64,000 bases of DNA from Candidatus Levyibacteriota bacterium (GCA_016186645.1 JACPLF010000006.1:124808-188807); one strand, 5' to 3'; positions 1 through 64,000 are shown, counted from the first letter of the stretch. Made by a program: numbers and translations. The notes: generated by a model not told the origin, from the letters alone.

Positions 1-1
1 A

Positions 2-154
2 GGTTTTCGTGAAGGACAGGAAGTAGATCGAGAAGTCAATGGCAGAAATTACAAACCGTTTTTAAATAGATTAAAAGATTTTCAAAGAGTTGCAGAAAAG
101 GCAAGAAAAGAATATTTGGAAAGAATGGCAGTTGCAGGGAAAGAAAGCATCTAA
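2..154 (+). CDS. 3' fragment of an upstream CDS (C-terminal 50 aa, ...RLKDFQRVAEKARKEYLERMAVAGKESI*), function unknown
   Basis: Open frame runs from the window edge to a TAA at 152-154. There is no start codon in the window. No recognisable motif. Confidence 0.3.
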   Translation, partial: GFREGQEVDREVNGRNYKPFLNRLKDFQRVAEKARKEYLERMAVAGKESI

Positions 155-162
155 AACTACAG

Positions 163-189
163 CACTATCTAGTGATGGAGTATTGTAAA
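163..189. repeat. 27-bp repeated motif CACTATCTAGTG(A/T)TGGAGTATTGTAAA, copy 1 (upstream of the GT4 gene)
   Basis: 26/27 identical to 7327-7353. Core CACTA-TC-TAGTG is an inverted repeat. Confidence 0.5.
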
Positions 190-228
190 GTTCCCCTAGT
201 TTCCTTTTTCTTGATATAATTCTTAACA

Positions 229-1338
229 ATGAGAGTGGCGTTGGTTTATGATAGGGTGAATAAGTGGGGAGGGGCGGAGAGAGTTTTGTTGGCGCTTCAT
301 AAGCTGTTTCCCGATGCACCTCTTTATACTTCGGTTTACGACAAGAAAAAAACCCCATGGGCGAGCGTATTTAATGTAAGAACTTCGTTTCTGCAAAGAT
401 TACCATTTGCCATGAACCATGAACTATTTGCTGTCCTAATGCCTTTGGTATTTGAGAGTTTTGATTTTGATGAATATGATTTGGTAATTTCTGTGACATC
501 GGAGGCGGCAAAAGGAATTATTACCAAACCCAAAACAAAACACATTTGTTATTGTCTAACGCCAACGCGTTATCTTTGGAGCGGATATGATGAATATTTC
601 AAGAATCCTGTTTTAAGACTTTTATCAAAACCTGTTGTTTGGTATTTAAAATTTTGGGACAAAATCGCAGCACAACGTCCAGATGCATATATTGCAATTT
701 CAAAAGAAGTGCAGGGGAGGATTAAAAAATATTATGGAAGAGAATCAACTGTCGTGTATCCGCCAGTAGAAGCGTTCAGTTTGTTAGCGTCTAGCGTTCA
801 GTTGGGAAATAAAAAACTAGACGCTGACTTACTAGACGCTGAACGCTCGTATTTTTTAATAGTGTCACGTTTGGTGCCATACAAGAAAATAGATTTGGCG
901 ATAAAAGCTTTTAACGAATTGAAGTTGCCATTGAAAATAATTGGGACGGGTTCGGAAACGGGAAGCCTTAAGAGAATAGCAAAATCAAATATTGAGTTTT
1001 TGGGTAACTTGACGGATAAAGAGCTAGTAGGGTATTATAGAGCCTGTCGCGCTCTGGTTTTTCCAGGCATTGAAGACTTTGGATTAACTATATTGGAAGC
1101 CCAAAGTTTTGGCAAACCTGTCATAGCTTTTAGAGCAGGCGGATCGCTTGAGACAATCATTGAAGGAAAAACCGGAATATTTTTTAATGAGCCAAATATT
1201 GAAAGTTTAACCAAAGCAATAAAGCAATTTAACAATATGAAATTTGATCCAAAAGATTGCATAGAACAGGCCAGTAAGTTTAGTTTTGAAATGTTTAAAA
1301 AACAATTTATGAGTGCTATTAACAATATAGCAATTTAA
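229..1338 (+). CDS. glycosyltransferase, GT-B fold, family 4-like
   Basis: C-terminal GT4 signature FPGIEDFGLTILEAQSFGKPVIAFRAGGSLETIIEGKTGIFF (E-x7-E-like region), 369 aa. Confidence 0.75.
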   Translation: MRVALVYDRVNKWGGAERVLLALHKLFPDAPLYTSVYDKKKTPWASVFNVRTSFLQRLPFAMNHELFAVLMPLVFESFDFDEYDLVISVTSEAAKGIITKPKTKHICYCLTPTRYLWSGYDEYFKNPVLRLLSKPVVWYLKFWDKIAAQRPDAYIAISKEVQGRIKKYYGRESTVVYPPVEAFSLLASSVQLGNKKLDADLLDAERSYFLIVSRLVPYKKIDLAIKAFNELKLPLKIIGTGSETGSLKRIAKSNIEFLGNLTDKELVGYYRACRALVFPGIEDFGLTILEAQSFGKPVIAFRAGGSLETIIEGKTGIFFNEPNIESLTKAIKQFNNMKFDPKDCIEQASKFSFEMFKKQFMSAINNIAI

Positions 1339-1352
1339 CAATATAGCAATTT

Positions 1353-2417
1353 ATGTCTATGAAGATTATTATTTTTGCAGGCGGAGTAGGAACAAGACTT
1401 TGGCCTTTATCTCGAAAAAACAGCCCAAAGCAATTTGAAAAAATATTGGGGGATAAATCTACATTACAACTCGCAGTTGAGCGTCTGCGTCCTGATTTTG
1501 AGTTTTCCGATATTCATATTGCAACTGGTAAAAGATACGAAAAAATAATAAGGGAACAACTTCCTCAAATCCCAGCTGACAATTTTATTTTTGAACCCTC
1601 AGTTAGAGACGTAGGTCCTGCTGTTGGTATGGCGGTATCAATTATCGGAAAAGGTCATCCCAATACACCTGTTGCAATTTTGTGGAGCGACCATTTTGTT
1701 AAGAAAGAAAGACGTTTTCGTGAAGTTTTACATTTCGCGGAAGACCTAGTCAAAAAAAATAACAACTCACTTATTCTAATTGGACAAAGAGCAAGATTTG
1801 CAAATCAGAATTTGGGATGGATAGAATTTGGTGAGGAGACAGCTGAGATTAGAGGGACAAAAATTTTCAAATTCAAGAAATTGATTTACAGACCAACACT
1901 CGAACAGGCAGAGAGTTTTCTAAATCAAAATTTTGCCTGGAATCCGGGATATTTCGTCACAACACCAAAATTTTTATTGTCTCAATTCGAGAAATTTACC
2001 CCGGACTTGTATAGAGGTATTGTAAAAATAAAAGACGATAAGAGCTTGAATAGAATATATCCGACACTTGAAAAAATAAGTTTTGATAATGCAATTTTGG
2101 AAAAAATAGATCCTAAATATGTATCTGTTATTGCCGCAGATTTGGGCTGGAGCGATGTCGGAGCATGGGAAGCATTGAAAGAAGCTTTAGAGAAAGCATC
2201 AACGGAAAATGTTACCAAAGGCAAGGTCCTTATGACTGATGCTACCGACAACTTAGTTTTTAATTATACTGACCAATTGGTGGTAGGTATAGATTTAGGA
2301 AAAATGATTGTAATAAATACAGATGACGTTTTGCTTATCTGCCACAAAAATTCCGTTCCTAAAATAAAAAAACTCGTTGAAAAATTAGAAAATACGCCGC
2401 ACGAACATCTCACGTAA
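1353..2417 (+). CDS. mannose-1-phosphate guanylyltransferase-like sugar-phosphate nucleotidyltransferase
   Basis: N-terminus IIFAGGVGTRLWPLSRKNSPKQF matches the GDP-mannose pyrophosphorylase G-loop consensus. 354 aa. Confidence 0.7.
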   Translation: MSMKIIIFAGGVGTRLWPLSRKNSPKQFEKILGDKSTLQLAVERLRPDFEFSDIHIATGKRYEKIIREQLPQIPADNFIFEPSVRDVGPAVGMAVSIIGKGHPNTPVAILWSDHFVKKERRFREVLHFAEDLVKKNNNSLILIGQRARFANQNLGWIEFGEETAEIRGTKIFKFKKLIYRPTLEQAESFLNQNFAWNPGYFVTTPKFLLSQFEKFTPDLYRGIVKIKDDKSLNRIYPTLEKISFDNAILEKIDPKYVSVIAADLGWSDVGAWEALKEALEKASTENVTKGKVLMTDATDNLVFNYTDQLVVGIDLGKMIVINTDDVLLICHKNSVPKIKKLVEKLENTPHEHLT

Positions 2418-2420
2418 ACT

Positions 2421-3095
2421 ATGTTTGACACAGATGTTACAGAAATAAAAAAAAGCATCTATTTTGCATTCGGCAAGAGGATGATGGATATAATTTTTTC
2501 TATCTTGATGCTTACTTTCTTTGCTCCTTTAATTTTGATAATAGCCATAGCAATAAGACTTGATACCAAAGGTCCAGTCTTGGCAGATACCCCTCGAAGG
2601 GTGGGGAGGAACGGGAAACTTTTCAAAATGTATAAATTCAGATCCATGGTTGAAAATGCGCATGACATTCTGCGGGAAAACCCCAAATATTCAAACTTAT
2701 ATAACGTTTACAAAAAGGGGAGTTATAAGTTAAAAAATGATCCGCGCATTACAACTGTTGGCCGTTTTATTCGTAAGCATTCTCTCGATGAAATTCCCCA
2801 AGCTTTGAATATTTTACGAGGCGAGATGAGCTTGGTTGGTCCTCGTGCTTATTATCCAGATGAGTTGCGCAATCAGCAGAAAAAATATCCTCATACAACT
2901 GATTCTGTTAAGATTGTGCTTTCGGTCAAACCCGGAGTGACCGGCTTCTGGCAGGTTTCAGGACGATCGGAAATAAATTTTGATAAGCGTATTAAAATGG
3001 ATGCATCCTATGTCAGGAAAAGGTCTCTTCTTTATGATCTTTGGATTATCGTAAGGACCCCTTGGGCAATGATTACAGGCCGCGGCGCCCTCTAA
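2421..3095 (+). CDS. polyprenyl-phosphate sugar phosphotransferase (bacterial sugar transferase family, WbaP/PglC-like)
   Basis: TM helix followed by [26 protein letters not shown] and SLVGPRAY motifs typical of PF02397. The real start may be the internal MMD at about 2481. Confidence 0.75.
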
Positions 3096-3101
3096 TCTTT
3101 G

Positions 3102-3130
3102 TTGCTTTTCAGACAGTTTAATGTTATAAT
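3102..3130 (+). promoter_or_regulatory. sigma70-like promoter (TTGCTT-17-TATAAT) positioned for a leaderless start at 3137
   Basis: TTGCTT at 3102-3107, 17-nt spacer, TATAAT at 3125-3130. The ATG at 3137 lies about 7 nt downstream of the -10 element. Confidence 0.35.
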
Positions 3131-3136
3131 ATTTAT

Positions 3137-3379
3137 ATGGATGTGAATAAAAGAGAAAGTGAACAGCCAAAACAAGCTCCAACCGAAGCTTCAAGAGGAT
3201 TTTTGACGCGTTTTTTTGCGAGTGATTTGGCTATAGCCACTGTCGGTTCAGGGACACTTTTACTTTTGACAGGCATAAATTTTGCACGAGGGGACATCGC
3301 GACAGCCCAAGTCGGTAGTTTTGGGTTAGGTCTTATGGCAGTCGCTAAGATTTTGTCAGAAAGACGAAAGCAAGATTAA
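3137..3379 (+). CDS. small hypothetical protein with a hydrophobic segment
   Basis: 80-aa ORF with a near-consensus promoter directly upstream. No known motif. Confidence 0.3.
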   Translation: MDVNKRESEQPKQAPTEASRGFLTRFFASDLAIATVGSGTLLLLTGINFARGDIATAQVGSFGLGLMAVAKILSERRKQD

Positions 3380-3741
3380 TGAACAACCATAATATTTTAT
3401 TAAAAATACTTGAAATAATTGGGTACAGCGACGATAAAGACGCTTTTGTAGATGAGTTTTTGAAAAATGTTCAAATGCAGTCAGTTATTGACTTAATCCA
3501 GTCATTGCCCCAAGATAAACAATCAGAAATTAAAGAAAAACTTGCCCAAATTCAAAATGACCAGAATAAAGCTTCAGATTTACTCAAAGCCTATTTTACA
3601 GAGGAACAAATACAAGAAGCTCTGAAAAATTCTTCAAAAAAAGCAATGGAAGAATATATCAAAGCTATAAACCCAACCCTATCTTCAGCCCAAAAAAATA
3701 ATTTAATTACGTTCTCCCAACAGATCAACCCCTCAGCCTAA
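3379..3741 (+). CDS. hypothetical protein
   Basis: 120-aa ORF, start overlaps the previous stop (translational coupling). No motif recognised. Confidence 0.35.
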   Translation: MNNHNILLKILEIIGYSDDKDAFVDEFLKNVQMQSVIDLIQSLPQDKQSEIKEKLAQIQNDQNKASDLLKAYFTEEQIQEALKNSSKKAMEEYIKAINPTLSSAQKNNLITFSQQINPSA

Positions 3742-3807
3742 ACAAAAAAACTAATTTAGATTAAGTTGGATTTGACAGGACTTAGGTTTTTTGCTTATTA
3801 TTAATAG

Positions 3808-5769
3808 ATGGAAGGATTTAATAAGATTGATTTGCAAACTCCTCCCCAATCTTCAGATCCTATCGTTGTTGATAATAGACCAAAGGCAAAAACAAGAAAA
3901 GCTCTTCCCAAAAAATCACTAATTGTTCTTGGGGTTTTGGGAATTGCAATACTCTTTTTTGGATTAATTCTCCTATCTCCAATACAAAAAGCTTATTCCG
4001 ATGCCAAAGCTACATTTACGCAAGTGAAGATCACGGTAGATGCATTGAAAAAACAAAATATAGATTTGGCATCAACAGAGCTTGATAAGACCAAAGTAAG
4101 CTTGACTGCGACCCAAAAAAGCCTAGACGCAATGGGTTATCTTAAATTCATCCCTATCGCGGGCATGTACTATGGCGACGCACAGCATCTAACCAAAGCC
4201 GGATTTTATGGGCTGTCAGCAGCTAGAGTTCTTATTGATTCCATTGCTCCTTATGCTGATTTATTAGGACTAAAAGGGCAGGGAAGTTTTGTTGGAGGCA
4301 CAGCTTCACAGCGCATAGAAACAGCAGTCAGAACCATGGGTAAAATAACCCCTCATATTGATGATATTGCTAAGCACGTAGAGGGCGCAAGACGCGAAAT
4401 AGATGCTGTTAATTCCAATCATTACTTCTTTTCATCAAAAATTAAAACCCAATTATCACAAGTTCAGCAACTAGTTGACGAAGGGGTTACATTTGTTACT
4501 GATGCAAGACCTCTTATTAAAATCCTGCCTTCCCTTTTGGGGGATCCTAAAGAGAAAAAATACTTGGTACTTTTCCAAAACGACAAAGAACTAAGACCAA
4601 CAGGCGGATTTATAACAGCTTATGCGATTTTTAGAATAGATAAGGGTATTATTCACGTAGATAGATCAGATGATATTTACACCTTGGACAATGGGATTTT
4701 TGGCAAACCCAAGGCGCCGGCCCCCATTCTTAAATACCTTCCAAATGTTACAACTTTGCATTTAAGAGATTCCAATTTGTCTCCGGATTTTATAGCCTCC
4801 ATGGATACGTTTAATGCTCTGTACAAAAACGCAACTGGATATGTCCCTGTGGATGGAATTATTGCTTTGGATACAAATGTTCTGGTCTCAACAATCAAAA
4901 TATTGGATGATGAAGTTTATGCAGGAGGAGTAAGATTTACCAGTAAAACCGACCCTCGCTGTGATTGTCCCCAGGTTATTTATGAGCTTGAACGTCTTGT
5001 TTCAACACCCAAAAGCGTTGATCTAAAAGTAACTACACTTGCAGCTGTTCAGGCCCAAAGAAAAGATCTTATCGGAACGCTTTTATATGCGATTATGGAT
5101 AAGGCTCTTAAATCTTCACCCAAACTATATTGGGGACCTTTATTTCAGGACATGCTTACACAAGTTGAGCAAAAACACATTATGTTCTATATCTACAATA
5201 AAGATGCGCAGTCAGGCGTTGAATCGCTGAATGCAGCGGGCAGAATAATGCCGTTTGAGGGAGACTATTTGCATATCAATCAGGCCAATTTTGGCGGAGC
5301 AAAATCCAATCTATTCGTACAGGAAGCTGTAATTCAAAATTATGAACTGGGCTCGGATGGAATAATAACCAAAAAAATTACAGTGAATTACAAAAATCCG
5401 CATGCTCCATCGGACTGCAATCTGGAACGCGGAAATCTTTGCATAAATGCGGTTTTGAGAGATTGGATAAGGGTATATGCACCAAAAGGAAGTAAATTAG
5501 TTGACAGTAAGGGGTCGGAAGTCAAAATGACGTCTTATGACGAATTAGGCAAAACAGTTTTTGAGGGTTTTCTTACAGTTAGGCCAAAAGGAGCTGCAAC
5601 CTTCTCTGTATCTTATACTTTGCCATTTAAAGTTGAAAAAGGGTCCATCCCTCTTCTTATACAAAAACAGCCGGGAACCGGAGGTAATGAATACACACTT
5701 CAAGTTAGAGGAACCAAGATTGATAGTTTTCCGCTCTTAACAGACAAAGAGTTAAAAATTAAACTCTAA
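3808..5769 (+). CDS. DUF4012-family membrane-anchored protein
   Basis: N-terminal TM segment and the characteristic LFQNDKELRPTGGFITAYAIFRIDKGII motif of DUF4012 proteins found near cell-wall loci. Confidence 0.55.
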   Translation: MEGFNKIDLQTPPQSSDPIVVDNRPKAKTRKALPKKSLIVLGVLGIAILFFGLILLSPIQKAYSDAKATFTQVKITVDALKKQNIDLASTELDKTKVSLTATQKSLDAMGYLKFIPIAGMYYGDAQHLTKAGFYGLSAARVLIDSIAPYADLLGLKGQGSFVGGTASQRIETAVRTMGKITPHIDDIAKHVEGARREIDAVNSNHYFFSSKIKTQLSQVQQLVDEGVTFVTDARPLIKILPSLLGDPKEKKYLVLFQNDKELRPTGGFITAYAIFRIDKGIIHVDRSDDIYTLDNGIFGKPKAPAPILKYLPNVTTLHLRDSNLSPDFIASMDTFNALYKNATGYVPVDGIIALDTNVLVSTIKILDDEVYAGGVRFTSKTDPRCDCPQVIYELERLVSTPKSVDLKVTTLAAVQAQRKDLIGTLLYAIMDKALKSSPKLYWGPLFQDMLTQVEQKHIMFYIYNKDAQSGVESLNAAGRIMPFEGDYLHINQANFGGAKSNLFVQEAVIQNYELGSDGIITKKITVNYKNPHAPSDCNLERGNLCINAVLRDWIRVYAPKGSKLVDSKGSEVKMTSYDELGKTVFEGFLTVRPKGAATFSVSYTLPFKVEKGSIPLLIQKQPGTGGNEYTLQVRGTKIDSFPLLTDKELKIKL

Positions 5770-5792
5770 TTTATACTGAGCTTGCCGAATGT

Positions 5793-6344
5793 ATGAGAAC
5801 TTATAAAATAGAAGGAATTGTTTTGAAGCGGAGAAATCTGGGTGAGGCAGACAGAATATTGACAGTTTTAAGCAGGGAATCTGGAAAGATTTTTATTAAA
5901 GCTCCTGGGGTCAGACGAATTCCAAGCCGCAGATCCTCCCATGTTGAACTGTTAAACCTTTCACAACTAACTCTGTATAAAAGCTCACGAAGCTTTATGC
6001 CGTTAGTGACAGAAGCTCAGACTCTTGAAGACTTTTCTCTTATTAAGTCAAGTCTTCGCAAAATTGGATGTGCTTTTTATATTTGTGAGCTGATAAATGG
6101 TTTGTGTCCGGAGAATCAGGAGAACAAGAGTGTATTTTTTCATCTGAAATCTACTCTTTTGGCGCTTAACGAGACCTCAAACGCTTTTGATCTTGTAAAA
6201 AAGTTTGAAAAAGATCTTTTGAAGGAACTCGGATTTTGGTCAGAGGCAAAACTTCTTAAGACTCAAGACTCGAGAACAGTTATGGAGAGGTTGTTAGAAA
6301 GAAAACTTAAAACTATACGTGTCATGCCGCTTTTCGCCGTTTAA
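5793..6344 (+). CDS. recO: DNA repair protein RecO (short form)
   Basis: N-terminus MRTYKIEGIVLKRRNLGEADRILTVLSRESGKIFIKAPGVRR matches the RecO OB-fold N-terminal consensus. 183 aa. Confidence 0.55.
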   Translation: MRTYKIEGIVLKRRNLGEADRILTVLSRESGKIFIKAPGVRRIPSRRSSHVELLNLSQLTLYKSSRSFMPLVTEAQTLEDFSLIKSSLRKIGCAFYICELINGLCPENQENKSVFFHLKSTLLALNETSNAFDLVKKFEKDLLKELGFWSEAKLLKTQDSRTVMERLLERKLKTIRVMPLFAV

Positions 6345-6750
6345 TCAAAGCTTTAAAAGTTAAAATATCTGCAATTAATAAGACTATAGAATAAAATCCA
6401 TAAATAATAGCGGTTGAAATATTAACGTTTATAAACACAAAAAAGAAAAATAAAACCATTAATGAAAACAAGAACAATCCGATTAGTGAAGATAATTTAG
6501 CTAGAGTTCTCATGTTTGGAAAAATTAATCCCAAAATATTAATCACCCCAATAATCCCAATAACCAAAAGAGTCAAATGGTAAATCTCAAAAGTAACTGG
6601 CCAACTCACTCCAGAAAAAGACCCCATCATTTCCAAATAATGCGGAAACCTAAAAGGCATGAAGTAAGGTTGAGGAAAAATATGTGTTGGGATAATAAGA
6701 ATCGCACCTAAAATAAAAATAAAAAGATAAAGAATTTTTAACTCTTTCAT
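6322..6750 (-). CDS. small polytopic membrane protein, unknown function
   Basis: 142-aa ORF with several hydrophobic helices. Convergent with recO. Confidence 0.4.
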   Translation of the reverse strand: MKELKILYLFIFILGAILIIPTHIFPQPYFMPFRFPHYLEMMGSFSGVSWPVTFEIYHLTLLVIGIIGVINILGLIFPNMRTLAKLSSLIGLFLFSLMVLFFFFVFINVNISTAIIYGFYSIVLLIADILTFKALIKRRKAA

Positions 6751-7326
6751 GCCGCTTTTTCTTGTTAAGAAATAGTATAGAGAGTTTGGATTCCATTGAC
6801 AACTACCTTATAATGTGATATTGTTTGAACGTTATGGTAATGAAGGAAGCATTTTCTCAAGCGGCAAGGCTTCCGGAAAATCAAGATCTAGCAAAACAGC
6901 TCCTAATTAAAGAAGTGGAAAAAGAGTGAAGCCGCTGGCGTAAAAGACCCCGAGCCAAGAGTTGTAATATCTGGAGAAATCCCAGCTAGATCAAAAGTGT
7001 TAATACCCCGAATACCTAGCCTTGAAGAGAGTAATGCTGTTGAAGAAGGCAGAAGATGGCTTGGTCAAGATTGATTTTGGGTTTTTCCTCTGGTAGTGCC
7101 TTCTAAGAAATAAGTTTTTGAATTCCTGGTTTTTTTGGATTTTTCTTCTTGGTTTCCGTTTTTGTTATACGCCTTTTTGATAGGCGGTGTGGGATTAAAT
7201 TGATAATTTTATCCACCCCATGTGATTACAAAGGTACGCTATAGCGTAGTCTTGTAATTATATCGGATGAGTTCTCTATAAGTAATTTAATGCTTCAATT
7301 TCGTCCACATCCAAATATTTCTTCAT

Positions 7327-7353
7327 CACTATCTAGTGTTGGAGTATTGTAAA
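7327..7353. repeat. 27-bp repeated motif, copy 2 (upstream of glyQS)
   Basis: See copy 1. Confidence 0.5.
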
Positions 7354-7460
7354 TAATTAAGTTCACACATTAAAGGTGTAAAGCTAAAAATCTGTTATTG
7401 TAAGGTTTAGAAAAAGAGTCAATTATTTTGTGCTATAATTTAAAAGTGGATACAAATTTA

Positions 7461-8798
7461 ATGGAAAAAATTGTCGCTTTGTGCAAAAGGCGCGGATTTA
7501 TTTATCCGGGATCGGAAATTTATGGGGGAATTACTGGATTTTGGGACTATGGACCGCTCGGAGTTGAATTGAAAAACAATATTAAGCGGGAATGGTGGAA
7601 AAGCATGGTTTATGATAGAGATGACGTGGTGGGAATTGATGCGGCGATCATAATGAACCCCGAAGTTTGGAAATCCTCAGGGCATTTAGAAGCATTTACG
7701 GATCCTCTTAGGGAATGTAAGCTGTGTCATCAACGTTTTCGAGAAGATCATTTCAGGGAATTTTTAAAACATGTACCAAAAGGAGTTGGTAATGTTGCGC
7801 CAAGAAAAGAATTTGTTAGCATTTTTTACTGTAAAGATGGAAAATACCATAAGTGGGAAAATCTTACTGAGCCCAAAGTTTTTAATCTATTAACAGAAGT
7901 ATTTTTAGGTGTAACTGAACCAAAACAAAAAGCATATCTTCGGGGAGAAATTACGCAGGGAGCTTTTGTTAATTTTAAAAACGTTGTTGATTCGACAAGG
8001 ATTAAAATTCCTTTTGGAATCGCACAAATTGGAAAAGCTTTCAGGAACGAAATAACTCCAGGAAATTTTACTTTTAGATCCAGGGAATTTGAGCAGATGG
8101 AGCTTGAGTTTTTTGTTGAGCCAAATGAAAAAGAGGCAGTAAGATGGTTTACTAAATGGAAAGAAGAACGAATGCAATGGTATGTATCGCTTGGAATGAA
8201 TGAAGAAAAGCTTCGGTTTAGAAAACACGGTGATACAGAACTCGCTCATTATGCGAAAGCAGCAGAGGATATTGAGTACGAAGCCTCATTTGGATGGTCG
8301 GAGTTTGAGGGAATACACAATAGGGGAGATTGGGATTTGTCAAAACATAAGCTTACTTATAAGGATGAGGAAACTGGAAAAGAACTTACTCCTTGGGTTA
8401 TTGAAACATCTGGAGGGGTTGACAGATCAACCTTGTTCTTTTTGATAGATTCGTACTTTGAAGATGCAAAACGTGTAGTGCTTAAACTTCATCCAAAACT
8501 TGCGCCTTACAAAGTCGCTGTGTTTCCTTTGTTGGCAAATAAACCTGAATTGGTTGAAAAAGCAAAGGGAATTTATAAAGACTTAAAGAAAAGTTTTGTT
8601 GCTACTTATGACGGACGCGGAAATATAGGAAAGAGATATTTTGCGCAGGATGAAATCGGTACGCCATTCTGTATCACAGTTGATTTTGAAACTTTGGAAA
8701 ACGATACAGTTACAATTCGGATTCGGGATACAATGAAGCAGGAAAGAGTAAAAATTGACAATCTTACTTCTTATATCTTAGAAAAGATTAAAAAATAA
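7461..8798 (+). CDS. glyQS: glycine--tRNA ligase (dimeric class II form)
   Basis: MEKIVALCKRRGFIYPGSEIYGGITGFWDYGPLGVELKNNIKREWW is a canonical GlyRS N-terminus. An extended -10 TGCTATAAT lies at 7431-7439, so the ATG at 7461 is preferred over the track start at 7428. Confidence 0.85.
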   Translation: MEKIVALCKRRGFIYPGSEIYGGITGFWDYGPLGVELKNNIKREWWKSMVYDRDDVVGIDAAIIMNPEVWKSSGHLEAFTDPLRECKLCHQRFREDHFREFLKHVPKGVGNVAPRKEFVSIFYCKDGKYHKWENLTEPKVFNLLTEVFLGVTEPKQKAYLRGEITQGAFVNFKNVVDSTRIKIPFGIAQIGKAFRNEITPGNFTFRSREFEQMELEFFVEPNEKEAVRWFTKWKEERMQWYVSLGMNEEKLRFRKHGDTELAHYAKAAEDIEYEASFGWSEFEGIHNRGDWDLSKHKLTYKDEETGKELTPWVIETSGGVDRSTLFFLIDSYFEDAKRVVLKLHPKLAPYKVAVFPLLANKPELVEKAKGIYKDLKKSFVATYDGRGNIGKRYFAQDEIGTPFCITVDFETLENDTVTIRIRDTMKQERVKIDNLTSYILEKIKK

Positions 8799-8867
8799 TA
8801 TTTTGCCATCTTGACAAAATCCTGACAATTTGTAGAATAAAATTAGCATTACTTAAAATTTATTTAG

Positions 8868-9212
8868 ATGGTAAGATCTGAAGCATTAACAACTCCTCAT
8901 GTTTCTGAAAGTATTCAAACGGCAATTGAGCCCGCGAAACTTAAGACCCAATTAAGAGCAGAGCAAATCTTTGTATCGCCAGATGATATATTGTTGACTG
9001 AATACGGAAGCAGTCTGCAAGCAGTCATTGTGTTTGAGGGAATGCTTGAAAATCCAGGAGAAGGCATTAGCGATGGACGAATCAGAGAAATTAAATCAGA
9101 AATTGAAAAATTATGTCAAGTAAGCGGTATAGACGTATTAGATAAAGATTTAAGATCCCAATTTAAGAACATAGTTACAGCGCGATTAGCAGGTAAAAAC
9201 ACACAAACATAA
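8868..9212 (+). CDS. hypothetical protein
   Basis: 114-aa ORF preceded by TTGACA-16-TAGAAT (8811-8838). Confidence 0.4.
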   Translation: MVRSEALTTPHVSESIQTAIEPAKLKTQLRAEQIFVSPDDILLTEYGSSLQAVIVFEGMLENPGEGISDGRIREIKSEIEKLCQVSGIDVLDKDLRSQFKNIVTARLAGKNTQT

Positions 9213-9252
9213 TCTTGACAAAAGATTTAGTGTTGATACAATTAATTAAGGA

Positions 9253-9708
9253 ATGAAAAATAAAAATTTGATTATATTTTTGATTGTTGGAGCGGTTGTT
9301 TTGGTTGGCGGGGGATTTTTGGTTTTGTCAGGTAATAAAAAAGCAGAGCCTGTGGTTGACCAAGCTCCGCTTGAGGATCAAATTTCTATAATCAAACCGG
9401 AAGACATAGGATTGACCCTAACAGCATCAAGTGACAACAGAAAAGTAATACTGGAAGTTAAAAAAACAGAGGGACTAGCAGGTCTTGATTATGAATTATC
9501 TTACACTTCAAAAGGAGATATTCCGCGAGGAGTAATAGGACATATAGATGTGAGGCAGCCAGGGCAATTGGTAAAGCAGGAAATAACTTTAGGCACATGT
9601 TCTGATGTTTGCCATTACGATGAGGATGTTTCAGACATAAAAGTTATTCTAAAAGTTGCGAAAGCGGACGGAACTGTCTCTCAGGTCGAAAAATCCCTCG
9701 AACTTTAA
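9253..9708 (+). CDS. hypothetical membrane-anchored/secreted protein
   Basis: N-terminal hydrophobic helix (LIIFLIVGAVVLVGGGFLVL). Promoter TTGACA-16-TACAAT at 9215-9242. Confidence 0.4.
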   Translation: MKNKNLIIFLIVGAVVLVGGGFLVLSGNKKAEPVVDQAPLEDQISIIKPEDIGLTLTASSDNRKVILEVKKTEGLAGLDYELSYTSKGDIPRGVIGHIDVRQPGQLVKQEITLGTCSDVCHYDEDVSDIKVILKVAKADGTVSQVEKSLEL

Positions 9709-9797
9709 CGTTTAATATCTAAATCCAAGTTTCAATAACTACATCTTGCGTATTCTACTTTGCAGAACACTATTTTATCGTTTTAGTATCTTGACAA

Positions 9798-9851
9798 GTG
9801 GGAAAAAGTGGCTCAAAATGATAATAAGTGGGACAAAGTGGGAAAAGGTGG
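9798..9851 (+). promoter_or_regulatory. putative MraZ operator array: five (A)AGTGG(G) repeats on a 10-bp period overlapping the mraZ promoter
   Basis: GTGGG/GTGGC/GGTGG at 9798, 9808, 9828, 9838 and 9848, with TTGACA at 9791-9796. MraZ is known to bind direct TGGG-type repeats upstream of its own gene. Confidence 0.5.
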
Positions 9852-9933
9852 AGCGGAGTTCTGCAAAGCAGAACGAGCTCGCCTGCGAAGCGAAAGCGAA
9901 GACAGGCGTGGCTGCCGCTAATCGCAGGCAGAT

Positions 9934-10395
9934 ATGAAAGATACGGCAGGCCAAATGCTTCTTGGACAATACGAAGCAATTGTTGGGGAAAAGCACAGGG
10001 TAGCATTCCCTAAAAAATTAAGAGAAATTATAGGAGAAAAATTAATAATAACTTTAGGATATGAAAGTTCGCTCATTATCGTATCGGAAACAGGATGGAA
10101 GGCACTTCTCGAAGGAACAGAAGGAAGGCCATTTATTGAGAAGCCAGCAAGGGAAACTCAGCGTTACCTTCTCGGGGGGGCAACAAGCGTTTCGCTTGAC
10201 GCTAAAGGAAGGTTTATCATACCTGACTACTTACGACGCTTTGCAAAGATTAAGGGAAAAGTTATATTCCTAGGATTGTCACGATATGTTGAGCTGTGGG
10301 ATAAAGAAATTTGGGAATCCTACATAACTGATTTAGAAAAGAACATTGACAAAATTTCGACGAAACTGATTGGGAAGGACACGAAAGACAAATGA
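9934..10395 (+). CDS. mraZ: transcriptional regulator MraZ
   Basis: Two-domain MraZ signature (MLLGQYEAIVGEKHRVAFPKKLRE... and second repeat RFIIPDYLRRFA). First gene of the dcw cluster. Confidence 0.85.
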   Translation: MKDTAGQMLLGQYEAIVGEKHRVAFPKKLREIIGEKLIITLGYESSLIIVSETGWKALLEGTEGRPFIEKPARETQRYLLGGATSVSLDAKGRFIIPDYLRRFAKIKGKVIFLGLSRYVELWDKEIWESYITDLEKNIDKISTKLIGKDTKDK

Positions 10396-11246
10396 CAGAC
10401 TTTCACATAAGCGTACTTTTACAAGAAGCAATAGCCGGACTAAAAGTTGAAAAAAATAAGAAGTATATTGACGCGACGCTTGGTGGAGGAGGACACGCGA
10501 GGGAGATTTTAAGATTGGGGGGAGGAGTTTTGGGGATAGATGTGGATCAAGAAGCGATTGATTATGTTCGAGAAAATCTCAAATCTCAAATCTCAAATCT
10601 CAAATTGGTACGGGGGAATTTTAGAGACATAGACAGAATTGCACGTTTAAATAATTTTGAGGAAGTGGCTGGAATAATTTTTGACCTTGGTGTTTCCAGT
10701 CATCAAATAGATGCACCCGAAAGGGGATTTAGCTTCCAGAATGAGGGCCCGCTGGATATGCGAATGGATCAGGAGTTGGGGGTAAGGGCCCTAGACTTAA
10801 TAAAAATTTTAACAAAGGACGAACTGAATGAAATATTTAATAAATTTGGTGAAGAAAGCCGTTCTTGGCAAATATCTGAAGCTATTGTCAGCGCCCGTAG
10901 CGTGAAAGAGATTAAAACGACAAGAGAATTGGCAAAAATAGTTTTTAAAACAGCCGGAGAAAGCAAGAAAATCTTTCAGGCATTGAGGATTGTAGTAAAT
11001 GACGAATTGAATTCGATTATGGACGCTCTTCCTAAGGCATTAGGTCTTTTGGAGCCAAAAGGAAGATTAGCCATAATCTCATTTCACTCTCTGGAAGATA
11101 GAATTATAAAAAAGCACTTTTTAGAATTTGAGAGAAAAAATATGGGAAGAATTATTACACAAAAACCAATTGTTCCAAGTGATGCGGAAATTGCGCTAAA
11201 TAAAAGAGCAAGAAGCGCCAAGTTAAGAATTTTTGAGAGAAATTAG
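10392..11246 (+). CDS. rsmH: 16S rRNA (cytosine1402-N4)-methyltransferase RsmH (MraW)
   Basis: HISVLLQEAIAGL...YIDATLGGGGHA motif and position after mraZ. Contains an in-frame heptamer tandem repeat at 10575-10606. Confidence 0.85.
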   Translation: MTDFHISVLLQEAIAGLKVEKNKKYIDATLGGGGHAREILRLGGGVLGIDVDQEAIDYVRENLKSQISNLKLVRGNFRDIDRIARLNNFEEVAGIIFDLGVSSHQIDAPERGFSFQNEGPLDMRMDQELGVRALDLIKILTKDELNEIFNKFGEESRSWQISEAIVSARSVKEIKTTRELAKIVFKTAGESKKIFQALRIVVNDELNSIMDALPKALGLLEPKGRLAIISFHSLEDRIIKKHFLEFERKNMGRIITQKPIVPSDAEIALNKRARSAKLRIFERN

Positions 11247-11273
11247 CCCGTTCGGCAAGCTCAGGATAAATAT

Positions 11274-11561
11274 ATGAAAAAACCTGCCCTTATTATTACA
11301 TTTTTGATTGGAGTGATTGTTGTGCTCTCTATAGTTAGAGTAGTTGTCTATAATAGATTATCTACCTCTGGAGTATTGGTTGGAGAACTGGAGGAGCAAA
11401 TCAGTCTTTATAAAACACAAAATGCTATTTTGGCAGAAGAGGTCTTGTCTTCTTCTTCTCTAACGAGTATAGTTGCAAGAGCACAAGATCTGGGATTTAC
11501 CAACAAGGACAAATCGCTCTTAGTTATTAAAACATCAAGACCTTTGGCTGTTAAGCGATGA
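11274..11561 (+). CDS. ftsL: cell division protein FtsL-like (single TM plus coiled coil)
   Basis: 95 aa with an N-terminal TM helix and a helical C-terminus. It sits in the canonical position between rsmH and ftsI. Confidence 0.5.
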   Translation: MKKPALIITFLIGVIVVLSIVRVVVYNRLSTSGVLVGELEEQISLYKTQNAILAEEVLSSSSLTSIVARAQDLGFTNKDKSLLVIKTSRPLAVKR

Positions 11562-11573
11562 TCCTTCGAATGT

Positions 11574-13253
11574 ATGAAATGGCGCTATCCTTTAGTTTTT
11601 ATAGCCTTGGTTTTCTTCTTTGTCTGCGTAATAGCGCGCTTATTTTATTGGCAAGTTGTGAAAGCAGAAATGCTCTCCGAGTTGGCCCAATCTCAATATA
11701 ATGGAATTATCAGAGTTTTGCCGCGGCGCGGAGAGATAAAAACGTCTGATGGATTTTCTTTGGCAGCAAATAAGGTATCCTATCTTTTATTTATTAACCC
11801 AACAGCAATAAAGGATAAAAAATATACTGTAAATATTCTTTCTTCGCTCCTTGATCTACCTGCGGCTTCTGTAAGCTCAAAAATTGTGCCTGAAAAATTA
11901 TGGGTTCCAGTTCAATCAGGCTTGGATGCCAAGAAGAAAGAAGAAATTGAGAGGATACATATTCCCGGAGTCGGATTTGAAGAACAATATTCCCGTTTCT
12001 ATCCTGAGGCATCCACTGCTGCTCATCTGGTGGGATTTGTGGGAAAAAATGAGTCGGGGCAAGATAAGGGATACGTTGGCCTTGAGGGGTTTTATGATAG
12101 GCTTTTGAGAGGCAAGGATGGATATGCTGTGGAGTTTCACGATGCCCTTGGAAGGCCGATTTTATCCAAAAGAATAGATAGAACCAATGGATCGGACGGG
12201 GGCAATCTTTTCATGAGTATTGATAGGTCAGTGCAGTTTCTGGCTGAACAAAAACTCAAAGATGGAATTGAAAGATATGGTGCTTTGGGGGGGATGGTTG
12301 GGATTATGGATCCAGCAGCAGGAGATATTGTCGCGATGGCTTCTTTTCCTTCGTATTCACCTCAAAAATATTGGGAATATGACGAAAGTTTGTATACAAA
12401 TCCATTCATTACGAATACATATGAGCCTGGATCTACTCTGAAGCCAATTATAATGGCATCTGCTCTGGATGCGGGAATTATCACCCCTCAGACGAAATGT
12501 GATATTTGCGGGGGGCCTGTGAACGTAAGCGACTATGATCTGCATACCTGGAATGACAAATACTATAAAGATACAAATATGATTGAGGTCATACAGCATT
12601 CCGACAATACTGGTATGGTTTTTGTTGCCTTAAAACTTGGGGTAGACAAAATGATATCTTATTTAACCCGCTTTGGGATAGGCAGCCTAACGGACATTGA
12701 TCTTCAGGGAGAAATAGCGCCCTCTTTTAAGCCCAGATCCGCTTGGTATGATGTGGATTTGGCAACTACTGGCTTTGGCCAGGGAATTTCGGTTACGCCT
12801 ATTGAGCTTTTGAGTGCGTTTTCAGGACTAGCAAATGAAGGAAAAATTATGCAGCCGCGAGTTGTGAAAGCTTTTGAGAATGCAAATGGAGAAACACTTA
12901 AGATTCCGGTTAAGGTCAAAGGGACTCCTATTTCAGCCAAAACTGCCAAAGTTATGACTGAAATTCTGGTAAATGCAGTTGAGAAAGGAGAGGCTCAATG
13001 GACAAAGCTAAAAGGCTACAGAATAGCCGGAAAAACAGGTACAGCATCAATTCCTGTGGCTGGACACTATGATCCCAAAAATACAATTACATCATTTATT
13101 GGTTTTGCTCCGGCAGATAAGCCCAAATTTGCTATGCTTGTAATTCTAAATAAGCCAACTAGCTCGATTTATGCGGCAGAAACCGCAGCTCCTTTATTCT
13201 TCGACATCGCAAAAGATCTCCTTTCCTACTACGGCATTCCCCCAAGTGAATAA
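11574..13253 (+). CDS. ftsI: penicillin-binding protein / peptidoglycan D,D-transpeptidase FtsI
   Basis: SXXK (GSTLKP), SXN (HSDNTG) and KTG (AGKTGTA) active-site motifs, with an N-terminal TM anchor. Confidence 0.85.
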   Translation: MKWRYPLVFIALVFFFVCVIARLFYWQVVKAEMLSELAQSQYNGIIRVLPRRGEIKTSDGFSLAANKVSYLLFINPTAIKDKKYTVNILSSLLDLPAASVSSKIVPEKLWVPVQSGLDAKKKEEIERIHIPGVGFEEQYSRFYPEASTAAHLVGFVGKNESGQDKGYVGLEGFYDRLLRGKDGYAVEFHDALGRPILSKRIDRTNGSDGGNLFMSIDRSVQFLAEQKLKDGIERYGALGGMVGIMDPAAGDIVAMASFPSYSPQKYWEYDESLYTNPFITNTYEPGSTLKPIIMASALDAGIITPQTKCDICGGPVNVSDYDLHTWNDKYYKDTNMIEVIQHSDNTGMVFVALKLGVDKMISYLTRFGIGSLTDIDLQGEIAPSFKPRSAWYDVDLATTGFGQGISVTPIELLSAFSGLANEGKIMQPRVVKAFENANGETLKIPVKVKGTPISAKTAKVMTEILVNAVEKGEAQWTKLKGYRIAGKTGTASIPVAGHYDPKNTITSFIGFAPADKPKFAMLVILNKPTSSIYAAETAAPLFFDIAKDLLSYYGIPPSE

Positions 13254-13290
13254 TAACAAAAACAGGCTTAATAGGCTATAATATAGGAAT

Positions 13291-14502
13291 ATGTGGCAAG
13301 ATATTAAAAATATTTATCATTTGGGAATTGCTGTGCTGGCAAATATTTTTTACGGGTTTTCTTCTCAGAAAATTAAAGTTATTGGAGTGACGGGTACGGA
13401 CGGAAAAACAACCACGGCAAGCCTCATTTATCACATTTTAAATACTGCAGGCTTTAAAACATCTATGGTGACTTCGGTTGGCGCAGTCATTAGCGGGAAA
13501 AAGTACGATGTAGGTTTTCATGTTACTACTCCTTCATCTTTTGCGATACAAAAGTTTTTCAAAAAGGCTTTGGATACGGGATCGAAATTTCTTGTCTTGG
13601 AGACTACTTCCCATGCTTTGGATCAATTCAGGGTATTCGGCATTAGTTATGAAGTCGGAGTTCTGACAAATGTTACTCATGAGCATTTGGACTATCACAA
13701 AACTTATGAGAATTACGTCAAAACCAAAGCCAAACTTCTTGAAATGAGCAAAATTGCAATTGTTAACAGAGACGACTCTTCCTACAAACTAATTTTTAAT
13801 TTCAAATTTCTAATTTCTAAGTTGGTGACGTATGGAATGGGAAAAAATAGCAACATTAATCCCAAAACGTTTCCGTTTGAAACAAGCATGATTGGCGAGT
13901 TTAATGTTTATAATTCGCTTGCAGCAATTGCAGTTTGTATGCAGCTTGGAATAAAAAATGAAGATATCAGAAAGGGGATTGAAAGCTTTGTGATGCCGCT
14001 TGGAAGAGAAGACATAATCTTTAAAAAGGATTTTACTGTTATGATTGATTTTGCGCATACTCCAAATGCTTTTGAGCAAATTCTTAAATCAATCAAGCCG
14101 GAAGTAAAAGGTAGATTAATTCATGTTTTTGGCAGTGCCGGAGCAAGGGACGCAACCAAAAGACCATTGATGGGAAAAATGTCCTCAAAATACGCAGATA
14201 TTATTGTCTTAACAGCGGAAGACCCAAGATCAGAAAAAATTGAGAAGATTAATAGTGAGATTAAATCTGGAATTCCCCACTTCGCTAAAGCTTCGTGGGG
14301 CAAGCAGAATTCAGTTCAGCTTGTTGAGATTCCTGATAGGAAGGAAGCGATTAAAACCGCGATTGATATGGCAAAAAAAGGAGATTTCGTTATTATAACA
14401 GGCAAATCTCACGAAAAATCTATGAATTACGGACACGGCGAGGTCGCATGGGACGAATATAAAGCAGTAAAAGCTGCTTTAGAATTAAGATTTAAGAATT
14501 AA
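13291..14502 (+). CDS. murE: Mur ligase, most likely UDP-MurNAc-L-Ala-D-Glu:diamino-acid ligase MurE (short form)
   Basis: P-loop GVTGTDGKTTT, HLDYH and DFAHTP motifs, and EDPR in place of the DNPR motif. Position after ftsI supports MurE. 403 aa. Confidence 0.6.
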   Translation: MWQDIKNIYHLGIAVLANIFYGFSSQKIKVIGVTGTDGKTTTASLIYHILNTAGFKTSMVTSVGAVISGKKYDVGFHVTTPSSFAIQKFFKKALDTGSKFLVLETTSHALDQFRVFGISYEVGVLTNVTHEHLDYHKTYENYVKTKAKLLEMSKIAIVNRDDSSYKLIFNFKFLISKLVTYGMGKNSNINPKTFPFETSMIGEFNVYNSLAAIAVCMQLGIKNEDIRKGIESFVMPLGREDIIFKKDFTVMIDFAHTPNAFEQILKSIKPEVKGRLIHVFGSAGARDATKRPLMGKMSSKYADIIVLTAEDPRSEKIEKINSEIKSGIPHFAKASWGKQNSVQLVEIPDRKEAIKTAIDMAKKGDFVIITGKSHEKSMNYGHGEVAWDEYKAVKAALELRFKN

Positions 14503-14513
14503 GATTTAAGAAT
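14481..14513. repeat. 33-bp direct repeat copy 1 spanning the murE stop codon (AGAATTAAGATTTAAGAATTAAGATTTAAGAAT)
   Basis: Near-identical (32/33) to 15852-15884. Encodes the ...ELRFKN* C-terminus. Confidence 0.6.
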
Positions 14514-15873
14514 GAAAAAGATACGCTCAATCCACTTCGTAGGAATTAAGGGTGTTGGAATGACTCCTCTGGCAATTATTGCCAAAGAAGCAGGAATGAG
14601 CGTTTCCGGTTCGGACATCGCAGAAGAATTTATCACTTCACAGCTTTTAAAAAAAGCAGGAATTGTTCCTTTTGTTGGTTTTTCAAAAGAAAATGTTAAG
14701 AATCCGGATTTAGTTATAACAACCGGAGCGCATGGCGGATTCAACAATGTTGAAGTTTTGGAGGCAAAGAAGAAAAACATAAAAGTTATAACTCAAGGCG
14801 AGGCGGTTGGGATTTTCATGAAAGGAGAAATCTTTGGAAGAAGGTTAATCGGAATTTCTGTAACAGGCACACATGGAAAGACCACTACAACAGCAATGAT
14901 TGCTACAATGCTTAAAGACTGCGGGCTTGATCCGTCTTTTGTAATTGGGACTGGAAATATTTTGTCTTTGGGATCATCAGGCCATTTTGGGAAAGGGAAA
15001 TATTTTATAGCTGAAGCAGATGAGTACATGACAGAACCCAACTTTGACAGAACGATAAAGCACATGTGGCAGCATCCAAAAATTGCCGTAATTACAAATA
15101 TTGAATTTGATCATCCGGACGCATATAAATCTTTGGATGATACTCGGGAAAAATTTCTTGAATTTGCCAATCAGTTGCCAGTTCAGGGGGTTTTAATTAT
15201 ATGCGGAGATGATCCTCAAGTTAAGAAACTTCTTTCCGAGTTTAAGAGTAGGAAAATAACCTACGGATTTGATAAGAATAATGATTTTGTCGTCGACGAA
15301 GTTTTGAAAGGTATTAAGTTATCTGTTTTTGGAGATCACAATAGACTAAATGCTACTGCAGCTTTCATAGTAGGTATTGAAGTAGGTCTTGAAAAAGAAA
15401 ACATTAGAGAAGGCTTAATTGCATTTAAGGGGTCGAAAAGGCGGTCTGAATTGGTAGGTAGGCTTGAATCCGGAGCTTTAGTTTACGATGATTATGCTCA
15501 TCATCCCACAGAAATTAAAAGAACTTTGCAGGCTTTCAGAGAAAACTTTCCAAACTCAAAAATAGTCTGTATTTTCCAACCCCATACATATTCTCGAACC
15601 AAATCATTGTTCGAACAATTTAGTAGCTCTTTTGATGACGTTGATACTGTTGTTTTAACTAAAATATTTTCTTCCGCGAGAGAAAAAGTTGATCCCACAG
15701 TTTCAATGCCTGATTTAGCTACAAAAATTGGCAAAAAAGCCTTATTTTTGCCTAATCTTTCTGATGTGGTAAAATACCTAAACAATCAAGATTTTGGTGA
15801 GGGGACTATTGTGATTACTATGGGAGCCGGAGATGTCTACAAGATTAGCAAAGAATTAAGATTTAAGAATTAA
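14512..15873 (+). CDS. murC: UDP-N-acetylmuramate--L-alanine ligase MurC
   Basis: N-terminal IHFVGIKGVGMTPLAIIAKEAGMSVSGSD and P-loop GTHGKTTTTAMIA. Confidence 0.8.
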   Translation: MKKIRSIHFVGIKGVGMTPLAIIAKEAGMSVSGSDIAEEFITSQLLKKAGIVPFVGFSKENVKNPDLVITTGAHGGFNNVEVLEAKKKNIKVITQGEAVGIFMKGEIFGRRLIGISVTGTHGKTTTTAMIATMLKDCGLDPSFVIGTGNILSLGSSGHFGKGKYFIAEADEYMTEPNFDRTIKHMWQHPKIAVITNIEFDHPDAYKSLDDTREKFLEFANQLPVQGVLIICGDDPQVKKLLSEFKSRKITYGFDKNNDFVVDEVLKGIKLSVFGDHNRLNATAAFIVGIEVGLEKENIREGLIAFKGSKRRSELVGRLESGALVYDDYAHHPTEIKRTLQAFRENFPNSKIVCIFQPHTYSRTKSLFEQFSSSFDDVDTVVLTKIFSSAREKVDPTVSMPDLATKIGKKALFLPNLSDVVKYLNNQDFGEGTIVITMGAGDVYKISKELRFKN

Positions 15874-15884
15874 GATTTAATAAT
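15852..15884. repeat. 33-bp direct repeat copy 2 spanning the murC stop codon
   Basis: AGAATTAAGATTTAAGAATTAAGATTTAATAAT. MurC therefore also ends ...ELRFKN*. Confidence 0.6.
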
Positions 15885-15885
15885 T

Positions 15886-17223
15886 ATGGAGAAAATTGTT
15901 ATAAAAGGCGGAAAAAGATTAACAGGCAGTATTTTTGTATCCGGAGCCAAAAATGTGGCTTTGAAAGCCATGGTGGCTGCATGTTTGACAGATGAGAAAG
16001 TGACAATAAAAAATATTCCTTTAATTTCTGATTTTATGGTTATGGTTGCAATAATAAAGGAATTAGGAGGAAAGGTTAAGGTCGTTGATCATATTGTCCA
16101 TATTCACATGAAGAAATTCAAGAAAGAAAAAATTTCCTTGGAAGAAGCAGGCAAAATACGAACATCTGTTATGTTTCTAGCCCCGCTTTTGGCCAGAATG
16201 GGAAAAGCAATTATTCCTAACCCCGGAGGATGCAGAATCGGAGCAAGGCCAATAGACAGAACCGTAGAAGGTCTTGAGAAAATGGGCTATTCAGCTTCAT
16301 ACAAAAGTAAAGACGGATTTTTCTATTTGCATAGCAAAAGTGAGCCTGCAAAAAAAGAGATTGTTTATAAATTTGAAAAAAGCACTCATACCGGCACTGA
16401 GACTCTTATTATGGTTGCATGTCTTTTAAATGGTACAAAAATAACTTTGGAAAATGCTGCTGCAGAGCCTGAAATAGATGAGTTAATAAATCTTCTTAAT
16501 CAGATGGGTGCTAAAATTTTAAGAACCAAAGAGAGAACAATAGTTATACAGGGTGTTGAGAAATTGAAGGGAACAGAATTTACCATAGATTCAGACAGAA
16601 ATGAAATTGTTACCCTTGCTGTTGCGGCTATTGTTACAAAAGGAGATATTCTAGTGAAAGGGGTGCAAAATGTTGACCTATCTCCCTTTATTCAAAGACT
16701 TGAGCTAGCCGGTGGAGGAGTAGAGCAAAAAAAAGAAGGAATCAGGTTTTTTTATAAAGGAGAATTAAATAAAGTTGATGTTGAGACCTCAATTTATCCC
16801 GGTTTTATGACGGATTGGCAAGGACCTTGGGCGATACTTATGACTCAGGCAAAGGGAGAGTCAATAATTCATGAAACAGTTTATGAAAATAGATTCGGAT
16901 ATGTTAAAGAGCTTGGAAAAATGGGAGCGGATATAGCTCTTTTTAATCCTGAAATAAAAAATCCTGAAAAAGTTTACAATTTTAATCTGTCCGACAACGA
17001 TGATTCCTATTTCCATGCAATAAAAGTAAAAGGCCCAACAAAATTACATAACGGCGTTGTTGAGATTTCAGATTTGAGAGCGGGGGCAACTTTGGTTTTG
17101 GCCGCTTTATCAGCAGCAGGAGAAAGTGTAATATTCGGCGTTGAACATTTGGATCGGGGATATGAAAAATTAGAGGCAGGATTGGGAAGTCTGGGTGCTA
17201 ATATAAAAAGAATTCAGGAATAA
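15886..17223 (+). CDS. murA: UDP-N-acetylglucosamine 1-carboxyvinyltransferase MurA
   Basis: MEKIVIKGGKRLTGSIFVSGAKNVALKAMVAACL is a canonical MurA N-terminus. 445 aa. Confidence 0.85.
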   Translation: MEKIVIKGGKRLTGSIFVSGAKNVALKAMVAACLTDEKVTIKNIPLISDFMVMVAIIKELGGKVKVVDHIVHIHMKKFKKEKISLEEAGKIRTSVMFLAPLLARMGKAIIPNPGGCRIGARPIDRTVEGLEKMGYSASYKSKDGFFYLHSKSEPAKKEIVYKFEKSTHTGTETLIMVACLLNGTKITLENAAAEPEIDELINLLNQMGAKILRTKERTIVIQGVEKLKGTEFTIDSDRNEIVTLAVAAIVTKGDILVKGVQNVDLSPFIQRLELAGGGVEQKKEGIRFFYKGELNKVDVETSIYPGFMTDWQGPWAILMTQAKGESIIHETVYENRFGYVKELGKMGADIALFNPEIKNPEKVYNFNLSDNDDSYFHAIKVKGPTKLHNGVVEISDLRAGATLVLAALSAAGESVIFGVEHLDRGYEKLEAGLGSLGANIKRIQE

Positions 17224-17229
17224 TTTTCT

Positions 17230-17970
17230 ATGAAAAAAATTGCAGCAATTATTCTGGCAGCGGGTAAAGGAAAAAGAATGAAATCAAAATATATAAATAA
17301 AGTTGTTGTTTCCTTGGGCGATAAGCATATGATTCTTCACGCAGTCGATAGATTAAAAGGGCTTTTGATTAACCCTATAATTGTGGTTGTAGGTTTTGCA
17401 AAAGAATCTGTGATGAAAGTTCTGGATGGAAAAGTAATCTTTGCAGAGCAAGCAAAAAGATTAGGTACTGCTCATGCTGTAATGTGCGGCTTGAAAAAAG
17501 TACCACAGGATGTAGATGCGGTTTTGGTTCTCAATGGAGATGATTCGGCTTTTTATACGAGCGAAATAATTGAAAAACTCATAAAAACCCATCAGGATTC
17601 AAGTGCGGCATTATCTTTTTTGACAATAACAGTTGATAATCCTTCGGGACTTGGAAGAGTAGTTAGAGATAATAATGGCAAAATAATGGGAATTGTTGAA
17701 GAAAAAGATGCAACCGAAAAGCAAAGAGGAATTAGCGAAATTAATCCGGCGTGCTATACTTTTAATATCTCATTTTTGAAAAAATATTTAGATAAAATTA
17801 AGAAAAGTGATGTTACCGGAGAATATTATCTAACGTCCCTTATAGATGCTGCAATTAAAAACAACGAAAAGGTGGAATCGGTTCCCTGTGGAAAGATTTT
17901 ATGGCGGGGAATAAATACGCCGGAAGAATTAAAAGAAGCGGAAAGATTATTTTTAACTTTTAAAAATTAA
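17230..17970 (+). CDS. sugar-phosphate nucleotidyltransferase resembling the GlmU N-terminal (uridyltransferase) domain only
   Basis: AAIILAAGKGKRMKS G-loop. 246 aa with no left-handed beta-helix acetyltransferase domain. Confidence 0.6.
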   Translation: MKKIAAIILAAGKGKRMKSKYINKVVVSLGDKHMILHAVDRLKGLLINPIIVVVGFAKESVMKVLDGKVIFAEQAKRLGTAHAVMCGLKKVPQDVDAVLVLNGDDSAFYTSEIIEKLIKTHQDSSAALSFLTITVDNPSGLGRVVRDNNGKIMGIVEEKDATEKQRGISEINPACYTFNISFLKKYLDKIKKSDVTGEYYLTSLIDAAIKNNEKVESVPCGKILWRGINTPEELKEAERLFLTFKN

Positions 17971-17971
17971 T

Positions 17972-18403
17972 ATGGAAATTACAATAGAACAGATCAAAAC
18001 TTTTTCTTCTGATTTAACACCGGCTTTAAATAGTCTATTAAAACAGCTAAATGAAGAAGCAGAAGCTCTTGATGATAAAGACGTTATGGGAATAATTGAG
18101 TCTTCACCTAATCGCTTGTTTGTTGCAAGAAGCGGTAGAGAAATAATCGGCATGCTGACTTTAATAGTATTTCGTAGCGCTTTTGCAAAAAAAGGACTGC
18201 TTGAGGACATTGTTGTTGATAGTAAATATCGGGGAAAGGGAGTTGGTACAAAAATAATTTTGGCTGCAATTGATGAGGCTCGCCGTGAAGGAGTGACTCA
18301 TCTTGATTTTACTTCCAGTCCTCAGCGGGAGGATGCAAATAGACTCTATCAGCATATGGGATTTGAGAAGCGAGACACCAACGTATACAGAATAAAATTA
18401 TAA
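17972..18403 (+). CDS. GNAT family N-acetyltransferase (candidate glucosamine-6-P N-acetyltransferase)
   Basis: GNAT motif A region VDSKYRGKGVGTKIILAAIDEARREG. 143 aa, the size of GNA1-type enzymes. Start overlaps the upstream stop. Confidence 0.65.
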   Translation: MEITIEQIKTFSSDLTPALNSLLKQLNEEAEALDDKDVMGIIESSPNRLFVARSGREIIGMLTLIVFRSAFAKKGLLEDIVVDSKYRGKGVGTKIILAAIDEARREGVTHLDFTSSPQREDANRLYQHMGFEKRDTNVYRIKL

Positions 18404-18880
18404 ATGGACAAAAATAAAGTTGTACTTTTTGATATAGACTACACTCTCTTTGACACAGCTTTTTTTAAAGAAAGTAAGCTTTTAAAACATAAAATCTATG
18501 AAGAGGTAATTGATGTTTTGGATGGTCTGAGTAAAATTGCAATTCTCGGAGTTTATTCGGAGGGAGATATTGATTTTCAAGTAAATAAAATTAAGGAAAC
18601 AAATATAGATAGGTATTTTGCCAAAGAAAATACGCATGTCGTTTTAGATAAGCTTTCGGATTTAAAAATAATATTTGAAAAATACAAAAATAAAAAAACT
18701 TTTCTTGTTGATGATAAGTTGCATATTTTACATAATGTAGAACAATTATTTCCTGACGTTTTTACCATTTGGGTAAAAAGAGGACCATTTGCGCAGAGCC
18801 AAACAGAAATTGCAGGATTCAAGCCCGATGCAGAAATCACGAACTTGGGAGAAGTTAAGAGTTTGATACTTAATACATAA
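18404..18880 (+). CDS. HAD-superfamily hydrolase-like protein
   Basis: N-terminal DxDxT motif (VVLFDIDYTLFDT). 158 aa. Confidence 0.5.
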   Translation: MDKNKVVLFDIDYTLFDTAFFKESKLLKHKIYEEVIDVLDGLSKIAILGVYSEGDIDFQVNKIKETNIDRYFAKENTHVVLDKLSDLKIIFEKYKNKKTFLVDDKLHILHNVEQLFPDVFTIWVKRGPFAQSQTEIAGFKPDAEITNLGEVKSLILNT

Positions 18881-18889
18881 TACTTTCGT

Positions 18890-20695
18890 ATGTGTGGAAT
18901 ATATGGTTACGTAGGCCATAAATCAGAAGCGGCAAATACTGTCCTTGATGGATTAAAACTTCTTGAATATAGAGGTTATGATTCTTGGGGAGTGGCAGCG
19001 AAGATTAAAGATGAAAGATTAGAGATGAAGGGTGGATTCCTTACGGAAAAACATGTTGGGAAGATAGGGGATAGCCATTTAAACTTTCAACTCTCAACTT
19101 TCAACTCTCATCTGGCAATAGGGCATACTCGCTGGGCGACTCATGGAGGAGTTACGGTTGCAAATGCTCATCCTCATACAGATTGCAAGGCTCAAATTGC
19201 AGTTGTTCACAATGGCATTGTAGAAAATTTCCAAGAATTAAAAACTTATCTTTTAAAAAAAGGCCACAAATTTATTTCGGAAACGGATACAGAAGTTATT
19301 CCCCATTTGATCGAGGAGAATCTTAAGCGAGAAGGTTTTGCTTCATCTGTGCGAGACGCATTTAATGCCCTAAGAGGCCTGAATGCTATTGTTGCTGTAA
19401 ATGCAGGATCTAGTGAAATTGTTGTTGCGAAAAATGGCTCACCTTTGATTATTGGTATTGGAGATCAGGAATTTTTTGTTTCTTCAGACGTTATTGGAAT
19501 TGTAGAACACACAAAAAAAGTAATTTTCCTCAAAGATCTAGAAATGGTTATTTTAGGGAATCCGCCAGCTGGCGGAATTCAGCTCCTATCACTTCCTGAG
19601 GGAAATAAATTAGAAATAAAACCCGAGCAAATTACCTGGAGTTATGAAATATCTACAAAAGGAAAATTTGACGATTTCATGATAAAAGAAATTCATGAGC
19701 AACCCAATGTAGTTAGAAATATTGCAGGAAATTATACAAGTCAAATTGAGAAACTAGCTAAAGAAATTCAAAATTCAAAAGGAACTTTTTTCATTGGGGC
19801 AGGAACTGCATATCATGCAGGATTTTCCGGAAATTATCTTTTCTCAAAGATTGCTAAAATCCACGTCAACACATCTGTCGCATCTGAGTTTAATTATTTG
19901 GAAGATTTTTTAACTAGGGACAGTCTTATTATTGCTTTGTCTCAAAGTGGAGAGACTATTGATGTTGTTGAGCCTTTGAATCGTGCAAAGAAAAAAGGAA
20001 GTAAAATTTTTGCAATAACAAATACTTTGGGCTCTACAATTTATAGAATGGCAGACTATAACATGCTCCTTAACGCCGGACCTGAAAAAGCAGTTGCGTC
20101 AACAAAAGCATATATCGCCAAAGTAAGCGTTATCCTTATGTTGGCATATGTTTTAATAGGGAAAACAAATGAAGCAAAAAATATTCTTCTCAAAACTGCA
20201 GATGAAATAGAAAGACTTCTTTCAGAGACAACGGTTGACGATATTAAAAAAATAGCCAAGGCTCTTTCTGTCTCAAAAAATGTTTATGCAATTGGGAGAG
20301 GGGTGTCCTATCCTTCTGCTCTTGAGGCAGCGCTCAAAATTAAAGAAGTAACATATATTCCTACAGAAGGACTTGCGGGAGGAGAGTTAAAGCATGGAAC
20401 GATTGCATTAATTAGCAAGGGAGTGCCCTGTATTGTATTTGCGCCAATGGACGAGACTTATGAATCAGTAATTTCAAATGCGATTGAAATTAAATCAAGA
20501 GGCGGAGTAATTATCGGTATTAGTCCGAAAAAAGCGGAAGTTTTTGACCATTTTGTAGAAGTGAAAGATGTGGATTCGGGATCCTACATAGCCCAAGTTG
20601 TGGTTGCTCAGCTTCTCGCTTATTACATGGCAATTGACTTGAAGTTGGATGCAGACAAGCCCCGCAACCTCGCCAAATCCGTTACAGTAAAGTAG
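18890..20695 (+). CDS. glmS: glutamine--fructose-6-phosphate aminotransferase GlmS
   Basis: MCGIYGY N-terminal nucleophile and two SIS domains. C-terminal ...AKSVTVK is near-canonical. Confidence 0.9.
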   Translation: MCGIYGYVGHKSEAANTVLDGLKLLEYRGYDSWGVAAKIKDERLEMKGGFLTEKHVGKIGDSHLNFQLSTFNSHLAIGHTRWATHGGVTVANAHPHTDCKAQIAVVHNGIVENFQELKTYLLKKGHKFISETDTEVIPHLIEENLKREGFASSVRDAFNALRGLNAIVAVNAGSSEIVVAKNGSPLIIGIGDQEFFVSSDVIGIVEHTKKVIFLKDLEMVILGNPPAGGIQLLSLPEGNKLEIKPEQITWSYEISTKGKFDDFMIKEIHEQPNVVRNIAGNYTSQIEKLAKEIQNSKGTFFIGAGTAYHAGFSGNYLFSKIAKIHVNTSVASEFNYLEDFLTRDSLIIALSQSGETIDVVEPLNRAKKKGSKIFAITNTLGSTIYRMADYNMLLNAGPEKAVASTKAYIAKVSVILMLAYVLIGKTNEAKNILLKTADEIERLLSETTVDDIKKIAKALSVSKNVYAIGRGVSYPSALEAALKIKEVTYIPTEGLAGGELKHGTIALISKGVPCIVFAPMDETYESVISNAIEIKSRGGVIIGISPKKAEVFDHFVEVKDVDSGSYIAQVVVAQLLAYYMAIDLKLDADKPRNLAKSVTVK

Positions 20696-20752
20696 TTCGG
20701 CAATATTCGGTAAGATATGGCAACATTCGGCAATATCTGGTAATATAGATTC

Positions 20753-21736
20753 ATGAAGATTCCGCCGGTATATACGATTTCATGTAAAATGCTGTCGCTT
20801 ATCACCAAAATTGAGGCAGAAAGATTGCATTTTTCCTCTTTAAGTCTTCCTGAAGAGCTGAAAGAAAATATACAAAGAATAAGTCTTCTGAAAAGTTCCC
20901 TTTTTTCTGCTCGTATTGAAGGAAATCCGCTTAATGTCTCTGATTTTGAATATGGGGCAGAAGCGGAAGAAGAAAAGAAGAAAGAGATATTTAATATTCT
21001 TAAGGCAATAAATTTTATAGATAAAAATACAAAAAAGGGCATTACGAAAGATTTAATTTTACATTTACATGTCTTGGCTTTGAAGAATATCTCATCGAAT
21101 GGCGGTAATTTTCGAAATGAAGTAAGCGCGATTTTTAATCAGGCGGGAGTTGCTGTTTATATGCCGCCACCGCCATCCATGATCTCGAAATCGTTAAACG
21201 AACTCTTAATTTACATAAATTCAAAGACAGAAAAATTTCCTCTTATCACTTCTTTCACCGCGCATCTAATTTTCGAAAAAATTCATCCTTTTTTAGATGG
21301 AAATGGCAGAGTCGGCAGGCTTCTAATTTCGGCGATTCTAAAATCAAAAGGTTGGGATTTTACCTTTACGGTACCTTTTGAAGAATATCTTGAGGAACAT
21401 AAAGACGAATATTATTTTCATTTAAGTAGCGGATTGAAGAATGCCAATGATTATCTTGAATTTATGCTTGACGCATTCTACAAACAAATACAAAAAATAA
21501 AAGATCAGATTGATCAGGAAATTGCCAAAGAATCGCATCCATTCCTTCCGCCCCGTCAGGAAGAAATACTTAATATCATTAAAGATCAGATCGTTGTGTC
21601 TTTTGATATGATAAGAAGGCGATTCCTTCGGGTACCGCAAAGGACACTCCGCTGGGATCTAAAAAAACTTCTTGATAGAAGACTTATTGAAAAAAGCGGT
21701 GCAACAAGAGGAAGATATTACAGGATAAGAAAATAG
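20753..21736 (+). CDS. Fic family protein (class II, with N-terminal inhibitory motif)
   Basis: Fic motif HPFLDGNGRVGRLL. Upstream SARIEGN matches the [S/T]xxxE[G/N] auto-inhibition motif. Confidence 0.8.
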   Translation: MKIPPVYTISCKMLSLITKIEAERLHFSSLSLPEELKENIQRISLLKSSLFSARIEGNPLNVSDFEYGAEAEEEKKKEIFNILKAINFIDKNTKKGITKDLILHLHVLALKNISSNGGNFRNEVSAIFNQAGVAVYMPPPPSMISKSLNELLIYINSKTEKFPLITSFTAHLIFEKIHPFLDGNGRVGRLLISAILKSKGWDFTFTVPFEEYLEEHKDEYYFHLSSGLKNANDYLEFMLDAFYKQIQKIKDQIDQEIAKESHPFLPPRQEEILNIIKDQIVVSFDMIRRRFLRVPQRTLRWDLKKLLDRRLIEKSGATRGRYYRIRK

Positions 21737-21781
21737 ATTTTTTTCTTGACAAAATAAAAATTCTATATTATTATTCGGCTT

Positions 21782-22021
21782 ATGGGGCGTCATAAAGAAA
21801 GATTACCTAAATCACCTGATCCAGCTGTTTCTACAAAAACCGTTACGAGACATGGTAAGCGTGTGGAAGTAACAAGTGTAGATCTTAGCAGGGTTACTGG
21901 TTCTTCTGAGCCTAATATAGGAGACGAAGAGCGCATACAAAGAGTGCTGGAAGAAATACGGGACGCAGAACGAACCCCATTCCATGTTCGCGGAAGACAC
22001 TCGAGGCGCGGGGAGAGATAA
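21782..22021 (+). CDS. small basic hypothetical protein (weak)
   Basis: 79-aa ORF preceded by TTGACA. Overlaps an antisense ORF. Coding status uncertain. Confidence 0.25.
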   Translation: MGRHKERLPKSPDPAVSTKTVTRHGKRVEVTSVDLSRVTGSSEPNIGDEERIQRVLEEIRDAERTPFHVRGRHSRRGER

Positions 22022-22033
22022 ATTAAGGTTAGT

Positions 22034-22062
22034 TTGTATATAAACCTTCGGAATAGTATAAT
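22034..22062 (+). promoter_or_regulatory. sigma70-like promoter TTGTAT-17-TATAAT immediately upstream of mraY (leaderless geometry)
   Basis: -35 at 22034-22039, -10 at 22057-22062. The mraY ATG at 22069 is 7 nt downstream. Confidence 0.4.
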
Positions 22063-22068
22063 ATCCCA

Positions 22069-23076
22069 ATGGCGCAGCTTTTGGGGCTAATTCTTTTGTC
22101 TCTTTTTATAACAGGAATTCTTCTCATACCCTTCATAGATTTTCTTTACAAAATGAAGCTAAGACGTGTCAAGCAGAAGACCGTTGACATGTTTGATAAG
22201 CCAACTCCCACATTTGACAAATTCAACAACTGGAAAGCAGGCACACCTTTTGGGGGTGGAATTTTAATTATTGCGGTAGTGTGCATACTCACTTTCTGGG
22301 CATATGGAATTCTGGAAACGAAAGTTAACGCTTGGCAGCTTTTCGTAATTATGGTTACATTTATTGGTTTTGGGCTTTTGGGTTTTTATGATGATCTGAA
22401 AAAACTGGTTCCAGGGCACAAGGTCTTTTTCGGCTTACGATTCAGGCATAAATTTATAATTCAGTGGATTTTGGCTCTTGTGATAGGAGCTATTTTGTAT
22501 TTTCAGCTTGGGTATTCTTATATTTTTATCTGGGGTTTTGGACTTGCATCCCTTGGGTATCTTTTTATTCCTTTTGCGGCTTTTGTTATCGTCTCTTTTG
22601 CGAACGCTTTTAATATTGCAGATGGTCTGGATGGGCTGGCGTCCGGACTTTTGTTAATTTGTCTTGCGGCTTTTTTGGCAATCACTTCTAATCAGTTGGA
22701 TCAGCCTTTGGGAATTTTTGTTGCCGTACTTATGGGAAGCGTTGGTGCTTTTCTGTACTTTAATATCTACAAGGCAAGGATTTGGTTAGGCGATGTTGGA
22801 GCCTTATCTTTGGGGGCAGTATTAGCTGTAATTGGACTTTTGACCGGAAAAATTATTGCGTTGGCATTTATTGGAGGAGTATTTGTCATAGAAATTGCAT
22901 CATCCTTAATTCAGATTCTTGCCAAAAAATTTCTTCACAGAAAAGTTTTCTTGGCATCTCCATTCCATCTGCTTTTGCAAAAGATAGGTTGGGATGAGCC
23001 AAAAATTGTTATGAGAGCATGGCTTTTGGGATTCCTTTTTGCTATCTTAGGGCTATACATCGCATTTATTAACTAA
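22069..23076 (+). CDS. mraY: phospho-N-acetylmuramoyl-pentapeptide transferase MraY
   Basis: Polytopic membrane protein with MraY-typical loops (NAFNIADGLDGLA and GDVGALSLG). Confidence 0.9.
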   Translation: MAQLLGLILLSLFITGILLIPFIDFLYKMKLRRVKQKTVDMFDKPTPTFDKFNNWKAGTPFGGGILIIAVVCILTFWAYGILETKVNAWQLFVIMVTFIGFGLLGFYDDLKKLVPGHKVFFGLRFRHKFIIQWILALVIGAILYFQLGYSYIFIWGFGLASLGYLFIPFAAFVIVSFANAFNIADGLDGLASGLLLICLAAFLAITSNQLDQPLGIFVAVLMGSVGAFLYFNIYKARIWLGDVGALSLGAVLAVIGLLTGKIIALAFIGGVFVIEIASSLIQILAKKFLHRKVFLASPFHLLLQKIGWDEPKIVMRAWLLGFLFAILGLYIAFIN

Positions 23077-23091
23077 CGTCTTCAAAAATCT

Positions 23092-24156
23092 ATGAAAAAA
23101 ATAGATATTTCCCTACTTTTTAGCGTAATTCTTCTGACTCTCTTTGGACTTTTCATGATTTTTGATGCATCAAGTTTTGTTGCGTTTAGGGATTTTGGGG
23201 ATAAATACCATTATGTAAAAGACCAATTTGGTTGGGTAGCACTGGGTTTTGTCGGATTAACTCTTTTCTCATATTTTGATTATCGCAAATTATATTCACT
23301 TGCTCTCCCCATTCTTTGTACGGCTTTGGTTTTACTTATTTTGGTTTTTGTTCCCGGAATAGGAATCAATATTTTGGGAGCAAGCCGTTGGATCAATACA
23401 GGACTAGTCACTATTCAGCCTGCAGAATTTGTAAAATTAGCATTGGCTATTTATCTGGCTGCATGGTTTTCAAACAAAGAAAAAGGAAGGCTTTTGGCAT
23501 TTTTGCTTTTGATGGGATTGGTCTTGGGGTTAGTAATGCTTGAGCCGGACATGGGCACTACAACTGTAATACTAAGTGAAGCTTTTGTGATTTATTTTTT
23601 GTCAGGAGCACGAATTATTTATTTTTCTCTAATAGTTCCTGTTGTGGCAATGTTGGGATTTTTATTTATAAAAATGTCTCCATACAGAGCGAAAAGACTT
23701 GAAGCATTTCTAAATATTGGCGATTCTATTGAGTCTTCTTCTTATCATGTCAAGCAAATTTTAATTGCGCTTGGCGCAGGAGGGTTAACCGGAGTGGGCC
23801 TTGGAAATTCTATACAAAAATATGCTTATCTTCCCGAAAGCACAACAGATTCGATTTTCGCAATTATCGCAGAGGAGTTAGGATTTATTGGCGCAACTGG
23901 ACTAATTATATTTTTTATTTTTATTTTTTCTCGATGTTTTTATATAGCTGTCAATGCAAAGGATAATTTTGGTAAACTTTTGGGGGCAGGAGTGACAACC
24001 TTTTTGGCAGTGCAAACAATTATAAATTTGGCAGCTCAAACAGCGCTGGTTCCTTTGACAGGAATACCTTTGCCCTTTATTTCTTATGGAGGATCTGCTC
24101 TAATTATTGATCTTGCTGCTGTGGGGATATTGTTGAATATCTCTAAAAATAGTTAA
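23092..24156 (+). CDS. ftsW: SEDS family peptidoglycan glycosyltransferase FtsW
   Basis: FtsW/RodA fold motifs (MLEPDMGT and DSIFAIIAEELGFIG). Located between mraY and murG. Confidence 0.8.
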   Translation: MKKIDISLLFSVILLTLFGLFMIFDASSFVAFRDFGDKYHYVKDQFGWVALGFVGLTLFSYFDYRKLYSLALPILCTALVLLILVFVPGIGINILGASRWINTGLVTIQPAEFVKLALAIYLAAWFSNKEKGRLLAFLLLMGLVLGLVMLEPDMGTTTVILSEAFVIYFLSGARIIYFSLIVPVVAMLGFLFIKMSPYRAKRLEAFLNIGDSIESSSYHVKQILIALGAGGLTGVGLGNSIQKYAYLPESTTDSIFAIIAEELGFIGATGLIIFFIFIFSRCFYIAVNAKDNFGKLLGAGVTTFLAVQTIINLAAQTALVPLTGIPLPFISYGGSALIIDLAAVGILLNISKNS

Positions 24157-24186
24157 AAATTCAAAATGCAAAATTCAAAATTACAA

Positions 24187-24219
24187 CGTAAAGTTGCGTG
24201 GCAACAACGTTGCTTTACG
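24187..24219 (+). repeat. GC-containing hairpin (CGTAAAG-TTGCGTG-GCAAC-AAC-GTTGC-TTTACG) flanked by 13-bp direct repeats AAAATTCAAAATT
   Basis: Inverted repeat seen directly. Flanking direct repeats lie at about 24158-24185 and 24224-24240. Confidence 0.45.
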
Positions 24220-24302
24220 CAATTTAAAATTCAAAATTTAGATTCTAAATTAAAAACTTTTAACTTTTCACTTTTAACTTTTAACTGGAGCGGAGGCGAC
24301 TT

Positions 24303-25436
24303 ATGAAAGTTGTTTTAATTGGCGGACATTTGTCTCCTGCACTTTCTGTTTTGGATGCGCTTCCCAAAGATACAGAAGTTCTTTTTATTGGGAGAAAATA
24401 TGCGTTTGAGGGGGACAATGCGTTATCTTTGGAATACAAAACAATTACTTCCATGCATGTTCCCTTTATCGGGTTAAACACGGGAAGATTACAACGCAAG
24501 ATAACTCGCTTTACTCTTTTTTCTCTTTTAAAGCTCCCTTTTGGAATTATTAAGTCCTTTTTCATTCTTATTGAATTCAGGCCTGATGTTGTTGTGGGGT
24601 TTGGAGGTTACGTTTCCGTTCCGGTCATCATTAGCGCTTTTGTTCTTCGAATTCCGGTTGTGATACATGAGCAAACCATGGAGGCAGGGCTTGGCAATAG
24701 GATAGTTTCCCGATTTGCAAAAAAGATTTGCATATCGTGGCAAACTTCAAGGATTTATTTTCCAAATAGTAAAATTGTCTTAACTGGAAATCCCATACGC
24801 AAATTTTCAATTTGGAATTCGCCGGCCGGCGGAAAATTCTCAATTTTCAACAATAAATTGCCGACAATCTATGTTACAGGAGGAAGTTCGGGATCGCATT
24901 TTATAAATGTAGCAATTGAAGGAGTAATCGAAGAACTTTTGAAAAAATATAATATTATTCATATGGTCGGAGACGCCCATGAATATCATGACTTTGATCG
25001 TTTGAAGCAATTAAGGGATGGTCTGCCCGTAAACCTTCGCGATAACTATATTTTGGAAAAATTCATTGAGCCTTCTGAAGTTGGAGATCTGATGAGGTCA
25101 TCTTCTCTAATTATTTCAAGATCAGGCATGAATATCGTCTCGGAACTTATATATTTTGAAAAACCCGCATTATTAATCCCTCTTCCTTTTTCTCAAAACA
25201 ATGAACAGTTAAAAAATGCCAGGTTTTTGCAAAATTTGGGAATTGGAAAAATTCTGCAGCAGAATGATGCAGATTCAAAAAAATTACTTCAGGCAATTAG
25301 TCTTATGTTTAATAATCTAGATAAGTATAAAATAAATGATCAAGAATTAAAAAAATTATCCTTAAAAAATGCAGCGCAAAATATAATTTCTGTTATTAAT
25401 TATGTTACAAAGCCCAAGACAAAGAAATTCCTTTAA
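24303..25436 (+). CDS. murG: undecaprenyldiphospho-muramoylpentapeptide beta-N-acetylglucosaminyltransferase MurG
   Basis: GT28 N-terminal G-loop (VVLIGGHLSPALSV) and C-terminal LLIPLPFSQNNEQLKNARFL. Confidence 0.8.
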   Translation: MKVVLIGGHLSPALSVLDALPKDTEVLFIGRKYAFEGDNALSLEYKTITSMHVPFIGLNTGRLQRKITRFTLFSLLKLPFGIIKSFFILIEFRPDVVVGFGGYVSVPVIISAFVLRIPVVIHEQTMEAGLGNRIVSRFAKKICISWQTSRIYFPNSKIVLTGNPIRKFSIWNSPAGGKFSIFNNKLPTIYVTGGSSGSHFINVAIEGVIEELLKKYNIIHMVGDAHEYHDFDRLKQLRDGLPVNLRDNYILEKFIEPSEVGDLMRSSSLIISRSGMNIVSELIYFEKPALLIPLPFSQNNEQLKNARFLQNLGIGKILQQNDADSKKLLQAISLMFNNLDKYKINDQELKKLSLKNAAQNIISVINYVTKPKTKKFL

Positions 25437-25800
25437 AAAAAAGATAGGTGTTTATATTTCGCTTCTTATAGTATTGGGTTTTCTTTTTTTTCTTGCTAAT
25501 TTATTTTTCCAAACAAAATCTTCCTCATTCATAAGTCCTTTGGGGACAAGTAATGTTGATAAAAGTAAAGTTGAGAAAATTTTGAAAGATAATAATATTG
25601 CATTTTCTGGAATTGTAGTTTTGGAAGACGCTTCTTATGGGATAAGTATCCCCAATAATGGACAAGTCAGACTTTCTTCCCAAAAAAACATTAACAAGCA
25701 AGTAGCCTCTTTACAAAGAATACTAAGAGAGCTTACAATAGAGGGAAAGCCATTTAAAAATATAGATTTTAGGTTCGAAGAGCCTATTATTTCCTATTAA
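25402..25800 (+). CDS. small single-pass membrane protein in the FtsQ/DivIB position
   Basis: 132 aa with a TM helix plus a short extracytoplasmic domain. Occupies the ftsQ slot but is far shorter than FtsQ. Confidence 0.3.
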   Translation: MLQSPRQRNSFKKKIGVYISLLIVLGFLFFLANLFFQTKSSSFISPLGTSNVDKSKVEKILKDNNIAFSGIVVLEDASYGISIPNNGQVRLSSQKNINKQVASLQRILRELTIEGKPFKNIDFRFEEPIISY

Positions 25801-25808
25801 TCAAAAGT

Positions 25809-27101
25809 ATGGTAGATGGAAAAATAGTCGTAGGTGTTGATATCGGTACCTCAAAAATTGTTACTATTATTGCAAGAGTAGAGAATGAAATTGCAAATGT
25901 GTTGGGAGTTTCAGAAGTTGCCTCCCGAGGCGTTAAAAAAGGCCAAATAGTAGACATAAAAGAAGCAGTTGAATCTATTAATAATTCACTTGATGGAGCC
26001 GAAAGAATGGCTGGCTACTCTGTCTCTCATGTGGCTGCTTCAATCGGCGGAGGACATATTGAGTCTCAAAATTCAAGAGGCGTTGTTGCAGTATCATCTC
26101 CTCAAGGGGAAATAACCGAAAGTGATCTTGCTCGCGTAATTGATGCGGCTAAAGCAGTTTCTCTTCCATCGAGCCGCCAAATTGTTCATGTTTTGCCTCG
26201 TAATTATGTTGTTGATGGACAAGAAGGAATAAAAGATCCAATTAGTATGACTGGGATAAGGCTTGAGGTAGATACTCATATTATCTCAGCTGCTTCCACG
26301 TCTTTAATGAATTTAGAAAAAGCTTTTTCCCAGGTTGGTATCGATATTGATGGGGTTGCTTTCAGCGGATATGCATCCAGCCTTTCGGTTTTGTCGGAAA
26401 CGGAAAAAGAATTAGGAGTTGTATGCGTAGATATTGGAGCGGGAACAACAGACATATCGATTTATTCGGAAGGATCAGTCGCATATTCTTCCGTATTACC
26501 AATTGGCGCCAGACATATAACAAATGATTTAGCAATAGGTCTTAGAATTTCTTTGGAGAGCTCTGAAAAAATTAAAATTTATTTATCCAATACCCGAAAA
26601 AACCCAAAAATAGAAAGACTTGGAGAAACATTTGAAAAAGAAAATATAAATAGAGATGAAGTAGACTTAAGCTCTCTAGGTCTGCCGGAGGATCTTAGAA
26701 AAGTTTCTCACAAAACATTAACAGATGGAATAATTAGGCCTCGGCTTAATGAAATTTTTACCATGATAGGAATAGAAATTAAAAGGTCAGGATACGCGGG
26801 ACAAACACCTGCGGGGATTGTAATAACAGGAGGCGGAGCGTTAACTGTTGGAATAGCAGATAGCGCCAAAAGAACTTTGGCAATGCCGGTCAGAATTGGG
26901 CTGCCAATTAATATAAAGGGCCTAATTGATGAAATAGAAACCCCTGCTTTCGCAACTGTTGTAGGGCTTGCGGTTTTCGGCGGCAGTCTTGATGTGAGAA
27001 AATCTTTGCCTTTCGGAATTAGTCTTCCTTCCTTGGGAAATTTGGGATTTAACAAAGCGCTTTCCCGTCTTATAAATTTAATCAAATCCTTCATGCCATA
27101 A
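25809..27101 (+). CDS. ftsA: cell division protein FtsA
   Basis: Actin-like ATPase motifs (VVGVDIGTSKIV and CVDIGAGTTDISIY). C-terminal amphipathic ...LINLIKSFMP*. Confidence 0.85.
   Translation: MVDGKIVVGVDIGTSKIVTIIARVENEIANVLGVSEVASRGVKKGQIVDIKEAVESINNSLDGAERMAGYSVSHVAASIGGGHIESQNSRGVVAVSSPQGEITESDLARVIDAAKAVSLPSSRQIVHVLPRNYVVDGQEGIKDPISMTGIRLEVDTHIISAASTSLMNLEKAFSQVGIDIDGVAFSGYASSLSVLSETEKELGVVCVDIGAGTTDISIYSEGSVAYSSVLPIGARHITNDLAIGLRISLESSEKIKIYLSNTRKNPKIERLGETFEKENINRDEVDLSSLGLPEDLRKVSHKTLTDGIIRPRLNEIFTMIGIEIKRSGYAGQTPAGIVITGGGALTVGIADSAKRTLAMPVRIGLPINIKGLIDEIETPAFATVVGLAVFGGSLDVRKSLPFGISLPSLGNLGFNKALSRLINLIKSFMP
27081..27101. repeat. ftsA 3'-end sequence ATCAAATCCTTCATGCCATAA (copy A, inside ftsA)
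   Basis: Direct repeat with 34138-34161 and 34971-34995. Confidence 0.6.
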
Positions 27102-27143
27102 CAGAATATTGCAAAGGAAGTTTTGAGTGTTGTAAAATAAATT

Positions 27144-30100
27144 ATGCCAGTAGATATGACACCAGAAACAGAAAGCGGACATCATCCTAATGGAGAGGGG
27201 GGGGCAGAATCCCCTTTGCCGGAGATAAGGCTGACCCAAGTTGTTAAATCGGCATCTCCAGTTGTTCCAGAAAGAATTTTAAGGGAAAAGACCATGGAAG
27301 AAAAAGCCTTGCTCGTGCCTTACGGGGAATACACGTTTCTTATTGTAAGGGATTCCGGCAGAATTGCTCTTTTGGACGCAAATGGCAAGAATGTAGAGGA
27401 ATTTGCCAACTTGGGGTCAACGATGATTCTTGATTGGGATAGTATCAGAACGAAGAGGGTTACACGAATAACTAGATTAACAGCAGCCGGGAAAGAAGAA
27501 ATTAGTGTGCATGAATTGAAAGATCCAAAATTAAAGAGAGCGGCTAGTGAGAAATTCAGCTATTTAAACGTAGATTCTATGGAAATTCCACCTCCATGGA
27601 AATTGGACGATTCTCATCCCGGACAGATTCATTTCTCCATTTCTAGAAATGGTATTATTTTTGGCTCAGGTGAAATAGTGGGTTTTCGTACAACGGACGA
27701 GCATGATATTCCTTATCCTGTTCGAAACTGGATAAGGACAGATAATGCTAGTGTTGATTTTAAAGATAGACTGTTTTTGCAAAATATGGCGATTGGGCTT
27801 CCTACACTTACTAAAGAAGTGGCAAAATTGCCGCGCGGTGTTGATGCGTTTGGCAGAACGGAGTATATAGTAAACGCTTCGGATGAACTTACGCTTCATT
27901 TGGGTGATGACAAGAAGGTTTACTTGGGGCGCGTAGACGCGGGAGGACGTATCTGTGTTGATCCTACGGAGAAAGATGCAGTTTACTTTCTAAGCCAGCA
28001 AAATCCTACTTATTTACTCAAGATAGATGCATCAGCGGAGCGCATTTCACAGAGACAGCGATTGGAAGCTCAACATTTACCTTTCCCTAGAGATTTTGGT
28101 GCGGTTAAATCCATATCCATTGATCCGCAAGGCAGCTTTTTCATGCTAGAAACAGATAAGGGAATCGTTCTTCTGGAAAAAGGTACACTTAAGGAGTTGA
28201 AGGATGCTCCTGGTTTTTCTTCGGCGCATTTTGATTCAAAAGGAAGAATAGTTGCTCTAGATAACAATGGGTACTTTGTTATATTGCAGCCGGATTTAGA
28301 GGAGTATCGTAGAGCAATTGAAAAGGCAAAGATGGAAGGGATTGTCAGAGGAGCAACAGCGGATTTATTTGGAAAAGAAGAAGCTGAAACCGGAAAGGTT
28401 GATGTCGATAAATTTAAGCATCTGTTGCCAATAAGGACAAATTTGCAAAATGATTTCGATCCTCAGATACGTAAAATCAAAACTTTTAGTGAGACAACCG
28501 CAATTTCACGAGCTCTGGATACATTAAGATCCCGCCTTGGGTCCCAAGGACTAAATCCCGAACAAGTATTATTTATCACAAAAGGAATAGAAGAGGCAAT
28601 ACGAGCTAAACAACAGGAATTGGCTATGCCATTGGTTGTTCAAGGATTGGCGGATTTACAGGGCAAGCTTTCAGGAGACTTAACTGTAGCTGTTCTTTCT
28701 GAAGCCAGAGACGATCTTACCAAATTAAAATCTTTGGAAGGGTTCGTTGATGAAGGGACGCGCGCCAAAATAATTGCTTTGGAAAAACAATTAAGTACGC
28801 AGAGCTCTGAGTTTTTTCGTAGAGAAAGCCCGGTGATTGAAAAATATGGTAGCGATATTGTGCAAAGGGAAATAACAAGACTTGTACAGATAACAAGTAA
28901 ACCTGATTTTGACGATTGGCAAGAACATACATTGCCTCAGCAGTTAAGGAGGCTAACGGAATTGATCAATAATTATCCGCCAGACGCTCCTTCAGAGACA
29001 TTAGAGAGACTTCTGTCTTTTAGCAAGCAACTGCGGGACATGGCTAGGGAATATGAGATTAAATTTAAAGAAAGATATGCGGAGGTTCGTCAAAGGGGAT
29101 CTGTAATAATGGGTGAAAGAGTAGGATTAATTGAATCAGACATAGTTTCGTTTGCTGAAAGACTTAGAGGTAGAGGTTTTAAGGATAGGATGCAGGCAGA
29201 AACTCATATTGGATCAAGTGAGGCATTGGGAATCCTTCGATCTGACATTGAAGAGCTTGCAAGGCAAAATCCGGATGCAGCAAGAGAGTTAGATAGGACA
29301 CTGAAAGCGCAAATTGCCAACATAATGTTTGAAATTGAGCGTGGCGGGCTGACAACAATTGCAGAAACTGGTCAGCAAATGGAGTTATTTGGAAAGACTC
29401 TATTTCCAAGATGGGAAGCCCCAATCAAAGAAAAGACTCAAAAAAAAGTTGATCTTATTTTTATCCCGAATGAAAGATCAGAAGGCCCAGGAATTTCTCC
29501 AGATAGAATTTACGGCGATGTGGGGCTTGCTGTTATAAATTCACGGGGCAAGGTAGCAAGAGTAAGACTTTTTGAGGGATGGGAGAAGGAGAATGCAGTT
29601 AGATTGGGCATATTGCCTTTAATTCCACCATCCTATGTTACGTATGCTGAGTTTGGGGAAATAAGAAAGGCATATATGGACTGGAATATCGGAGAGAAAT
29701 CAAAGATTCGGCAAGAGCTTGCCCAAAGAAGCAACGTGCTTCGGGAGTGGCGAAAAGCAAGACTAGGGCAACACAAATCTCCTCAGGAAGAGGAAGAATG
29801 GAAAGACTTACTTAGAGATTATGTAAGTTTTTATGCTGAAAATTATATCTCTATTTTGCATCGTGTGGATCGTGTAAAAAAAGCTCCGGAGGGCGAGTAC
29901 GAGAATGGAAAAGGTTTTGTTCCTGAGTGGCAAAGCCATTGGACAGTAGACGAAACCACAGAGCACTATTTGGAAGAAATGGCTAAGGCTTCCGGAATGC
30001 AGCTTGATTTACAAGAAGGCTTACTTAATCTTAAGGGGCATGCGGGAACAGGAAAAGACGTACTCGTAAAAATGTTTAGCAATCGAACAAACAGGCCTTA

Positions 30101-30998
30101 TTTTACAATTGACTGCTCAAAATGGACAACAGAGTTCGAACTTTCAGAAGACGTAGTGCTTGAAGCAGAAGACGGCGCGTCAAAAACAGTAAAAGTCCCA
30201 TCAGTTGTTTTAAACGCTATAACAACCCCTGGTGCAATTATGTACTTCAATGAGATTAACGCCATGCCGGAACAGGCACAGATTTTCCTGCATGGATTAA
30301 TGGATGAAAAAAGAACATTGACTCTCAAAACAAGTTCGGGAAAAGCGGTTAAAACTTTGCCTAGTGTGCTTTTGATGGGGTCGATGAATCCGGGATATCC
30401 GGGCACGTTTAATCCCCAATTTGCAACTAAGAGTAGAATGGTTGGACTAGAAATAGATTACCCTCCATTATATGGAGAAAGAGGAACAAACGATCCTAAT
30501 CCAAACCCTCCAATAAGCGCTGCTGAGGCATTACGGGTTGCTCGACAAGTTGATTCATTGGCTGATTTTACCTATGAAGCCAATCCTAAGCACAATGAAT
30601 TCGTACGAATATGGGACAGGTATGTTAATGGGATTCAAAATGGAGCGCCTGACTTAAATCAAGTACAAAGATTTGATGTTGAAGCTATTTTGACAATGGT
30701 GGAGTTTGCACAAAAACTTAGGGAAGGATTTATACTGAAGTTTGAAAAAGCAAGGGCATCGTCAATTCCTAAGGGAACACTTTTAGTTGATCAGCCAATA
30801 ACAGGAAGAGAAATGAGAAGAATGGCTTACTTTTTAAGCAAAATGTCTCCAGAGGAAAAGGCAACAGCTAATCCAGAAGCAGTAATAAGAAGTCTTATTG
30901 AAAGATTCTTCCTGTCCCATATTGATAAGAAAGATGAGAGGGATGAAATAAGAACAGCAATGGCTACTTGGACGTCGTCCAAGAGACCGGCAGCTTAG
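27144..30998 (+). CDS. giant (1284 aa) protein with a C-terminal MoxR/AAA_5-class AAA+ ATPase domain and a roughly 900-aa unassigned N-terminal region
   Basis: P-loop GHAGTGKD, Walker-B-like IMYFNEIN, FLHGLMDEKRTLT and sensor region LLMGSMNPGYPGT align to MoxR-family signatures. No signal peptide. Confidence 0.65.
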   Translation: MPVDMTPETESGHHPNGEGGAESPLPEIRLTQVVKSASPVVPERILREKTMEEKALLVPYGEYTFLIVRDSGRIALLDANGKNVEEFANLGSTMILDWDSIRTKRVTRITRLTAAGKEEISVHELKDPKLKRAASEKFSYLNVDSMEIPPPWKLDDSHPGQIHFSISRNGIIFGSGEIVGFRTTDEHDIPYPVRNWIRTDNASVDFKDRLFLQNMAIGLPTLTKEVAKLPRGVDAFGRTEYIVNASDELTLHLGDDKKVYLGRVDAGGRICVDPTEKDAVYFLSQQNPTYLLKIDASAERISQRQRLEAQHLPFPRDFGAVKSISIDPQGSFFMLETDKGIVLLEKGTLKELKDAPGFSSAHFDSKGRIVALDNNGYFVILQPDLEEYRRAIEKAKMEGIVRGATADLFGKEEAETGKVDVDKFKHLLPIRTNLQNDFDPQIRKIKTFSETTAISRALDTLRSRLGSQGLNPEQVLFITKGIEEAIRAKQQELAMPLVVQGLADLQGKLSGDLTVAVLSEARDDLTKLKSLEGFVDEGTRAKIIALEKQLSTQSSEFFRRESPVIEKYGSDIVQREITRLVQITSKPDFDDWQEHTLPQQLRRLTELINNYPPDAPSETLERLLSFSKQLRDMAREYEIKFKERYAEVRQRGSVIMGERVGLIESDIVSFAERLRGRGFKDRMQAETHIGSSEALGILRSDIEELARQNPDAARELDRTLKAQIANIMFEIERGGLTTIAETGQQMELFGKTLFPRWEAPIKEKTQKKVDLIFIPNERSEGPGISPDRIYGDVGLAVINSRGKVARVRLFEGWEKENAVRLGILPLIPPSYVTYAEFGEIRKAYMDWNIGEKSKIRQELAQRSNVLREWRKARLGQHKSPQEEEEWKDLLRDYVSFYAENYISILHRVDRVKKAPEGEYENGKGFVPEWQSHWTVDETTEHYLEEMAKASGMQLDLQEGLLNLKGHAGTGKDVLVKMFSNRTNRPYFTIDCSKWTTEFELSEDVVLEAEDGASKTVKVPSVVLNAITTPGAIMYFNEINAMPEQAQIFLHGLMDEKRTLTLKTSSGKAVKTLPSVLLMGSMNPGYPGTFNPQFATKSRMVGLEIDYPPLYGERGTNDPNPNPPISAAEALRVARQVDSLADFTYEANPKHNEFVRIWDRYVNGIQNGAPDLNQVQRFDVEAILTMVEFAQKLREGFILKFEKARASSIPKGTLLVDQPITGREMRRMAYFLSKMSPEEKATANPEAVIRSLIERFFLSHIDKKDERDEIRTAMATWTSSKRPAA

Positions 30999-31013
30999 TT
31001 ATGCAATACAGAT

Positions 31014-34000
31014 ATGGATATGGATACAGAAAGAGGAGAAATACCGCGACCTCCGCAGAAAGATGGACTTGCTAGAGAAAAAATTTTTCTCGCAGAGCAA
31101 GCCTCGGAAGGTGATTTAAAAGTAGTCCCCGGAAAAAATTGGGCGTTCCACTATCCTCACGGTGCGCAAGCACGATCTGATGCCATTTCTGGTCTGCTTG
31201 ATGGGCGGACTAAGCCGGAAGATGTACTTGGTGATTTAAAACCAGACGCCTTTACCTATGATGTTGCTGATCTTGAACATCAAGGTTTAGTTTCGGTTGC
31301 TGGAAGAGTTAGAGATGTTTCGGCATATGTAACTCATTATGATTATTCCCGATTTGCTCAGTTTGTAGCTAGCTTGCAGGGAACAGGTATAACTCCTGAT
31401 ACAGCTCAATCTCTTTATGATGGTATAGCTCAAAACAGAATCCGTAAAAAAATGATCGAGGCTTATGGATATACAGGCAGAAAGCAAATGGAAGAAGCTC
31501 TTAAGTTGGAAGCAGAGAGAGCTGTACAGCAAATTGGCAGCCTTCCTCGCGTTGAGAAAGTGTTGGCGGCCTTAAAAATGAACTGGATGGCCGAAGATCA
31601 GCTTGCTAGAACTGAGCAAAGAGATCAAACAGTAGGACAACTGTCTCCTGATGAGCGTCAGCTTTATGATCTGCTGAGAGATCCTTACCAAGACTACGTA
31701 AGAAGGGGTGATCAATCTGCTTATGAAAGTTTGGTAAATGGGGTAAAAGAGAATATCCCTAAAATTCAACAAGAGCCAGAGAAGCCAGAGGAACCGCAAA
31801 GGGATGAAGCTCAGGAGAAGCTTGAAGAAGAATTGGAAGAATATAAAGATGAAGCGGTGCCGCCCGTTACTCCTGGAGATCCGGGAATTCCGCCTGAAGA
31901 TTCTGACGAATACCATACTCCTTCATCTCCCCCATGGGAATCTGAAGAGGAAGCATCTTCCCATCCGTATTTTGAAATAACTCCAAATGGAACGAGTACT
32001 AAGCCAATGACAGGATATTATGCAAGCGGCAGAAAAAGCCATTACGACATTGATCAAAAAACATGGAGTAAGAAAAAGCAACTCGTTTCTTATGGTGCAA
32101 ATATAAATGGGAATGAAAGGCAAACTATTTCGGCAACAGTAGGCAAGGGGCTTACATCTATACCTATACCAAATGGGTACGGATTGGATATGCAGTCTCT
32201 CAAATTCACAGGTGACAGGCCTGAAATTTTCAGAGATCAAAATGGATGTTTTTATATAAAAACTGATGGAGGCAGTACGTTTTCAATAGATTTCTTAAAA
32301 GAAAATCCTGTTTTTTCTGGTTCCCCAATAGCAGATGATATAGTGCCTATCCATAGAGGACAGCTTTCTATAGAGACGGAAAACGCAATGACTGGTTTAG
32401 TTGGCAGCGATTTAGAAAAAGCAGAAGCGCTTCGCAAATATTTACTCTCAAAACATTTTTATCCCGGCGATGGTGATTTGCAAATGGCGCAGGCTTTGCA
32501 GCTTAAGCTAAGAAGTGAGTCTGCAGGAGACAATTATATTCAAAATCTTGACAAATCGGAGTATCTTGAATGCTATTCTGCGAATACGCTTTTTATAGCA
32601 ATGCTCAGGAAAATTGGTATTCCCGCAAGATTAGTTATTGGCCACCGAGTAGAAAACGCAAAAAATGGCAAAGCAAGCATTAATTCAACTACCGGTCACG
32701 CTTGGACTGAAGTATGGGATGGTAGTGCTTGGAGAAGAATGGATGCAACGCCACGACCAAAACAGCAAAAGAAAGATCAAAAGGGCGATTCAAATTCTCC
32801 TACTCAGGAAGCGCAGGATGGAGGGATTGAAGGACAAGGTCAGCCACAGCAAGATCAACCTCAGCAGGGGCAAGGTAGTCAATCTGGCGAGTCAATGCCA
32901 GGTCAGCAAATGGGTGAAGCTTCCGACCAAGACATAGCTCAAGGAGAATCACAACTTGACAATGCCCAACAATTTTCGGAGCATTTGGAGCAGGAAAAGC
33001 AAAGCTTAGACCAAAAACTTGAAAATGCGGAGTCCTTCCAAGATTTAAAGAAGTTAGAGCAGGAAGCTCAGGAGTCTGATTTGTTTGATGACATGAAACA
33101 AGATTTACAAGACAGGTTAGAAGCAAAAGAGGAGCAGATGAAAGAAGCAATTAAAGAAAATCTTGATGAAATGGTACAAGACGGATTTTTAGATGAGGAG
33201 AGGAGACAGGAACTTGAGAGACAGCTTGAAGAAAATAAATTAGAAGAACTCGATCGAATTAGACAGCAAATTGAGCGGGAAAGCAGGTTATTTAATGAGT
33301 ACCAAGATATCAAGGAAGAAGTAGCGCCTTTGGTTGATCAGTGGTTTGATTACTTTGTAGAACGATTGCCAAGGCAGAAAGAAGTTGAGCTGGATGAAGA
33401 TTCACTTACCCGACAGGGGGCTTTCAATAGACATTCTGTAATGAAACCAAGGAATTTGCTTTTCGGAACTGTTAAAAATCCCCGAGTTATTAAGCCGTCA
33501 ATTAAACCAAAATTTTTAGCTTCAGTTATGGTTGACGTAAGCGGTTCAATGGCTGGAGAGAAGTTAAATATGGCAAGGAAACAATTGGTTTTCTATAATG
33601 AACTCTTTTCAAGGATTAGCAGTGAATTTGGTTTTATAAGGTATGCAAATAACATCTTTTCTGATAATTTAGTTGAACTCAAAACTTACGATCAAGATTA
33701 TGAAAGTCCTGTAAGATACGATTGGGGAGATGGTACTCGGTCAACAATTAAAGCGCGTCTTATGCAAGCGCTTCATACACAAGGAGGGACAAATATGCTC
33801 CCGGCAATTCAAAAAGCAGCAGCAGATTTAAATAAAGAAACATTTGAGTATCCAGATTATGCTTCTGCTTTTTATTTTGTTGGAGATGGGGAAGATACAT
33901 CTGGAAATTCAGCGAGAATTAAAGAGTTTTTAGGATTACTGGATTCTGAACATGGATTCGGAGAACATATGCTATCAGCAATAATGCTAGGAGATGAATC

Positions 34001-34136
34001 TCAAAGAAGAGGATTGGCCGCTATTTTTGGAGATGAACATACAACAGTTGCTCCAGATTTTGAAGCTTTGATCGAACAAAGTATGTACAAATTTGATGAA
34101 GACATAGAAGCGTATTTACGAGATAAAACTATATAA
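31014..34136 (+). CDS. giant (1040 aa) transglutaminase-like, coiled-coil and von Willebrand factor A (MIDAS) fusion protein
   Basis: Transglutaminase core Cys-His-Asp context (ECYSANTLFIAMLRKIGIPARLVIGH...GHAWTEVWDG...RMDATP). Q/E/D-rich low-complexity linker and a heptad-like charged region. vWA MIDAS motifs DVSGSM, GGTN and GDGEDT. Confidence 0.7.
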   Translation: MDMDTERGEIPRPPQKDGLAREKIFLAEQASEGDLKVVPGKNWAFHYPHGAQARSDAISGLLDGRTKPEDVLGDLKPDAFTYDVADLEHQGLVSVAGRVRDVSAYVTHYDYSRFAQFVASLQGTGITPDTAQSLYDGIAQNRIRKKMIEAYGYTGRKQMEEALKLEAERAVQQIGSLPRVEKVLAALKMNWMAEDQLARTEQRDQTVGQLSPDERQLYDLLRDPYQDYVRRGDQSAYESLVNGVKENIPKIQQEPEKPEEPQRDEAQEKLEEELEEYKDEAVPPVTPGDPGIPPEDSDEYHTPSSPPWESEEEASSHPYFEITPNGTSTKPMTGYYASGRKSHYDIDQKTWSKKKQLVSYGANINGNERQTISATVGKGLTSIPIPNGYGLDMQSLKFTGDRPEIFRDQNGCFYIKTDGGSTFSIDFLKENPVFSGSPIADDIVPIHRGQLSIETENAMTGLVGSDLEKAEALRKYLLSKHFYPGDGDLQMAQALQLKLRSESAGDNYIQNLDKSEYLECYSANTLFIAMLRKIGIPARLVIGHRVENAKNGKASINSTTGHAWTEVWDGSAWRRMDATPRPKQQKKDQKGDSNSPTQEAQDGGIEGQGQPQQDQPQQGQGSQSGESMPGQQMGEASDQDIAQGESQLDNAQQFSEHLEQEKQSLDQKLENAESFQDLKKLEQEAQESDLFDDMKQDLQDRLEAKEEQMKEAIKENLDEMVQDGFLDEERRQELERQLEENKLEELDRIRQQIERESRLFNEYQDIKEEVAPLVDQWFDYFVERLPRQKEVELDEDSLTRQGAFNRHSVMKPRNLLFGTVKNPRVIKPSIKPKFLASVMVDVSGSMAGEKLNMARKQLVFYNELFSRISSEFGFIRYANNIFSDNLVELKTYDQDYESPVRYDWGDGTRSTIKARLMQALHTQGGTNMLPAIQKAAADLNKETFEYPDYASAFYFVGDGEDTSGNSARIKEFLGLLDSEHGFGEHMLSAIMLGDESQRRGLAAIFGDEHTTVAPDFEALIEQSMYKFDEDIEAYLRDKTI

Positions 34137-34137
34137 A

Positions 34138-34161
34138 CTCGTCAAATCCTTCCTGCCCTAA
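34138..34161. repeat. ftsA 3'-end-like direct repeat copy B (CTCGTCAAATCCTTCCTGCCCTAA)
   Basis: Non-coding copy 2 nt after the vWA gene stop. Would encode LVKSFLP*, compared with the ftsA C-terminus IKSFMP*. Confidence 0.6.
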
Positions 34162-34183
34162 AAACTTTTGATATAATCATCCC

Positions 34184-34627
34184 ATGATCGAAAGACAGCC
34201 CTATGTGGAGCGTTATCAGGTCATGACTCCGCAGCAACGAAATGCGGAAATGAAAGGGTTATTTGCACTTCTTCCAGATGCCGACGTAACTTGGTCAGCT
34301 TTTCAGGGATTATTAGAATTGTTACAGCCCGAGGATATAAAAGAAAGACTTGCTTCTATAGATCTACATTTTGCAGAGAAAAAAGATATTTCTGATCATA
34401 GGAGAGCTTCTGTATTAAGACAGAATTTGACCGTGCGGCTAAATACTCTGTTGTCTTTTTCAATGATTACAGATGCCTTTAAAGTCTGTATCGCTGATGT
34501 GTTTAATCACAATTTTGACGTAGGCGTAAGTGAAGAAACATTAGTAGGTTGGATATTCCCCAGTGGAAGAAAATGGTATGCAGATTTGTTCCAATGGGAC
34601 CAATTAGAGAACGGTGGGATATTTTGA
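34184..34627 (+). CDS. hypothetical protein (147 aa)
   Basis: ORF lying between repeat copies B and C. No motif recognised. Confidence 0.35.
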   Translation: MIERQPYVERYQVMTPQQRNAEMKGLFALLPDADVTWSAFQGLLELLQPEDIKERLASIDLHFAEKKDISDHRRASVLRQNLTVRLNTLLSFSMITDAFKVCIADVFNHNFDVGVSEETLVGWIFPSGRKWYADLFQWDQLENGGIF

Positions 34628-34823
34628 TAGACAACAAGCAAGAAAGATAGAGCAGGAAGCGTATGTGTCTGCAATCGATCAGTATTTGAGACAGGAACTA
34701 CCTTATGAAGAAGAACAGGATGAGCCATTGGATGAAGAAAGCTTGGAAAATGAACGAAAACAAAAAGAAATTATTGAGAGATGGAGAGGTGAATTTATTC
34801 AGCGCTATGGTGACGAGCCTTAA
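34614..34823 (+). CDS. small acidic hypothetical protein (69 aa), possibly the frameshifted continuation of the previous ORF
   Basis: Starts 14 nt before the previous ORF's stop in another frame. Highly acidic (EEEQDEPLDEESLENE). Confidence 0.3.
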   Translation: MGYFDRQQARKIEQEAYVSAIDQYLRQELPYEEEQDEPLDEESLENERKQKEIIERWRGEFIQRYGDEP

Positions 34824-34970
34824 AATCTGAATAAGTTTTGATGTTTCCTCCAAAGGCGGACAGGTCGAAAGATTGAAACGAATTCATTTTCTTTTTTGTT
34901 ATCTCCATACCCGTACAACATTACGCTATAGCGTATCACTGTACCAGCACTAACTTTTTAAGCTATAAAA

Positions 34971-34995
34971 CTTCGTCAAATCCTTCATGCCATAA
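34971..34995. repeat. ftsA 3'-end-like direct repeat copy C (CTTCGTCAAATCCTTCATGCCATAA)
   Basis: Non-coding copy about 60 nt upstream of purN. Preceded by the 14-bp palindrome TACGCTATAGCGTA at 34922-34935. Confidence 0.6.
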
Positions 34996-35056
34996 TCCCC
35001 TTGCTTTTTAGTTTTTGTTTGCTAATATAAGTTAAACTGCTTCAGAGTATTTTGCG

Positions 35057-35785
35057 ATGAAAGAAAGATTGGCGACTTTAATTTCAGGGGGCGGTACCAC
35101 AATGCAAGCAATCATAGAAGCTTGTCAATCCGGAGAAGTTCCAATGGATATTGCTTGTGTTATTTCCAGCAGTCCTACTGCTGGCGGAATAGAAAAAGCA
35201 AAGCGCTTAGGAATTCCGGACAAAGATATTGTTGTGATTGATCCAAATAAATTTAAGGGTAGAGATAAAAAAATGGATCAAGACGCATTCGGTTTTGCAA
35301 TTTTACAAACACTACGAAAACGCGGGGTAACTGTTGTTACTCAAAATGGCTGGCTGCCCCTAACTCCACAAAGTGTTATAGATGAATATTCAGATGCGAT
35401 ATTTAATCAACACCCAGGCCCGGTACCGGAATTTGGAGGCAAAGGAATGTATGGGAGAAGAGTGCATGCCGCAAGATTGTTGTTTGTTCGGGAAACGAGA
35501 AGAAATTTTTGGACAGAGGCTATTGCTCAAAGAGTCCATAGAAATTTTGATCAAGGATCAGCAGTTAAATCTGAGCAAGTTGATATTCTTCCGGATGATA
35601 CAGCTGAAGATTTACAAAAAAGAGTTTTGCCAATTGAGCATCGAGTGCAAATTGAATTACTTAAGGATGTTGCTCGCGGCAATGTTAAGGAAGTAACAGG
35701 AAGGGAAAAACTTGTACGTCCCGGAGAAGAAAGAATTTTATTTCAGGCAAAAAAAGCAGCAAGATTATTGTATCCGTATGGATAA
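35057..35785 (+). CDS. purN: phosphoribosylglycinamide formyltransferase PurN-like
   Basis: N-terminal ISGGGTTMQAII loop and formyl-transferase fold order. 242 aa. Confidence 0.7.
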   Translation: MKERLATLISGGGTTMQAIIEACQSGEVPMDIACVISSSPTAGGIEKAKRLGIPDKDIVVIDPNKFKGRDKKMDQDAFGFAILQTLRKRGVTVVTQNGWLPLTPQSVIDEYSDAIFNQHPGPVPEFGGKGMYGRRVHAARLLFVRETRRNFWTEAIAQRVHRNFDQGSAVKSEQVDILPDDTAEDLQKRVLPIEHRVQIELLKDVARGNVKEVTGREKLVRPGEERILFQAKKAARLLYPYG

Positions 35786-36893
35786 ACGCAGGGGAAAGAA
35801 AATAACGTATAAATCATCAGGAGTTAATTATCAGGATTTGGATCCTGTGAAAAAACTTGCGCAAAAGGGAGCTTTAAAAACTGCGAGAAATCTTAGGAAA
35901 AACGGATATAAAGAAATTTCTGAGAGCCGAGGAGAATCTGCATTTGTTTGGCAGCAAGGTAATTTTTTGATGGCATCTGTCATTGAAGGACTTGGAACGA
36001 AAAATCTTGTTGCAGATATAACAGCGCAAATTACCGGCAAATCTTATTACGATATTATTGGCCACGATACTGTTGCAACAATAATAAATGATCTGATTGC
36101 TGTCGGAGCAAAACCGTTGACTATAAGTGCGTATTGGGCGGTAGGCCAAAGCGATTGGTTTAAGAATAAAAAAAGGACAAAAGATTTAATAAGGGGATGG
36201 AAAAGAGCATGCAATCTGGCGGGTGTTACGTGGGGCGGCGGAGAAACGCCAACTCTAAAAGGAATAATTCGGGAAGAATCAATAGATCTGGGAGGGTCTG
36301 CGATTGGAATTATTTCTCTAAAGAAAAATCTTATTACGGATAAAAAATTAAAAATTGGCGATAGAATAATACTTTTAAGAAGCAATGGAATAAATGCAAA
36401 TGGATTGTCATTGGCCCGAGCGCTTGCAAAAAATTTACCAAAAGGTTATGCAACAAAACTTCCAAGTGGAAAAATTTATGGAGAAGCGCTTCTTGCAAAA
36501 ACAAATATTTATGCAAAATTAATACAGGATTTGCTAAATGCAGGAATTGACATTCACTATATTTCAAACATAACAGGACATGGACTGCGAAAAATAATGC
36601 GGGCTCGTTTAAATTTTACTTATATAATTGAAAAAATATTTAATCCTCAAGAAATATTTTTATTTATCCAAAAGCACGCAAATTTATCCTCTTACGAAAT
36701 GTATCAAACATTCAATATGGGAATGGATTATGCTTTATTTATTCCTAAAAAAGATATTGAAAAAGCACAAAAAATTATAACTAAAAATAAATTGGAAAGT
36801 ATAGATGCCGGACGAGTTGAGGAAGGAAAAAAACAAGTTGTGATAAAACCAAAAAACATTATTTTTAATGCAGAGACATTGGGAGTTAGATAA
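35778..36893 (+). CDS. purM: phosphoribosylformylglycinamidine cyclo-ligase (AIR synthase) PurM-like
   Basis: Collinear PurM motifs (YKSSGVNYQDL, IEGLGTKNL, GGGETPTLKG, NITGHGLRK and MYQTFNMGMDY). ATG overlaps the purN stop (ATGGATAA). Confidence 0.75.
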   Translation: MDKRRGKKITYKSSGVNYQDLDPVKKLAQKGALKTARNLRKNGYKEISESRGESAFVWQQGNFLMASVIEGLGTKNLVADITAQITGKSYYDIIGHDTVATIINDLIAVGAKPLTISAYWAVGQSDWFKNKKRTKDLIRGWKRACNLAGVTWGGGETPTLKGIIREESIDLGGSAIGIISLKKNLITDKKLKIGDRIILLRSNGINANGLSLARALAKNLPKGYATKLPSGKIYGEALLAKTNIYAKLIQDLLNAGIDIHYISNITGHGLRKIMRARLNFTYIIEKIFNPQEIFLFIQKHANLSSYEMYQTFNMGMDYALFIPKKDIEKAQKIITKNKLESIDAGRVEEGKKQVVIKPKNIIFNAETLGVR

Positions 36894-36949
36894 ATTGTTC
36901 CATTGACTTTTGGAAAACAGGATGTTAGGATAAGTTGATTCCTTAATAT

Positions 36950-38062
36950 ATGTTAATAAAGCCTCAAACAACAAATTTCGCAAAGATTAGGGTCATGGGG
37001 ATTGGCGGAGGGGGAATGAATGCCCTTAACTCTATGATTACCTCAAGCGAAGTCAAGGGTGTAGATTTTATTTCAGTTAATACAGATGCGCAGGTTCTTC
37101 TTTTATCCAAAGCCCAAACAAAAATCCAAATAGGTGAAAATTTGACAAAAGGACTAGGAAGCGGGGGAAATCCGGATATAGGACGTCAGGCTGCAGAAGA
37201 ATCTTACGAAAAAATAAAGGAATTTATTGATGGATCGGACATGGTTTTTATAACTGCGGGTATGGGAGGCGGAACAGGAACCGGATCAAGTTCTGTTATT
37301 GCTAGAGCGGCAAAAGAAATCGGAGCTCTGACAGTTGCAGTCGTCACCAAGCCTTTCGCTTTTGAAGGAACCAGAAGAATGGTGGCAGCAGAAGATGGAA
37401 TAGAGGAGCTTCGGGAAAAAGTCGATACATTAATCGTTATTCCAAATCAGAGAATTTTGGATGTTGTTGATAAGAAAGTTTCTCTTCTTGAAGCTTTTAG
37501 AATTGCAGATTCCGTATTAACTCAAGGAGTACAGGGAATTTCGGATTTAATTACCATTCCGGGCCTAATCAATGTTGATTTTGCTGATGTAAAAGCAATT
37601 ATGAGTTCTGCTGGATCAGCTCTTATGGGAATTGGAACCGGATCTGGGGAAAATAGAGCACAAATTGCAGCAAGATCGGCAATCGCATCTCCTCTTTTGG
37701 AAATTTCTATGGATGGAGCGCGCGGAGTCTTGTTTAATATTACCGGAGGACCTGATTTGACAATGACAGAGGTTGATGACGCAGCCAAAATTATTTCAGC
37801 AGCAGCAGATCCGGATGCGAATATTATTTTCGGCGCCACAATTGATGAGGCAATGCATGACCAGATAAAAATTGCAGTTATCGCAACCGGATTTGATCAC
37901 ACCCGCCAAACTCTCAAAGAATTTGTAAAGCCAATTGTGAATATGGCACCCTTGAAGATTGAAGTTAAAGATAGCCAAGAGCCAACGCCACAGGAGCCTC
38001 CTCAGGAGGACAATAACGACGACGCCTGGGACATTCCCGCTTTTTTGAGGCAGAGGAATTAA
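36950..38062 (+). CDS. ftsZ: cell division protein FtsZ
   Basis: Tubulin signature GGGTGTG, N-terminal [14 protein letters not shown] and C-terminal conserved peptide [10 protein letters not shown]. Confidence 0.9.
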
Positions 38063-38073
38063 TCAAAAAAGGG
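38036..38073. repeat. ftsZ 3'-end sequence (copy Z0) CCCGCTTTTTTGAGGCAGAGGAATTAATCAAAAAAGGG
   Basis: Direct repeat family with copies at 39776-39815, 39834-39865 and 40492-40522. Confidence 0.6.
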
Positions 38074-38152
38074 ACTTCGCTTCGGCTACAGCCCGCATTC
38101 TTAAGCTATTGACTTGTTACATTCTTCTGTGGTATAGTATAAATACTAAATC

Positions 38153-38193
38153 GCCCTGTGAGGTCGTAAGACATTTGCAGGGCTTTATTTTTT
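38153..38193 (+). terminator. rho-independent terminator downstream of ftsZ (GCCCTG-19 nt-CAGGGC + TTTATTTTTT)
   Basis: 6-bp GC-rich stem followed by a 10-nt T-rich tract. Confidence 0.55.
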
Positions 38194-38209
38194 GCTGTAA
38201 TATCAACAT

Positions 38210-38746
38210 GTGAAGCAAAAATGTATAATTCTAATCGATGGAAGTAACTTTTATTTCAAGCTTAAAGATTTAGACCTACACAATCTTTTATCTTTTGACT
38301 TCAGTCTTTTCATTCAGCTTATTGCCAGGTCTTGCAAAGTTGTAAATGCATGTTACTATGTTGGCCGAATTAGACAAGATGGAAGCAGTAAAACCAATAA
38401 ACTTTTTGATAGCCAACAAAAATTGCTTGGTAATCTTAAGAAGCATAGTATTTCATATCAGTTTGGTTACTTATTAAAAAGCGGAGGAGCGTATCATGAA
38501 AAAGGTGTTGATGTACAGATTGCAGTAGATATGTTGGTTTCTGCTTACGAAAATGTTGCGGATCGGATTATTCTTGTCTCTTCCGATACTGATTTAGCGC
38601 CTGCAATCAAAAAGGTGCGTGAAAAAGGGAAAATCGTAGAATACATAGGATTTTCCCACAAACCGAGTGTCGCAATGGTTAGTTTTTGTTCGGAATCAAC
38701 ATTATTAAAAAAAGAGGATTTACTACCTTTTATCAAATCTAAATAA
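38210..38746 (+). CDS. NYN/LabA-like (PIN-fold) domain protein
   Basis: CIILIDGSNF start, KGVDVQIAVDM and ILVSSDTDLAPAI motifs typical of LabA/NYN domains. Confidence 0.6.
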   Translation: MKQKCIILIDGSNFYFKLKDLDLHNLLSFDFSLFIQLIARSCKVVNACYYVGRIRQDGSSKTNKLFDSQQKLLGNLKKHSISYQFGYLLKSGGAYHEKGVDVQIAVDMLVSAYENVADRIILVSSDTDLAPAIKKVREKGKIVEYIGFSHKPSVAMVSFCSESTLLKKEDLLPFIKSK

Positions 38747-38847
38747 ATAATCCCTTAGCCTCAAAACCGCGTCGTAATATAGTCATTGTGCGACATGAAT
38801 TTTGTAGTATATAAAAATAAAATATGAAAATGATATAATTCTTAGGA

Positions 38848-39624
38848 ATGAAGAACGACCTTAAAAAACATAACAGTCTTATCCTTCCTACGCCTCAAGA
38901 GCTCAAAAGAATAAGCGTATCTGACAAACGAGCTGCGGTTGCAAAAATCATAGATATTGTTGGAGGTCTATTTCAATATAATACGAAAGAGTGGATTAAG
39001 ACTGGTGGAAATCTCATCTCTGCATGGTTATCTAACGACCTTGGAGGTGAGGCAAGATTTCAAATGCAAAAGTTGCTTGAAACAGGAAAGTCAAAGAAAG
39101 AAGCCTATGAGACAAGAGAGGGATGGACAAACATTTCTGATGTATTTGGTTATCTCTATTCGGACAAAGCACCGAATGCGGTAGTATTTAATGCACTAAA
39201 GGCAATTCAAATTTCAACAACTGAAAGTACTCCAAGCGAAACGGAATTATTGAAGGCAAATTCGTTCATAAGAATAGTGAAATCGCTAAATCCTGATGAT
39301 ATTCGAGTAATGTTTGCAGCTTATGAGCTCTACAAAAAATACAAAAAAGGGGAATCCTCGAAGATTTCCACTTTTCAGGATTGGTATATTGCTATTTCTG
39401 ATATGGTTAATTTGCCAATAGACAGTGTGGTTGATACGAGGATGAAATATGACTCTGCAGTGAATGGCTTTGCGGGTACATCACTCTTCGGATTATCAGA
39501 ACCTTCCTCATCTACAGTCGGAATGCCAAACGCTGGTTTAAACGCTTTGTCCATTGGAATATGTGAAATGGTGGAAAAGGGAAATGAGATGCTACTGTCA
39601 ATTGATGTAGAAGAAGAAAAATAA
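38848..39624 (+). CDS. hypothetical protein (258 aa)
   Basis: ORF only. No motif recognised. Confidence 0.4.
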   Translation: MKNDLKKHNSLILPTPQELKRISVSDKRAAVAKIIDIVGGLFQYNTKEWIKTGGNLISAWLSNDLGGEARFQMQKLLETGKSKKEAYETREGWTNISDVFGYLYSDKAPNAVVFNALKAIQISTTESTPSETELLKANSFIRIVKSLNPDDIRVMFAAYELYKKYKKGESSKISTFQDWYIAISDMVNLPIDSVVDTRMKYDSAVNGFAGTSLFGLSEPSSSTVGMPNAGLNALSIGICEMVEKGNEMLLSIDVEEEK

Positions 39625-39775
39625 GCATGAGTTCGTATATGCTTCAAGTCTTTAATTTTTAATTGACTTCTTTCTGTCAAACTGTTAAATTCTATTTGAA
39701 GACTTAAAAAGGTAAACACTTCAATCGGGTGCTTTTTAAGATTGTAGCTTCAAAAGTAGGGAATGACTTATAAAT

Positions 39776-39815
39776 CCCCGCTTTTTTGAGACAAAGAAAT
39801 TAGTCAAAAAAGTGG
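39776..39815. repeat. ftsZ 3'-end-like direct repeat copy Z1
   Basis: CCCCGCTTTTTTGAGACAAAGAAATTAGTCAAAAAAGTGG, about 34/40 identical to Z0. Confidence 0.6.
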
Positions 39816-40480
39816 ACGTCGCTGCTGCTCCAGCCCGCCTTTCTAAGACAGAGGAATTAAATTTCATTTGGATCTTGACTTTTTCAATTCTGGTTGCTAG
39901 AATGAGCCAAATGAATAGACAAGAAACCGAATATTCAGAACCATTAGTTCATGCTGAAAGCCTAAGTACATTGGAACGTGAAACTGCCAGCGAGTTTGGC
40001 GCAATGGTAGATGGATTATTGAGAGATGCGCCGAATGTTGCCGTTCAAGGAAGATATGCGCATGATAAACCGTCCATAAACAAGGGTATAGAATTCGAAT
40101 TCGGAAATAGCACTGTAAAAGCCTCGTTTTTTGAAAGCTTTGGATCACCCCCCGCTTATCGTCTTGAAATCATAACTCCTATTATTGTTGACAATTTGCA
40201 ACACGATTCAAATTCAAGGTTAGGATTATCTCCTCTAAATCCGCATGAATTTGTCGAATTTAGAGGAGATCCTCAAGCTGGGTCGGTTTCTGTGCGGGTA
40301 CGAGCAGTCGATCAGTTAGATCATTCTGGTAACGAAATGACCCTTACTAGATATACTGCAGGAGGTCTACTGCCGCCAATTAATACTTTAGGAGAAGGTA
40401 AAATCGAAGCATTCGAGAGCGTAATTAAGTTATTTAAGAATGTAGTTCCTCAGAACCCAGTTTATAGAAAACGATTCTAG
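39812..40480 (+). CDS. hypothetical protein; the real start is probably the internal Met at about 39901 (MSQMNRQ...)
   Basis: The track ORF N-terminus overlaps repeat Z2. No motif recognised. Confidence 0.4.
   Translation: MDVAAAPARLSKTEELNFIWILTFSILVARMSQMNRQETEYSEPLVHAESLSTLERETASEFGAMVDGLLRDAPNVAVQGRYAHDKPSINKGIEFEFGNSTVKASFFESFGSPPAYRLEIITPIIVDNLQHDSNSRLGLSPLNPHEFVEFRGDPQAGSVSVRVRAVDQLDHSGNEMTLTRYTAGGLLPPINTLGEGKIEAFESVIKLFKNVVPQNPVYRKRF
39834..39865. repeat. ftsZ 3'-end-like direct repeat copy Z2
   Basis: CCCGCCTTTCTAAGACAGAGGAATTAAATTTC, in tandem with Z1. Confidence 0.55.
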
Positions 40481-40491
40481 CTACTTGCAAA

Positions 40492-40522
40492 TGCCGCATT
40501 TTTAAGACAGAGGAATTAGAAG
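40492..40522. repeat. ftsZ 3'-end-like direct repeat copy Z3
   Basis: TGCCGCATTTTTAAGACAGAGGAATTAGAAG. Confidence 0.55.
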
Positions 40523-41127
40523 CCGAGCTTTTCTTTGACGAGGATTAAAGTTAATCTGTTTGGAGAAATTTCTTTATTTATTATTAAAAGCTTGCTTACA
40601 TTACTTTCAACTCCATAAATTTTTCTTAATCTTTTCGATTCAAGAGGCAAAACATATTCATAAATTCTCTTCAAACCTTCATCCAAATGTGCAACTATTT
40701 TTTGAGTACCGACAATCCAAATAACATGAGAAGCTGCATAAGCATATGCAGGCAATTGGCTTCCTGTATTTGAAGCAATTATTACTTTTCCATCTTCTGT
40801 CACAGCGTGTATGCTCCCAACAGCGTATTCTGGTGCAGTTCCGATCCTCTGCATTTCTCTGTCTTGAGTTGCCCGATACATTTTTGAAAGTTTATTCTTG
40901 ACAGAGTCATATTTGCCCGATTCATTTATCTCCTTGGGAAGGCCTAAAGTATCAATGGTAACAGAACTCATATTCATTACTTCAGCTCCCTGAGGTAATA
41001 ATTCTAACACTTTATTTTTCGCTTCAATTCCATTATCAACAACAAGCGCGTCAATCCCATTAGCTTTTAAATTTTCAATAGTTTTTGCGATTGATTCATC
41101 GTCGGCCAATTCACTCCAATTTTTCAT
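40516..41127 (-). CDS. LUD (lactate-utilisation, LutC/YkgG-like) domain protein
   Basis: VGSIHAVTEDGKVIIASNTGSQLPAYAYAASHVIWIVGTQKIV matches the LUD-domain core. 203 aa. Confidence 0.55.
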   Translation of the reverse strand: MKNWSELADDESIAKTIENLKANGIDALVVDNGIEAKNKVLELLPQGAEVMNMSSVTIDTLGLPKEINESGKYDSVKNKLSKMYRATQDREMQRIGTAPEYAVGSIHAVTEDGKVIIASNTGSQLPAYAYAASHVIWIVGTQKIVAHLDEGLKRIYEYVLPLESKRLRKIYGVESNVSKLLIINKEISPNRLTLILVKEKLGF

Positions 41128-41147
41128 AATCTAAGTATATCACGTTC

Positions 41148-41176
41148 TTGATACAGTATAGCTTTTAAGCTACAAT
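41148..41176 (+). promoter_or_regulatory. sigma70-like promoter TTGATA-17-TACAAT upstream of ileS
   Basis: Seen directly. Divergent from the LUD gene. Confidence 0.4.
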
Positions 41177-41228
41177 TAAATCTATGTTCACCCCGTTACA
41201 GATACGGGGAAGTTTTATTGTTTTGTTT

Positions 41229-44180
41229 ATGAAAAAAGATAAATCTGTAACGGGGTTCAAGCCTGTAAATCCCAAAGTTGATTTTCCAAAATTGGAGAGA
41301 GATCTTCTTGAAAAATGGTACAAAAGCGGAATTGTTGATAAATATTTAAAGAAAAATAGCTCTTCGAAAGAAAAGTTTTCTTTTCTAGATGGTCCAATAA
41401 CTGCAAATAATCCAATGGGCGTTCATCATGCATGGGGAAGAACATATAAAGATTTTTGGCAAAGATTTTGGAATATGAATGGAAAAAAACAAAGATTTCA
41501 GAACGGATTTGACGAGCAAGGACTTTGGGTGGAAGTAGAAGTAGAAAAAGAATTAGCACTCAGAAATAAAAAAGAAATAGAAAATCTTATTCCCGGCGAC
41601 AAATTCAAGAGCTTGGAAAAATTTATTAATCTTTGCAAGGAGAGGGTAAAAAAATTTTCTGCGATCCAAACGGAACAATCAAAAAGACTTGGGTATTTTA
41701 TGGATTGGAACAATTCTTACCATACTTCTTCTGATGCAAATAATTACGCAATTTGGAATTTCCTAAAAGTTGTCAATGAGAAAGGTTGGTTGTACAAAGG
41801 ACATGATACAGTTCCTTGGTGTCCAAGGTGTGGAACTGCAATCTCTCAGCACGAAATTCTAACTGAAGATTATAGGGTTGTTAATCACGAAACCGTCTTA
41901 TTTAAATTACCTGTTTTGAATGAAGATTATAGTTTGCTTGTTTGGACAACAACCCCATGGACGATTCCAGCAAACGTCTCTGTGGCTGTTAACCCAAAGT
42001 TTAAATATAGAGTCTGGGAATATAAGGGTGAAAAGCTAATCATTGTTTCTCCAGATGAAATAAGAAAAAAAGGAAAAAGTTCGGAATATGATACTGAGCA
42101 ATTTCAGTGGTACGAAGACAATATAATCAAGGCAGGTTTTGAACATAAAGGAGGAGTTGACGATATTGACGGTAAAGACTTAGTCGGTAAAAAATATAAA
42201 GGTCCATTTGATTCTCTCGCTAGGGTTGAAAAGGCTAAGCTTGAAAACCCCGAGACTTTCCACGTTATTGTTGCTGCAGAAGACTTGGTAGTTGGAAATA
42301 AAGGAACTGGATTGCTTCATCTGGCTCCTGCGGCTGGGGAGGAAGACTTTAAAATTGCTAAGGATAAAAAGTTATCAATAATTGAAGTTATAGATGAAGA
42401 AGCAAATTATTTAAATGATATGGGCGAATTCAGTGGAAGAAACGCCAAGAAACATCCAGAAATAATTGTGGATTTCTTGAAGAATAAGGAGGATGGCAAA
42501 TTTCTCCATGCAACACCCAAAATTGAGCATCGTTATCCAATTTGTTGGAGATGTAAAAAGGAGCTTGTTTGGAGAGTAGTTGATGAATGGTATATAGCAA
42601 TGGACCGCCCTTCGCTTAAAGCTTCGGACGGCAAATCAACCTTCAGAGAAATGATGATAGGAGTTGCAAGAAAAATCACTTGGATGCCGGATTGGGGATT
42701 AGATCGTGAGTTGGATTGGCTCAAGAATATGCACGATTGGCTTATTAGTAAAAAAAGATATTGGGGACTAGCTTTACCCATTTGGGAATGCAATAAATGT
42801 GGAAATTTTGAAGTAATTGGCTCAAAAGATGATTTGAAAAATAAAGCTGTTGAAGGATGGAAAAAGTTTGAGGGCAATAGTCCACATAGGCCATGGGTGG
42901 ATCAAGTAAAAATTAAATGCAGTAAATGCGGTGAAAAAATTTCAAGAATTCCAGATGTGGGAAATCCTTGGCTTGACGCTGGAATTGTTCCCTTCTCAAC
43001 TTTGCCAAATGAATGGTTCCCGGCAGATTTTATTACGGAAAGTTTTCCGGGACAATTTAAGAATTGGTTTTACTCTTTAATTGCAATGAGCACGGCACTA
43101 AAAAATACAAACTCTTTTGAGAGAGTGCTTGGGTTTGGATCTGTAAGAGATGAAAAAGGAGAAGAAATGCACAAGAGTAAAGGTAATTCCATTGAATTTA
43201 ATGAAGCGGCAGACAAGGCAGGAGTAGATGTTATGAGGTGGTTATATCTTAGAACAAATCCTGAGCATAATGTAAATTTTGGATACGGAGTCCTAGATGA
43301 ATTGAGACGCATGTTCGTTATAAAACTGTGGAATGTATATAGTTTTTTTGTGACTTACACGAATTTTTACAAATTTGATCCTTCCAAAATGGAATTTGAA
43401 TCCGAAAGCATTTTGGATAAGTGGATATTGTCTAGAATGAACGGAAGTATTTCAAATATAACTCGTTCTGTAGAAAAATACGATGCCATGGATGCAATGG
43501 GGTTGATAGAAATATTTATTGATGATCTTTCCAATTGGTATGTGAGGAGAAGTAGGGAAAGAGTTAAAGAAAATAGTCAAGATGCAAAGGATACTCTAAA
43601 GACTTTATGGACTGTATTAACTACTTATTCTAAAGTGCTTGCTCCGTTCGTGCCGTTTATGTCTGACGAAATTTTTACAAATCTTACAGCTGAGGAATCA
43701 GTTCACTTATCTGATTGGCCAAAGTCCAACTCAAAACTAATTGTGAATGAACTGGAAAAACAAATGGCCTGGGCCAGAGTTATATCTTCGGGAATTTTAG
43801 AGCTTCGTAAGTCTAACAATATCAAAGTTAGGATTCCGCTTCGTGAATTAAATTATAACGGACCAGTAGAATTATCAAAAGAAATCTTACAAATAGTCCT
43901 TGAAGAAACAAATGTCTATAAATTGAAGTACATTGGTAAAAAGGATGAATTTGGTTTGGGGGGCGATGTGGATGAGGAAAATCAAGATATTGATGCTGGG
44001 GAAGCAAGAGATATTGTTAGAAGAATTCAAGCCGAGAGAAAAACATTAGGTACGACATTTGATGAAAAAGTAAATGTAATTATTGAAAATTGGCCAAAAG
44101 AATTTGAAGAAGATATAAAGAAAAAAGCGATGGTCGGGAGTCTGCAAAAAGGTCCGAAATTCCTAGTTACTCGCAAATGA
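41229..44180 (+). CDS. ileS: isoleucine--tRNA ligase (type 2, Zn-finger containing)
   Basis: Class I motifs (PMGVHHAWG, KSKGN), editing domain and CxxC zinc knuckles (CPRCGT, CWRCKKEL). An alternative start lies at 41184. Confidence 0.9.
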   Translation: MKKDKSVTGFKPVNPKVDFPKLERDLLEKWYKSGIVDKYLKKNSSSKEKFSFLDGPITANNPMGVHHAWGRTYKDFWQRFWNMNGKKQRFQNGFDEQGLWVEVEVEKELALRNKKEIENLIPGDKFKSLEKFINLCKERVKKFSAIQTEQSKRLGYFMDWNNSYHTSSDANNYAIWNFLKVVNEKGWLYKGHDTVPWCPRCGTAISQHEILTEDYRVVNHETVLFKLPVLNEDYSLLVWTTTPWTIPANVSVAVNPKFKYRVWEYKGEKLIIVSPDEIRKKGKSSEYDTEQFQWYEDNIIKAGFEHKGGVDDIDGKDLVGKKYKGPFDSLARVEKAKLENPETFHVIVAAEDLVVGNKGTGLLHLAPAAGEEDFKIAKDKKLSIIEVIDEEANYLNDMGEFSGRNAKKHPEIIVDFLKNKEDGKFLHATPKIEHRYPICWRCKKELVWRVVDEWYIAMDRPSLKASDGKSTFREMMIGVARKITWMPDWGLDRELDWLKNMHDWLISKKRYWGLALPIWECNKCGNFEVIGSKDDLKNKAVEGWKKFEGNSPHRPWVDQVKIKCSKCGEKISRIPDVGNPWLDAGIVPFSTLPNEWFPADFITESFPGQFKNWFYSLIAMSTALKNTNSFERVLGFGSVRDEKGEEMHKSKGNSIEFNEAADKAGVDVMRWLYLRTNPEHNVNFGYGVLDELRRMFVIKLWNVYSFFVTYTNFYKFDPSKMEFESESILDKWILSRMNGSISNITRSVEKYDAMDAMGLIEIFIDDLSNWYVRRSRERVKENSQDAKDTLKTLWTVLTTYSKVLAPFVPFMSDEIFTNLTAEESVHLSDWPKSNSKLIVNELEKQMAWARVISSGILELRKSNNIKVRIPLRELNYNGPVELSKEILQIVLEETNVYKLKYIGKKDEFGLGGDVDEENQDIDAGEARDIVRRIQAERKTLGTTFDEKVNVIIENWPKEFEEDIKKKAMVGSLQKGPKFLVTRK

Positions 44181-45253
44181 AAAAGTCATTATTTAATATT
44201 GATTGGGGATTGATCGCTCCGGTGATTATTTTGATCATTTTAAGCCTCACCACTCTGTTTTCAGTAGATTTTTCTTTATTTAAAAGCCAGTTGACGTTTT
44301 TTATTCTTGGAATTTTTGCATTTATGTTTTTTTCTCAGACCAATTATAAAAGCATAAAAATATATTCAGCACCTATATACATAGTTTCTATTGTTTTATT
44401 GCTGATCGTTTTAATTGTAGGTTTGGAAACAAGGGGATCAGTTAGGTGGATAGAGCTTTTGGGTTTTAGGGTACAATTTTCGGAAATTCTCAAACCTTTT
44501 CTAGCGATTTCTCTTGCCTCGTATTTGTCTTCCGGAAATAATTACTCTCTAAGAACAGCATTCATAGCAACTTGTTTTTTGATGCCGATATTTTTTTTGG
44601 TATTCTTGCAGCCTGATTTGGGAAATGCCTTGATCTACTTCCTAGTCACTGCTTTAACTTTTCTCATCTTTGGTTTTCCTCTGAGAATCTTTCTCTCAGG
44701 AATAGTCATATTAACGATTCTGTCTCCTATAATCTGGAAATTTTTACATGATTACCAAAGACATCGCGTGCTTACTTTCTTGAATCCCAATGATCCATTG
44801 GGCTTGTCTTACAACGCTATTCAGTCGGTCATAGCAGTTGGATCGGGGATGCTTTTTGGACGTGGGTTGGGTTTGGGGACCCAGTCTGGTCTTCGGTTTC
44901 TTCCCGAAAGGCACACTGATTTTATTTTCGCAACATTGTCTGAGGAATTAGGCTTGATCGGGTCTACTTTGGTAGTTCTGACATTTGCATTTTTGTTGTA
45001 TAGAATTTTTGTAATTTTTATAAATCAAGAAGATTTATTTGGGAAAATATTTTCTATTGTGGCATTTTCGCTGATTTTTTTTCAATTCTTCGTAAATATC
45101 GGCATGAATATAGGCATTCTTCCAATAGTTGGAATTACTTTGCCTTTCGTATCCTATGGAGGAAGTTCTTTGCTTTCCAGCTTTATCCTCTTGGGAATAC
45201 TTTCCTCAATGAGTAGAGGGGATGCCTCGAAAAAAGTTCTGGAAATTAGATAA
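44177..45253 (+). CDS. rodA: SEDS family protein RodA-like (second FtsW/RodA paralogue)
   Basis: Polytopic SEDS fold motifs (LQPDLGNALIYF and DFIFATLSEELGLIG). Confidence 0.75.
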   Translation: MKKSLFNIDWGLIAPVIILIILSLTTLFSVDFSLFKSQLTFFILGIFAFMFFSQTNYKSIKIYSAPIYIVSIVLLLIVLIVGLETRGSVRWIELLGFRVQFSEILKPFLAISLASYLSSGNNYSLRTAFIATCFLMPIFFLVFLQPDLGNALIYFLVTALTFLIFGFPLRIFLSGIVILTILSPIIWKFLHDYQRHRVLTFLNPNDPLGLSYNAIQSVIAVGSGMLFGRGLGLGTQSGLRFLPERHTDFIFATLSEELGLIGSTLVVLTFAFLLYRIFVIFINQEDLFGKIFSIVAFSLIFFQFFVNIGMNIGILPIVGITLPFVSYGGSSLLSSFILLGILSSMSRGDASKKVLEIR

Positions 45254-45276
45254 GCTTTTTGCTATAATCTATCTTT

Positions 45277-45603
45277 ATGGAATACGCGGTTATTAAAACA
45301 GGCGGAAAACAGTACAAGGTTTCAAAAGATCAAATAATTGAGGTTGAAAGACTTCCTTTTAAAGAAGGCGAAAATTTCTCTTTTGAGGGAGTGCTCCTGC
45401 ATGTAACAGATGGAGCTGTGAAATTGGGAAAGCCAAGAGTAGCCGGAGCAGCAGTCAAGGCAGCAGTTGTAAAGCATTTTAAGGGAGATAAACTTCGAAT
45501 ATCCAAATTCAAGGCAAAATCCAAATACAGGAGGGTTACAGGTCATAGACAATATCTTACAAGAATTAGAATTCTTGATATCTTGACATCCGTGAAAAAT
45601 TAA
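45277..45603 (+). CDS. rplU: 50S ribosomal protein L21
   Basis: MEYAVIKTGGKQYKVSKDQII is a canonical L21 start. Confidence 0.85.
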   Translation: MEYAVIKTGGKQYKVSKDQIIEVERLPFKEGENFSFEGVLLHVTDGAVKLGKPRVAGAAVKAAVVKHFKGDKLRISKFKAKSKYRRVTGHRQYLTRIRILDILTSVKN

Positions 45604-45638
45604 ATTAGAATAAATCAACTTTTCACGAGGGAAAACCT

Positions 45639-45890
45639 ATGGCACATACAAAAGCGCAAGGTTCAGTTAAGGGAAACAGAGATTCAAGAGCAAAGCGTTT
45701 AGGCGTCAAGTTATATGATGGTCAAAAAGTTGCCAAAGGTAATATTATAATGAGGCAAAAAGGAACAAAGCTTTTCAAAGGCGCGGGAGTTTCTATGGGA
45801 AATGATTTTACCCTCTTTGCAGTAGAAGACGGAATTGTGAATTTCAAGAATTCTCGCGGTAGGAAAATCATAAGCGTTGTAAGTTCATAG
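45639..45890 (+). CDS. rpmA: 50S ribosomal protein L27
   Basis: [24 protein letters not shown] is a canonical L27 start. Confidence 0.9.
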
Positions 45891-45903
45891 TAAGAACCAT
45901 TTT

Positions 45904-46731
45904 ATGGATAATACGGGCATTAGTGAATCAATTCATGAGCTTGAAATTAACGTGCTGCAAAGCAACCCTCTTCAGCCCCGCGGAATAATTAGTCCTTCAT
46001 CTTTAAGCGATTTGGTTGATTCTATAAGAGAGCAGGGTATTTTGGAGCCTTTGGTTGTTGCTCAAACGCCGGCAGGATATCAAATCATTGCTGGGGAGAG
46101 ACGTTGGAGAGCAGCTAAACTCCTGGGACTTTCCAAAGTTCCAGTTGTAATCAAAGAAACCACTCCTCAGGGAATGCTTGAAATGTCTATTGTCGAAAAT
46201 GTTCAGAGAGAGGATCTTAATCCAATTGAAAGAGCATTGGCATACAAAAGACTTATTGATGAATTTGGTCTTGGGACTAATGAGGTCGCCAGAAAAGTCG
46301 GAAAAAGTGCACCAACAGTTTCTAACACAATTCGACTTTTGTCACTTCCGGATGCAATTAAAGACGCTTTGGTTGCGGGTGTAATTACAGAAGGCCATGT
46401 CCGTCCCCTAATTTCTTTAGGTGATACAGATTTAATGTTGGATTTATTCCGAAGAATACTTCGTGAAAACAGCACAGTTAGACAAACAGAAGATGAAGCA
46501 AGAAAAGCAAAGGGCGAGATTGAGAAAAGAGAGCCTCGTGCAGTAAGCGACAAGCTTTGGGTACCAGAACTTGATGAGATGGCTCGTAAAATTGCTGAAA
46601 AACATAGTTTGGACAAAGTTACAATTTTTCAAACCAGTAAGAAGGCAAAAATCTTGATAGAAATAAGAGGAGATGTAGAGGTAACTGGCCCCAAAATAAA
46701 AGCGTTAAATAAAATTTTGGCAGGCGAATAA
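45904..46731 (+). CDS. parB: ParB-like chromosome partitioning / nucleoid occlusion protein
   Basis: ParB box (GERRWRAAKLLG) and HTH (NEVARKVGKSAPTVSNTIRLLSLP). Confidence 0.8.
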   Translation: MDNTGISESIHELEINVLQSNPLQPRGIISPSSLSDLVDSIREQGILEPLVVAQTPAGYQIIAGERRWRAAKLLGLSKVPVVIKETTPQGMLEMSIVENVQREDLNPIERALAYKRLIDEFGLGTNEVARKVGKSAPTVSNTIRLLSLPDAIKDALVAGVITEGHVRPLISLGDTDLMLDLFRRILRENSTVRQTEDEARKAKGEIEKREPRAVSDKLWVPELDEMARKIAEKHSLDKVTIFQTSKKAKILIEIRGDVEVTGPKIKALNKILAGE

Positions 46732-47292
46732 TTACTTGTAAGGATTTTTGACTATCTCCATTTTGTCCAGCGGCCAGTAAGCAAAAAGAGACTTGCCAAC
46801 TATAGATTTAAGCGGAACAAAGCCCCACTCTCTAGAGTCAGAGCTTCCTGACCTGTTGTCTCCCAGTACGAAATAGGAATCTTCAGACACAGTTACAATT
46901 TCTCCTTCCTGAATAAATGATCCTCCATAGGTTCTGGTAGATGGGTCAAGAAACATACTTTGATCGAGGAGCTTTCCGTTAACAAAAACATCGCCATTTT
47001 TTAATAAGACTGTATCTCCAGGTATTCCAATTATACGCTTTATATAATCCTTTTCCGGATCAGACGGAGCCTTGAATACAATGACATCCCCTAGTTGTGG
47101 CTTTCCAAATTTTAAAGTAATTATATTTGTCAGAACGTATTGTTTGTCAAAAAAAGTAGGGTCCATAGAGTTTCCGCTAACCCGAAAGGGGCGGAAAAGA
47201 AAAACATATATTACGAGGAAAACCGCAAAAACCAAAAGAAGAGTTTGAACAGTATCTATCAAAAAAGCATAGGTTTTCCTCAAAAATTCCAT
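46732..47292 (-). CDS. lepB: signal peptidase I
   Basis: Catalytic Ser box VSGNSMDPTF, Lys box and GDNRSGSSDSREWG. Confidence 0.85.
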   Translation of the reverse strand: MEFLRKTYAFLIDTVQTLLLVFAVFLVIYVFLFRPFRVSGNSMDPTFFDKQYVLTNIITLKFGKPQLGDVIVFKAPSDPEKDYIKRIIGIPGDTVLLKNGDVFVNGKLLDQSMFLDPSTRTYGGSFIQEGEIVTVSEDSYFVLGDNRSGSSDSREWGFVPLKSIVGKSLFAYWPLDKMEIVKNPYK

Positions 47293-47423
47293 TAATTAAT
47301 TGTCCTTGATTTACCTAGCTTTGTCAATGCAAGGCAGATGTTGTAAAATGTGGTGGAGGACCCGTGGTTCAGTGGTTTACCCGTTCAAATTTTGATCCAC
47401 AAAATTTGTTCGGGTGAAGAGCG

Positions 47424-47696
47424 TTGCATTATATGTTTTATATTTATGTACTAAGGAGCGTTAAAGATAAAAAACTGTATTCTGGTTATACATCTGACTT
47501 AAGATCAAGATTTAGATATCACAACCAAGGTAAAGTAGAAGTAACTAAGCATAGAAGGCCATTTAAGCTGATTTATTATGAGGCATACTTGCATCAACAA
47601 GATGCAACAGCAAGAGAGAAATTCCTTAAGACTCAATGGGGAAGAAATTTTTTGAAAAGAGTTCTTAAGAATTATTTTAAAAACTTGGACGACTAG
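47424..47696 (+). CDS. small GIY-YIG nuclease family protein
   Basis: YIYVLRS...KLYSGYTSDLRSRFRYHNQG and KLIYYEAY match the GIY-YIG core. The 3' end overlaps the tRNA by about 10 nt. Confidence 0.6.
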   Translation: MHYMFYIYVLRSVKDKKLYSGYTSDLRSRFRYHNQGKVEVTKHRRPFKLIYYEAYLHQQDATAREKFLKTQWGRNFLKRVLKNYFKNLDD

Positions 47697-47758
47697 CTCA
47701 GTGGTAGAGCGCCTCGCTCACATCGAGGAGGTCGTTGGTCCAATTCCAACGTCGTCCA
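47687..47758 (+). tRNA. tRNA-Val (anticodon CAC)
   Basis: Manual cloverleaf. Acceptor GGACGAC/GTCGTCC, D-arm GCTC-AGTGGTA-GAGC, anticodon arm CCTCG-CTCACAT-CGAGG, T-arm GTTGG-TCCAATT-CCAAC. The T-loop is atypical and there is no encoded CCA. Confidence 0.55.
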
Positions 47759-47760
47759 CT

Positions 47761-48567
47761 ATGAGTAGGTGTTTGATTTGTAAATCCAATAATAAATACC
47801 CACTTTGCTCTAAGTGTGCAAAAAAACCCTTTTTGGTTGAAAGAGCAAGACAAATTCTTGCCAGCATAAATGATTTGGAGTTCTTGAAAAAAACATATAA
47901 TTTAAGATATGCTGAAATTAAGAATTTAAATACTCCTAAATTTTGGAATAAACTGCTATTTGATACAACAAATTTACAAGCTCAGGATGGAATGACAAAA
48001 GACAGAGTAAAAACTTCTTTTAAATTCTTGTCCAGGAATGCAAAAAAGATTCTAGATATAGGAGCGGGAAACGGGTTTGTAGAAGAGTTGATTGGAAAAA
48101 ATAAAGGCATTAAGATTTATGGCAATGATATATCAAGCATTGCAGTCAGAAAATTAAAAGAAAGATTTAAAGGAGATTTCAAAAAAGAATCACTATATTC
48201 AATGAAATATCCCAAAAAATCTTTTGATAGCATTTTTATGCTTGAGGTTTTGGAACATATTGCGCCCAGCAAGGTTTTCAGCGTGCTAAAGAAAGTCAGG
48301 GAAATTTTGAGAAAGAAGGGATCTTTGATAGTTTCAATTCCGACTAATGAGGGTTTGGAAAAGAAGAGAGATAATCTCAGCGGACATTTAAGAACGTATA
48401 CGGAAAATTTAATTAGAGCGGAGCTAAAAATAGCAGGATTTAAAGTTGTAAAATTAAAAACCCTCTATGCATTTAAAAATTTTTATAATTTTAAAAAAAT
48501 CTCAGCAAAAATTCTGAGAAAAAGATGGCAGCCTAACGATATCGTAATTTTAGCAAAACCTGAATGA
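47761..48567 (+). CDS. class I SAM-dependent methyltransferase
   Basis: Motif I ILDIGAGNGF and motif post-II. Start moved to the first Met after the tRNA (the track ORF start overlaps the tRNA). Confidence 0.6.
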   Translation: MSRCLICKSNNKYPLCSKCAKKPFLVERARQILASINDLEFLKKTYNLRYAEIKNLNTPKFWNKLLFDTTNLQAQDGMTKDRVKTSFKFLSRNAKKILDIGAGNGFVEELIGKNKGIKIYGNDISSIAVRKLKERFKGDFKKESLYSMKYPKKSFDSIFMLEVLEHIAPSKVFSVLKKVREILRKKGSLIVSIPTNEGLEKKRDNLSGHLRTYTENLIRAELKIAGFKVVKLKTLYAFKNFYNFKKISAKILRKRWQPNDIVILAKPE

Positions 48568-49613
48568 AGATTTTATTTTTTTCCCGTCTATTTTATCCCC
48601 ATATTGGCGGAGTTGAGAAGCACGTTCTAGAAGTGGGCCGGCAATTAATAGAAAAAGGTCACAAGGTGACGATTATAACGGAAGATTTATCAACTAAAGA
48701 TATACCAGTATATCTTCAATCGAAAGGAAAAATTCCAAGACATGAAGTTATTAATTTAATTGAAGTTTATAGAATTCCTGTAGGGGAAAGTGACTGGTTT
48801 AGAAAGTTTAGAATTTGGAAGGAAATTTGGAAACTTAGAAATTTAATAAAAACTTCAGATGCCATCCATTGCCACGATGTATTTTTCTGGTATCTGCCTT
48901 TTCGTTTTCTATTTCCTTTTAAGAAAGTATTTGCAACATTTCATGGATACGAAAGTTATCCTTTGAAATCAAAATCTATTTTAATGCACAAGATATCTGA
49001 AAAATTGTCTAATGGCAACATTTGCATAGGCCATTTTATAAAAAAATGGTACGGAACAAAACCGAACTTTGTTGTTTATGGAGGAGTAGAAGGAGTTAAA
49101 AGTGAAAAATTAAAAATGGAAAATGGGAATTCGGCAATTTTTATTGGCAGACTGGATGAGCAGACGGGAATATTAACTTATGTTAATGCAGTTAAATTAA
49201 TAAGGAAAAAAATACCAAATTTTAAGTTTGAAATAATAGGTGACGGAAAGTATAGGAAAGAAATTGAGAAATATTTTAAGGTTTTAGGATTTCAAAAAAA
49301 AACGGAAAAATATTTTCTAGATTATAATTTTGCATTTGTTTCCAGGTATCTGTCAATTTTGGAAGCAATGGCGGCAAGAAGATTGGTATTTGCGTCTTAT
49401 GATAACCCTCTTAAAGAAGATTATCTTAGAATGGCATCCTTTTCAAAATATATTGTAATTTTTAATTCTCCTTCCGAATTAATCTCAAAAGTTTTGTTCT
49501 ATCTCAAGAACCCGGACAAAAAAGAAAAATTGGTAGAAAGTGCCTATGAATGGGTTAAAAAACAGACTTGGGAAAAAATGGCCAATATTTACCTGAAGCT
49601 TTGGAATAAATAG
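48564..49613 (+). CDS. glycosyltransferase (GT-B fold, GT4-like, divergent)
   Basis: N-terminal MKILFFSRLFYPHIGGVEKHVLEVGRQL resembles a GT4 N-domain. Weak C-terminal motif. Confidence 0.45.
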   Translation: MKILFFSRLFYPHIGGVEKHVLEVGRQLIEKGHKVTIITEDLSTKDIPVYLQSKGKIPRHEVINLIEVYRIPVGESDWFRKFRIWKEIWKLRNLIKTSDAIHCHDVFFWYLPFRFLFPFKKVFATFHGYESYPLKSKSILMHKISEKLSNGNICIGHFIKKWYGTKPNFVVYGGVEGVKSEKLKMENGNSAIFIGRLDEQTGILTYVNAVKLIRKKIPNFKFEIIGDGKYRKEIEKYFKVLGFQKKTEKYFLDYNFAFVSRYLSILEAMAARRLVFASYDNPLKEDYLRMASFSKYIVIFNSPSELISKVLFYLKNPDKKEKLVESAYEWVKKQTWEKMANIYLKLWNK

Positions 49614-51306
49614 CTAGTATTATTAAAGAAATTAGGCTTAACCACTTTGAAAAAATAATTATCGGCAAATCTACAAATTTCACCTCGACATTATAATTTC
49701 CTTCGGGAAGATCAAAACTTATAACTCCGGGAAAATCAGGATTAGAATAGTTAACAGAAACGAGTTTTTTATTGGCCTCTACTGTCCATCCCGGGAAGTA
49801 TAGAGTGTTTTCTTTGATGTTAATACTTGAAAATGCATTAATTTGGTATCGATGACTAATTGGCGTTCTCGCAGTCTCTTTGGTAGCAGCATTTCCTTGT
49901 AAAATTTCTATATTTGCTTTTGGTTTGGTTCTAAGTTGTGATTTTTTCAAATCTGCCCAAATAGGAGATGATGGTTCCAATCCGCTAATATCAGGCTTGA
50001 TGTCAAACTCCTTTTTTAGATACTCGTCTTGAATAGTTGGAATAGTGCCCCTATTGCCCCAGTTTAATATTGTGTAGGCAATTGTAAGAAAACAAAGTCC
50101 TACGATGAACCAGTTTTTGTTTATTTTTTTAGCAACAATTCCTGCAATTATAGAAACGCATAATGCTAAAATCACAAGTAAGCGAGTAGAAAACTGGGAA
50201 TATTTTAAGAAGGGAGTAACTTCCCATATAGACTTTGACATAGGGAGTATCATAAAAAATAAAATTGCGGAAATAATTAAGAAAAAAACAAGAAGATTTT
50301 TTAGTTTTTTATTAAATTTATTTTTAACAATTAAATATATTGATATCCCAATGATAAATAGTTGTGTATAGCCAATTAAGTAAGAAAGTTCACCTATGTT
50401 GCTCTGGAATAAGAATCCGAGTCTCCAGGGCGAATACAGTAATTGCGACACTTGCGGAAATAAAATTTGGGTTGGGTTTAATCCTTGTTGCGTAAATTTG
50501 GCAAGATTTACGATAGGCAGCCAGTGGAAAGACGAAATAAAAAAACCGAATAAAATTGAGATAAAATAATAAATAATATTTTTTAATTTTTTATTATTCC
50601 TAAACCAGACAAATAATCCATAAGCTAACATTATCGGCAAAAACATTAGGGAAATTGCCTGATGAGAAAGAATTAAAAGCCCAAGAGATATTGCAAGAAT
50701 AACAAACCATTTTTTGCTATTTGTCTCAATAAGTTTTTTGATGGATAATAGTATTGCCGGTAGGAATACGAAAGAGAGATTCTCTGCTATTGTTACTCTA
50801 AAGTGTAGATCCACAAAATGGTATGGCATAAAAAGGTAGAATATTGCAGCAACAAATCCGGCTTTTTTACCCAGTTCTTCTTTGACCCAAAAATACATTG
50901 TTATTCCTGAGAAAATGAAAGAGAAAGATAGCAGCATCTTAATGCTGGTTAAAAAAGAGATACCGATAGAATGGAAGATAGAGCCTATAAAGTAAGGGAG
51001 AAAATATGCGAAAAGGAAATGTGGGTCTCCGTACCCTGCATTGAATTCGGGAGTCCATCGAGGAATAAGACGATAATTTACTAATAAATTGTAGAAAGAT
51101 ATTAATCTTTTTGCATGTAAAGAGAGATCTCCGCTTTCGTATGATCCTGCTCTAAAAATGCTTACAATCGGAAGGATCGAGATCAATATTAATAAATAAA
51201 ATAAGTTGATTTTTCGTTTGAAGAGATATTTATAAACTATTAAACCCAGAAGCAGGAAGATTGATAACATTAGGTTTAAAACGACCATTTTGTAGGCTGG
51301 TAGCAT
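49555..51306 (-). CDS. large polytopic membrane protein with C-terminal extracytoplasmic domain (possible GT-C-like glycosyltransferase)
   Basis: 583 aa with more than 10 predicted TM helices, then a soluble C-terminus. No OST WWDYG motif. Confidence 0.35.
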   Translation of the reverse strand: MLPAYKMVVLNLMLSIFLLLGLIVYKYLFKRKINLFYLLILISILPIVSIFRAGSYESGDLSLHAKRLISFYNLLVNYRLIPRWTPEFNAGYGDPHFLFAYFLPYFIGSIFHSIGISFLTSIKMLLSFSFIFSGITMYFWVKEELGKKAGFVAAIFYLFMPYHFVDLHFRVTIAENLSFVFLPAILLSIKKLIETNSKKWFVILAISLGLLILSHQAISLMFLPIMLAYGLFVWFRNNKKLKNIIYYFISILFGFFISSFHWLPIVNLAKFTQQGLNPTQILFPQVSQLLYSPWRLGFLFQSNIGELSYLIGYTQLFIIGISIYLIVKNKFNKKLKNLLVFFLIISAILFFMILPMSKSIWEVTPFLKYSQFSTRLLVILALCVSIIAGIVAKKINKNWFIVGLCFLTIAYTILNWGNRGTIPTIQDEYLKKEFDIKPDISGLEPSSPIWADLKKSQLRTKPKANIEILQGNAATKETARTPISHRYQINAFSSINIKENTLYFPGWTVEANKKLVSVNYSNPDFPGVISFDLPEGNYNVEVKFVDLPIIIFSKWLSLISLIILAIYSKASGKYWPFFPKSVF

Positions 51307-51322
51307 GCTGATATAATACGAA

Positions 51323-52489
51323 TTGTTAAGCTCTAGTGCAAGTATGAAGGTGTCTTTTATAGCTACAGTTTATAACGAGGAAGCTTCTATTAAGGCGTTG
51401 TTGGATTCACTGATGAAGCAATCCCAAATGCCTGCTGAAATTATTATTTCTGATGGGGGAAGTACTGACCGTACGGTCGGTATAATTAAAGCTTACCCGG
51501 GAAAGATTAAGATAATTATAAAAAAAGGAAATAGGTCGGTGGGGAGAAATGAGGCGATTAGAAAAACGACTAACGAAATTATTGTTTGTTCTGATTCAGG
51601 TTGCATTCTTGACAAAAATTGGGTAAAAAATATAATCGAACCATTTTCTGATCCAAAAACGGATGTTGTTGCAGGATATTATGTTGGCAAACCGAATTCG
51701 GTTTTTGAAAAGTGTTTAATTCCCTATGTTTTGGTAATGCCGGATAAAATAGACGCCAATAGTTTTCTTCCTGCCAGCCGCTCTATGGCTTTTAGGAAAT
51801 CCACATGGAAAAATGCAGGAAAATTTCCTAAAGAATTTAACAACAATGAAGATTATGTTTTTGCTAAAAATTTGATGAAAATTAACGCAAAGATTGTGTT
51901 TGAAAAAAAGGCAATCGTTTACTGGAGGCCAAGAAGTAATATTAAGAATGCTTTTACAATGTTTTACCGCTTTGCAAAGGGAGATTCAGAATCTCGCATC
52001 TTTAGACCTAAAGTGATCCTAATATTTGCACGTTATATTGCTTTCCTTATTTTTACAGTTTCGTTTTTAATTTTTAAATCATACATAATACTTAATACTT
52101 TATACTTAATACTTGCTTTTTATATTCTTTGGTCAATAGCTAAAAATTATAAGTATGTAAAAGATGCTCGGGCAATAGTCTTTCTTCCTTTGATCCAATT
52201 CGTATCAGATACGGCAGTGATAGCGGGAACAGTAATAGGCTTACTAACTCAAAAATTAAAAATATTAATTGAAGGATTATTCTATATTACAATTGTATAT
52301 TCAATAATCTTATTAAATTTCAGACACTTAAGGTCTTTGTTTAGTCCGCCTAAAATTAATCAGAGTGAAATCGTAGGCTACGCCCAGTATTTTGGCTATC
52401 CCTTATATTTTGAAACAATAATTTTATTTATTTTTATATTTACTCCAATTCTAGTTTTTTTTGTTCTTAGCAAAATGAAAAAAATATAA
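51323..52489 (+). CDS. GT2 family glycosyltransferase with C-terminal TM segments (polyprenyl-phosphate sugar synthase-like)
   Basis: SFIATVYNEEASIKALLDSL, DGGSTD and DSG-type motifs, plus a C-terminal hydrophobic region. Confidence 0.6.
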   Translation: MLSSSASMKVSFIATVYNEEASIKALLDSLMKQSQMPAEIIISDGGSTDRTVGIIKAYPGKIKIIIKKGNRSVGRNEAIRKTTNEIIVCSDSGCILDKNWVKNIIEPFSDPKTDVVAGYYVGKPNSVFEKCLIPYVLVMPDKIDANSFLPASRSMAFRKSTWKNAGKFPKEFNNNEDYVFAKNLMKINAKIVFEKKAIVYWRPRSNIKNAFTMFYRFAKGDSESRIFRPKVILIFARYIAFLIFTVSFLIFKSYIILNTLYLILAFYILWSIAKNYKYVKDARAIVFLPLIQFVSDTAVIAGTVIGLLTQKLKILIEGLFYITIVYSIILLNFRHLRSLFSPPKINQSEIVGYAQYFGYPLYFETIILFIFIFTPILVFFVLSKMKKI

Positions 52490-52498
52490 AGACTAACT

Positions 52499-54037
52499 AT
52501 GTTTAAAATAATAAAAAAAGACTTTGATGTAGTAATGCTTCTTATAATTCTATCGGCACTCTATTTCAAAGACTTCTTTTTTTCTTGTTTTAACTATTTA
52601 AATTTAAGTTTTGGATCTCAAATTCCTTTGACTTGGGATTTTACCTCACTTAATAATGTACTTCCGTATAAAGACATATATTTTCCTTATGGGATTTTGT
52701 TTTATTTTAAAAGTAATATTTTCTTAGCAATAATTAATTTCTTCCTGCCTACGATTTTATTCACAGGTATTTATGTTTTTCTCAAGAAAGCATTCGTTAA
52801 TAAATTAATCGCTTTTTTTGCTTTTATCTCTTTTTATTTATTTATAAGTAAGTTTACCGGTATAGAAAATTTCTCACGTTATGGTATAGCTTTGATCATT
52901 GGTGTTCTGCTATCCTTTATTTTCTATAGATCACCTCGGTTAACCTTAAAAGCATCTTTTTTCATTGGGATATTAATAGGTGGAGTTTTCTCATTGGTTA
53001 ATGATCAAGGGCTATATATTCTCTCTTTGTTCTTTTTCTTACTTTTAATAACTCCAATCTTAAAAAGAGTCAAATTAAGCTTCAATTTTTTAATTTCCAG
53101 AATTGTTTTTAGTTTTCTAGGATTTGTAATTGGATTTTTACCGTTCTTAATATTTTTAATCTCAAACAATGCGGAAAATGGCTTTTTACTGTTCATAAAG
53201 CATCTGCCTGATTTCTCACTGTATGCGAAGACACCATTTATTCCCTTTTCTACGACTACAGATAATTTATTTACTTTTGGAAGTATCTTTATTGCTGTGG
53301 TTCTCTTGAGTTTTAAAATTTTCTTCTCTAATAAAAGATTATCACTTATTTCTTTTATGGAATTAGGTCTGGTTTTTATCCTAATCCTTCTTGAACAGAA
53401 AAATATAATTAGATCAATTGATAAGCAAATAACTTTTATCGCATTTTTTCTTTATATAATTATGTTTAACGAATTAATAAAAGACAAAGTCAATGCTACT
53501 CTTACGGTTTTATTTTATCTAATTATTTCAGGTTTGATAGTATCCGGATTCGTGCTTCATCCATTTATTAATTATAAGTTGGGTTTTAAAAGAGAATTAA
53601 AGAGTATGTTTTTCCAGGAGAATTTAGGAAACTTTTTGGTCATAAAAAACAATCTGTGTCTTGATGATAACGTTAATAAATTAATAAAGAATAAAAGCAC
53701 AGGGCTTGAGAAAGTTAAAATGGCAATTGAAAAAGCCTCTAAAGATCCTGTTGAGATATTTGATTATTTAAGCGATCCAGTGTTTTATGTTCTGTTCAAT
53801 CAAAAACCTCCTTATTATTTCACTATTTTTGAGGGAACTCCTTTATATGCGCAGGAGTCGAACGTCAAATACATAAAAGAAAACAATATTAATTATATAA
53901 TTTACAATAACGATGCTTTAAGTATTCAGGATGGAGTGCCCGATAAGGCAAGAACTAGACTTCTTTTTAAGTACGTTTTGGATAATTTTATGATTCTAGA
54001 CAAAGTTGAAAACTTTGTAATTTATAAAAAAATATAA
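52499..54037 (+). CDS. polytopic membrane protein, unknown function
   Basis: 512 aa, very hydrophobic, lysine- and phenylalanine-rich. Confidence 0.35.
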   Translation: MFKIIKKDFDVVMLLIILSALYFKDFFFSCFNYLNLSFGSQIPLTWDFTSLNNVLPYKDIYFPYGILFYFKSNIFLAIINFFLPTILFTGIYVFLKKAFVNKLIAFFAFISFYLFISKFTGIENFSRYGIALIIGVLLSFIFYRSPRLTLKASFFIGILIGGVFSLVNDQGLYILSLFFFLLLITPILKRVKLSFNFLISRIVFSFLGFVIGFLPFLIFLISNNAENGFLLFIKHLPDFSLYAKTPFIPFSTTTDNLFTFGSIFIAVVLLSFKIFFSNKRLSLISFMELGLVFILILLEQKNIIRSIDKQITFIAFFLYIIMFNELIKDKVNATLTVLFYLIISGLIVSGFVLHPFINYKLGFKRELKSMFFQENLGNFLVIKNNLCLDDNVNKLIKNKSTGLEKVKMAIEKASKDPVEIFDYLSDPVFYVLFNQKPPYYFTIFEGTPLYAQESNVKYIKENNINYIIYNNDALSIQDGVPDKARTRLLFKYVLDNFMILDKVENFVIYKKI

Positions 54038-55656
54038 TGTTTAAGAAAATTATTGATTATATTTTACGGAATAAAATAGTTGCAGGAATAGTTATCATTT
54101 ATTCGTTGGCAATGATTAGTGTTATCGACTGGGGGATTCCAAATATCAGTCATCCATATAATTATCATATGGACGAATGGCATCAGCTTCAGTCTATCAG
54201 GGCAATAATTGAGCATGGATCACCAAATATAAGCGGAGCTGCCAATGGAACTGTTTTCCAATTTTTGCTATCAGGCATTTATCTTATTCCTTTTATTTTA
54301 TTTAAAATAGTTGATCCTTTTTCAATAAAATCGGGAGCTGAGTCATTGTTAATGCAAAAAGAGCTTTTTGAGATTCTAAGACTAAACACTTTAATATTTG
54401 GAGCTTTATCAATACTTGCTCTGTCTAGCCTTATGAAGAAATATTTCAAAACAAATCCGGTTCTCACTCTTGTTTTTTTTACCATAACTCCTGTATGGTT
54501 GGCTTTGAGTAACTATTTCAAATATGATATTGCACTGACTTTTTGGATAATTTCTTCTTTATTTTTTCTTCTAAAATATGGTACAAATACCACTCTCAAA
54601 AATTATATTATTACAGGGATTTTTTGTGCTCTTGCTATTGCCACAAAAATAAGCGCAATCCCGCTTCTTGTAATTTATTTATTATCATTTTTTTATTTTA
54701 ATCTGAATAGAAAAAAAGAATATAGGCATCTGCTTTTTGGCTTATTGGTCTTCGTATTAATATTCTTATCTCTGGGAATACCGGATCTAATTCTGCAAAG
54801 GGGAGACTACAGGGAATATTTGTACTCAAACTTAGTAAGGGATCCAATGATTTTTGATAATTTTATATTGAAGCATAATCCATGGTGGGTTTACTTAATT
54901 AAAAAAATAATTCCTTTGAATTTCGGATATATTTTTTCAGGAATAACTGCATTGGCATTGATATATTGGAGTATAAAATTAAATATAAGAAAATTTAAAA
55001 ATGAGACTTTTGTATTTATCTCAATGATTATGTTTATGATTAGCTTAGTTCCCCTGGAGCTAGGAGCAAATGGGAACAGATTGCTTGTGATCCTTCCGTT
55101 TTTTGCAATTCTCTCAAGTTTGTTTATTCAAAGACTTATCAATAGTTTTCCTTCTTTAAAACACCGCATATATGCTTTGTTAGCTTTTTTATTTATTTTT
55201 CAGTTTTATCAATCTTTTGCAATGATATCCATAAAGTGGGAAAAAGACATTAGAGAATTATTTGCTGTATGGTTAGTTGAAAATATTCAAAAAGGAAGTA
55301 CTATCGGTATTCAAAATATTCCGATATATCAATTGCTTCCCGATATAATAGTCAAAGAATTTTACTTAAAAGATGAGAATAATGTTTTTAAATATCAGAT
55401 AGTTGATGAGAGGGGTCAGCTTCCGGGCATTGTTGTAATAACAAATAAAGAATTTGATTTAAATCATTTGAAAAAATCACCCAAGAAGTCTTTGTTGGCA
55501 AGATTAGATAATGAAGGATATAGAAAATTAAAGGAGTTCAAGCCGCCTGAAATTTTGTACAAAACAATGGGCGATGAGTTTGACTTCTATTCTTCCGGAC
55601 TTGTGCCTATTTGGACAATATCGATATACGAACAAGATAAAAATCCTCAAAATTGA
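54037..55656 (+). CDS. GT-C fold membrane glycosyltransferase-like protein (GT39/ArnT-like)
   Basis: Polytopic N-terminal domain plus soluble C-terminal domain. The architecture resembles PMT/ArnT enzymes. Motif support is weak. Confidence 0.4.
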   Translation: MFKKIIDYILRNKIVAGIVIIYSLAMISVIDWGIPNISHPYNYHMDEWHQLQSIRAIIEHGSPNISGAANGTVFQFLLSGIYLIPFILFKIVDPFSIKSGAESLLMQKELFEILRLNTLIFGALSILALSSLMKKYFKTNPVLTLVFFTITPVWLALSNYFKYDIALTFWIISSLFFLLKYGTNTTLKNYIITGIFCALAIATKISAIPLLVIYLLSFFYFNLNRKKEYRHLLFGLLVFVLIFLSLGIPDLILQRGDYREYLYSNLVRDPMIFDNFILKHNPWWVYLIKKIIPLNFGYIFSGITALALIYWSIKLNIRKFKNETFVFISMIMFMISLVPLELGANGNRLLVILPFFAILSSLFIQRLINSFPSLKHRIYALLAFLFIFQFYQSFAMISIKWEKDIRELFAVWLVENIQKGSTIGIQNIPIYQLLPDIIVKEFYLKDENNVFKYQIVDERGQLPGIVVITNKEFDLNHLKKSPKKSLLARLDNEGYRKLKEFKPPEILYKTMGDEFDFYSSGLVPIWTISIYEQDKNPQN

Positions 55657-55673
55657 TAAAATAAGGTATCTTT

Positions 55674-56894
55674 ATGGGCTATTCAAAGCAAGCATTTATT
55701 GGAATCTCGTGGATGAGTGCTTTTAGGGGGATTTCCCGAGTAATTGCCATAGGAAGAAGTGTTCTATTGGCTAGAATTCTGACTCCTGCTCAATTCGGAG
55801 TTTTTGGAATTGCCTCCATCATGCTTTCATTTCTCGAAATTCTGACAGAGACAGGAATTAATATATTCCTAATTCAGCAGAAGGAAAATATTGATAAGTT
55901 TGTCAGCTCTGCTTGGATAGTATCTATACTTCGGGGGATACTAATCTCTTTAACAATAATCATCACAGCTCCTATTGTTGTTAATTTCTTTAATATGCAG
56001 GATTTGTATAGATTTTTATATTTAATAAGCGTGGTTCCCCTAATAAGAGGTTTTATAAATCCGTCGATTGTTAAGTATCAAAAAGATCTTGAATTTAGAA
56101 AAGAATTTTGGCTTAGAATATCAGTTTATTTATTCGACTCAGCTACTTCTGTAATATTGGCGCTAATATTAACTGATGCAATAAGTTTTGTTTGGGGACT
56201 TATTGCGGGAGCTATTTTAGAGGTAATTTTGTCTTTCGTATTATTCAGTCCTTTGCCGCTTTTGAAATTTGAATTAAATTTAGTGAAACAAATAGTAAAT
56301 AAAGGGAAATGGGTAACCGCATATGGGATCTTTAATTATATTGCCCAGCAAGGAGACACTATTGCCATAGGTAAGCTACTTGGAGCTGCACCTACGGGTA
56401 TTTATCAAATGGGATATAGACTTTCAACTTTACCAATTAGTGAAGTATCAGACGTAGTTAACAGGGTTGTTTTTCCGGTTTACTCAAAAATATCAGATGA
56501 TAAACATAGATTATTGCGGGCATTTAAAAGAACTCTGGTAACAATTTCTCTTCCGGTTTCAATTTTAAGTATAGTTATATTTTTTCTTCCTAAGGAATTT
56601 TTCGATTTGTTGCTTGGTCCTAAATGGGCAGAGGTGACTTCGGTAATAAAGATACTGGTAATTTATGGAATGTTTAGGGCAATTTCAGGAGTTTCTTCCT
56701 CGCTCTTTTTGTCCCTTGGAAAACAAAACTTCGTGGCTGGAATGACTTTTATCAGATTTTTCGTTCTTGCCGCAACTATTGTTCCATTAACAAGTACCTA
56801 TGGAATAATAGGCTCCAGCTTATCAGCATTGCTGTCAGTACTCCTTGAACTTCCTCTTATTGGTTACTTTATTTTGAAAATATTTAAATCATGA
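55674..56894 (+). CDS. Wzx-like oligosaccharide flippase (MOP superfamily)
   Basis: 12-TM-like hydrophobic profile. N-terminal GISRVIAIGRSVLLARILTPAQFGVFGIA is typical of polysaccharide-biosynthesis flippases. Confidence 0.5.
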   Translation: MGYSKQAFIGISWMSAFRGISRVIAIGRSVLLARILTPAQFGVFGIASIMLSFLEILTETGINIFLIQQKENIDKFVSSAWIVSILRGILISLTIIITAPIVVNFFNMQDLYRFLYLISVVPLIRGFINPSIVKYQKDLEFRKEFWLRISVYLFDSATSVILALILTDAISFVWGLIAGAILEVILSFVLFSPLPLLKFELNLVKQIVNKGKWVTAYGIFNYIAQQGDTIAIGKLLGAAPTGIYQMGYRLSTLPISEVSDVVNRVVFPVYSKISDDKHRLLRAFKRTLVTISLPVSILSIVIFFLPKEFFDLLLGPKWAEVTSVIKILVIYGMFRAISGVSSSLFLSLGKQNFVAGMTFIRFFVLAATIVPLTSTYGIIGSSLSALLSVLLELPLIGYFILKIFKS

Positions 56895-57985
56895 AAATTG
56901 CGATATTCCACGAACTAGATTTTGGCGGGGCTAGGCGTACAGTTGAAGAGTTCGCGAAAAGATTAAATAAAATTTTGGACGTAGATTTATATTATGTCGA
57001 TAATAAAGAGGACAAAAATGCAAAAAAAATTTCAAGAAGAGATTTTTTCTATCCATTTTATCCAAAAACTTGGAAAGGGAATAATTGGAAGACGAGGTTA
57101 TATAAAGACACATTAGAGCTTTATAGACTTTATAATCTGCATAAGAAGATTGCTAAAGATATCGAATCAAAAGAATATGATTACATCTTTGTTCATCCCT
57201 CCAAATTCACTCAAGCTCCTTTTCTACTTAGATTTCTGAAAAATAAATGCATTTATTTTTGTCAGGAACCCTTGAGGATAATTTACGACAAAAATTTATC
57301 CGATTTATCTTTTGTTAGGTTTCATAAAAAACTTTATGAGTTTATTATTCGCAAAATTAGAAAAAGAATTGATTTAAAAAATCTTAACAGCGCAAAGATG
57401 ATATTAGCTAATTCAAAGTTCTCAAAAGAATCTATAGAAAAAGCTTACGGGAAGAAAGTTGTAATATGTTATCTAGGAGTAGATACGAACCTTTTTAAAC
57501 CTCTAAACTTAAATAAAACAATAGACGTTCTTTTTATAGGCAATAAAGATAATGGATACGATTTGCTGGATAAGCTATCTAAGCATTTCAACAATTGCAT
57601 CAAGGCTCGTGCAGTATTCAGAGGAAATTCCAGAGTAAGCCACACAGATGAGGAATTAATTGAAATTTACAATAAGTCAAAAGTTTTAGTTGCTCTAAAT
57701 CGCAATGAGCCTTTTGGGTTAATTCCTCTTGAGGCAATGGCCTGCGGAGTTCCGGTTATTGCGGTAGGGGAGGGTGGATATAGCGAATCGGTTGTTAACG
57801 ATAAGACAGGATTTCTAATCCCAAGAAATCCCAGCAAGCTTTATGAAAAAATTAATGAGATTATTAGCAATGAGAAATTAAGAAAAGAAATGAGTAAAAA
57901 TGCTCGCGATCATGTTGTAAAAAACTGGTCTTGGGATAAAAGTATCAAAAATTTTTTGGAAATAATAAAATATGAAAAAAGATAA
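56891..57985 (+). CDS. glycosyltransferase family 4
   Basis: EPFGLIPLEAMACGVPVIAVGEGGYSESVVNDKTGFL is a strong GT4 C-terminal motif. Confidence 0.8.
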   Translation: MKIAIFHELDFGGARRTVEEFAKRLNKILDVDLYYVDNKEDKNAKKISRRDFFYPFYPKTWKGNNWKTRLYKDTLELYRLYNLHKKIAKDIESKEYDYIFVHPSKFTQAPFLLRFLKNKCIYFCQEPLRIIYDKNLSDLSFVRFHKKLYEFIIRKIRKRIDLKNLNSAKMILANSKFSKESIEKAYGKKVVICYLGVDTNLFKPLNLNKTIDVLFIGNKDNGYDLLDKLSKHFNNCIKARAVFRGNSRVSHTDEELIEIYNKSKVLVALNRNEPFGLIPLEAMACGVPVIAVGEGGYSESVVNDKTGFLIPRNPSKLYEKINEIISNEKLRKEMSKNARDHVVKNWSWDKSIKNFLEIIKYEKR

Positions 57986-60185
57986 GGTGCAAATTTCAAT
58001 TATAATTGTTAATTATAAAGTAGAAAAAGAATTAATAGATTGCATATCATCAATTATAAATTCAAAGCCTAAAACCTCATTTGAGATAATTGTTGCGGAC
58101 AATAGCGAGAATAACGATCTCAGGTTGAAATTAAAAATTTTCCCTCAAGTAAAATATGTAAAAAGCAAAGGAAACATAGGGTTTGGAGCGGGAAATAATT
58201 TGGGAGCAAAATCTGCAAAAGGAGATGTCTTATTCTTTTTAAATCCAGATACGATTATTGAAAAAAACGCAATAGATGATTTGTTTAATTTTATAAACAA
58301 GAATTCAAAAGCAGGAATGGTTGCTCCATTACTCCTTGACCTTTCGGGAAATTCCTATCCAAATCAAGGAAGCGATCAATATGATTTTAAAAGTGCAATT
58401 GTGACGAGCTCTTTTATAAACAGACTTTTTCCTAAAAACCCGATATCCAAAAAGTTCTTTCACAAAGATTGGGTAAAAAAAGAAATTGAAGAATTTGATG
58501 TTGTTCCAGGAACAGCTTTTATGATCAAAAAAAGTATTTTTGAAAAATCCGGAATGTATGATGAAAAATTTTTCTTATATTTTGAAGAATACGATTTGGC
58601 AAATAGAATTAAAAAAGCAGGTTTTAAAAACTATATAGTCCCGCAAGCAAAAGTGATGCACATTTGGGAAGCAAGCGCTAAAAAAAGAAAGGATATAAAT
58701 AGAATTTTTTCAGAAAGCCGTAATCACTTTTTTAAAAAAAATTATGGGAGGCTATTTGCATTTATGGTTAATCTATTTTCAAATATTGGTAAATATGAGT
58801 TGCTGCTTGGATTAACAGTTGCTACCTCGGTTTATCTATGTTTCTCTAAAATAGCAGAATTAATGCCTTTCATAGGTGATCAGGGTTGGTTTTACCTTTC
58901 GGCAAGAGACATGATAGTAAATGGTCAGATTCCGTTTGTAGGTATAGCCTCAAGCCATCCTTGGCTGCATCAGGGGGCATTCTGGACATATTTGCTTGCT
59001 CCATTCCTGTGGTTGTTTAACTTTAACCCTGTTGCAGGCGCATATTTGTCTATTATTTTGGGAATTTTGTCTACAATCGGGATTTATATCCTGGGCGTAA
59101 CTCTTTTTTCAAAAAGAGCCGGGATAATAGCATCTATTCTTTATACAACTTCTCCTTTGGCTGTTTATTATATGAGATTTCCATATCATACAAGTCCAAT
59201 TCCTTTATTCATTATTATGTTAATCTTTTCTTTGTATAAAATTACCCAGAACAAAATGAGATATTTTCCGCTAACAATATTTTTATTGGCGATTCTTTAC
59301 AATTTTGAAATATCAACGGTCATCCTATGGGGAGTACTATTGAGCATATTGACATATAAATTTTTTAAACAGAGAAAAGTATTTAACAAAATATTTAACA
59401 AAAAAATTATGCTATGGTCTTTTTTGGCGCTGATCACTCCTCTATTGCCCATGATATTGTACGACGTAAGAAATGGCTTTCCTCAGACTCTCAAATTTAT
59501 GGCTTGGGTTTTGTATAAAGGAGCATCTTTATTTGGTTTTAATACTCAGCATGATTTTTCAATAAATAAAATTCTTATAATGTTTGATTTTCTTTTTGTT
59601 AATTTTAAAAAATTAATTTTTGCTCAAAATAATCTAATATCTCTATTGATTCTAGTTGTAGTAGTGAGTTGGGGCGTTTATGTTCTTTTTAAAAAGAATG
59701 ATGTTTCATATAAATTAATTCCTTTATTATTTTTTATTCCTCTGATTTTTATTGTTTTAAATCAAGTTCCTTCAGATGCATATCTTCCAACGTTCTTTCC
59801 AGTTGTAATTCTAATTTTTGCCACTTTTTTAGATTTTGTTATGAATAAGAGGGTAATGATTCTTCCAATCTTGATTTTTCTGACATTTTTAATTGCCGGC
59901 AATATTAATTTTATGTTAAAAAATGATTTTTTATTCGATAAATCAAGTAAGTTATTCACTTTAGAAAAGCGAATCCATGCAGTCCACAGAATATTGAATA
60001 TAGCGAATAATAAAGACTATAATTTGAAAGGAAGGGGTCCAGGAAGTGAGCATGAAAGTTTCACAATGAATTATGAATATCTAGCATGGCGGATGGGGCA
60101 TGCCCCCTCAAAAGAAAATGAATCAACAAAAATATATATATCCGAATCTGAACATGGGATTAAAATTGAAACAAAAAATAAATGA
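57972..60185 (+). CDS. GT2 glycosyltransferase fused to a C-terminal polytopic membrane (GT-C-like) domain
   Basis: N-terminal ISIIIVNYKVEKELIDCISSI and DNSEND GT2 motifs. About 450 aa of multi-TM C-terminus. Confidence 0.6.
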   Translation: MKKDKVQISIIIVNYKVEKELIDCISSIINSKPKTSFEIIVADNSENNDLRLKLKIFPQVKYVKSKGNIGFGAGNNLGAKSAKGDVLFFLNPDTIIEKNAIDDLFNFINKNSKAGMVAPLLLDLSGNSYPNQGSDQYDFKSAIVTSSFINRLFPKNPISKKFFHKDWVKKEIEEFDVVPGTAFMIKKSIFEKSGMYDEKFFLYFEEYDLANRIKKAGFKNYIVPQAKVMHIWEASAKKRKDINRIFSESRNHFFKKNYGRLFAFMVNLFSNIGKYELLLGLTVATSVYLCFSKIAELMPFIGDQGWFYLSARDMIVNGQIPFVGIASSHPWLHQGAFWTYLLAPFLWLFNFNPVAGAYLSIILGILSTIGIYILGVTLFSKRAGIIASILYTTSPLAVYYMRFPYHTSPIPLFIIMLIFSLYKITQNKMRYFPLTIFLLAILYNFEISTVILWGVLLSILTYKFFKQRKVFNKIFNKKIMLWSFLALITPLLPMILYDVRNGFPQTLKFMAWVLYKGASLFGFNTQHDFSINKILIMFDFLFVNFKKLIFAQNNLISLLILVVVVSWGVYVLFKKNDVSYKLIPLLFFIPLIFIVLNQVPSDAYLPTFFPVVILIFATFLDFVMNKRVMILPILIFLTFLIAGNINFMLKNDFLFDKSSKLFTLEKRIHAVHRILNIANNKDYNLKGRGPGSEHESFTMNYEYLAWRMGHAPSKENESTKIYISESEHGIKIETKNK

Positions 60186-60934
60186 TTAGTGTTGTAATTT
60201 TAACAAAAAACGAAGAACGAAATATAAAAAAATGTTTGGAGTCTGTCAAATGGTGCGATGAAATAATCATTGTTGACGATAATTCCTCTGATAGAACGCC
60301 GGAAATAGCTAAGAGATACAAAATTTCATTATTTTCAAATCCTCTTAATGGAGATTTCTCGAGTGCACGTAATTTAGGTTTATCGAAGGCAAAAAATGAG
60401 TGGGTGCTTTTTGTTGATAGTGATGAGGTTGTTTCAGACGCATTAGCCTATGAGATATCAAATGCGATTGGGCTAAAAGATCAAAATTTGAGAAATTTCA
60501 ATGGATTTTATATAAGAAGGTCTGATTTTATATGGGGAAAGCAGCTTAAGTATGGAGAAACAGGATATATAAAGCTATTGAGACTTGGAAGAAAAGGTTT
60601 TGGGCAGTGGCAAGGAAAAGCTCACGAACGATGGGAAATAGAAAGACCTGTTGGGAAATTAGTAAATCCTTTATTTCATTTTCCTCACGATACTTTGGAA
60701 GAATTTCTTAGAGAAATTAATTTCTATACGGATATTAGAGCAGGAGAATTGAAAGATAACAACAAAAGAATATTTTTTTGGGATATACTTTTTTATCCGT
60801 TAGGAAAATTTGTAGTTAACTATATTTTCAAAAGAGGGTTTATGGATGGGATACAAGGGCTGGTTTTTGCAATATCTATGTCTTTCCACTCGTTTCTGGT
60901 AAGAGGAAAATTATGGCTGCAAAAGGAAAAATAA
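60182..60934 (+). CDS. GT2 family glycosyltransferase
   Basis: ISVVILTKNEERNIKKCLESV, IIVDDNSSD and DSDE motifs. Confidence 0.7.
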   Translation: MISVVILTKNEERNIKKCLESVKWCDEIIIVDDNSSDRTPEIAKRYKISLFSNPLNGDFSSARNLGLSKAKNEWVLFVDSDEVVSDALAYEISNAIGLKDQNLRNFNGFYIRRSDFIWGKQLKYGETGYIKLLRLGRKGFGQWQGKAHERWEIERPVGKLVNPLFHFPHDTLEEFLREINFYTDIRAGELKDNNKRIFFWDILFYPLGKFVVNYIFKRGFMDGIQGLVFAISMSFHSFLVRGKLWLQKEK

Positions 60935-62439
60935 TTAAATTCCTAATAGTTTTTTTAGTTTTTTCGTTAGCTATTTTTCTTAGGCTCTGGAATCTTAATC
61001 AAATGGGTAGAACTTGGGATGAGCCTTTCTATGTGGATCAGGGTTACAAAATAGTAGATGCGATAAAGAAAGGAAACTTTGATAACAAAATATTATATAC
61101 AGATCCCGATCCCCCAGTGTTCTCTAAATACCTTTACGGTTTGGCAGAGCATTTAAATATAGGAAAAGCTGCTCCCTGCGGCGGTGAATTCTGTTATTAT
61201 GATTTTACTTCGAGCAGATTAATCTCGGTGTTATTTTCCTCTTTAACTGTTTTATTGGTGATTCTGATAGGATGGCAATATGTATCTTTTTTTGTAGGTG
61301 TTACTGCCGGAGTTGTTTTTGCAACACTTCCAATTTCCCTTGGTTTGTCTCAGCTTGTGACTGTTGAAAGTATTCTTGCTTTCTTTTTTACTGCTTGTAC
61401 CTACTCATTCCTGCGCTTATTGAAAACTTTTTCTATTAAAAATGTGGTAATCTGTGGTATTTTGTTGGGTTTGGCTATTGCTACTAAATACACAAATATT
61501 ATGTTAGTTCCTCTTTTTATTTTAATTTATGTAGTGTGGAGCAGGTTTAATAAGAAAATAAAAAATAAAAAAACTTTAGCAAAGAAGCTAATTTTTATTA
61601 TCTTGGTAGCATTTGCGACCCTGTTTTTTATTTGGCCGTTTCCCTGGTTTCATATGGATTATGTTTGGAAGTGGGAGCAGGCTACCCGCTTCTCAGAAGT
61701 TGCAAGTCATCCGGTTCCCGAAGTTTTCTTCGGGCGCCTTATGCCGGTTCCTATTTTTTACTATTTTGTTTATTTCCTTATAACCACCCCATTCTTAATT
61801 TTAGTATTGTTTCTTGCAGGTCTTAAAAATATTTCAGAAAAGAAAAAGTGGATACTATATGTTATTGTGATTTGGTTTCTGCTGCCTTTCTTGCAGTCGT
61901 TTCTAAATATGAGACAGCATGGAGTGCGCTACGTAATACAAATTTATGTACCATTATCTCTAATTTCGGCAATTGGATTTAATTTTTTGTTAGAAAAATT
62001 TAAAAGTCTAAAGTATAAGTACTTATTTTTAATTGCAGTAGCAATTTATATGTTTATTATTTTGAAAAATATAACCCCTTATTATTTGGATTACTTTAAC
62101 ATTGTAGTTGGAGGAGCTAAGGGAGTTTATGAAAGTAGATCTTTTCAGATGGGTTGGTGGGGACAAGGCATTAGAGAGGCGGCCGGTTATATTGTTAAAA
62201 ATGCAGAAAAGGGAGCAAATGTTGGAATTGCCATCTCTCCATCGACAGTCATGCCGGAACTAAAAAATTACAATGTAAATAAATATGAAGAAAATAAAGA
62301 ATATGATTACGTTATTGTTAATTACTACAATATTATAAGGGAAGGTTTCAATGACTCTAAGATAAAAGAGAGATATGTTCCTGTTTATACAGTTTGGGCA
62401 GATGGAGCACCTCTTGTAGTTGTATATAAGCACAAATGA
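60913..62439 (+). CDS. GT39/GT83-like (PMT/ArnT-type) membrane glycosyltransferase
   Basis: First-loop DE motif (GRTWDEPFYVDQG) after TM1. Polytopic, with a C-terminal soluble domain. Confidence 0.55.
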   Translation: MAAKGKIIKFLIVFLVFSLAIFLRLWNLNQMGRTWDEPFYVDQGYKIVDAIKKGNFDNKILYTDPDPPVFSKYLYGLAEHLNIGKAAPCGGEFCYYDFTSSRLISVLFSSLTVLLVILIGWQYVSFFVGVTAGVVFATLPISLGLSQLVTVESILAFFFTACTYSFLRLLKTFSIKNVVICGILLGLAIATKYTNIMLVPLFILIYVVWSRFNKKIKNKKTLAKKLIFIILVAFATLFFIWPFPWFHMDYVWKWEQATRFSEVASHPVPEVFFGRLMPVPIFYYFVYFLITTPFLILVLFLAGLKNISEKKKWILYVIVIWFLLPFLQSFLNMRQHGVRYVIQIYVPLSLISAIGFNFLLEKFKSLKYKYLFLIAVAIYMFIILKNITPYYLDYFNIVVGGAKGVYESRSFQMGWWGQGIREAAGYIVKNAEKGANVGIAISPSTVMPELKNYNVNKYEENKEYDYVIVNYYNIIREGFNDSKIKERYVPVYTVWADGAPLVVVYKHK

Positions 62440-63656
62440 ACACAAAATCTATAAAGAAGTGTCGCTCCTGTTTCTCTGGAAAATTGATAAATATACTCTC
62501 TCTGGGAGAGCAATATTTATCTGATTTCTCCGAAGGAAAGCTCATGCCTAGCAAGTCACCTCTGGATTTGATGCTTTGTCGCAATTGCAATTTGGTTCAG
62601 CTCAAGCATACGGTTTACCCGAGTCTTTTATATACAGAACGTTATGGATATAAGTCCGGAATAAATAATACAATGAAAGAAGAATTACAAAAAATCGTAA
62701 TTAGCGTACTGAAAAAGATCAATAACAATGAAGAAATTACAGCGCTTGATATTGGAGCAAATGATGGAACTTTATTAAGCTATTATCCTAAAAACGTTTT
62801 TAAAATTGCATTTGAGCCTATTGAGAAATTTGCCAAAGAAAGCAAAATGCACGCAAATGTTGTTATTAATGACTTTTTTGATTCTAATATATATATGCAT
62901 AAATTGAAAAGGCAAAAAGCAAATATAATAACTGCTATTTCTTGCTTTTACGACATAGATAAACCTAACGATTTTATAGAAGGTATTAAAAAAATACTAC
63001 AAAAGGATGGTGTATTTGTAATTCAGCAGAACTATTTGGTTGGAATGATAATAAATAATGCTTTTGATAATATTGTACACGAGCATCTGGAATATTATTC
63101 GATTTTATCATTGGAAAATTTACTATCGCGTCATGGATTGGAAATTTTCCACGTCGAAGAGAGCTCGATAAATGGGGGAAGTTTTATAACGTTCGTCGCT
63201 CATAAAAATTCTAGATCGATTCAGGAGTCTGTTTTTAGATGGAGAGAAAATGAAAAGGCTCTAAAACTTGATAGAGTCAAAATTTATAAAGATTTTGCAA
63301 GAAGAGTTAATAAAAATAAAAAAGACCTTTACTTACTTATAGAGAAACTAGACAAAGAAGGTAAAAATGTATATGTTTATGGGGCTTCTACAAGAGGAAA
63401 TACTCTATTGCAGTTTTATCAATTGAATAACAGCCTCATTAAGGCTGCTGTGGAGCGAAATCCTGAAAAATGGGGTAAGAATATATCATCTGTAGGCATT
63501 CCAATTATTTCAGAAGAACAGGCAAGAAAACAAAAGCCCGACTACATGTTGGTTTTGCCTTGGTTTTTTAAAGAAGAATTTCTAGAAAGAGAAAAAAGAT
63601 ATCTTGAAAGCGGAGGACATTTTATTTTTCCTTTACCCAAAATAGAGATAATTTAA
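62436..63656 (+). CDS. SAM-dependent methyltransferase with N-terminal Cys4 zinc ribbon (sugar C-methyltransferase-like architecture)
   Basis: CRSC...CRNC zinc-binding pairs and a methyltransferase core (ALDIGANDGTL). The domain order resembles Methyltransf_13/14 C-methyltransferases. Confidence 0.5.
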   Translation: MNTKSIKKCRSCFSGKLINILSLGEQYLSDFSEGKLMPSKSPLDLMLCRNCNLVQLKHTVYPSLLYTERYGYKSGINNTMKEELQKIVISVLKKINNNEEITALDIGANDGTLLSYYPKNVFKIAFEPIEKFAKESKMHANVVINDFFDSNIYMHKLKRQKANIITAISCFYDIDKPNDFIEGIKKILQKDGVFVIQQNYLVGMIINNAFDNIVHEHLEYYSILSLENLLSRHGLEIFHVEESSINGGSFITFVAHKNSRSIQESVFRWRENEKALKLDRVKIYKDFARRVNKNKKDLYLLIEKLDKEGKNVYVYGASTRGNTLLQFYQLNNSLIKAAVERNPEKWGKNISSVGIPIISEEQARKQKPDYMLVLPWFFKEEFLEREKRYLESGGHFIFPLPKIEII

Positions 63657-63660
63657 TATT

Positions 63661-64000
63661 TTATTTTTTCTCCAAGACAAAAAAATAACTCATTCCCAAT
63701 ACGGCTTTTGAGAGTTTGATAATTTTAAAATCTTTAAATAATTTTTGTAACTCGTATTTTTTGAAGTTTTTGTGAAAGGGTTCTCCCCGAGGACAAGTGC
63801 TAGAAAGAAATCTTAGGAGCCAGATGGGAGATATGGCTGGTACACTGCCAATAAGAATTCCGCCTTTTTTTAGAACTCTTAATAATTCCGTGACTGTAGG
63901 TTTTGGATCCGGTTGATGTTCAATAACTTCTGTTGAGAATATTGTAGAAAACGTTTCTTTTTTGAATGGAAGTTTTTCTATGTCTGCTAGAATAACTTTG
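63661..64000 (-). CDS. 3' portion of a class I SAM-dependent methyltransferase (partial, start beyond the window edge)
   Basis: Reverse-strand translation ...KVILADIEKLPFKKETFSTIFSTEVIEHQPDPKPTVTELLRVLKKGGILIGSVP... matches Methyltransf_11 motifs. Stop at 63661-63663. Confidence 0.55.
   Translation of the reverse strand, partial: KVILADIEKLPFKKETFSTIFSTEVIEHQPDPKPTVTELLRVLKKGGILIGSVPAISPIWLLRFLSSTCPRGEPFHKNFKKYELQKLFKDFKIIKLSKAVLGMSYFFVLEKK

Follow-up and report, generated by a model that had tools for sequence, protein, structure and literature searches.

The 64,000-nucleotide stretch of DNA analysed here (the window), from an uncultivated, ultra-small Candidatus Levybacteria (CPR/Patescibacteria) bacterium, contains the first 16 kb of what is probably a cell-surface glycan locus that is inherited vertically at a fixed site while its content varies, and in which a Wzx/Wzy-type route is combined with many extracytoplasmic GT-C transferases. 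The locus is unusually rich in membrane glycosyltransferases. The initial annotation had described positions 47761–63656 as 13 consecutive genes for surface glycan synthesis or protein O-glycosylation. We counted 12 tightly packed genes directly after tRNA-Val(cac), and their families, assigned with Pfam profiles standing in for CAZy, agreed with the labels given before: two GT4 enzymes, two methyltransferases, three GT2 domains, a flippase of the Wzx type and GT-C-class membrane proteins, several of the latter adjoining GT2 genes. A role in surface glycan or glycoconjugate synthesis is thereby supported. While this gene content held, the cluster did not end at 63656. On an identical contig (L001, 0 mismatches over 11.5 kb) five more genes carry it about 6 kb beyond the end of the window, to about window-equivalent position 70027, so that the whole locus comprises 17 genes in 22.3 kb. 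It is situated between LepB/tRNA-Val and a conserved pair encoding a Wzy_C and an Ig-like protein. Start and stop codons overlap from 54037 to 63656, indicating one operon.

Gene content of the locus

The features are listed below in window positions, with the supporting evidence in brackets.

229–1338, GT4 glycosyltransferase flanking the Bac_transf gene
1353–2417, ManC-like nucleotidyltransferase flanking the Bac_transf gene
2421–3095, plus strand, Bac_transf monotopic phosphoglycosyl transferase (Pfam Bac_transf, 208 bits)
3808–5769, DUF4012 protein flanking the Bac_transf gene
47424–47696, plus strand, stand-alone GIY-YIG reading frame of 90 aa, TTG start (Pfam GIY-YIG, 56.6 bits)
47687–47759, plus strand, tRNA-Val(cac), left neighbour of the locus (ARAGORN)
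47761–48567, plus strand, g01, class I SAM methyltransferase with N-terminal CxxC...CxxC (Methyltransf_23/11/25)
48564–49613, plus strand, g02, GT4 (GT-B) glycosyltransferase (Glyco_transf_4 and Glycos_transf_1)
49555–51306, minus strand, g03, GT-C-class membrane protein (Pfam PTPS_related/PMT_2)
51323–52489 (start also placed at 51344), plus strand, g04, membrane-embedded GT2 (Pfam GT2, C-terminal TM helices)
52499–54037, plus strand, g05, Pfam-dark membrane protein of predicted GT-C fold (predicted fold alone)
54037–55656, plus strand, g06, PMT_2 protein, ArnT/PMT-like GT-C (PMT_2, 37.4 bits)
55674–56894, plus strand, g07, MOP-superfamily (Wzx-type) flippase (Polysacc_synt_3, 211.6 bits, cut-off 23)
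56891–57985, plus strand, g08, GT4 glycosyltransferase (Glycos_transf_1, 89 bits)
57972–60185, plus strand, g09, GT2::PMT_2 fusion (Pfam GT2, 64.8 bits, and PMT_2, 31.1 bits)
60182–60934, plus strand, g10, soluble GT2 of 250 aa (Glycos_transf_2, 85.6 bits)
60913–62439, plus strand, g11, PMT_2 GT-C (PMT_2, 46.8 bits)
62436–63656, plus strand, g12, Methyltransf_13/14 Cys4 methyltransferase (Methyltransf_13 and Methyltransf_14, 160.7 bits)
63661–64000, minus strand, g13, SAM methyltransferase of 208 aa, 3' part in the window and cut by its end (L001)
To about 70027, after g13 and in this order: YfhO (minus strand), PMT_2, Wzy_C, Ig-like (minus strand) (L001 and Pfam)

Conservation in related genomes

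In 80 related loci the genes ValRS-RodA-L21-L27-ParB-LepB are followed by homologues of g02, g03, g04, g07, g10, g16 and g17, and of the 39 related species whose flanking DNA was long enough, 37 had homologous glycan genes after LepB. The first locus gene of widest conservation was g02, with a homologue in 33 of 39 related loci; g04 was highly conserved as well (58–73% identity to most family members among the matches listed), and in relatives g03 and the GT2-TM gene are often divergently oriented. In one relative (L084) the gene order was identical save for g12, at protein identities of 54–84% (74% for g01). At equal ParB identity, a second relative (L005) showed a different arrangement and GT-C proteins that were just 38–42% identical. 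A minimal form, GT4-GT2tm-Wzx-GT2-Wzy_C-Ig-like, was found in L079 and L080; L024, L029 and L052 have this form plus one or two further GT2 reading frames. Wzx and Wzy_C belong to the conserved core and the GT-C genes form the variable part. Such gene content, varying by species, resembles O-antigen or capsule loci, and in this sense the earlier description of the locus as rapidly evolving is acceptable.

GT-C-fold membrane proteins

Three GT-C-like proteins had been proposed initially; Pfam together with predicted fold gave five within the window, and seven were counted across the whole locus. A large minus-strand membrane protein listed before corresponds to g03, for which the hydropathy map showed about 10 TM helices, the last two separated by an extracytoplasmic loop of 156 residues. 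The g05 protein has a predicted GT-C fold and belongs to a family of about 1000 representatives that has no Pfam or NCBIfam model. TM maps placed the sequence 'HMDEWHQ' in the first loop of g06 and 'TWDEPFYVDQG' in the first loop of g11, after TM1; the latter contains W-D-E, in line with the first-loop DE motif ascribed to a GT39-like protein at this position. GT-C-fold transferases whose first external loop bears an acidic motif, as three-component (Gtr-type) glycosylation requires, are present.

The predicted GT2-membrane fusion was confirmed as g09, in which Pfam recognised both GT2 and PMT_2. A cytoplasmic GT2 domain (residues 1–276) is joined to a PMT_2-type GT-C domain carrying the motif 'GDQGWFYLSARD' in the first loop following the first TM helix (TM map), and residues D303 and W306 of this motif were invariant. 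At least 120 full-length homologues shared the identical architecture at 44–71% identity. The uncovered family of g05, the conserved GT2::GT-C fusion and the conserved pair of Wzy_C and Ig-like proteins are the leads that this locus offers.

Proposed assembly route

In the proposed route, the GT4 and GT2 enzymes would build a lipid-linked oligosaccharide at the cytoplasmic face, primed probably by the Bac_transf phosphoglycosyl transferase. No initiating phosphoglycosyl transferase was detected inside the locus, and this enzyme, encoded 45 kb upstream, is the sole candidate seen in the window; its gene may be linked to the locus. The Wzx (MOP) flippase that Wzx/Wzy assembly requires is provided by g07, which reached 163 bits with the NCBIfam MOP flippase model and 141 bits with TuaB, both under their own cut-offs; an NCBIfam equivalog cut-off was reached by no locus enzyme. 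As judged from family membership, this protein would flip the oligosaccharide, and the Wzy_C protein (74.8 bits) encoded past the window end would then polymerise or ligate it. The Wzy_C family covers ligases and PglL-type enzymes, and polymerase, ligase and O-oligosaccharyltransferase roles are indistinguishable here. The seven GT-C-fold enzymes, five of them in the window, would add outer-face sugars from polyprenyl-phosphate-linked donors.

A 3-C-methyl branched sugar may be supplied by g12, which by sequence is a member of the NDP-hexose 3-C-methyltransferase family. It matched PF08421, PF13489 and PF08484, and resembled TylC3, TcaB9 and KijD1 over its full length (1e-38 to 1e-50; 1e-50 for D-mycarose 3-C-methyltransferase 4rv9, residues 5–405), including a Cys4 zinc site at the N-terminus and a Methyltransf_14 domain at the C-terminus. 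While those enzymes belong to antibiotic deoxysugar pathways, g12 is situated in a surface-glycan operon, with no 4,6-dehydratase seen in the window and no RmlA/RmlB-type genes for substrate supply among the window reading frames scanned. It is missing from the otherwise collinear L084 and is an accessory gene. Methylation of the glycan may fall to two or three further SAM methyltransferases.

The locus shares with Wzx/Wzy O-antigen, capsule and teichuronic-acid (tua) loci the MOP/Wzx flippase, Wzy_C and several GT4 and GT2 genes, as well as a fixed chromosomal site, species-variable content and a GC content below that of the rest of the genome; weak best matches to TuaB, TuaC and TuaG were also obtained. 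It differs from Wzx/Wzy loci in having neither a priming transferase nor a chain-length regulator inside it, no nucleotide-sugar synthesis genes save the C-methyltransferase, and seven embedded GT-C genes, and in its host, a CPR bacterium without known outer membrane. Candidate acceptors are a wall polymer, a lipid or a protein; the locus data do not separate polymer from protein.

Possible protein O-glycosylation

It is possible, though doubtful, that the locus serves mainly protein O-glycosylation. The PMT-like GT-C enzymes would then mannosylate Ser/Thr of secreted proteins, and Wzy_C would be a PglL-like O-oligosaccharyltransferase with the adjacent Ig-like surface protein, pilins or an S-layer protein as possible targets. 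PMT_2 domains and DE-type first-loop motifs are indeed shared with the protein O-mannosylation system (Ppm1/Pmt, GT39), and the L084 orthologue of g11 (54% identical) matched PF02366 (PMT). However, none of the window proteins did, PF13231 (PMT_2) being their sole PMT-type match; PMT_2 is a broad ArnT/PMT-like family, g11 gave no match at E ≤ 1 to PDB sequences, including the solved Pmt1, Pmt2 and Pmt4, and a Ppm1-type synthase is lacking from the locus.

The best NCBIfam matches of the Wzy_C protein were 'putative O-glycosylation ligase' and RfaL. Its pairing with the Ig-like protein is kept as far as Curtissbacteria and recalls PglL-type systems, in which Wzy_C lies beside a conserved surface protein; PglL homologues frequently adjoin their own target proteins (PMC3643930), and in streptococci proteins are glycosylated by systems of GtrB plus GT-C (PMC12041528). 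The Ig-like protein itself, TM-anchored and with two Ig-like domains, nevertheless contained, apart from a short conserved linker, neither a stretch rich in Ser/Thr nor an Ala/Pro/Ser stretch of low complexity.

GT2 domains and donor synthesis

A further reading, which we consider unlikely, divides the locus into three independent three-component modules comparable to GtrB/Gtr, CsbB/YfhO and ArnC/ArnT. Each GT2 (g04, the N-terminal part of g09, g10) would make a polyprenyl-phosphate monosaccharide, and the adjacent GT-C protein (g05/g06, the C-terminal part of g09, g11) would transfer it outside. GT2 and GT-C genes are adjacent or, as in the widely kept g09, fused, and in g04 a GT-A domain precedes C-terminal TM helices, as in such synthases. 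Characterised GT-C enzymes all need lipid-phosphate-linked donors, as is well established (reviewed in PMC8035078, PMC11127046). GT-C proteins (PMT_2, YfhO, PTPS_related) beside GT2 are likewise typical of the GtrA/GtrB/Gtr(type), CsbB/GtcA/YfhO, GtlA/GtlB, ArnC/ArnT and pentofuranose systems (PMC5836110, PMC8035078, PMC11127046). A flippase gene within the same operon is also shared with three-component systems, and a MATE/MOP flippase serves the flipping of lipid-linked monosaccharide in another system (PMC11127046).

The GT2 domains themselves argue against three such modules, as all three were nearer by sequence to TarS, TarP, chondroitin synthase and GmaR than to GtrB, DPMS and ArnC. The GT-A domain of g04 is followed by about five TM or interface helices. 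Its profile search ranked TarS (4e-13) over DPMS (4e-6) and GtrB (5e-4), and its predicted fold was nearer to hyaluronan synthase (HAS) and PcManGT than to GtrB, DPMS or ArnC. The GT2 domains of g09 and g10 were even farther from the GtrB/DPM1/ArnC type: that of g09 matched chondroitin synthase (9e-18) and ppGalNAc-transferases across the whole domain and GtrB only at E = 0.02, while the best PDB matches of g10, which has no TM segment on the TM map, were GmaR (2e-16) and SunS-like proteins. In the minimal loci of relatives g10 adjoins Wzy_C, not a GT-C gene. A donor synthase of the GtrB/DPM1/ArnC type was thus not demonstrable among the three GT2 domains by sequence and fold, and no GtrA-type flippase was matched among the locus genes and ten further window reading frames. 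Moreover, seven GT-C proteins, one of them fused to a GT2, stand against the single one of the classic module. Of the proposed pairs, the adjacency of GT2 and GT-C genes was confirmed; the GT2 proteins are candidate, not demonstrated, polyprenyl-phosphate sugar synthases.

A possible role of GT-C enzymes beyond decoration

By analogy to the assembly of mycobacterial lipomannan, lipoarabinomannan and arabinogalactan (PimE, Mpt, Emb, Aft), the GT-C enzymes might go beyond decoration and build a lipid- or wall-anchored polymer stepwise outside the membrane, which we judge improbable. It would accommodate seven GT-C genes, far above the number in the classic module, and among the structural matches of g05 AftA ranked second; in a different CPR lineage, gene content has led to the proposal of PIM-like glycolipids (PMC6031116). 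No donor pathway of the decaprenyl-phosphate-arabinose or PPM type was identified in the locus, however, and with Wzx and Wzy_C conserved and the GT-C genes variable, decoration fits better than backbone synthesis.

We give still less credence to a surface glycoconjugate that Levybacteria would assemble largely outside the membrane by a battery of GT-C enzymes, including the Pfam-dark family and the bifunctional GT2::GT-C protein acting at both faces, before Wzy_C transfers it onto the Ig-like protein or pilins. If true, the glycan, anchored to protein or lipid, would arise by a mechanism that none of the classic Gtr, Wzy and Pmt schemes describes.

In this genome 22 kb are given over to a single glycan locus; related genomes that are complete or nearly so measure about 0.76 to 1.6 Mb. 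Seven GT-C enzymes and the variation from species to species suggest that the glycan is a prominent part of the surface and under selection, serving for instance host attachment or phage evasion. Environmental CPR bacteria live attached to other cells; to our knowledge, nothing is known experimentally about their surface glycans.

Site of the locus and base composition

The initial annotation had proposed a horizontally acquired or rapidly evolving locus, whose placement next to a tRNA and a GIY-YIG gene would fit an island; on the island view, integration took place next to tRNA-Val, and the GIY-YIG gene and the low GC are its marks. The tRNA does lie at the left edge and is duplicated inside one related locus (L009), gene content varies among species, and GC is 6 points under that of the upstream region. 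Yet tRNA-Val(cac) occurs 55–190 nt after LepB in most Levybacteria loci, and across most of the class it follows LepB, which makes it a conserved neighbour and not an insertion landmark. The GIY-YIG gene is a real reading frame, but no mark of an island: it is located between LepB and tRNA-Val, with the tRNA separating it from the glycan locus, of which it is no part, and is peculiar to this genome, with no homologue at this position in the 80 related loci. Pfam revealed no integrase or transposase domain in any of the 17 locus genes, and, in the search for an att repeat, with up to 3 mismatches allowed, the window contained just one copy of the 22-nt 3' segment of the tRNA and L001 none. Synteny across the clade had been named beforehand as evidence that would speak against the island, and the site is occupied in 37 of 39 relatives. 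Together with the native codon usage described below, these results make an island extremely improbable, and we rejected it; as a genome feature, the locus is of an ordinary kind.

The GC content had been put at under 30%. We measured 31.4% over 47761–63656, compared to 37.6% upstream; the lowest 2-kb window reached 27.5%, and the sole gene below 30% was g05 (27.4%). Compared to core genes, the decrease was found mainly in codon positions 1 and 2 (GC1 0.372 vs. 0.472, GC2 0.297 vs. 0.356, GC3 0.278 vs. 0.308). Amino-acid composition alone predicted about 5 points of the 6.2-point drop, observed minus expected GC being −1.0 point, and the RSCU correlation between locus and core genes was 0.96, with 0.975 for one half of the core against the other. 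The low GC reflects proteins rich in F, I, L, K, N and Y with native codon usage, and not a foreign origin. The locus is atypical in composition, but it is so clade-wide: in 41 of 49 relatives, too, GC is lower on the downstream side. Beyond the locus, in the pyr/atp genes, the GC content was again 36.7%.

Extent and gene content of the glycan locus

The only tRNA that ARAGORN located in the window is tRNA-Val(cac) (47687–47759); it is followed by 12 genes at 47761–63656, 11 on the plus strand and one (49555–51306) on the minus strand; start and stop codons overlap for most of them. The initial annotation had counted 13 genes here, while nearly every one of its labels was matched by Pfam, gene for gene. 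It had also placed the end of the cluster at 63656, but the locus carries on past the window end. Longer contigs with the same DNA were located by exact-protein look-up, and one of them, L001, shares 11.5 kb with the window at full identity. Taking window and L001 together, the glycan locus comprises 22.3 kb and 17 genes (g01–g17, left to right). To its right lie the housekeeping genes pyrE, pyrF, pyrD and atpC, where GC is back to 36.7%. Because none of the locus proteins scanned matched NCBIfam above a curated cut-off, they are given no specific enzyme names.

Genes of the glycan locus (coordinates, strand, assignment; Pfam except for g05)
47761–48567, plus: g01, SAM methyltransferase
48564–49613, plus: g02, GT4
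49555–51306, minus: g03, PTPS_related/PMT_2 membrane protein
51323–52489, plus: g04, GT2, then TM helices
52499–54037, plus: g05, membrane protein without Pfam match
54037–55656, plus: g06, PMT_2
55674–56894, plus: g07, Polysacc_synt_3 flippase (212 bits)
56891–57985, plus: g08, GT4
57972–60185, plus: g09, GT2::PMT_2 fusion (737 aa)
60182–60934, plus: g10, GT2 (250 aa)
60913–62439, plus: g11, PMT_2
62436–63656, plus: g12, Methyltransf_13/14
3' end at 63661–64000, minus, continuing on L001: g13, methyltransferase (208 aa)
Past the window end, on L001, minus: g14, YfhO protein (726 aa)
Past the window end, on L001: g15, PMT_2 protein (528 aa)
Past the window end, on L001: g16, Wzy_C protein (407 aa)
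Past the window end, on L001, minus: g17, TM-anchored protein (233 aa) with two Glucodextran_B/Ig-like domains

A conserved site with variable content

One genome per species was scanned with the ParB protein (45904–46731), which yielded 80 related loci. Where record titles are trustworthy, these belong to Candidatus Levybacteria/Levyibacteriota and a few Curtissbacteria, Gottesmanbacteria and Microgenomates. L005, L011–L014 and many others stem from GTDB records titled 'uncultured Gammaproteobacteria bacterium' (binchicken, SRP co-assembly bins); these titles look wrong, and the loci show Levybacteria synteny and ParB proteins 57–89% identical.

Related loci with enough contig share the order class-I aaRS, RodA, L21, L27, ParB and LepB (minus strand). 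Most of them have tRNA-Val(cac) 55–190 nt past LepB, which makes the tRNA a conserved LepB neighbour. The distance of 395 nt in the window is due to a 90-aa GIY-YIG ORF (47424–47696) in between, whose last 10 nt lie within the tRNA and which occurs at that position in 0 of the 80 related loci.

Homologues of the window's glycan genes follow tRNA-Val in most relatives. Presence was counted over the 39 related loci in which 9 kb or more follow LepB: the g02-type GT4 was found in 33, at least one GT-C-like ORF in 27, the GT2-TM gene in 19 and Wzx in 13, while two were without any of the glycan genes. A minimal locus, GT4-GT2tm-Wzx-GT2-Wzy_C-Ig-like(-)-atpC(-), is present in both L079 and L080; L024, L029 and L052 have it with one or two additional GT2 ORFs. 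This minimal form defines the conserved core; GT-C genes and methyltransferases make up the variable part. One relative (L084/L085) keeps the gene order of the window minus g12 alone, at 54–84% protein identity and with a flanking PyrE 80% identical. The arrangement differs in L005 (ParB identity 89%, equal to that of L084/L085), and its GT-C proteins are 38–42% identical.

Base composition and inheritance

The initial annotation regarded the cluster as a horizontally acquired or rapidly evolving locus with GC below 30%, whose place beside a tRNA and a GIY-YIG gene would suit an island. The measured value at 47761–63656 was 31.4%, compared to 37.6% upstream, and g05 was the only gene below 30%. 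The deficit sits in codon positions 1 and 2 (GC1 0.372 in the cluster versus 0.472 in core genes, p = 1e-6; GC2 0.297 versus 0.356, p = 1e-5; GC3 0.278 versus 0.308, p = 0.01), and the cluster proteins are high in F, I, L, K, N and Y. When per-gene GC was predicted from the amino-acid sequence and core-gene codon usage, a residual of only -1.0 point was left. RSCU of cluster and core correlated at 0.96, compared to 0.975 for one core half against the other. Among relatives, GC was lower after LepB than before it in 41 of 49 loci (means 35.8% and 38.6%; Wilcoxon p = 8e-9). No second copy of the tRNA-Val 3' end, as expected of an att repeat, was found in the window or L001, and Pfam revealed no integrase domain in the locus genes. 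Native codon usage, clade-wide lower GC and the lack of a tRNA repeat and an integrase together refute recent horizontal acquisition. The position beside the tRNA did not bear out the island claim either, tRNA-Val being a conserved LepB neighbour, and 37 of 39 relatives carry locus genes at the same site; the glycan locus is not a genomic island.

In L009 (8400–11400), two tRNA-Val(cac) copies lie 2.9 kb apart. Judged by eye, the DNA between them contains an ORF resembling a methyltransferase and a gene of the g05 type that is broken into two ORFs, with no obvious integrase.

GT-C membrane proteins

In Pfam, g03, g06, the C-terminal domain of g09, g11 and g15 scored above the PMT_2 gathering score; g03 additionally matched PTPS_related and g14 matched YfhO. 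Hydropathy maps gave 9–12 TM segments for the GT-C proteins (about 8 for the g09 domain) and, for most of them, acidic motifs in the first external loop (HMDEWHQ in g06, GDQGWFYLSARD in g09, TWDEPFYVDQG in g11 and GFDALWYH in g15) together with a large C-terminal external domain. A PDB sequence search found nothing for g11.

It is by predicted fold alone that g05 is assigned to GT-C. No match was found in Pfam, NCBIfam or, by profile, PDB sequences, and hhalign profiles showed no relation of its family to g06 and g11. A word-indexed search gave 68 clusters of g05 homologues, and a full HMMER scan 998 representatives at E ≤ 1e-3, 235 of them at E ≤ 1e-30; 0 of 9 members tested had a Pfam match. 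No GT2 domain was recognised at the N-terminus of the longer members, which had no Pfam match whatever. With the PMT_2 and YfhO matches and the placement of g05, there are therefore five GT-C-fold proteins in the window and seven in the whole locus.

GT2 proteins and the lipid donor

The GT2 proteins had been taken for polyprenyl-phosphate sugar synthases, a role that needs the GtrB/DPM1/ArnC type, and none of the three matches this type well. By sequence, g04 best matched TarS, TarP and GalT1, and its family profile matched TarS at 4e-13, DPMS at 4e-6, GtrB at 5e-4 and ArnC at 4e-3. The closest Foldseek matches of its model (pLDDT 89) were Chlorella virus hyaluronan synthase (TMq 0.54–0.58) and PcManGT (0.49). 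The model points to a membrane-embedded GT2 with a synthase-like layout, for which lipid-directed activity is plausible. No protein of the locus is more conserved than g04, which shows 58–73% identity to most listed family members.

The GT2 domain of g09 aligned over its whole length with chondroitin synthase (9e-18) and with ppGalNAc-transferases, GtrB reaching only E = 0.02. The GT2::GT-C fusion is stable: at least 120 full-length homologues (44–71% identity) keep its architecture. g10 is without a TM helix, best matches GmaR and SunS-type domains, and adjoins Wzy_C in the minimal loci of relatives. Ten more ORFs from other parts of the window included no GtrA-type flippase.

Flippase, Wzy_C/Ig-like pair, methyltransferase and priming enzyme

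The Wzx protein g07 is a member of the MOP family, its best NCBIfam matches being weak ones to TuaB. No other part of the locus is as widely conserved as the Wzy_C/Ig-like pair (L001 15684–17592, window-equivalent 68119–70027), which extends as far as Curtissbacteria (L082). For the Wzy_C protein, the best NCBIfam matches were a putative O-glycosylation ligase and RfaL, neither of which came near its cut-off. The Ig-like protein weakly matched the CPR pilus protein PamR of NCBIfam (30 bits; cut-off 300), and no convincing Ser/Thr-rich glycosylation stretch was found in it.

The g12 protein carries a Cys4 N-terminal domain (Pfam) and aligned over its full length to D-mycarose 3-C-methyltransferase (1e-50), TcaB9 and KijD1. 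It is the only gene absent from the otherwise collinear L084, and in L012, L013 and L032 it lies at other positions on the opposite strand; inside the locus, g12 thus has the character of a mobile accessory gene.

At 229–5769 the window has another small group of glycan genes, which encodes a GT4, a ManC-like nucleotidyltransferase, a Bac_transf protein and a DUF4012 protein. No priming enzyme was seen in the window other than this Bac_transf phosphoglycosyl transferase (224 aa, 208 bits), which may serve the glycan locus.

Proposed function and related systems

Considering gene families and folds, positional conservation, content variation and native codon usage, a vertically inherited, content-variable surface-glycan locus is the best-supported reading. 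Such a locus would pair assembly in the cytoplasm, a flippase (Wzx) and a Wzy_C enzyme with sugar methylation and a large number of GT-C transferases acting outside the membrane; here we infer every step of the enzymology, as well as the donor lipids and the acceptor. Possible alternatives are protein O-glycosylation (PMC12041528, PMC3643930) and an extracytoplasmic assembly line in the mycobacterial style. Among known systems, the surface-glycan locus comes closest to Wzx/Wzy loci (tua and O-antigen clusters, for example) and to multi-component transmembrane glycosylation systems (PMC5836110, PMC8035078, PMC11127046). No publication on loci of this type in CPR bacteria turned up in the literature searches; for Saccharibacteria, PIM-like glycolipids were the subject of speculation in one paper (PMC6031116). 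The locus is of an ordinary kind in an unusual organism, distinguished by how densely its GT-C genes are packed, by a GT-C family outside every domain library and by the conserved GT2::GT-C fusion.

Other genes of the window

The class-I aaRS upstream of RodA (window 41184–44180; L004–L083) is bimodal among relatives, with 51–63% versus 28–41% identity at equal ParB identity (59% in L004 and 35% in L005, ParB 89% in both); this may reflect replacement by a xenologue, or another synthetase may occupy this place. Two SEDS-family (FtsW/RodA) genes were observed, at 23092–24156 and 44177–45253, one in the dcw cluster beside MraY and MurG and the other upstream of L21/L27. Two very large neighbours, a 1284-aa AAA_5 (MoxR/dynein-like) protein and a 1040-aa transglutaminase-core/VWA protein, are encoded at 27144–34136.
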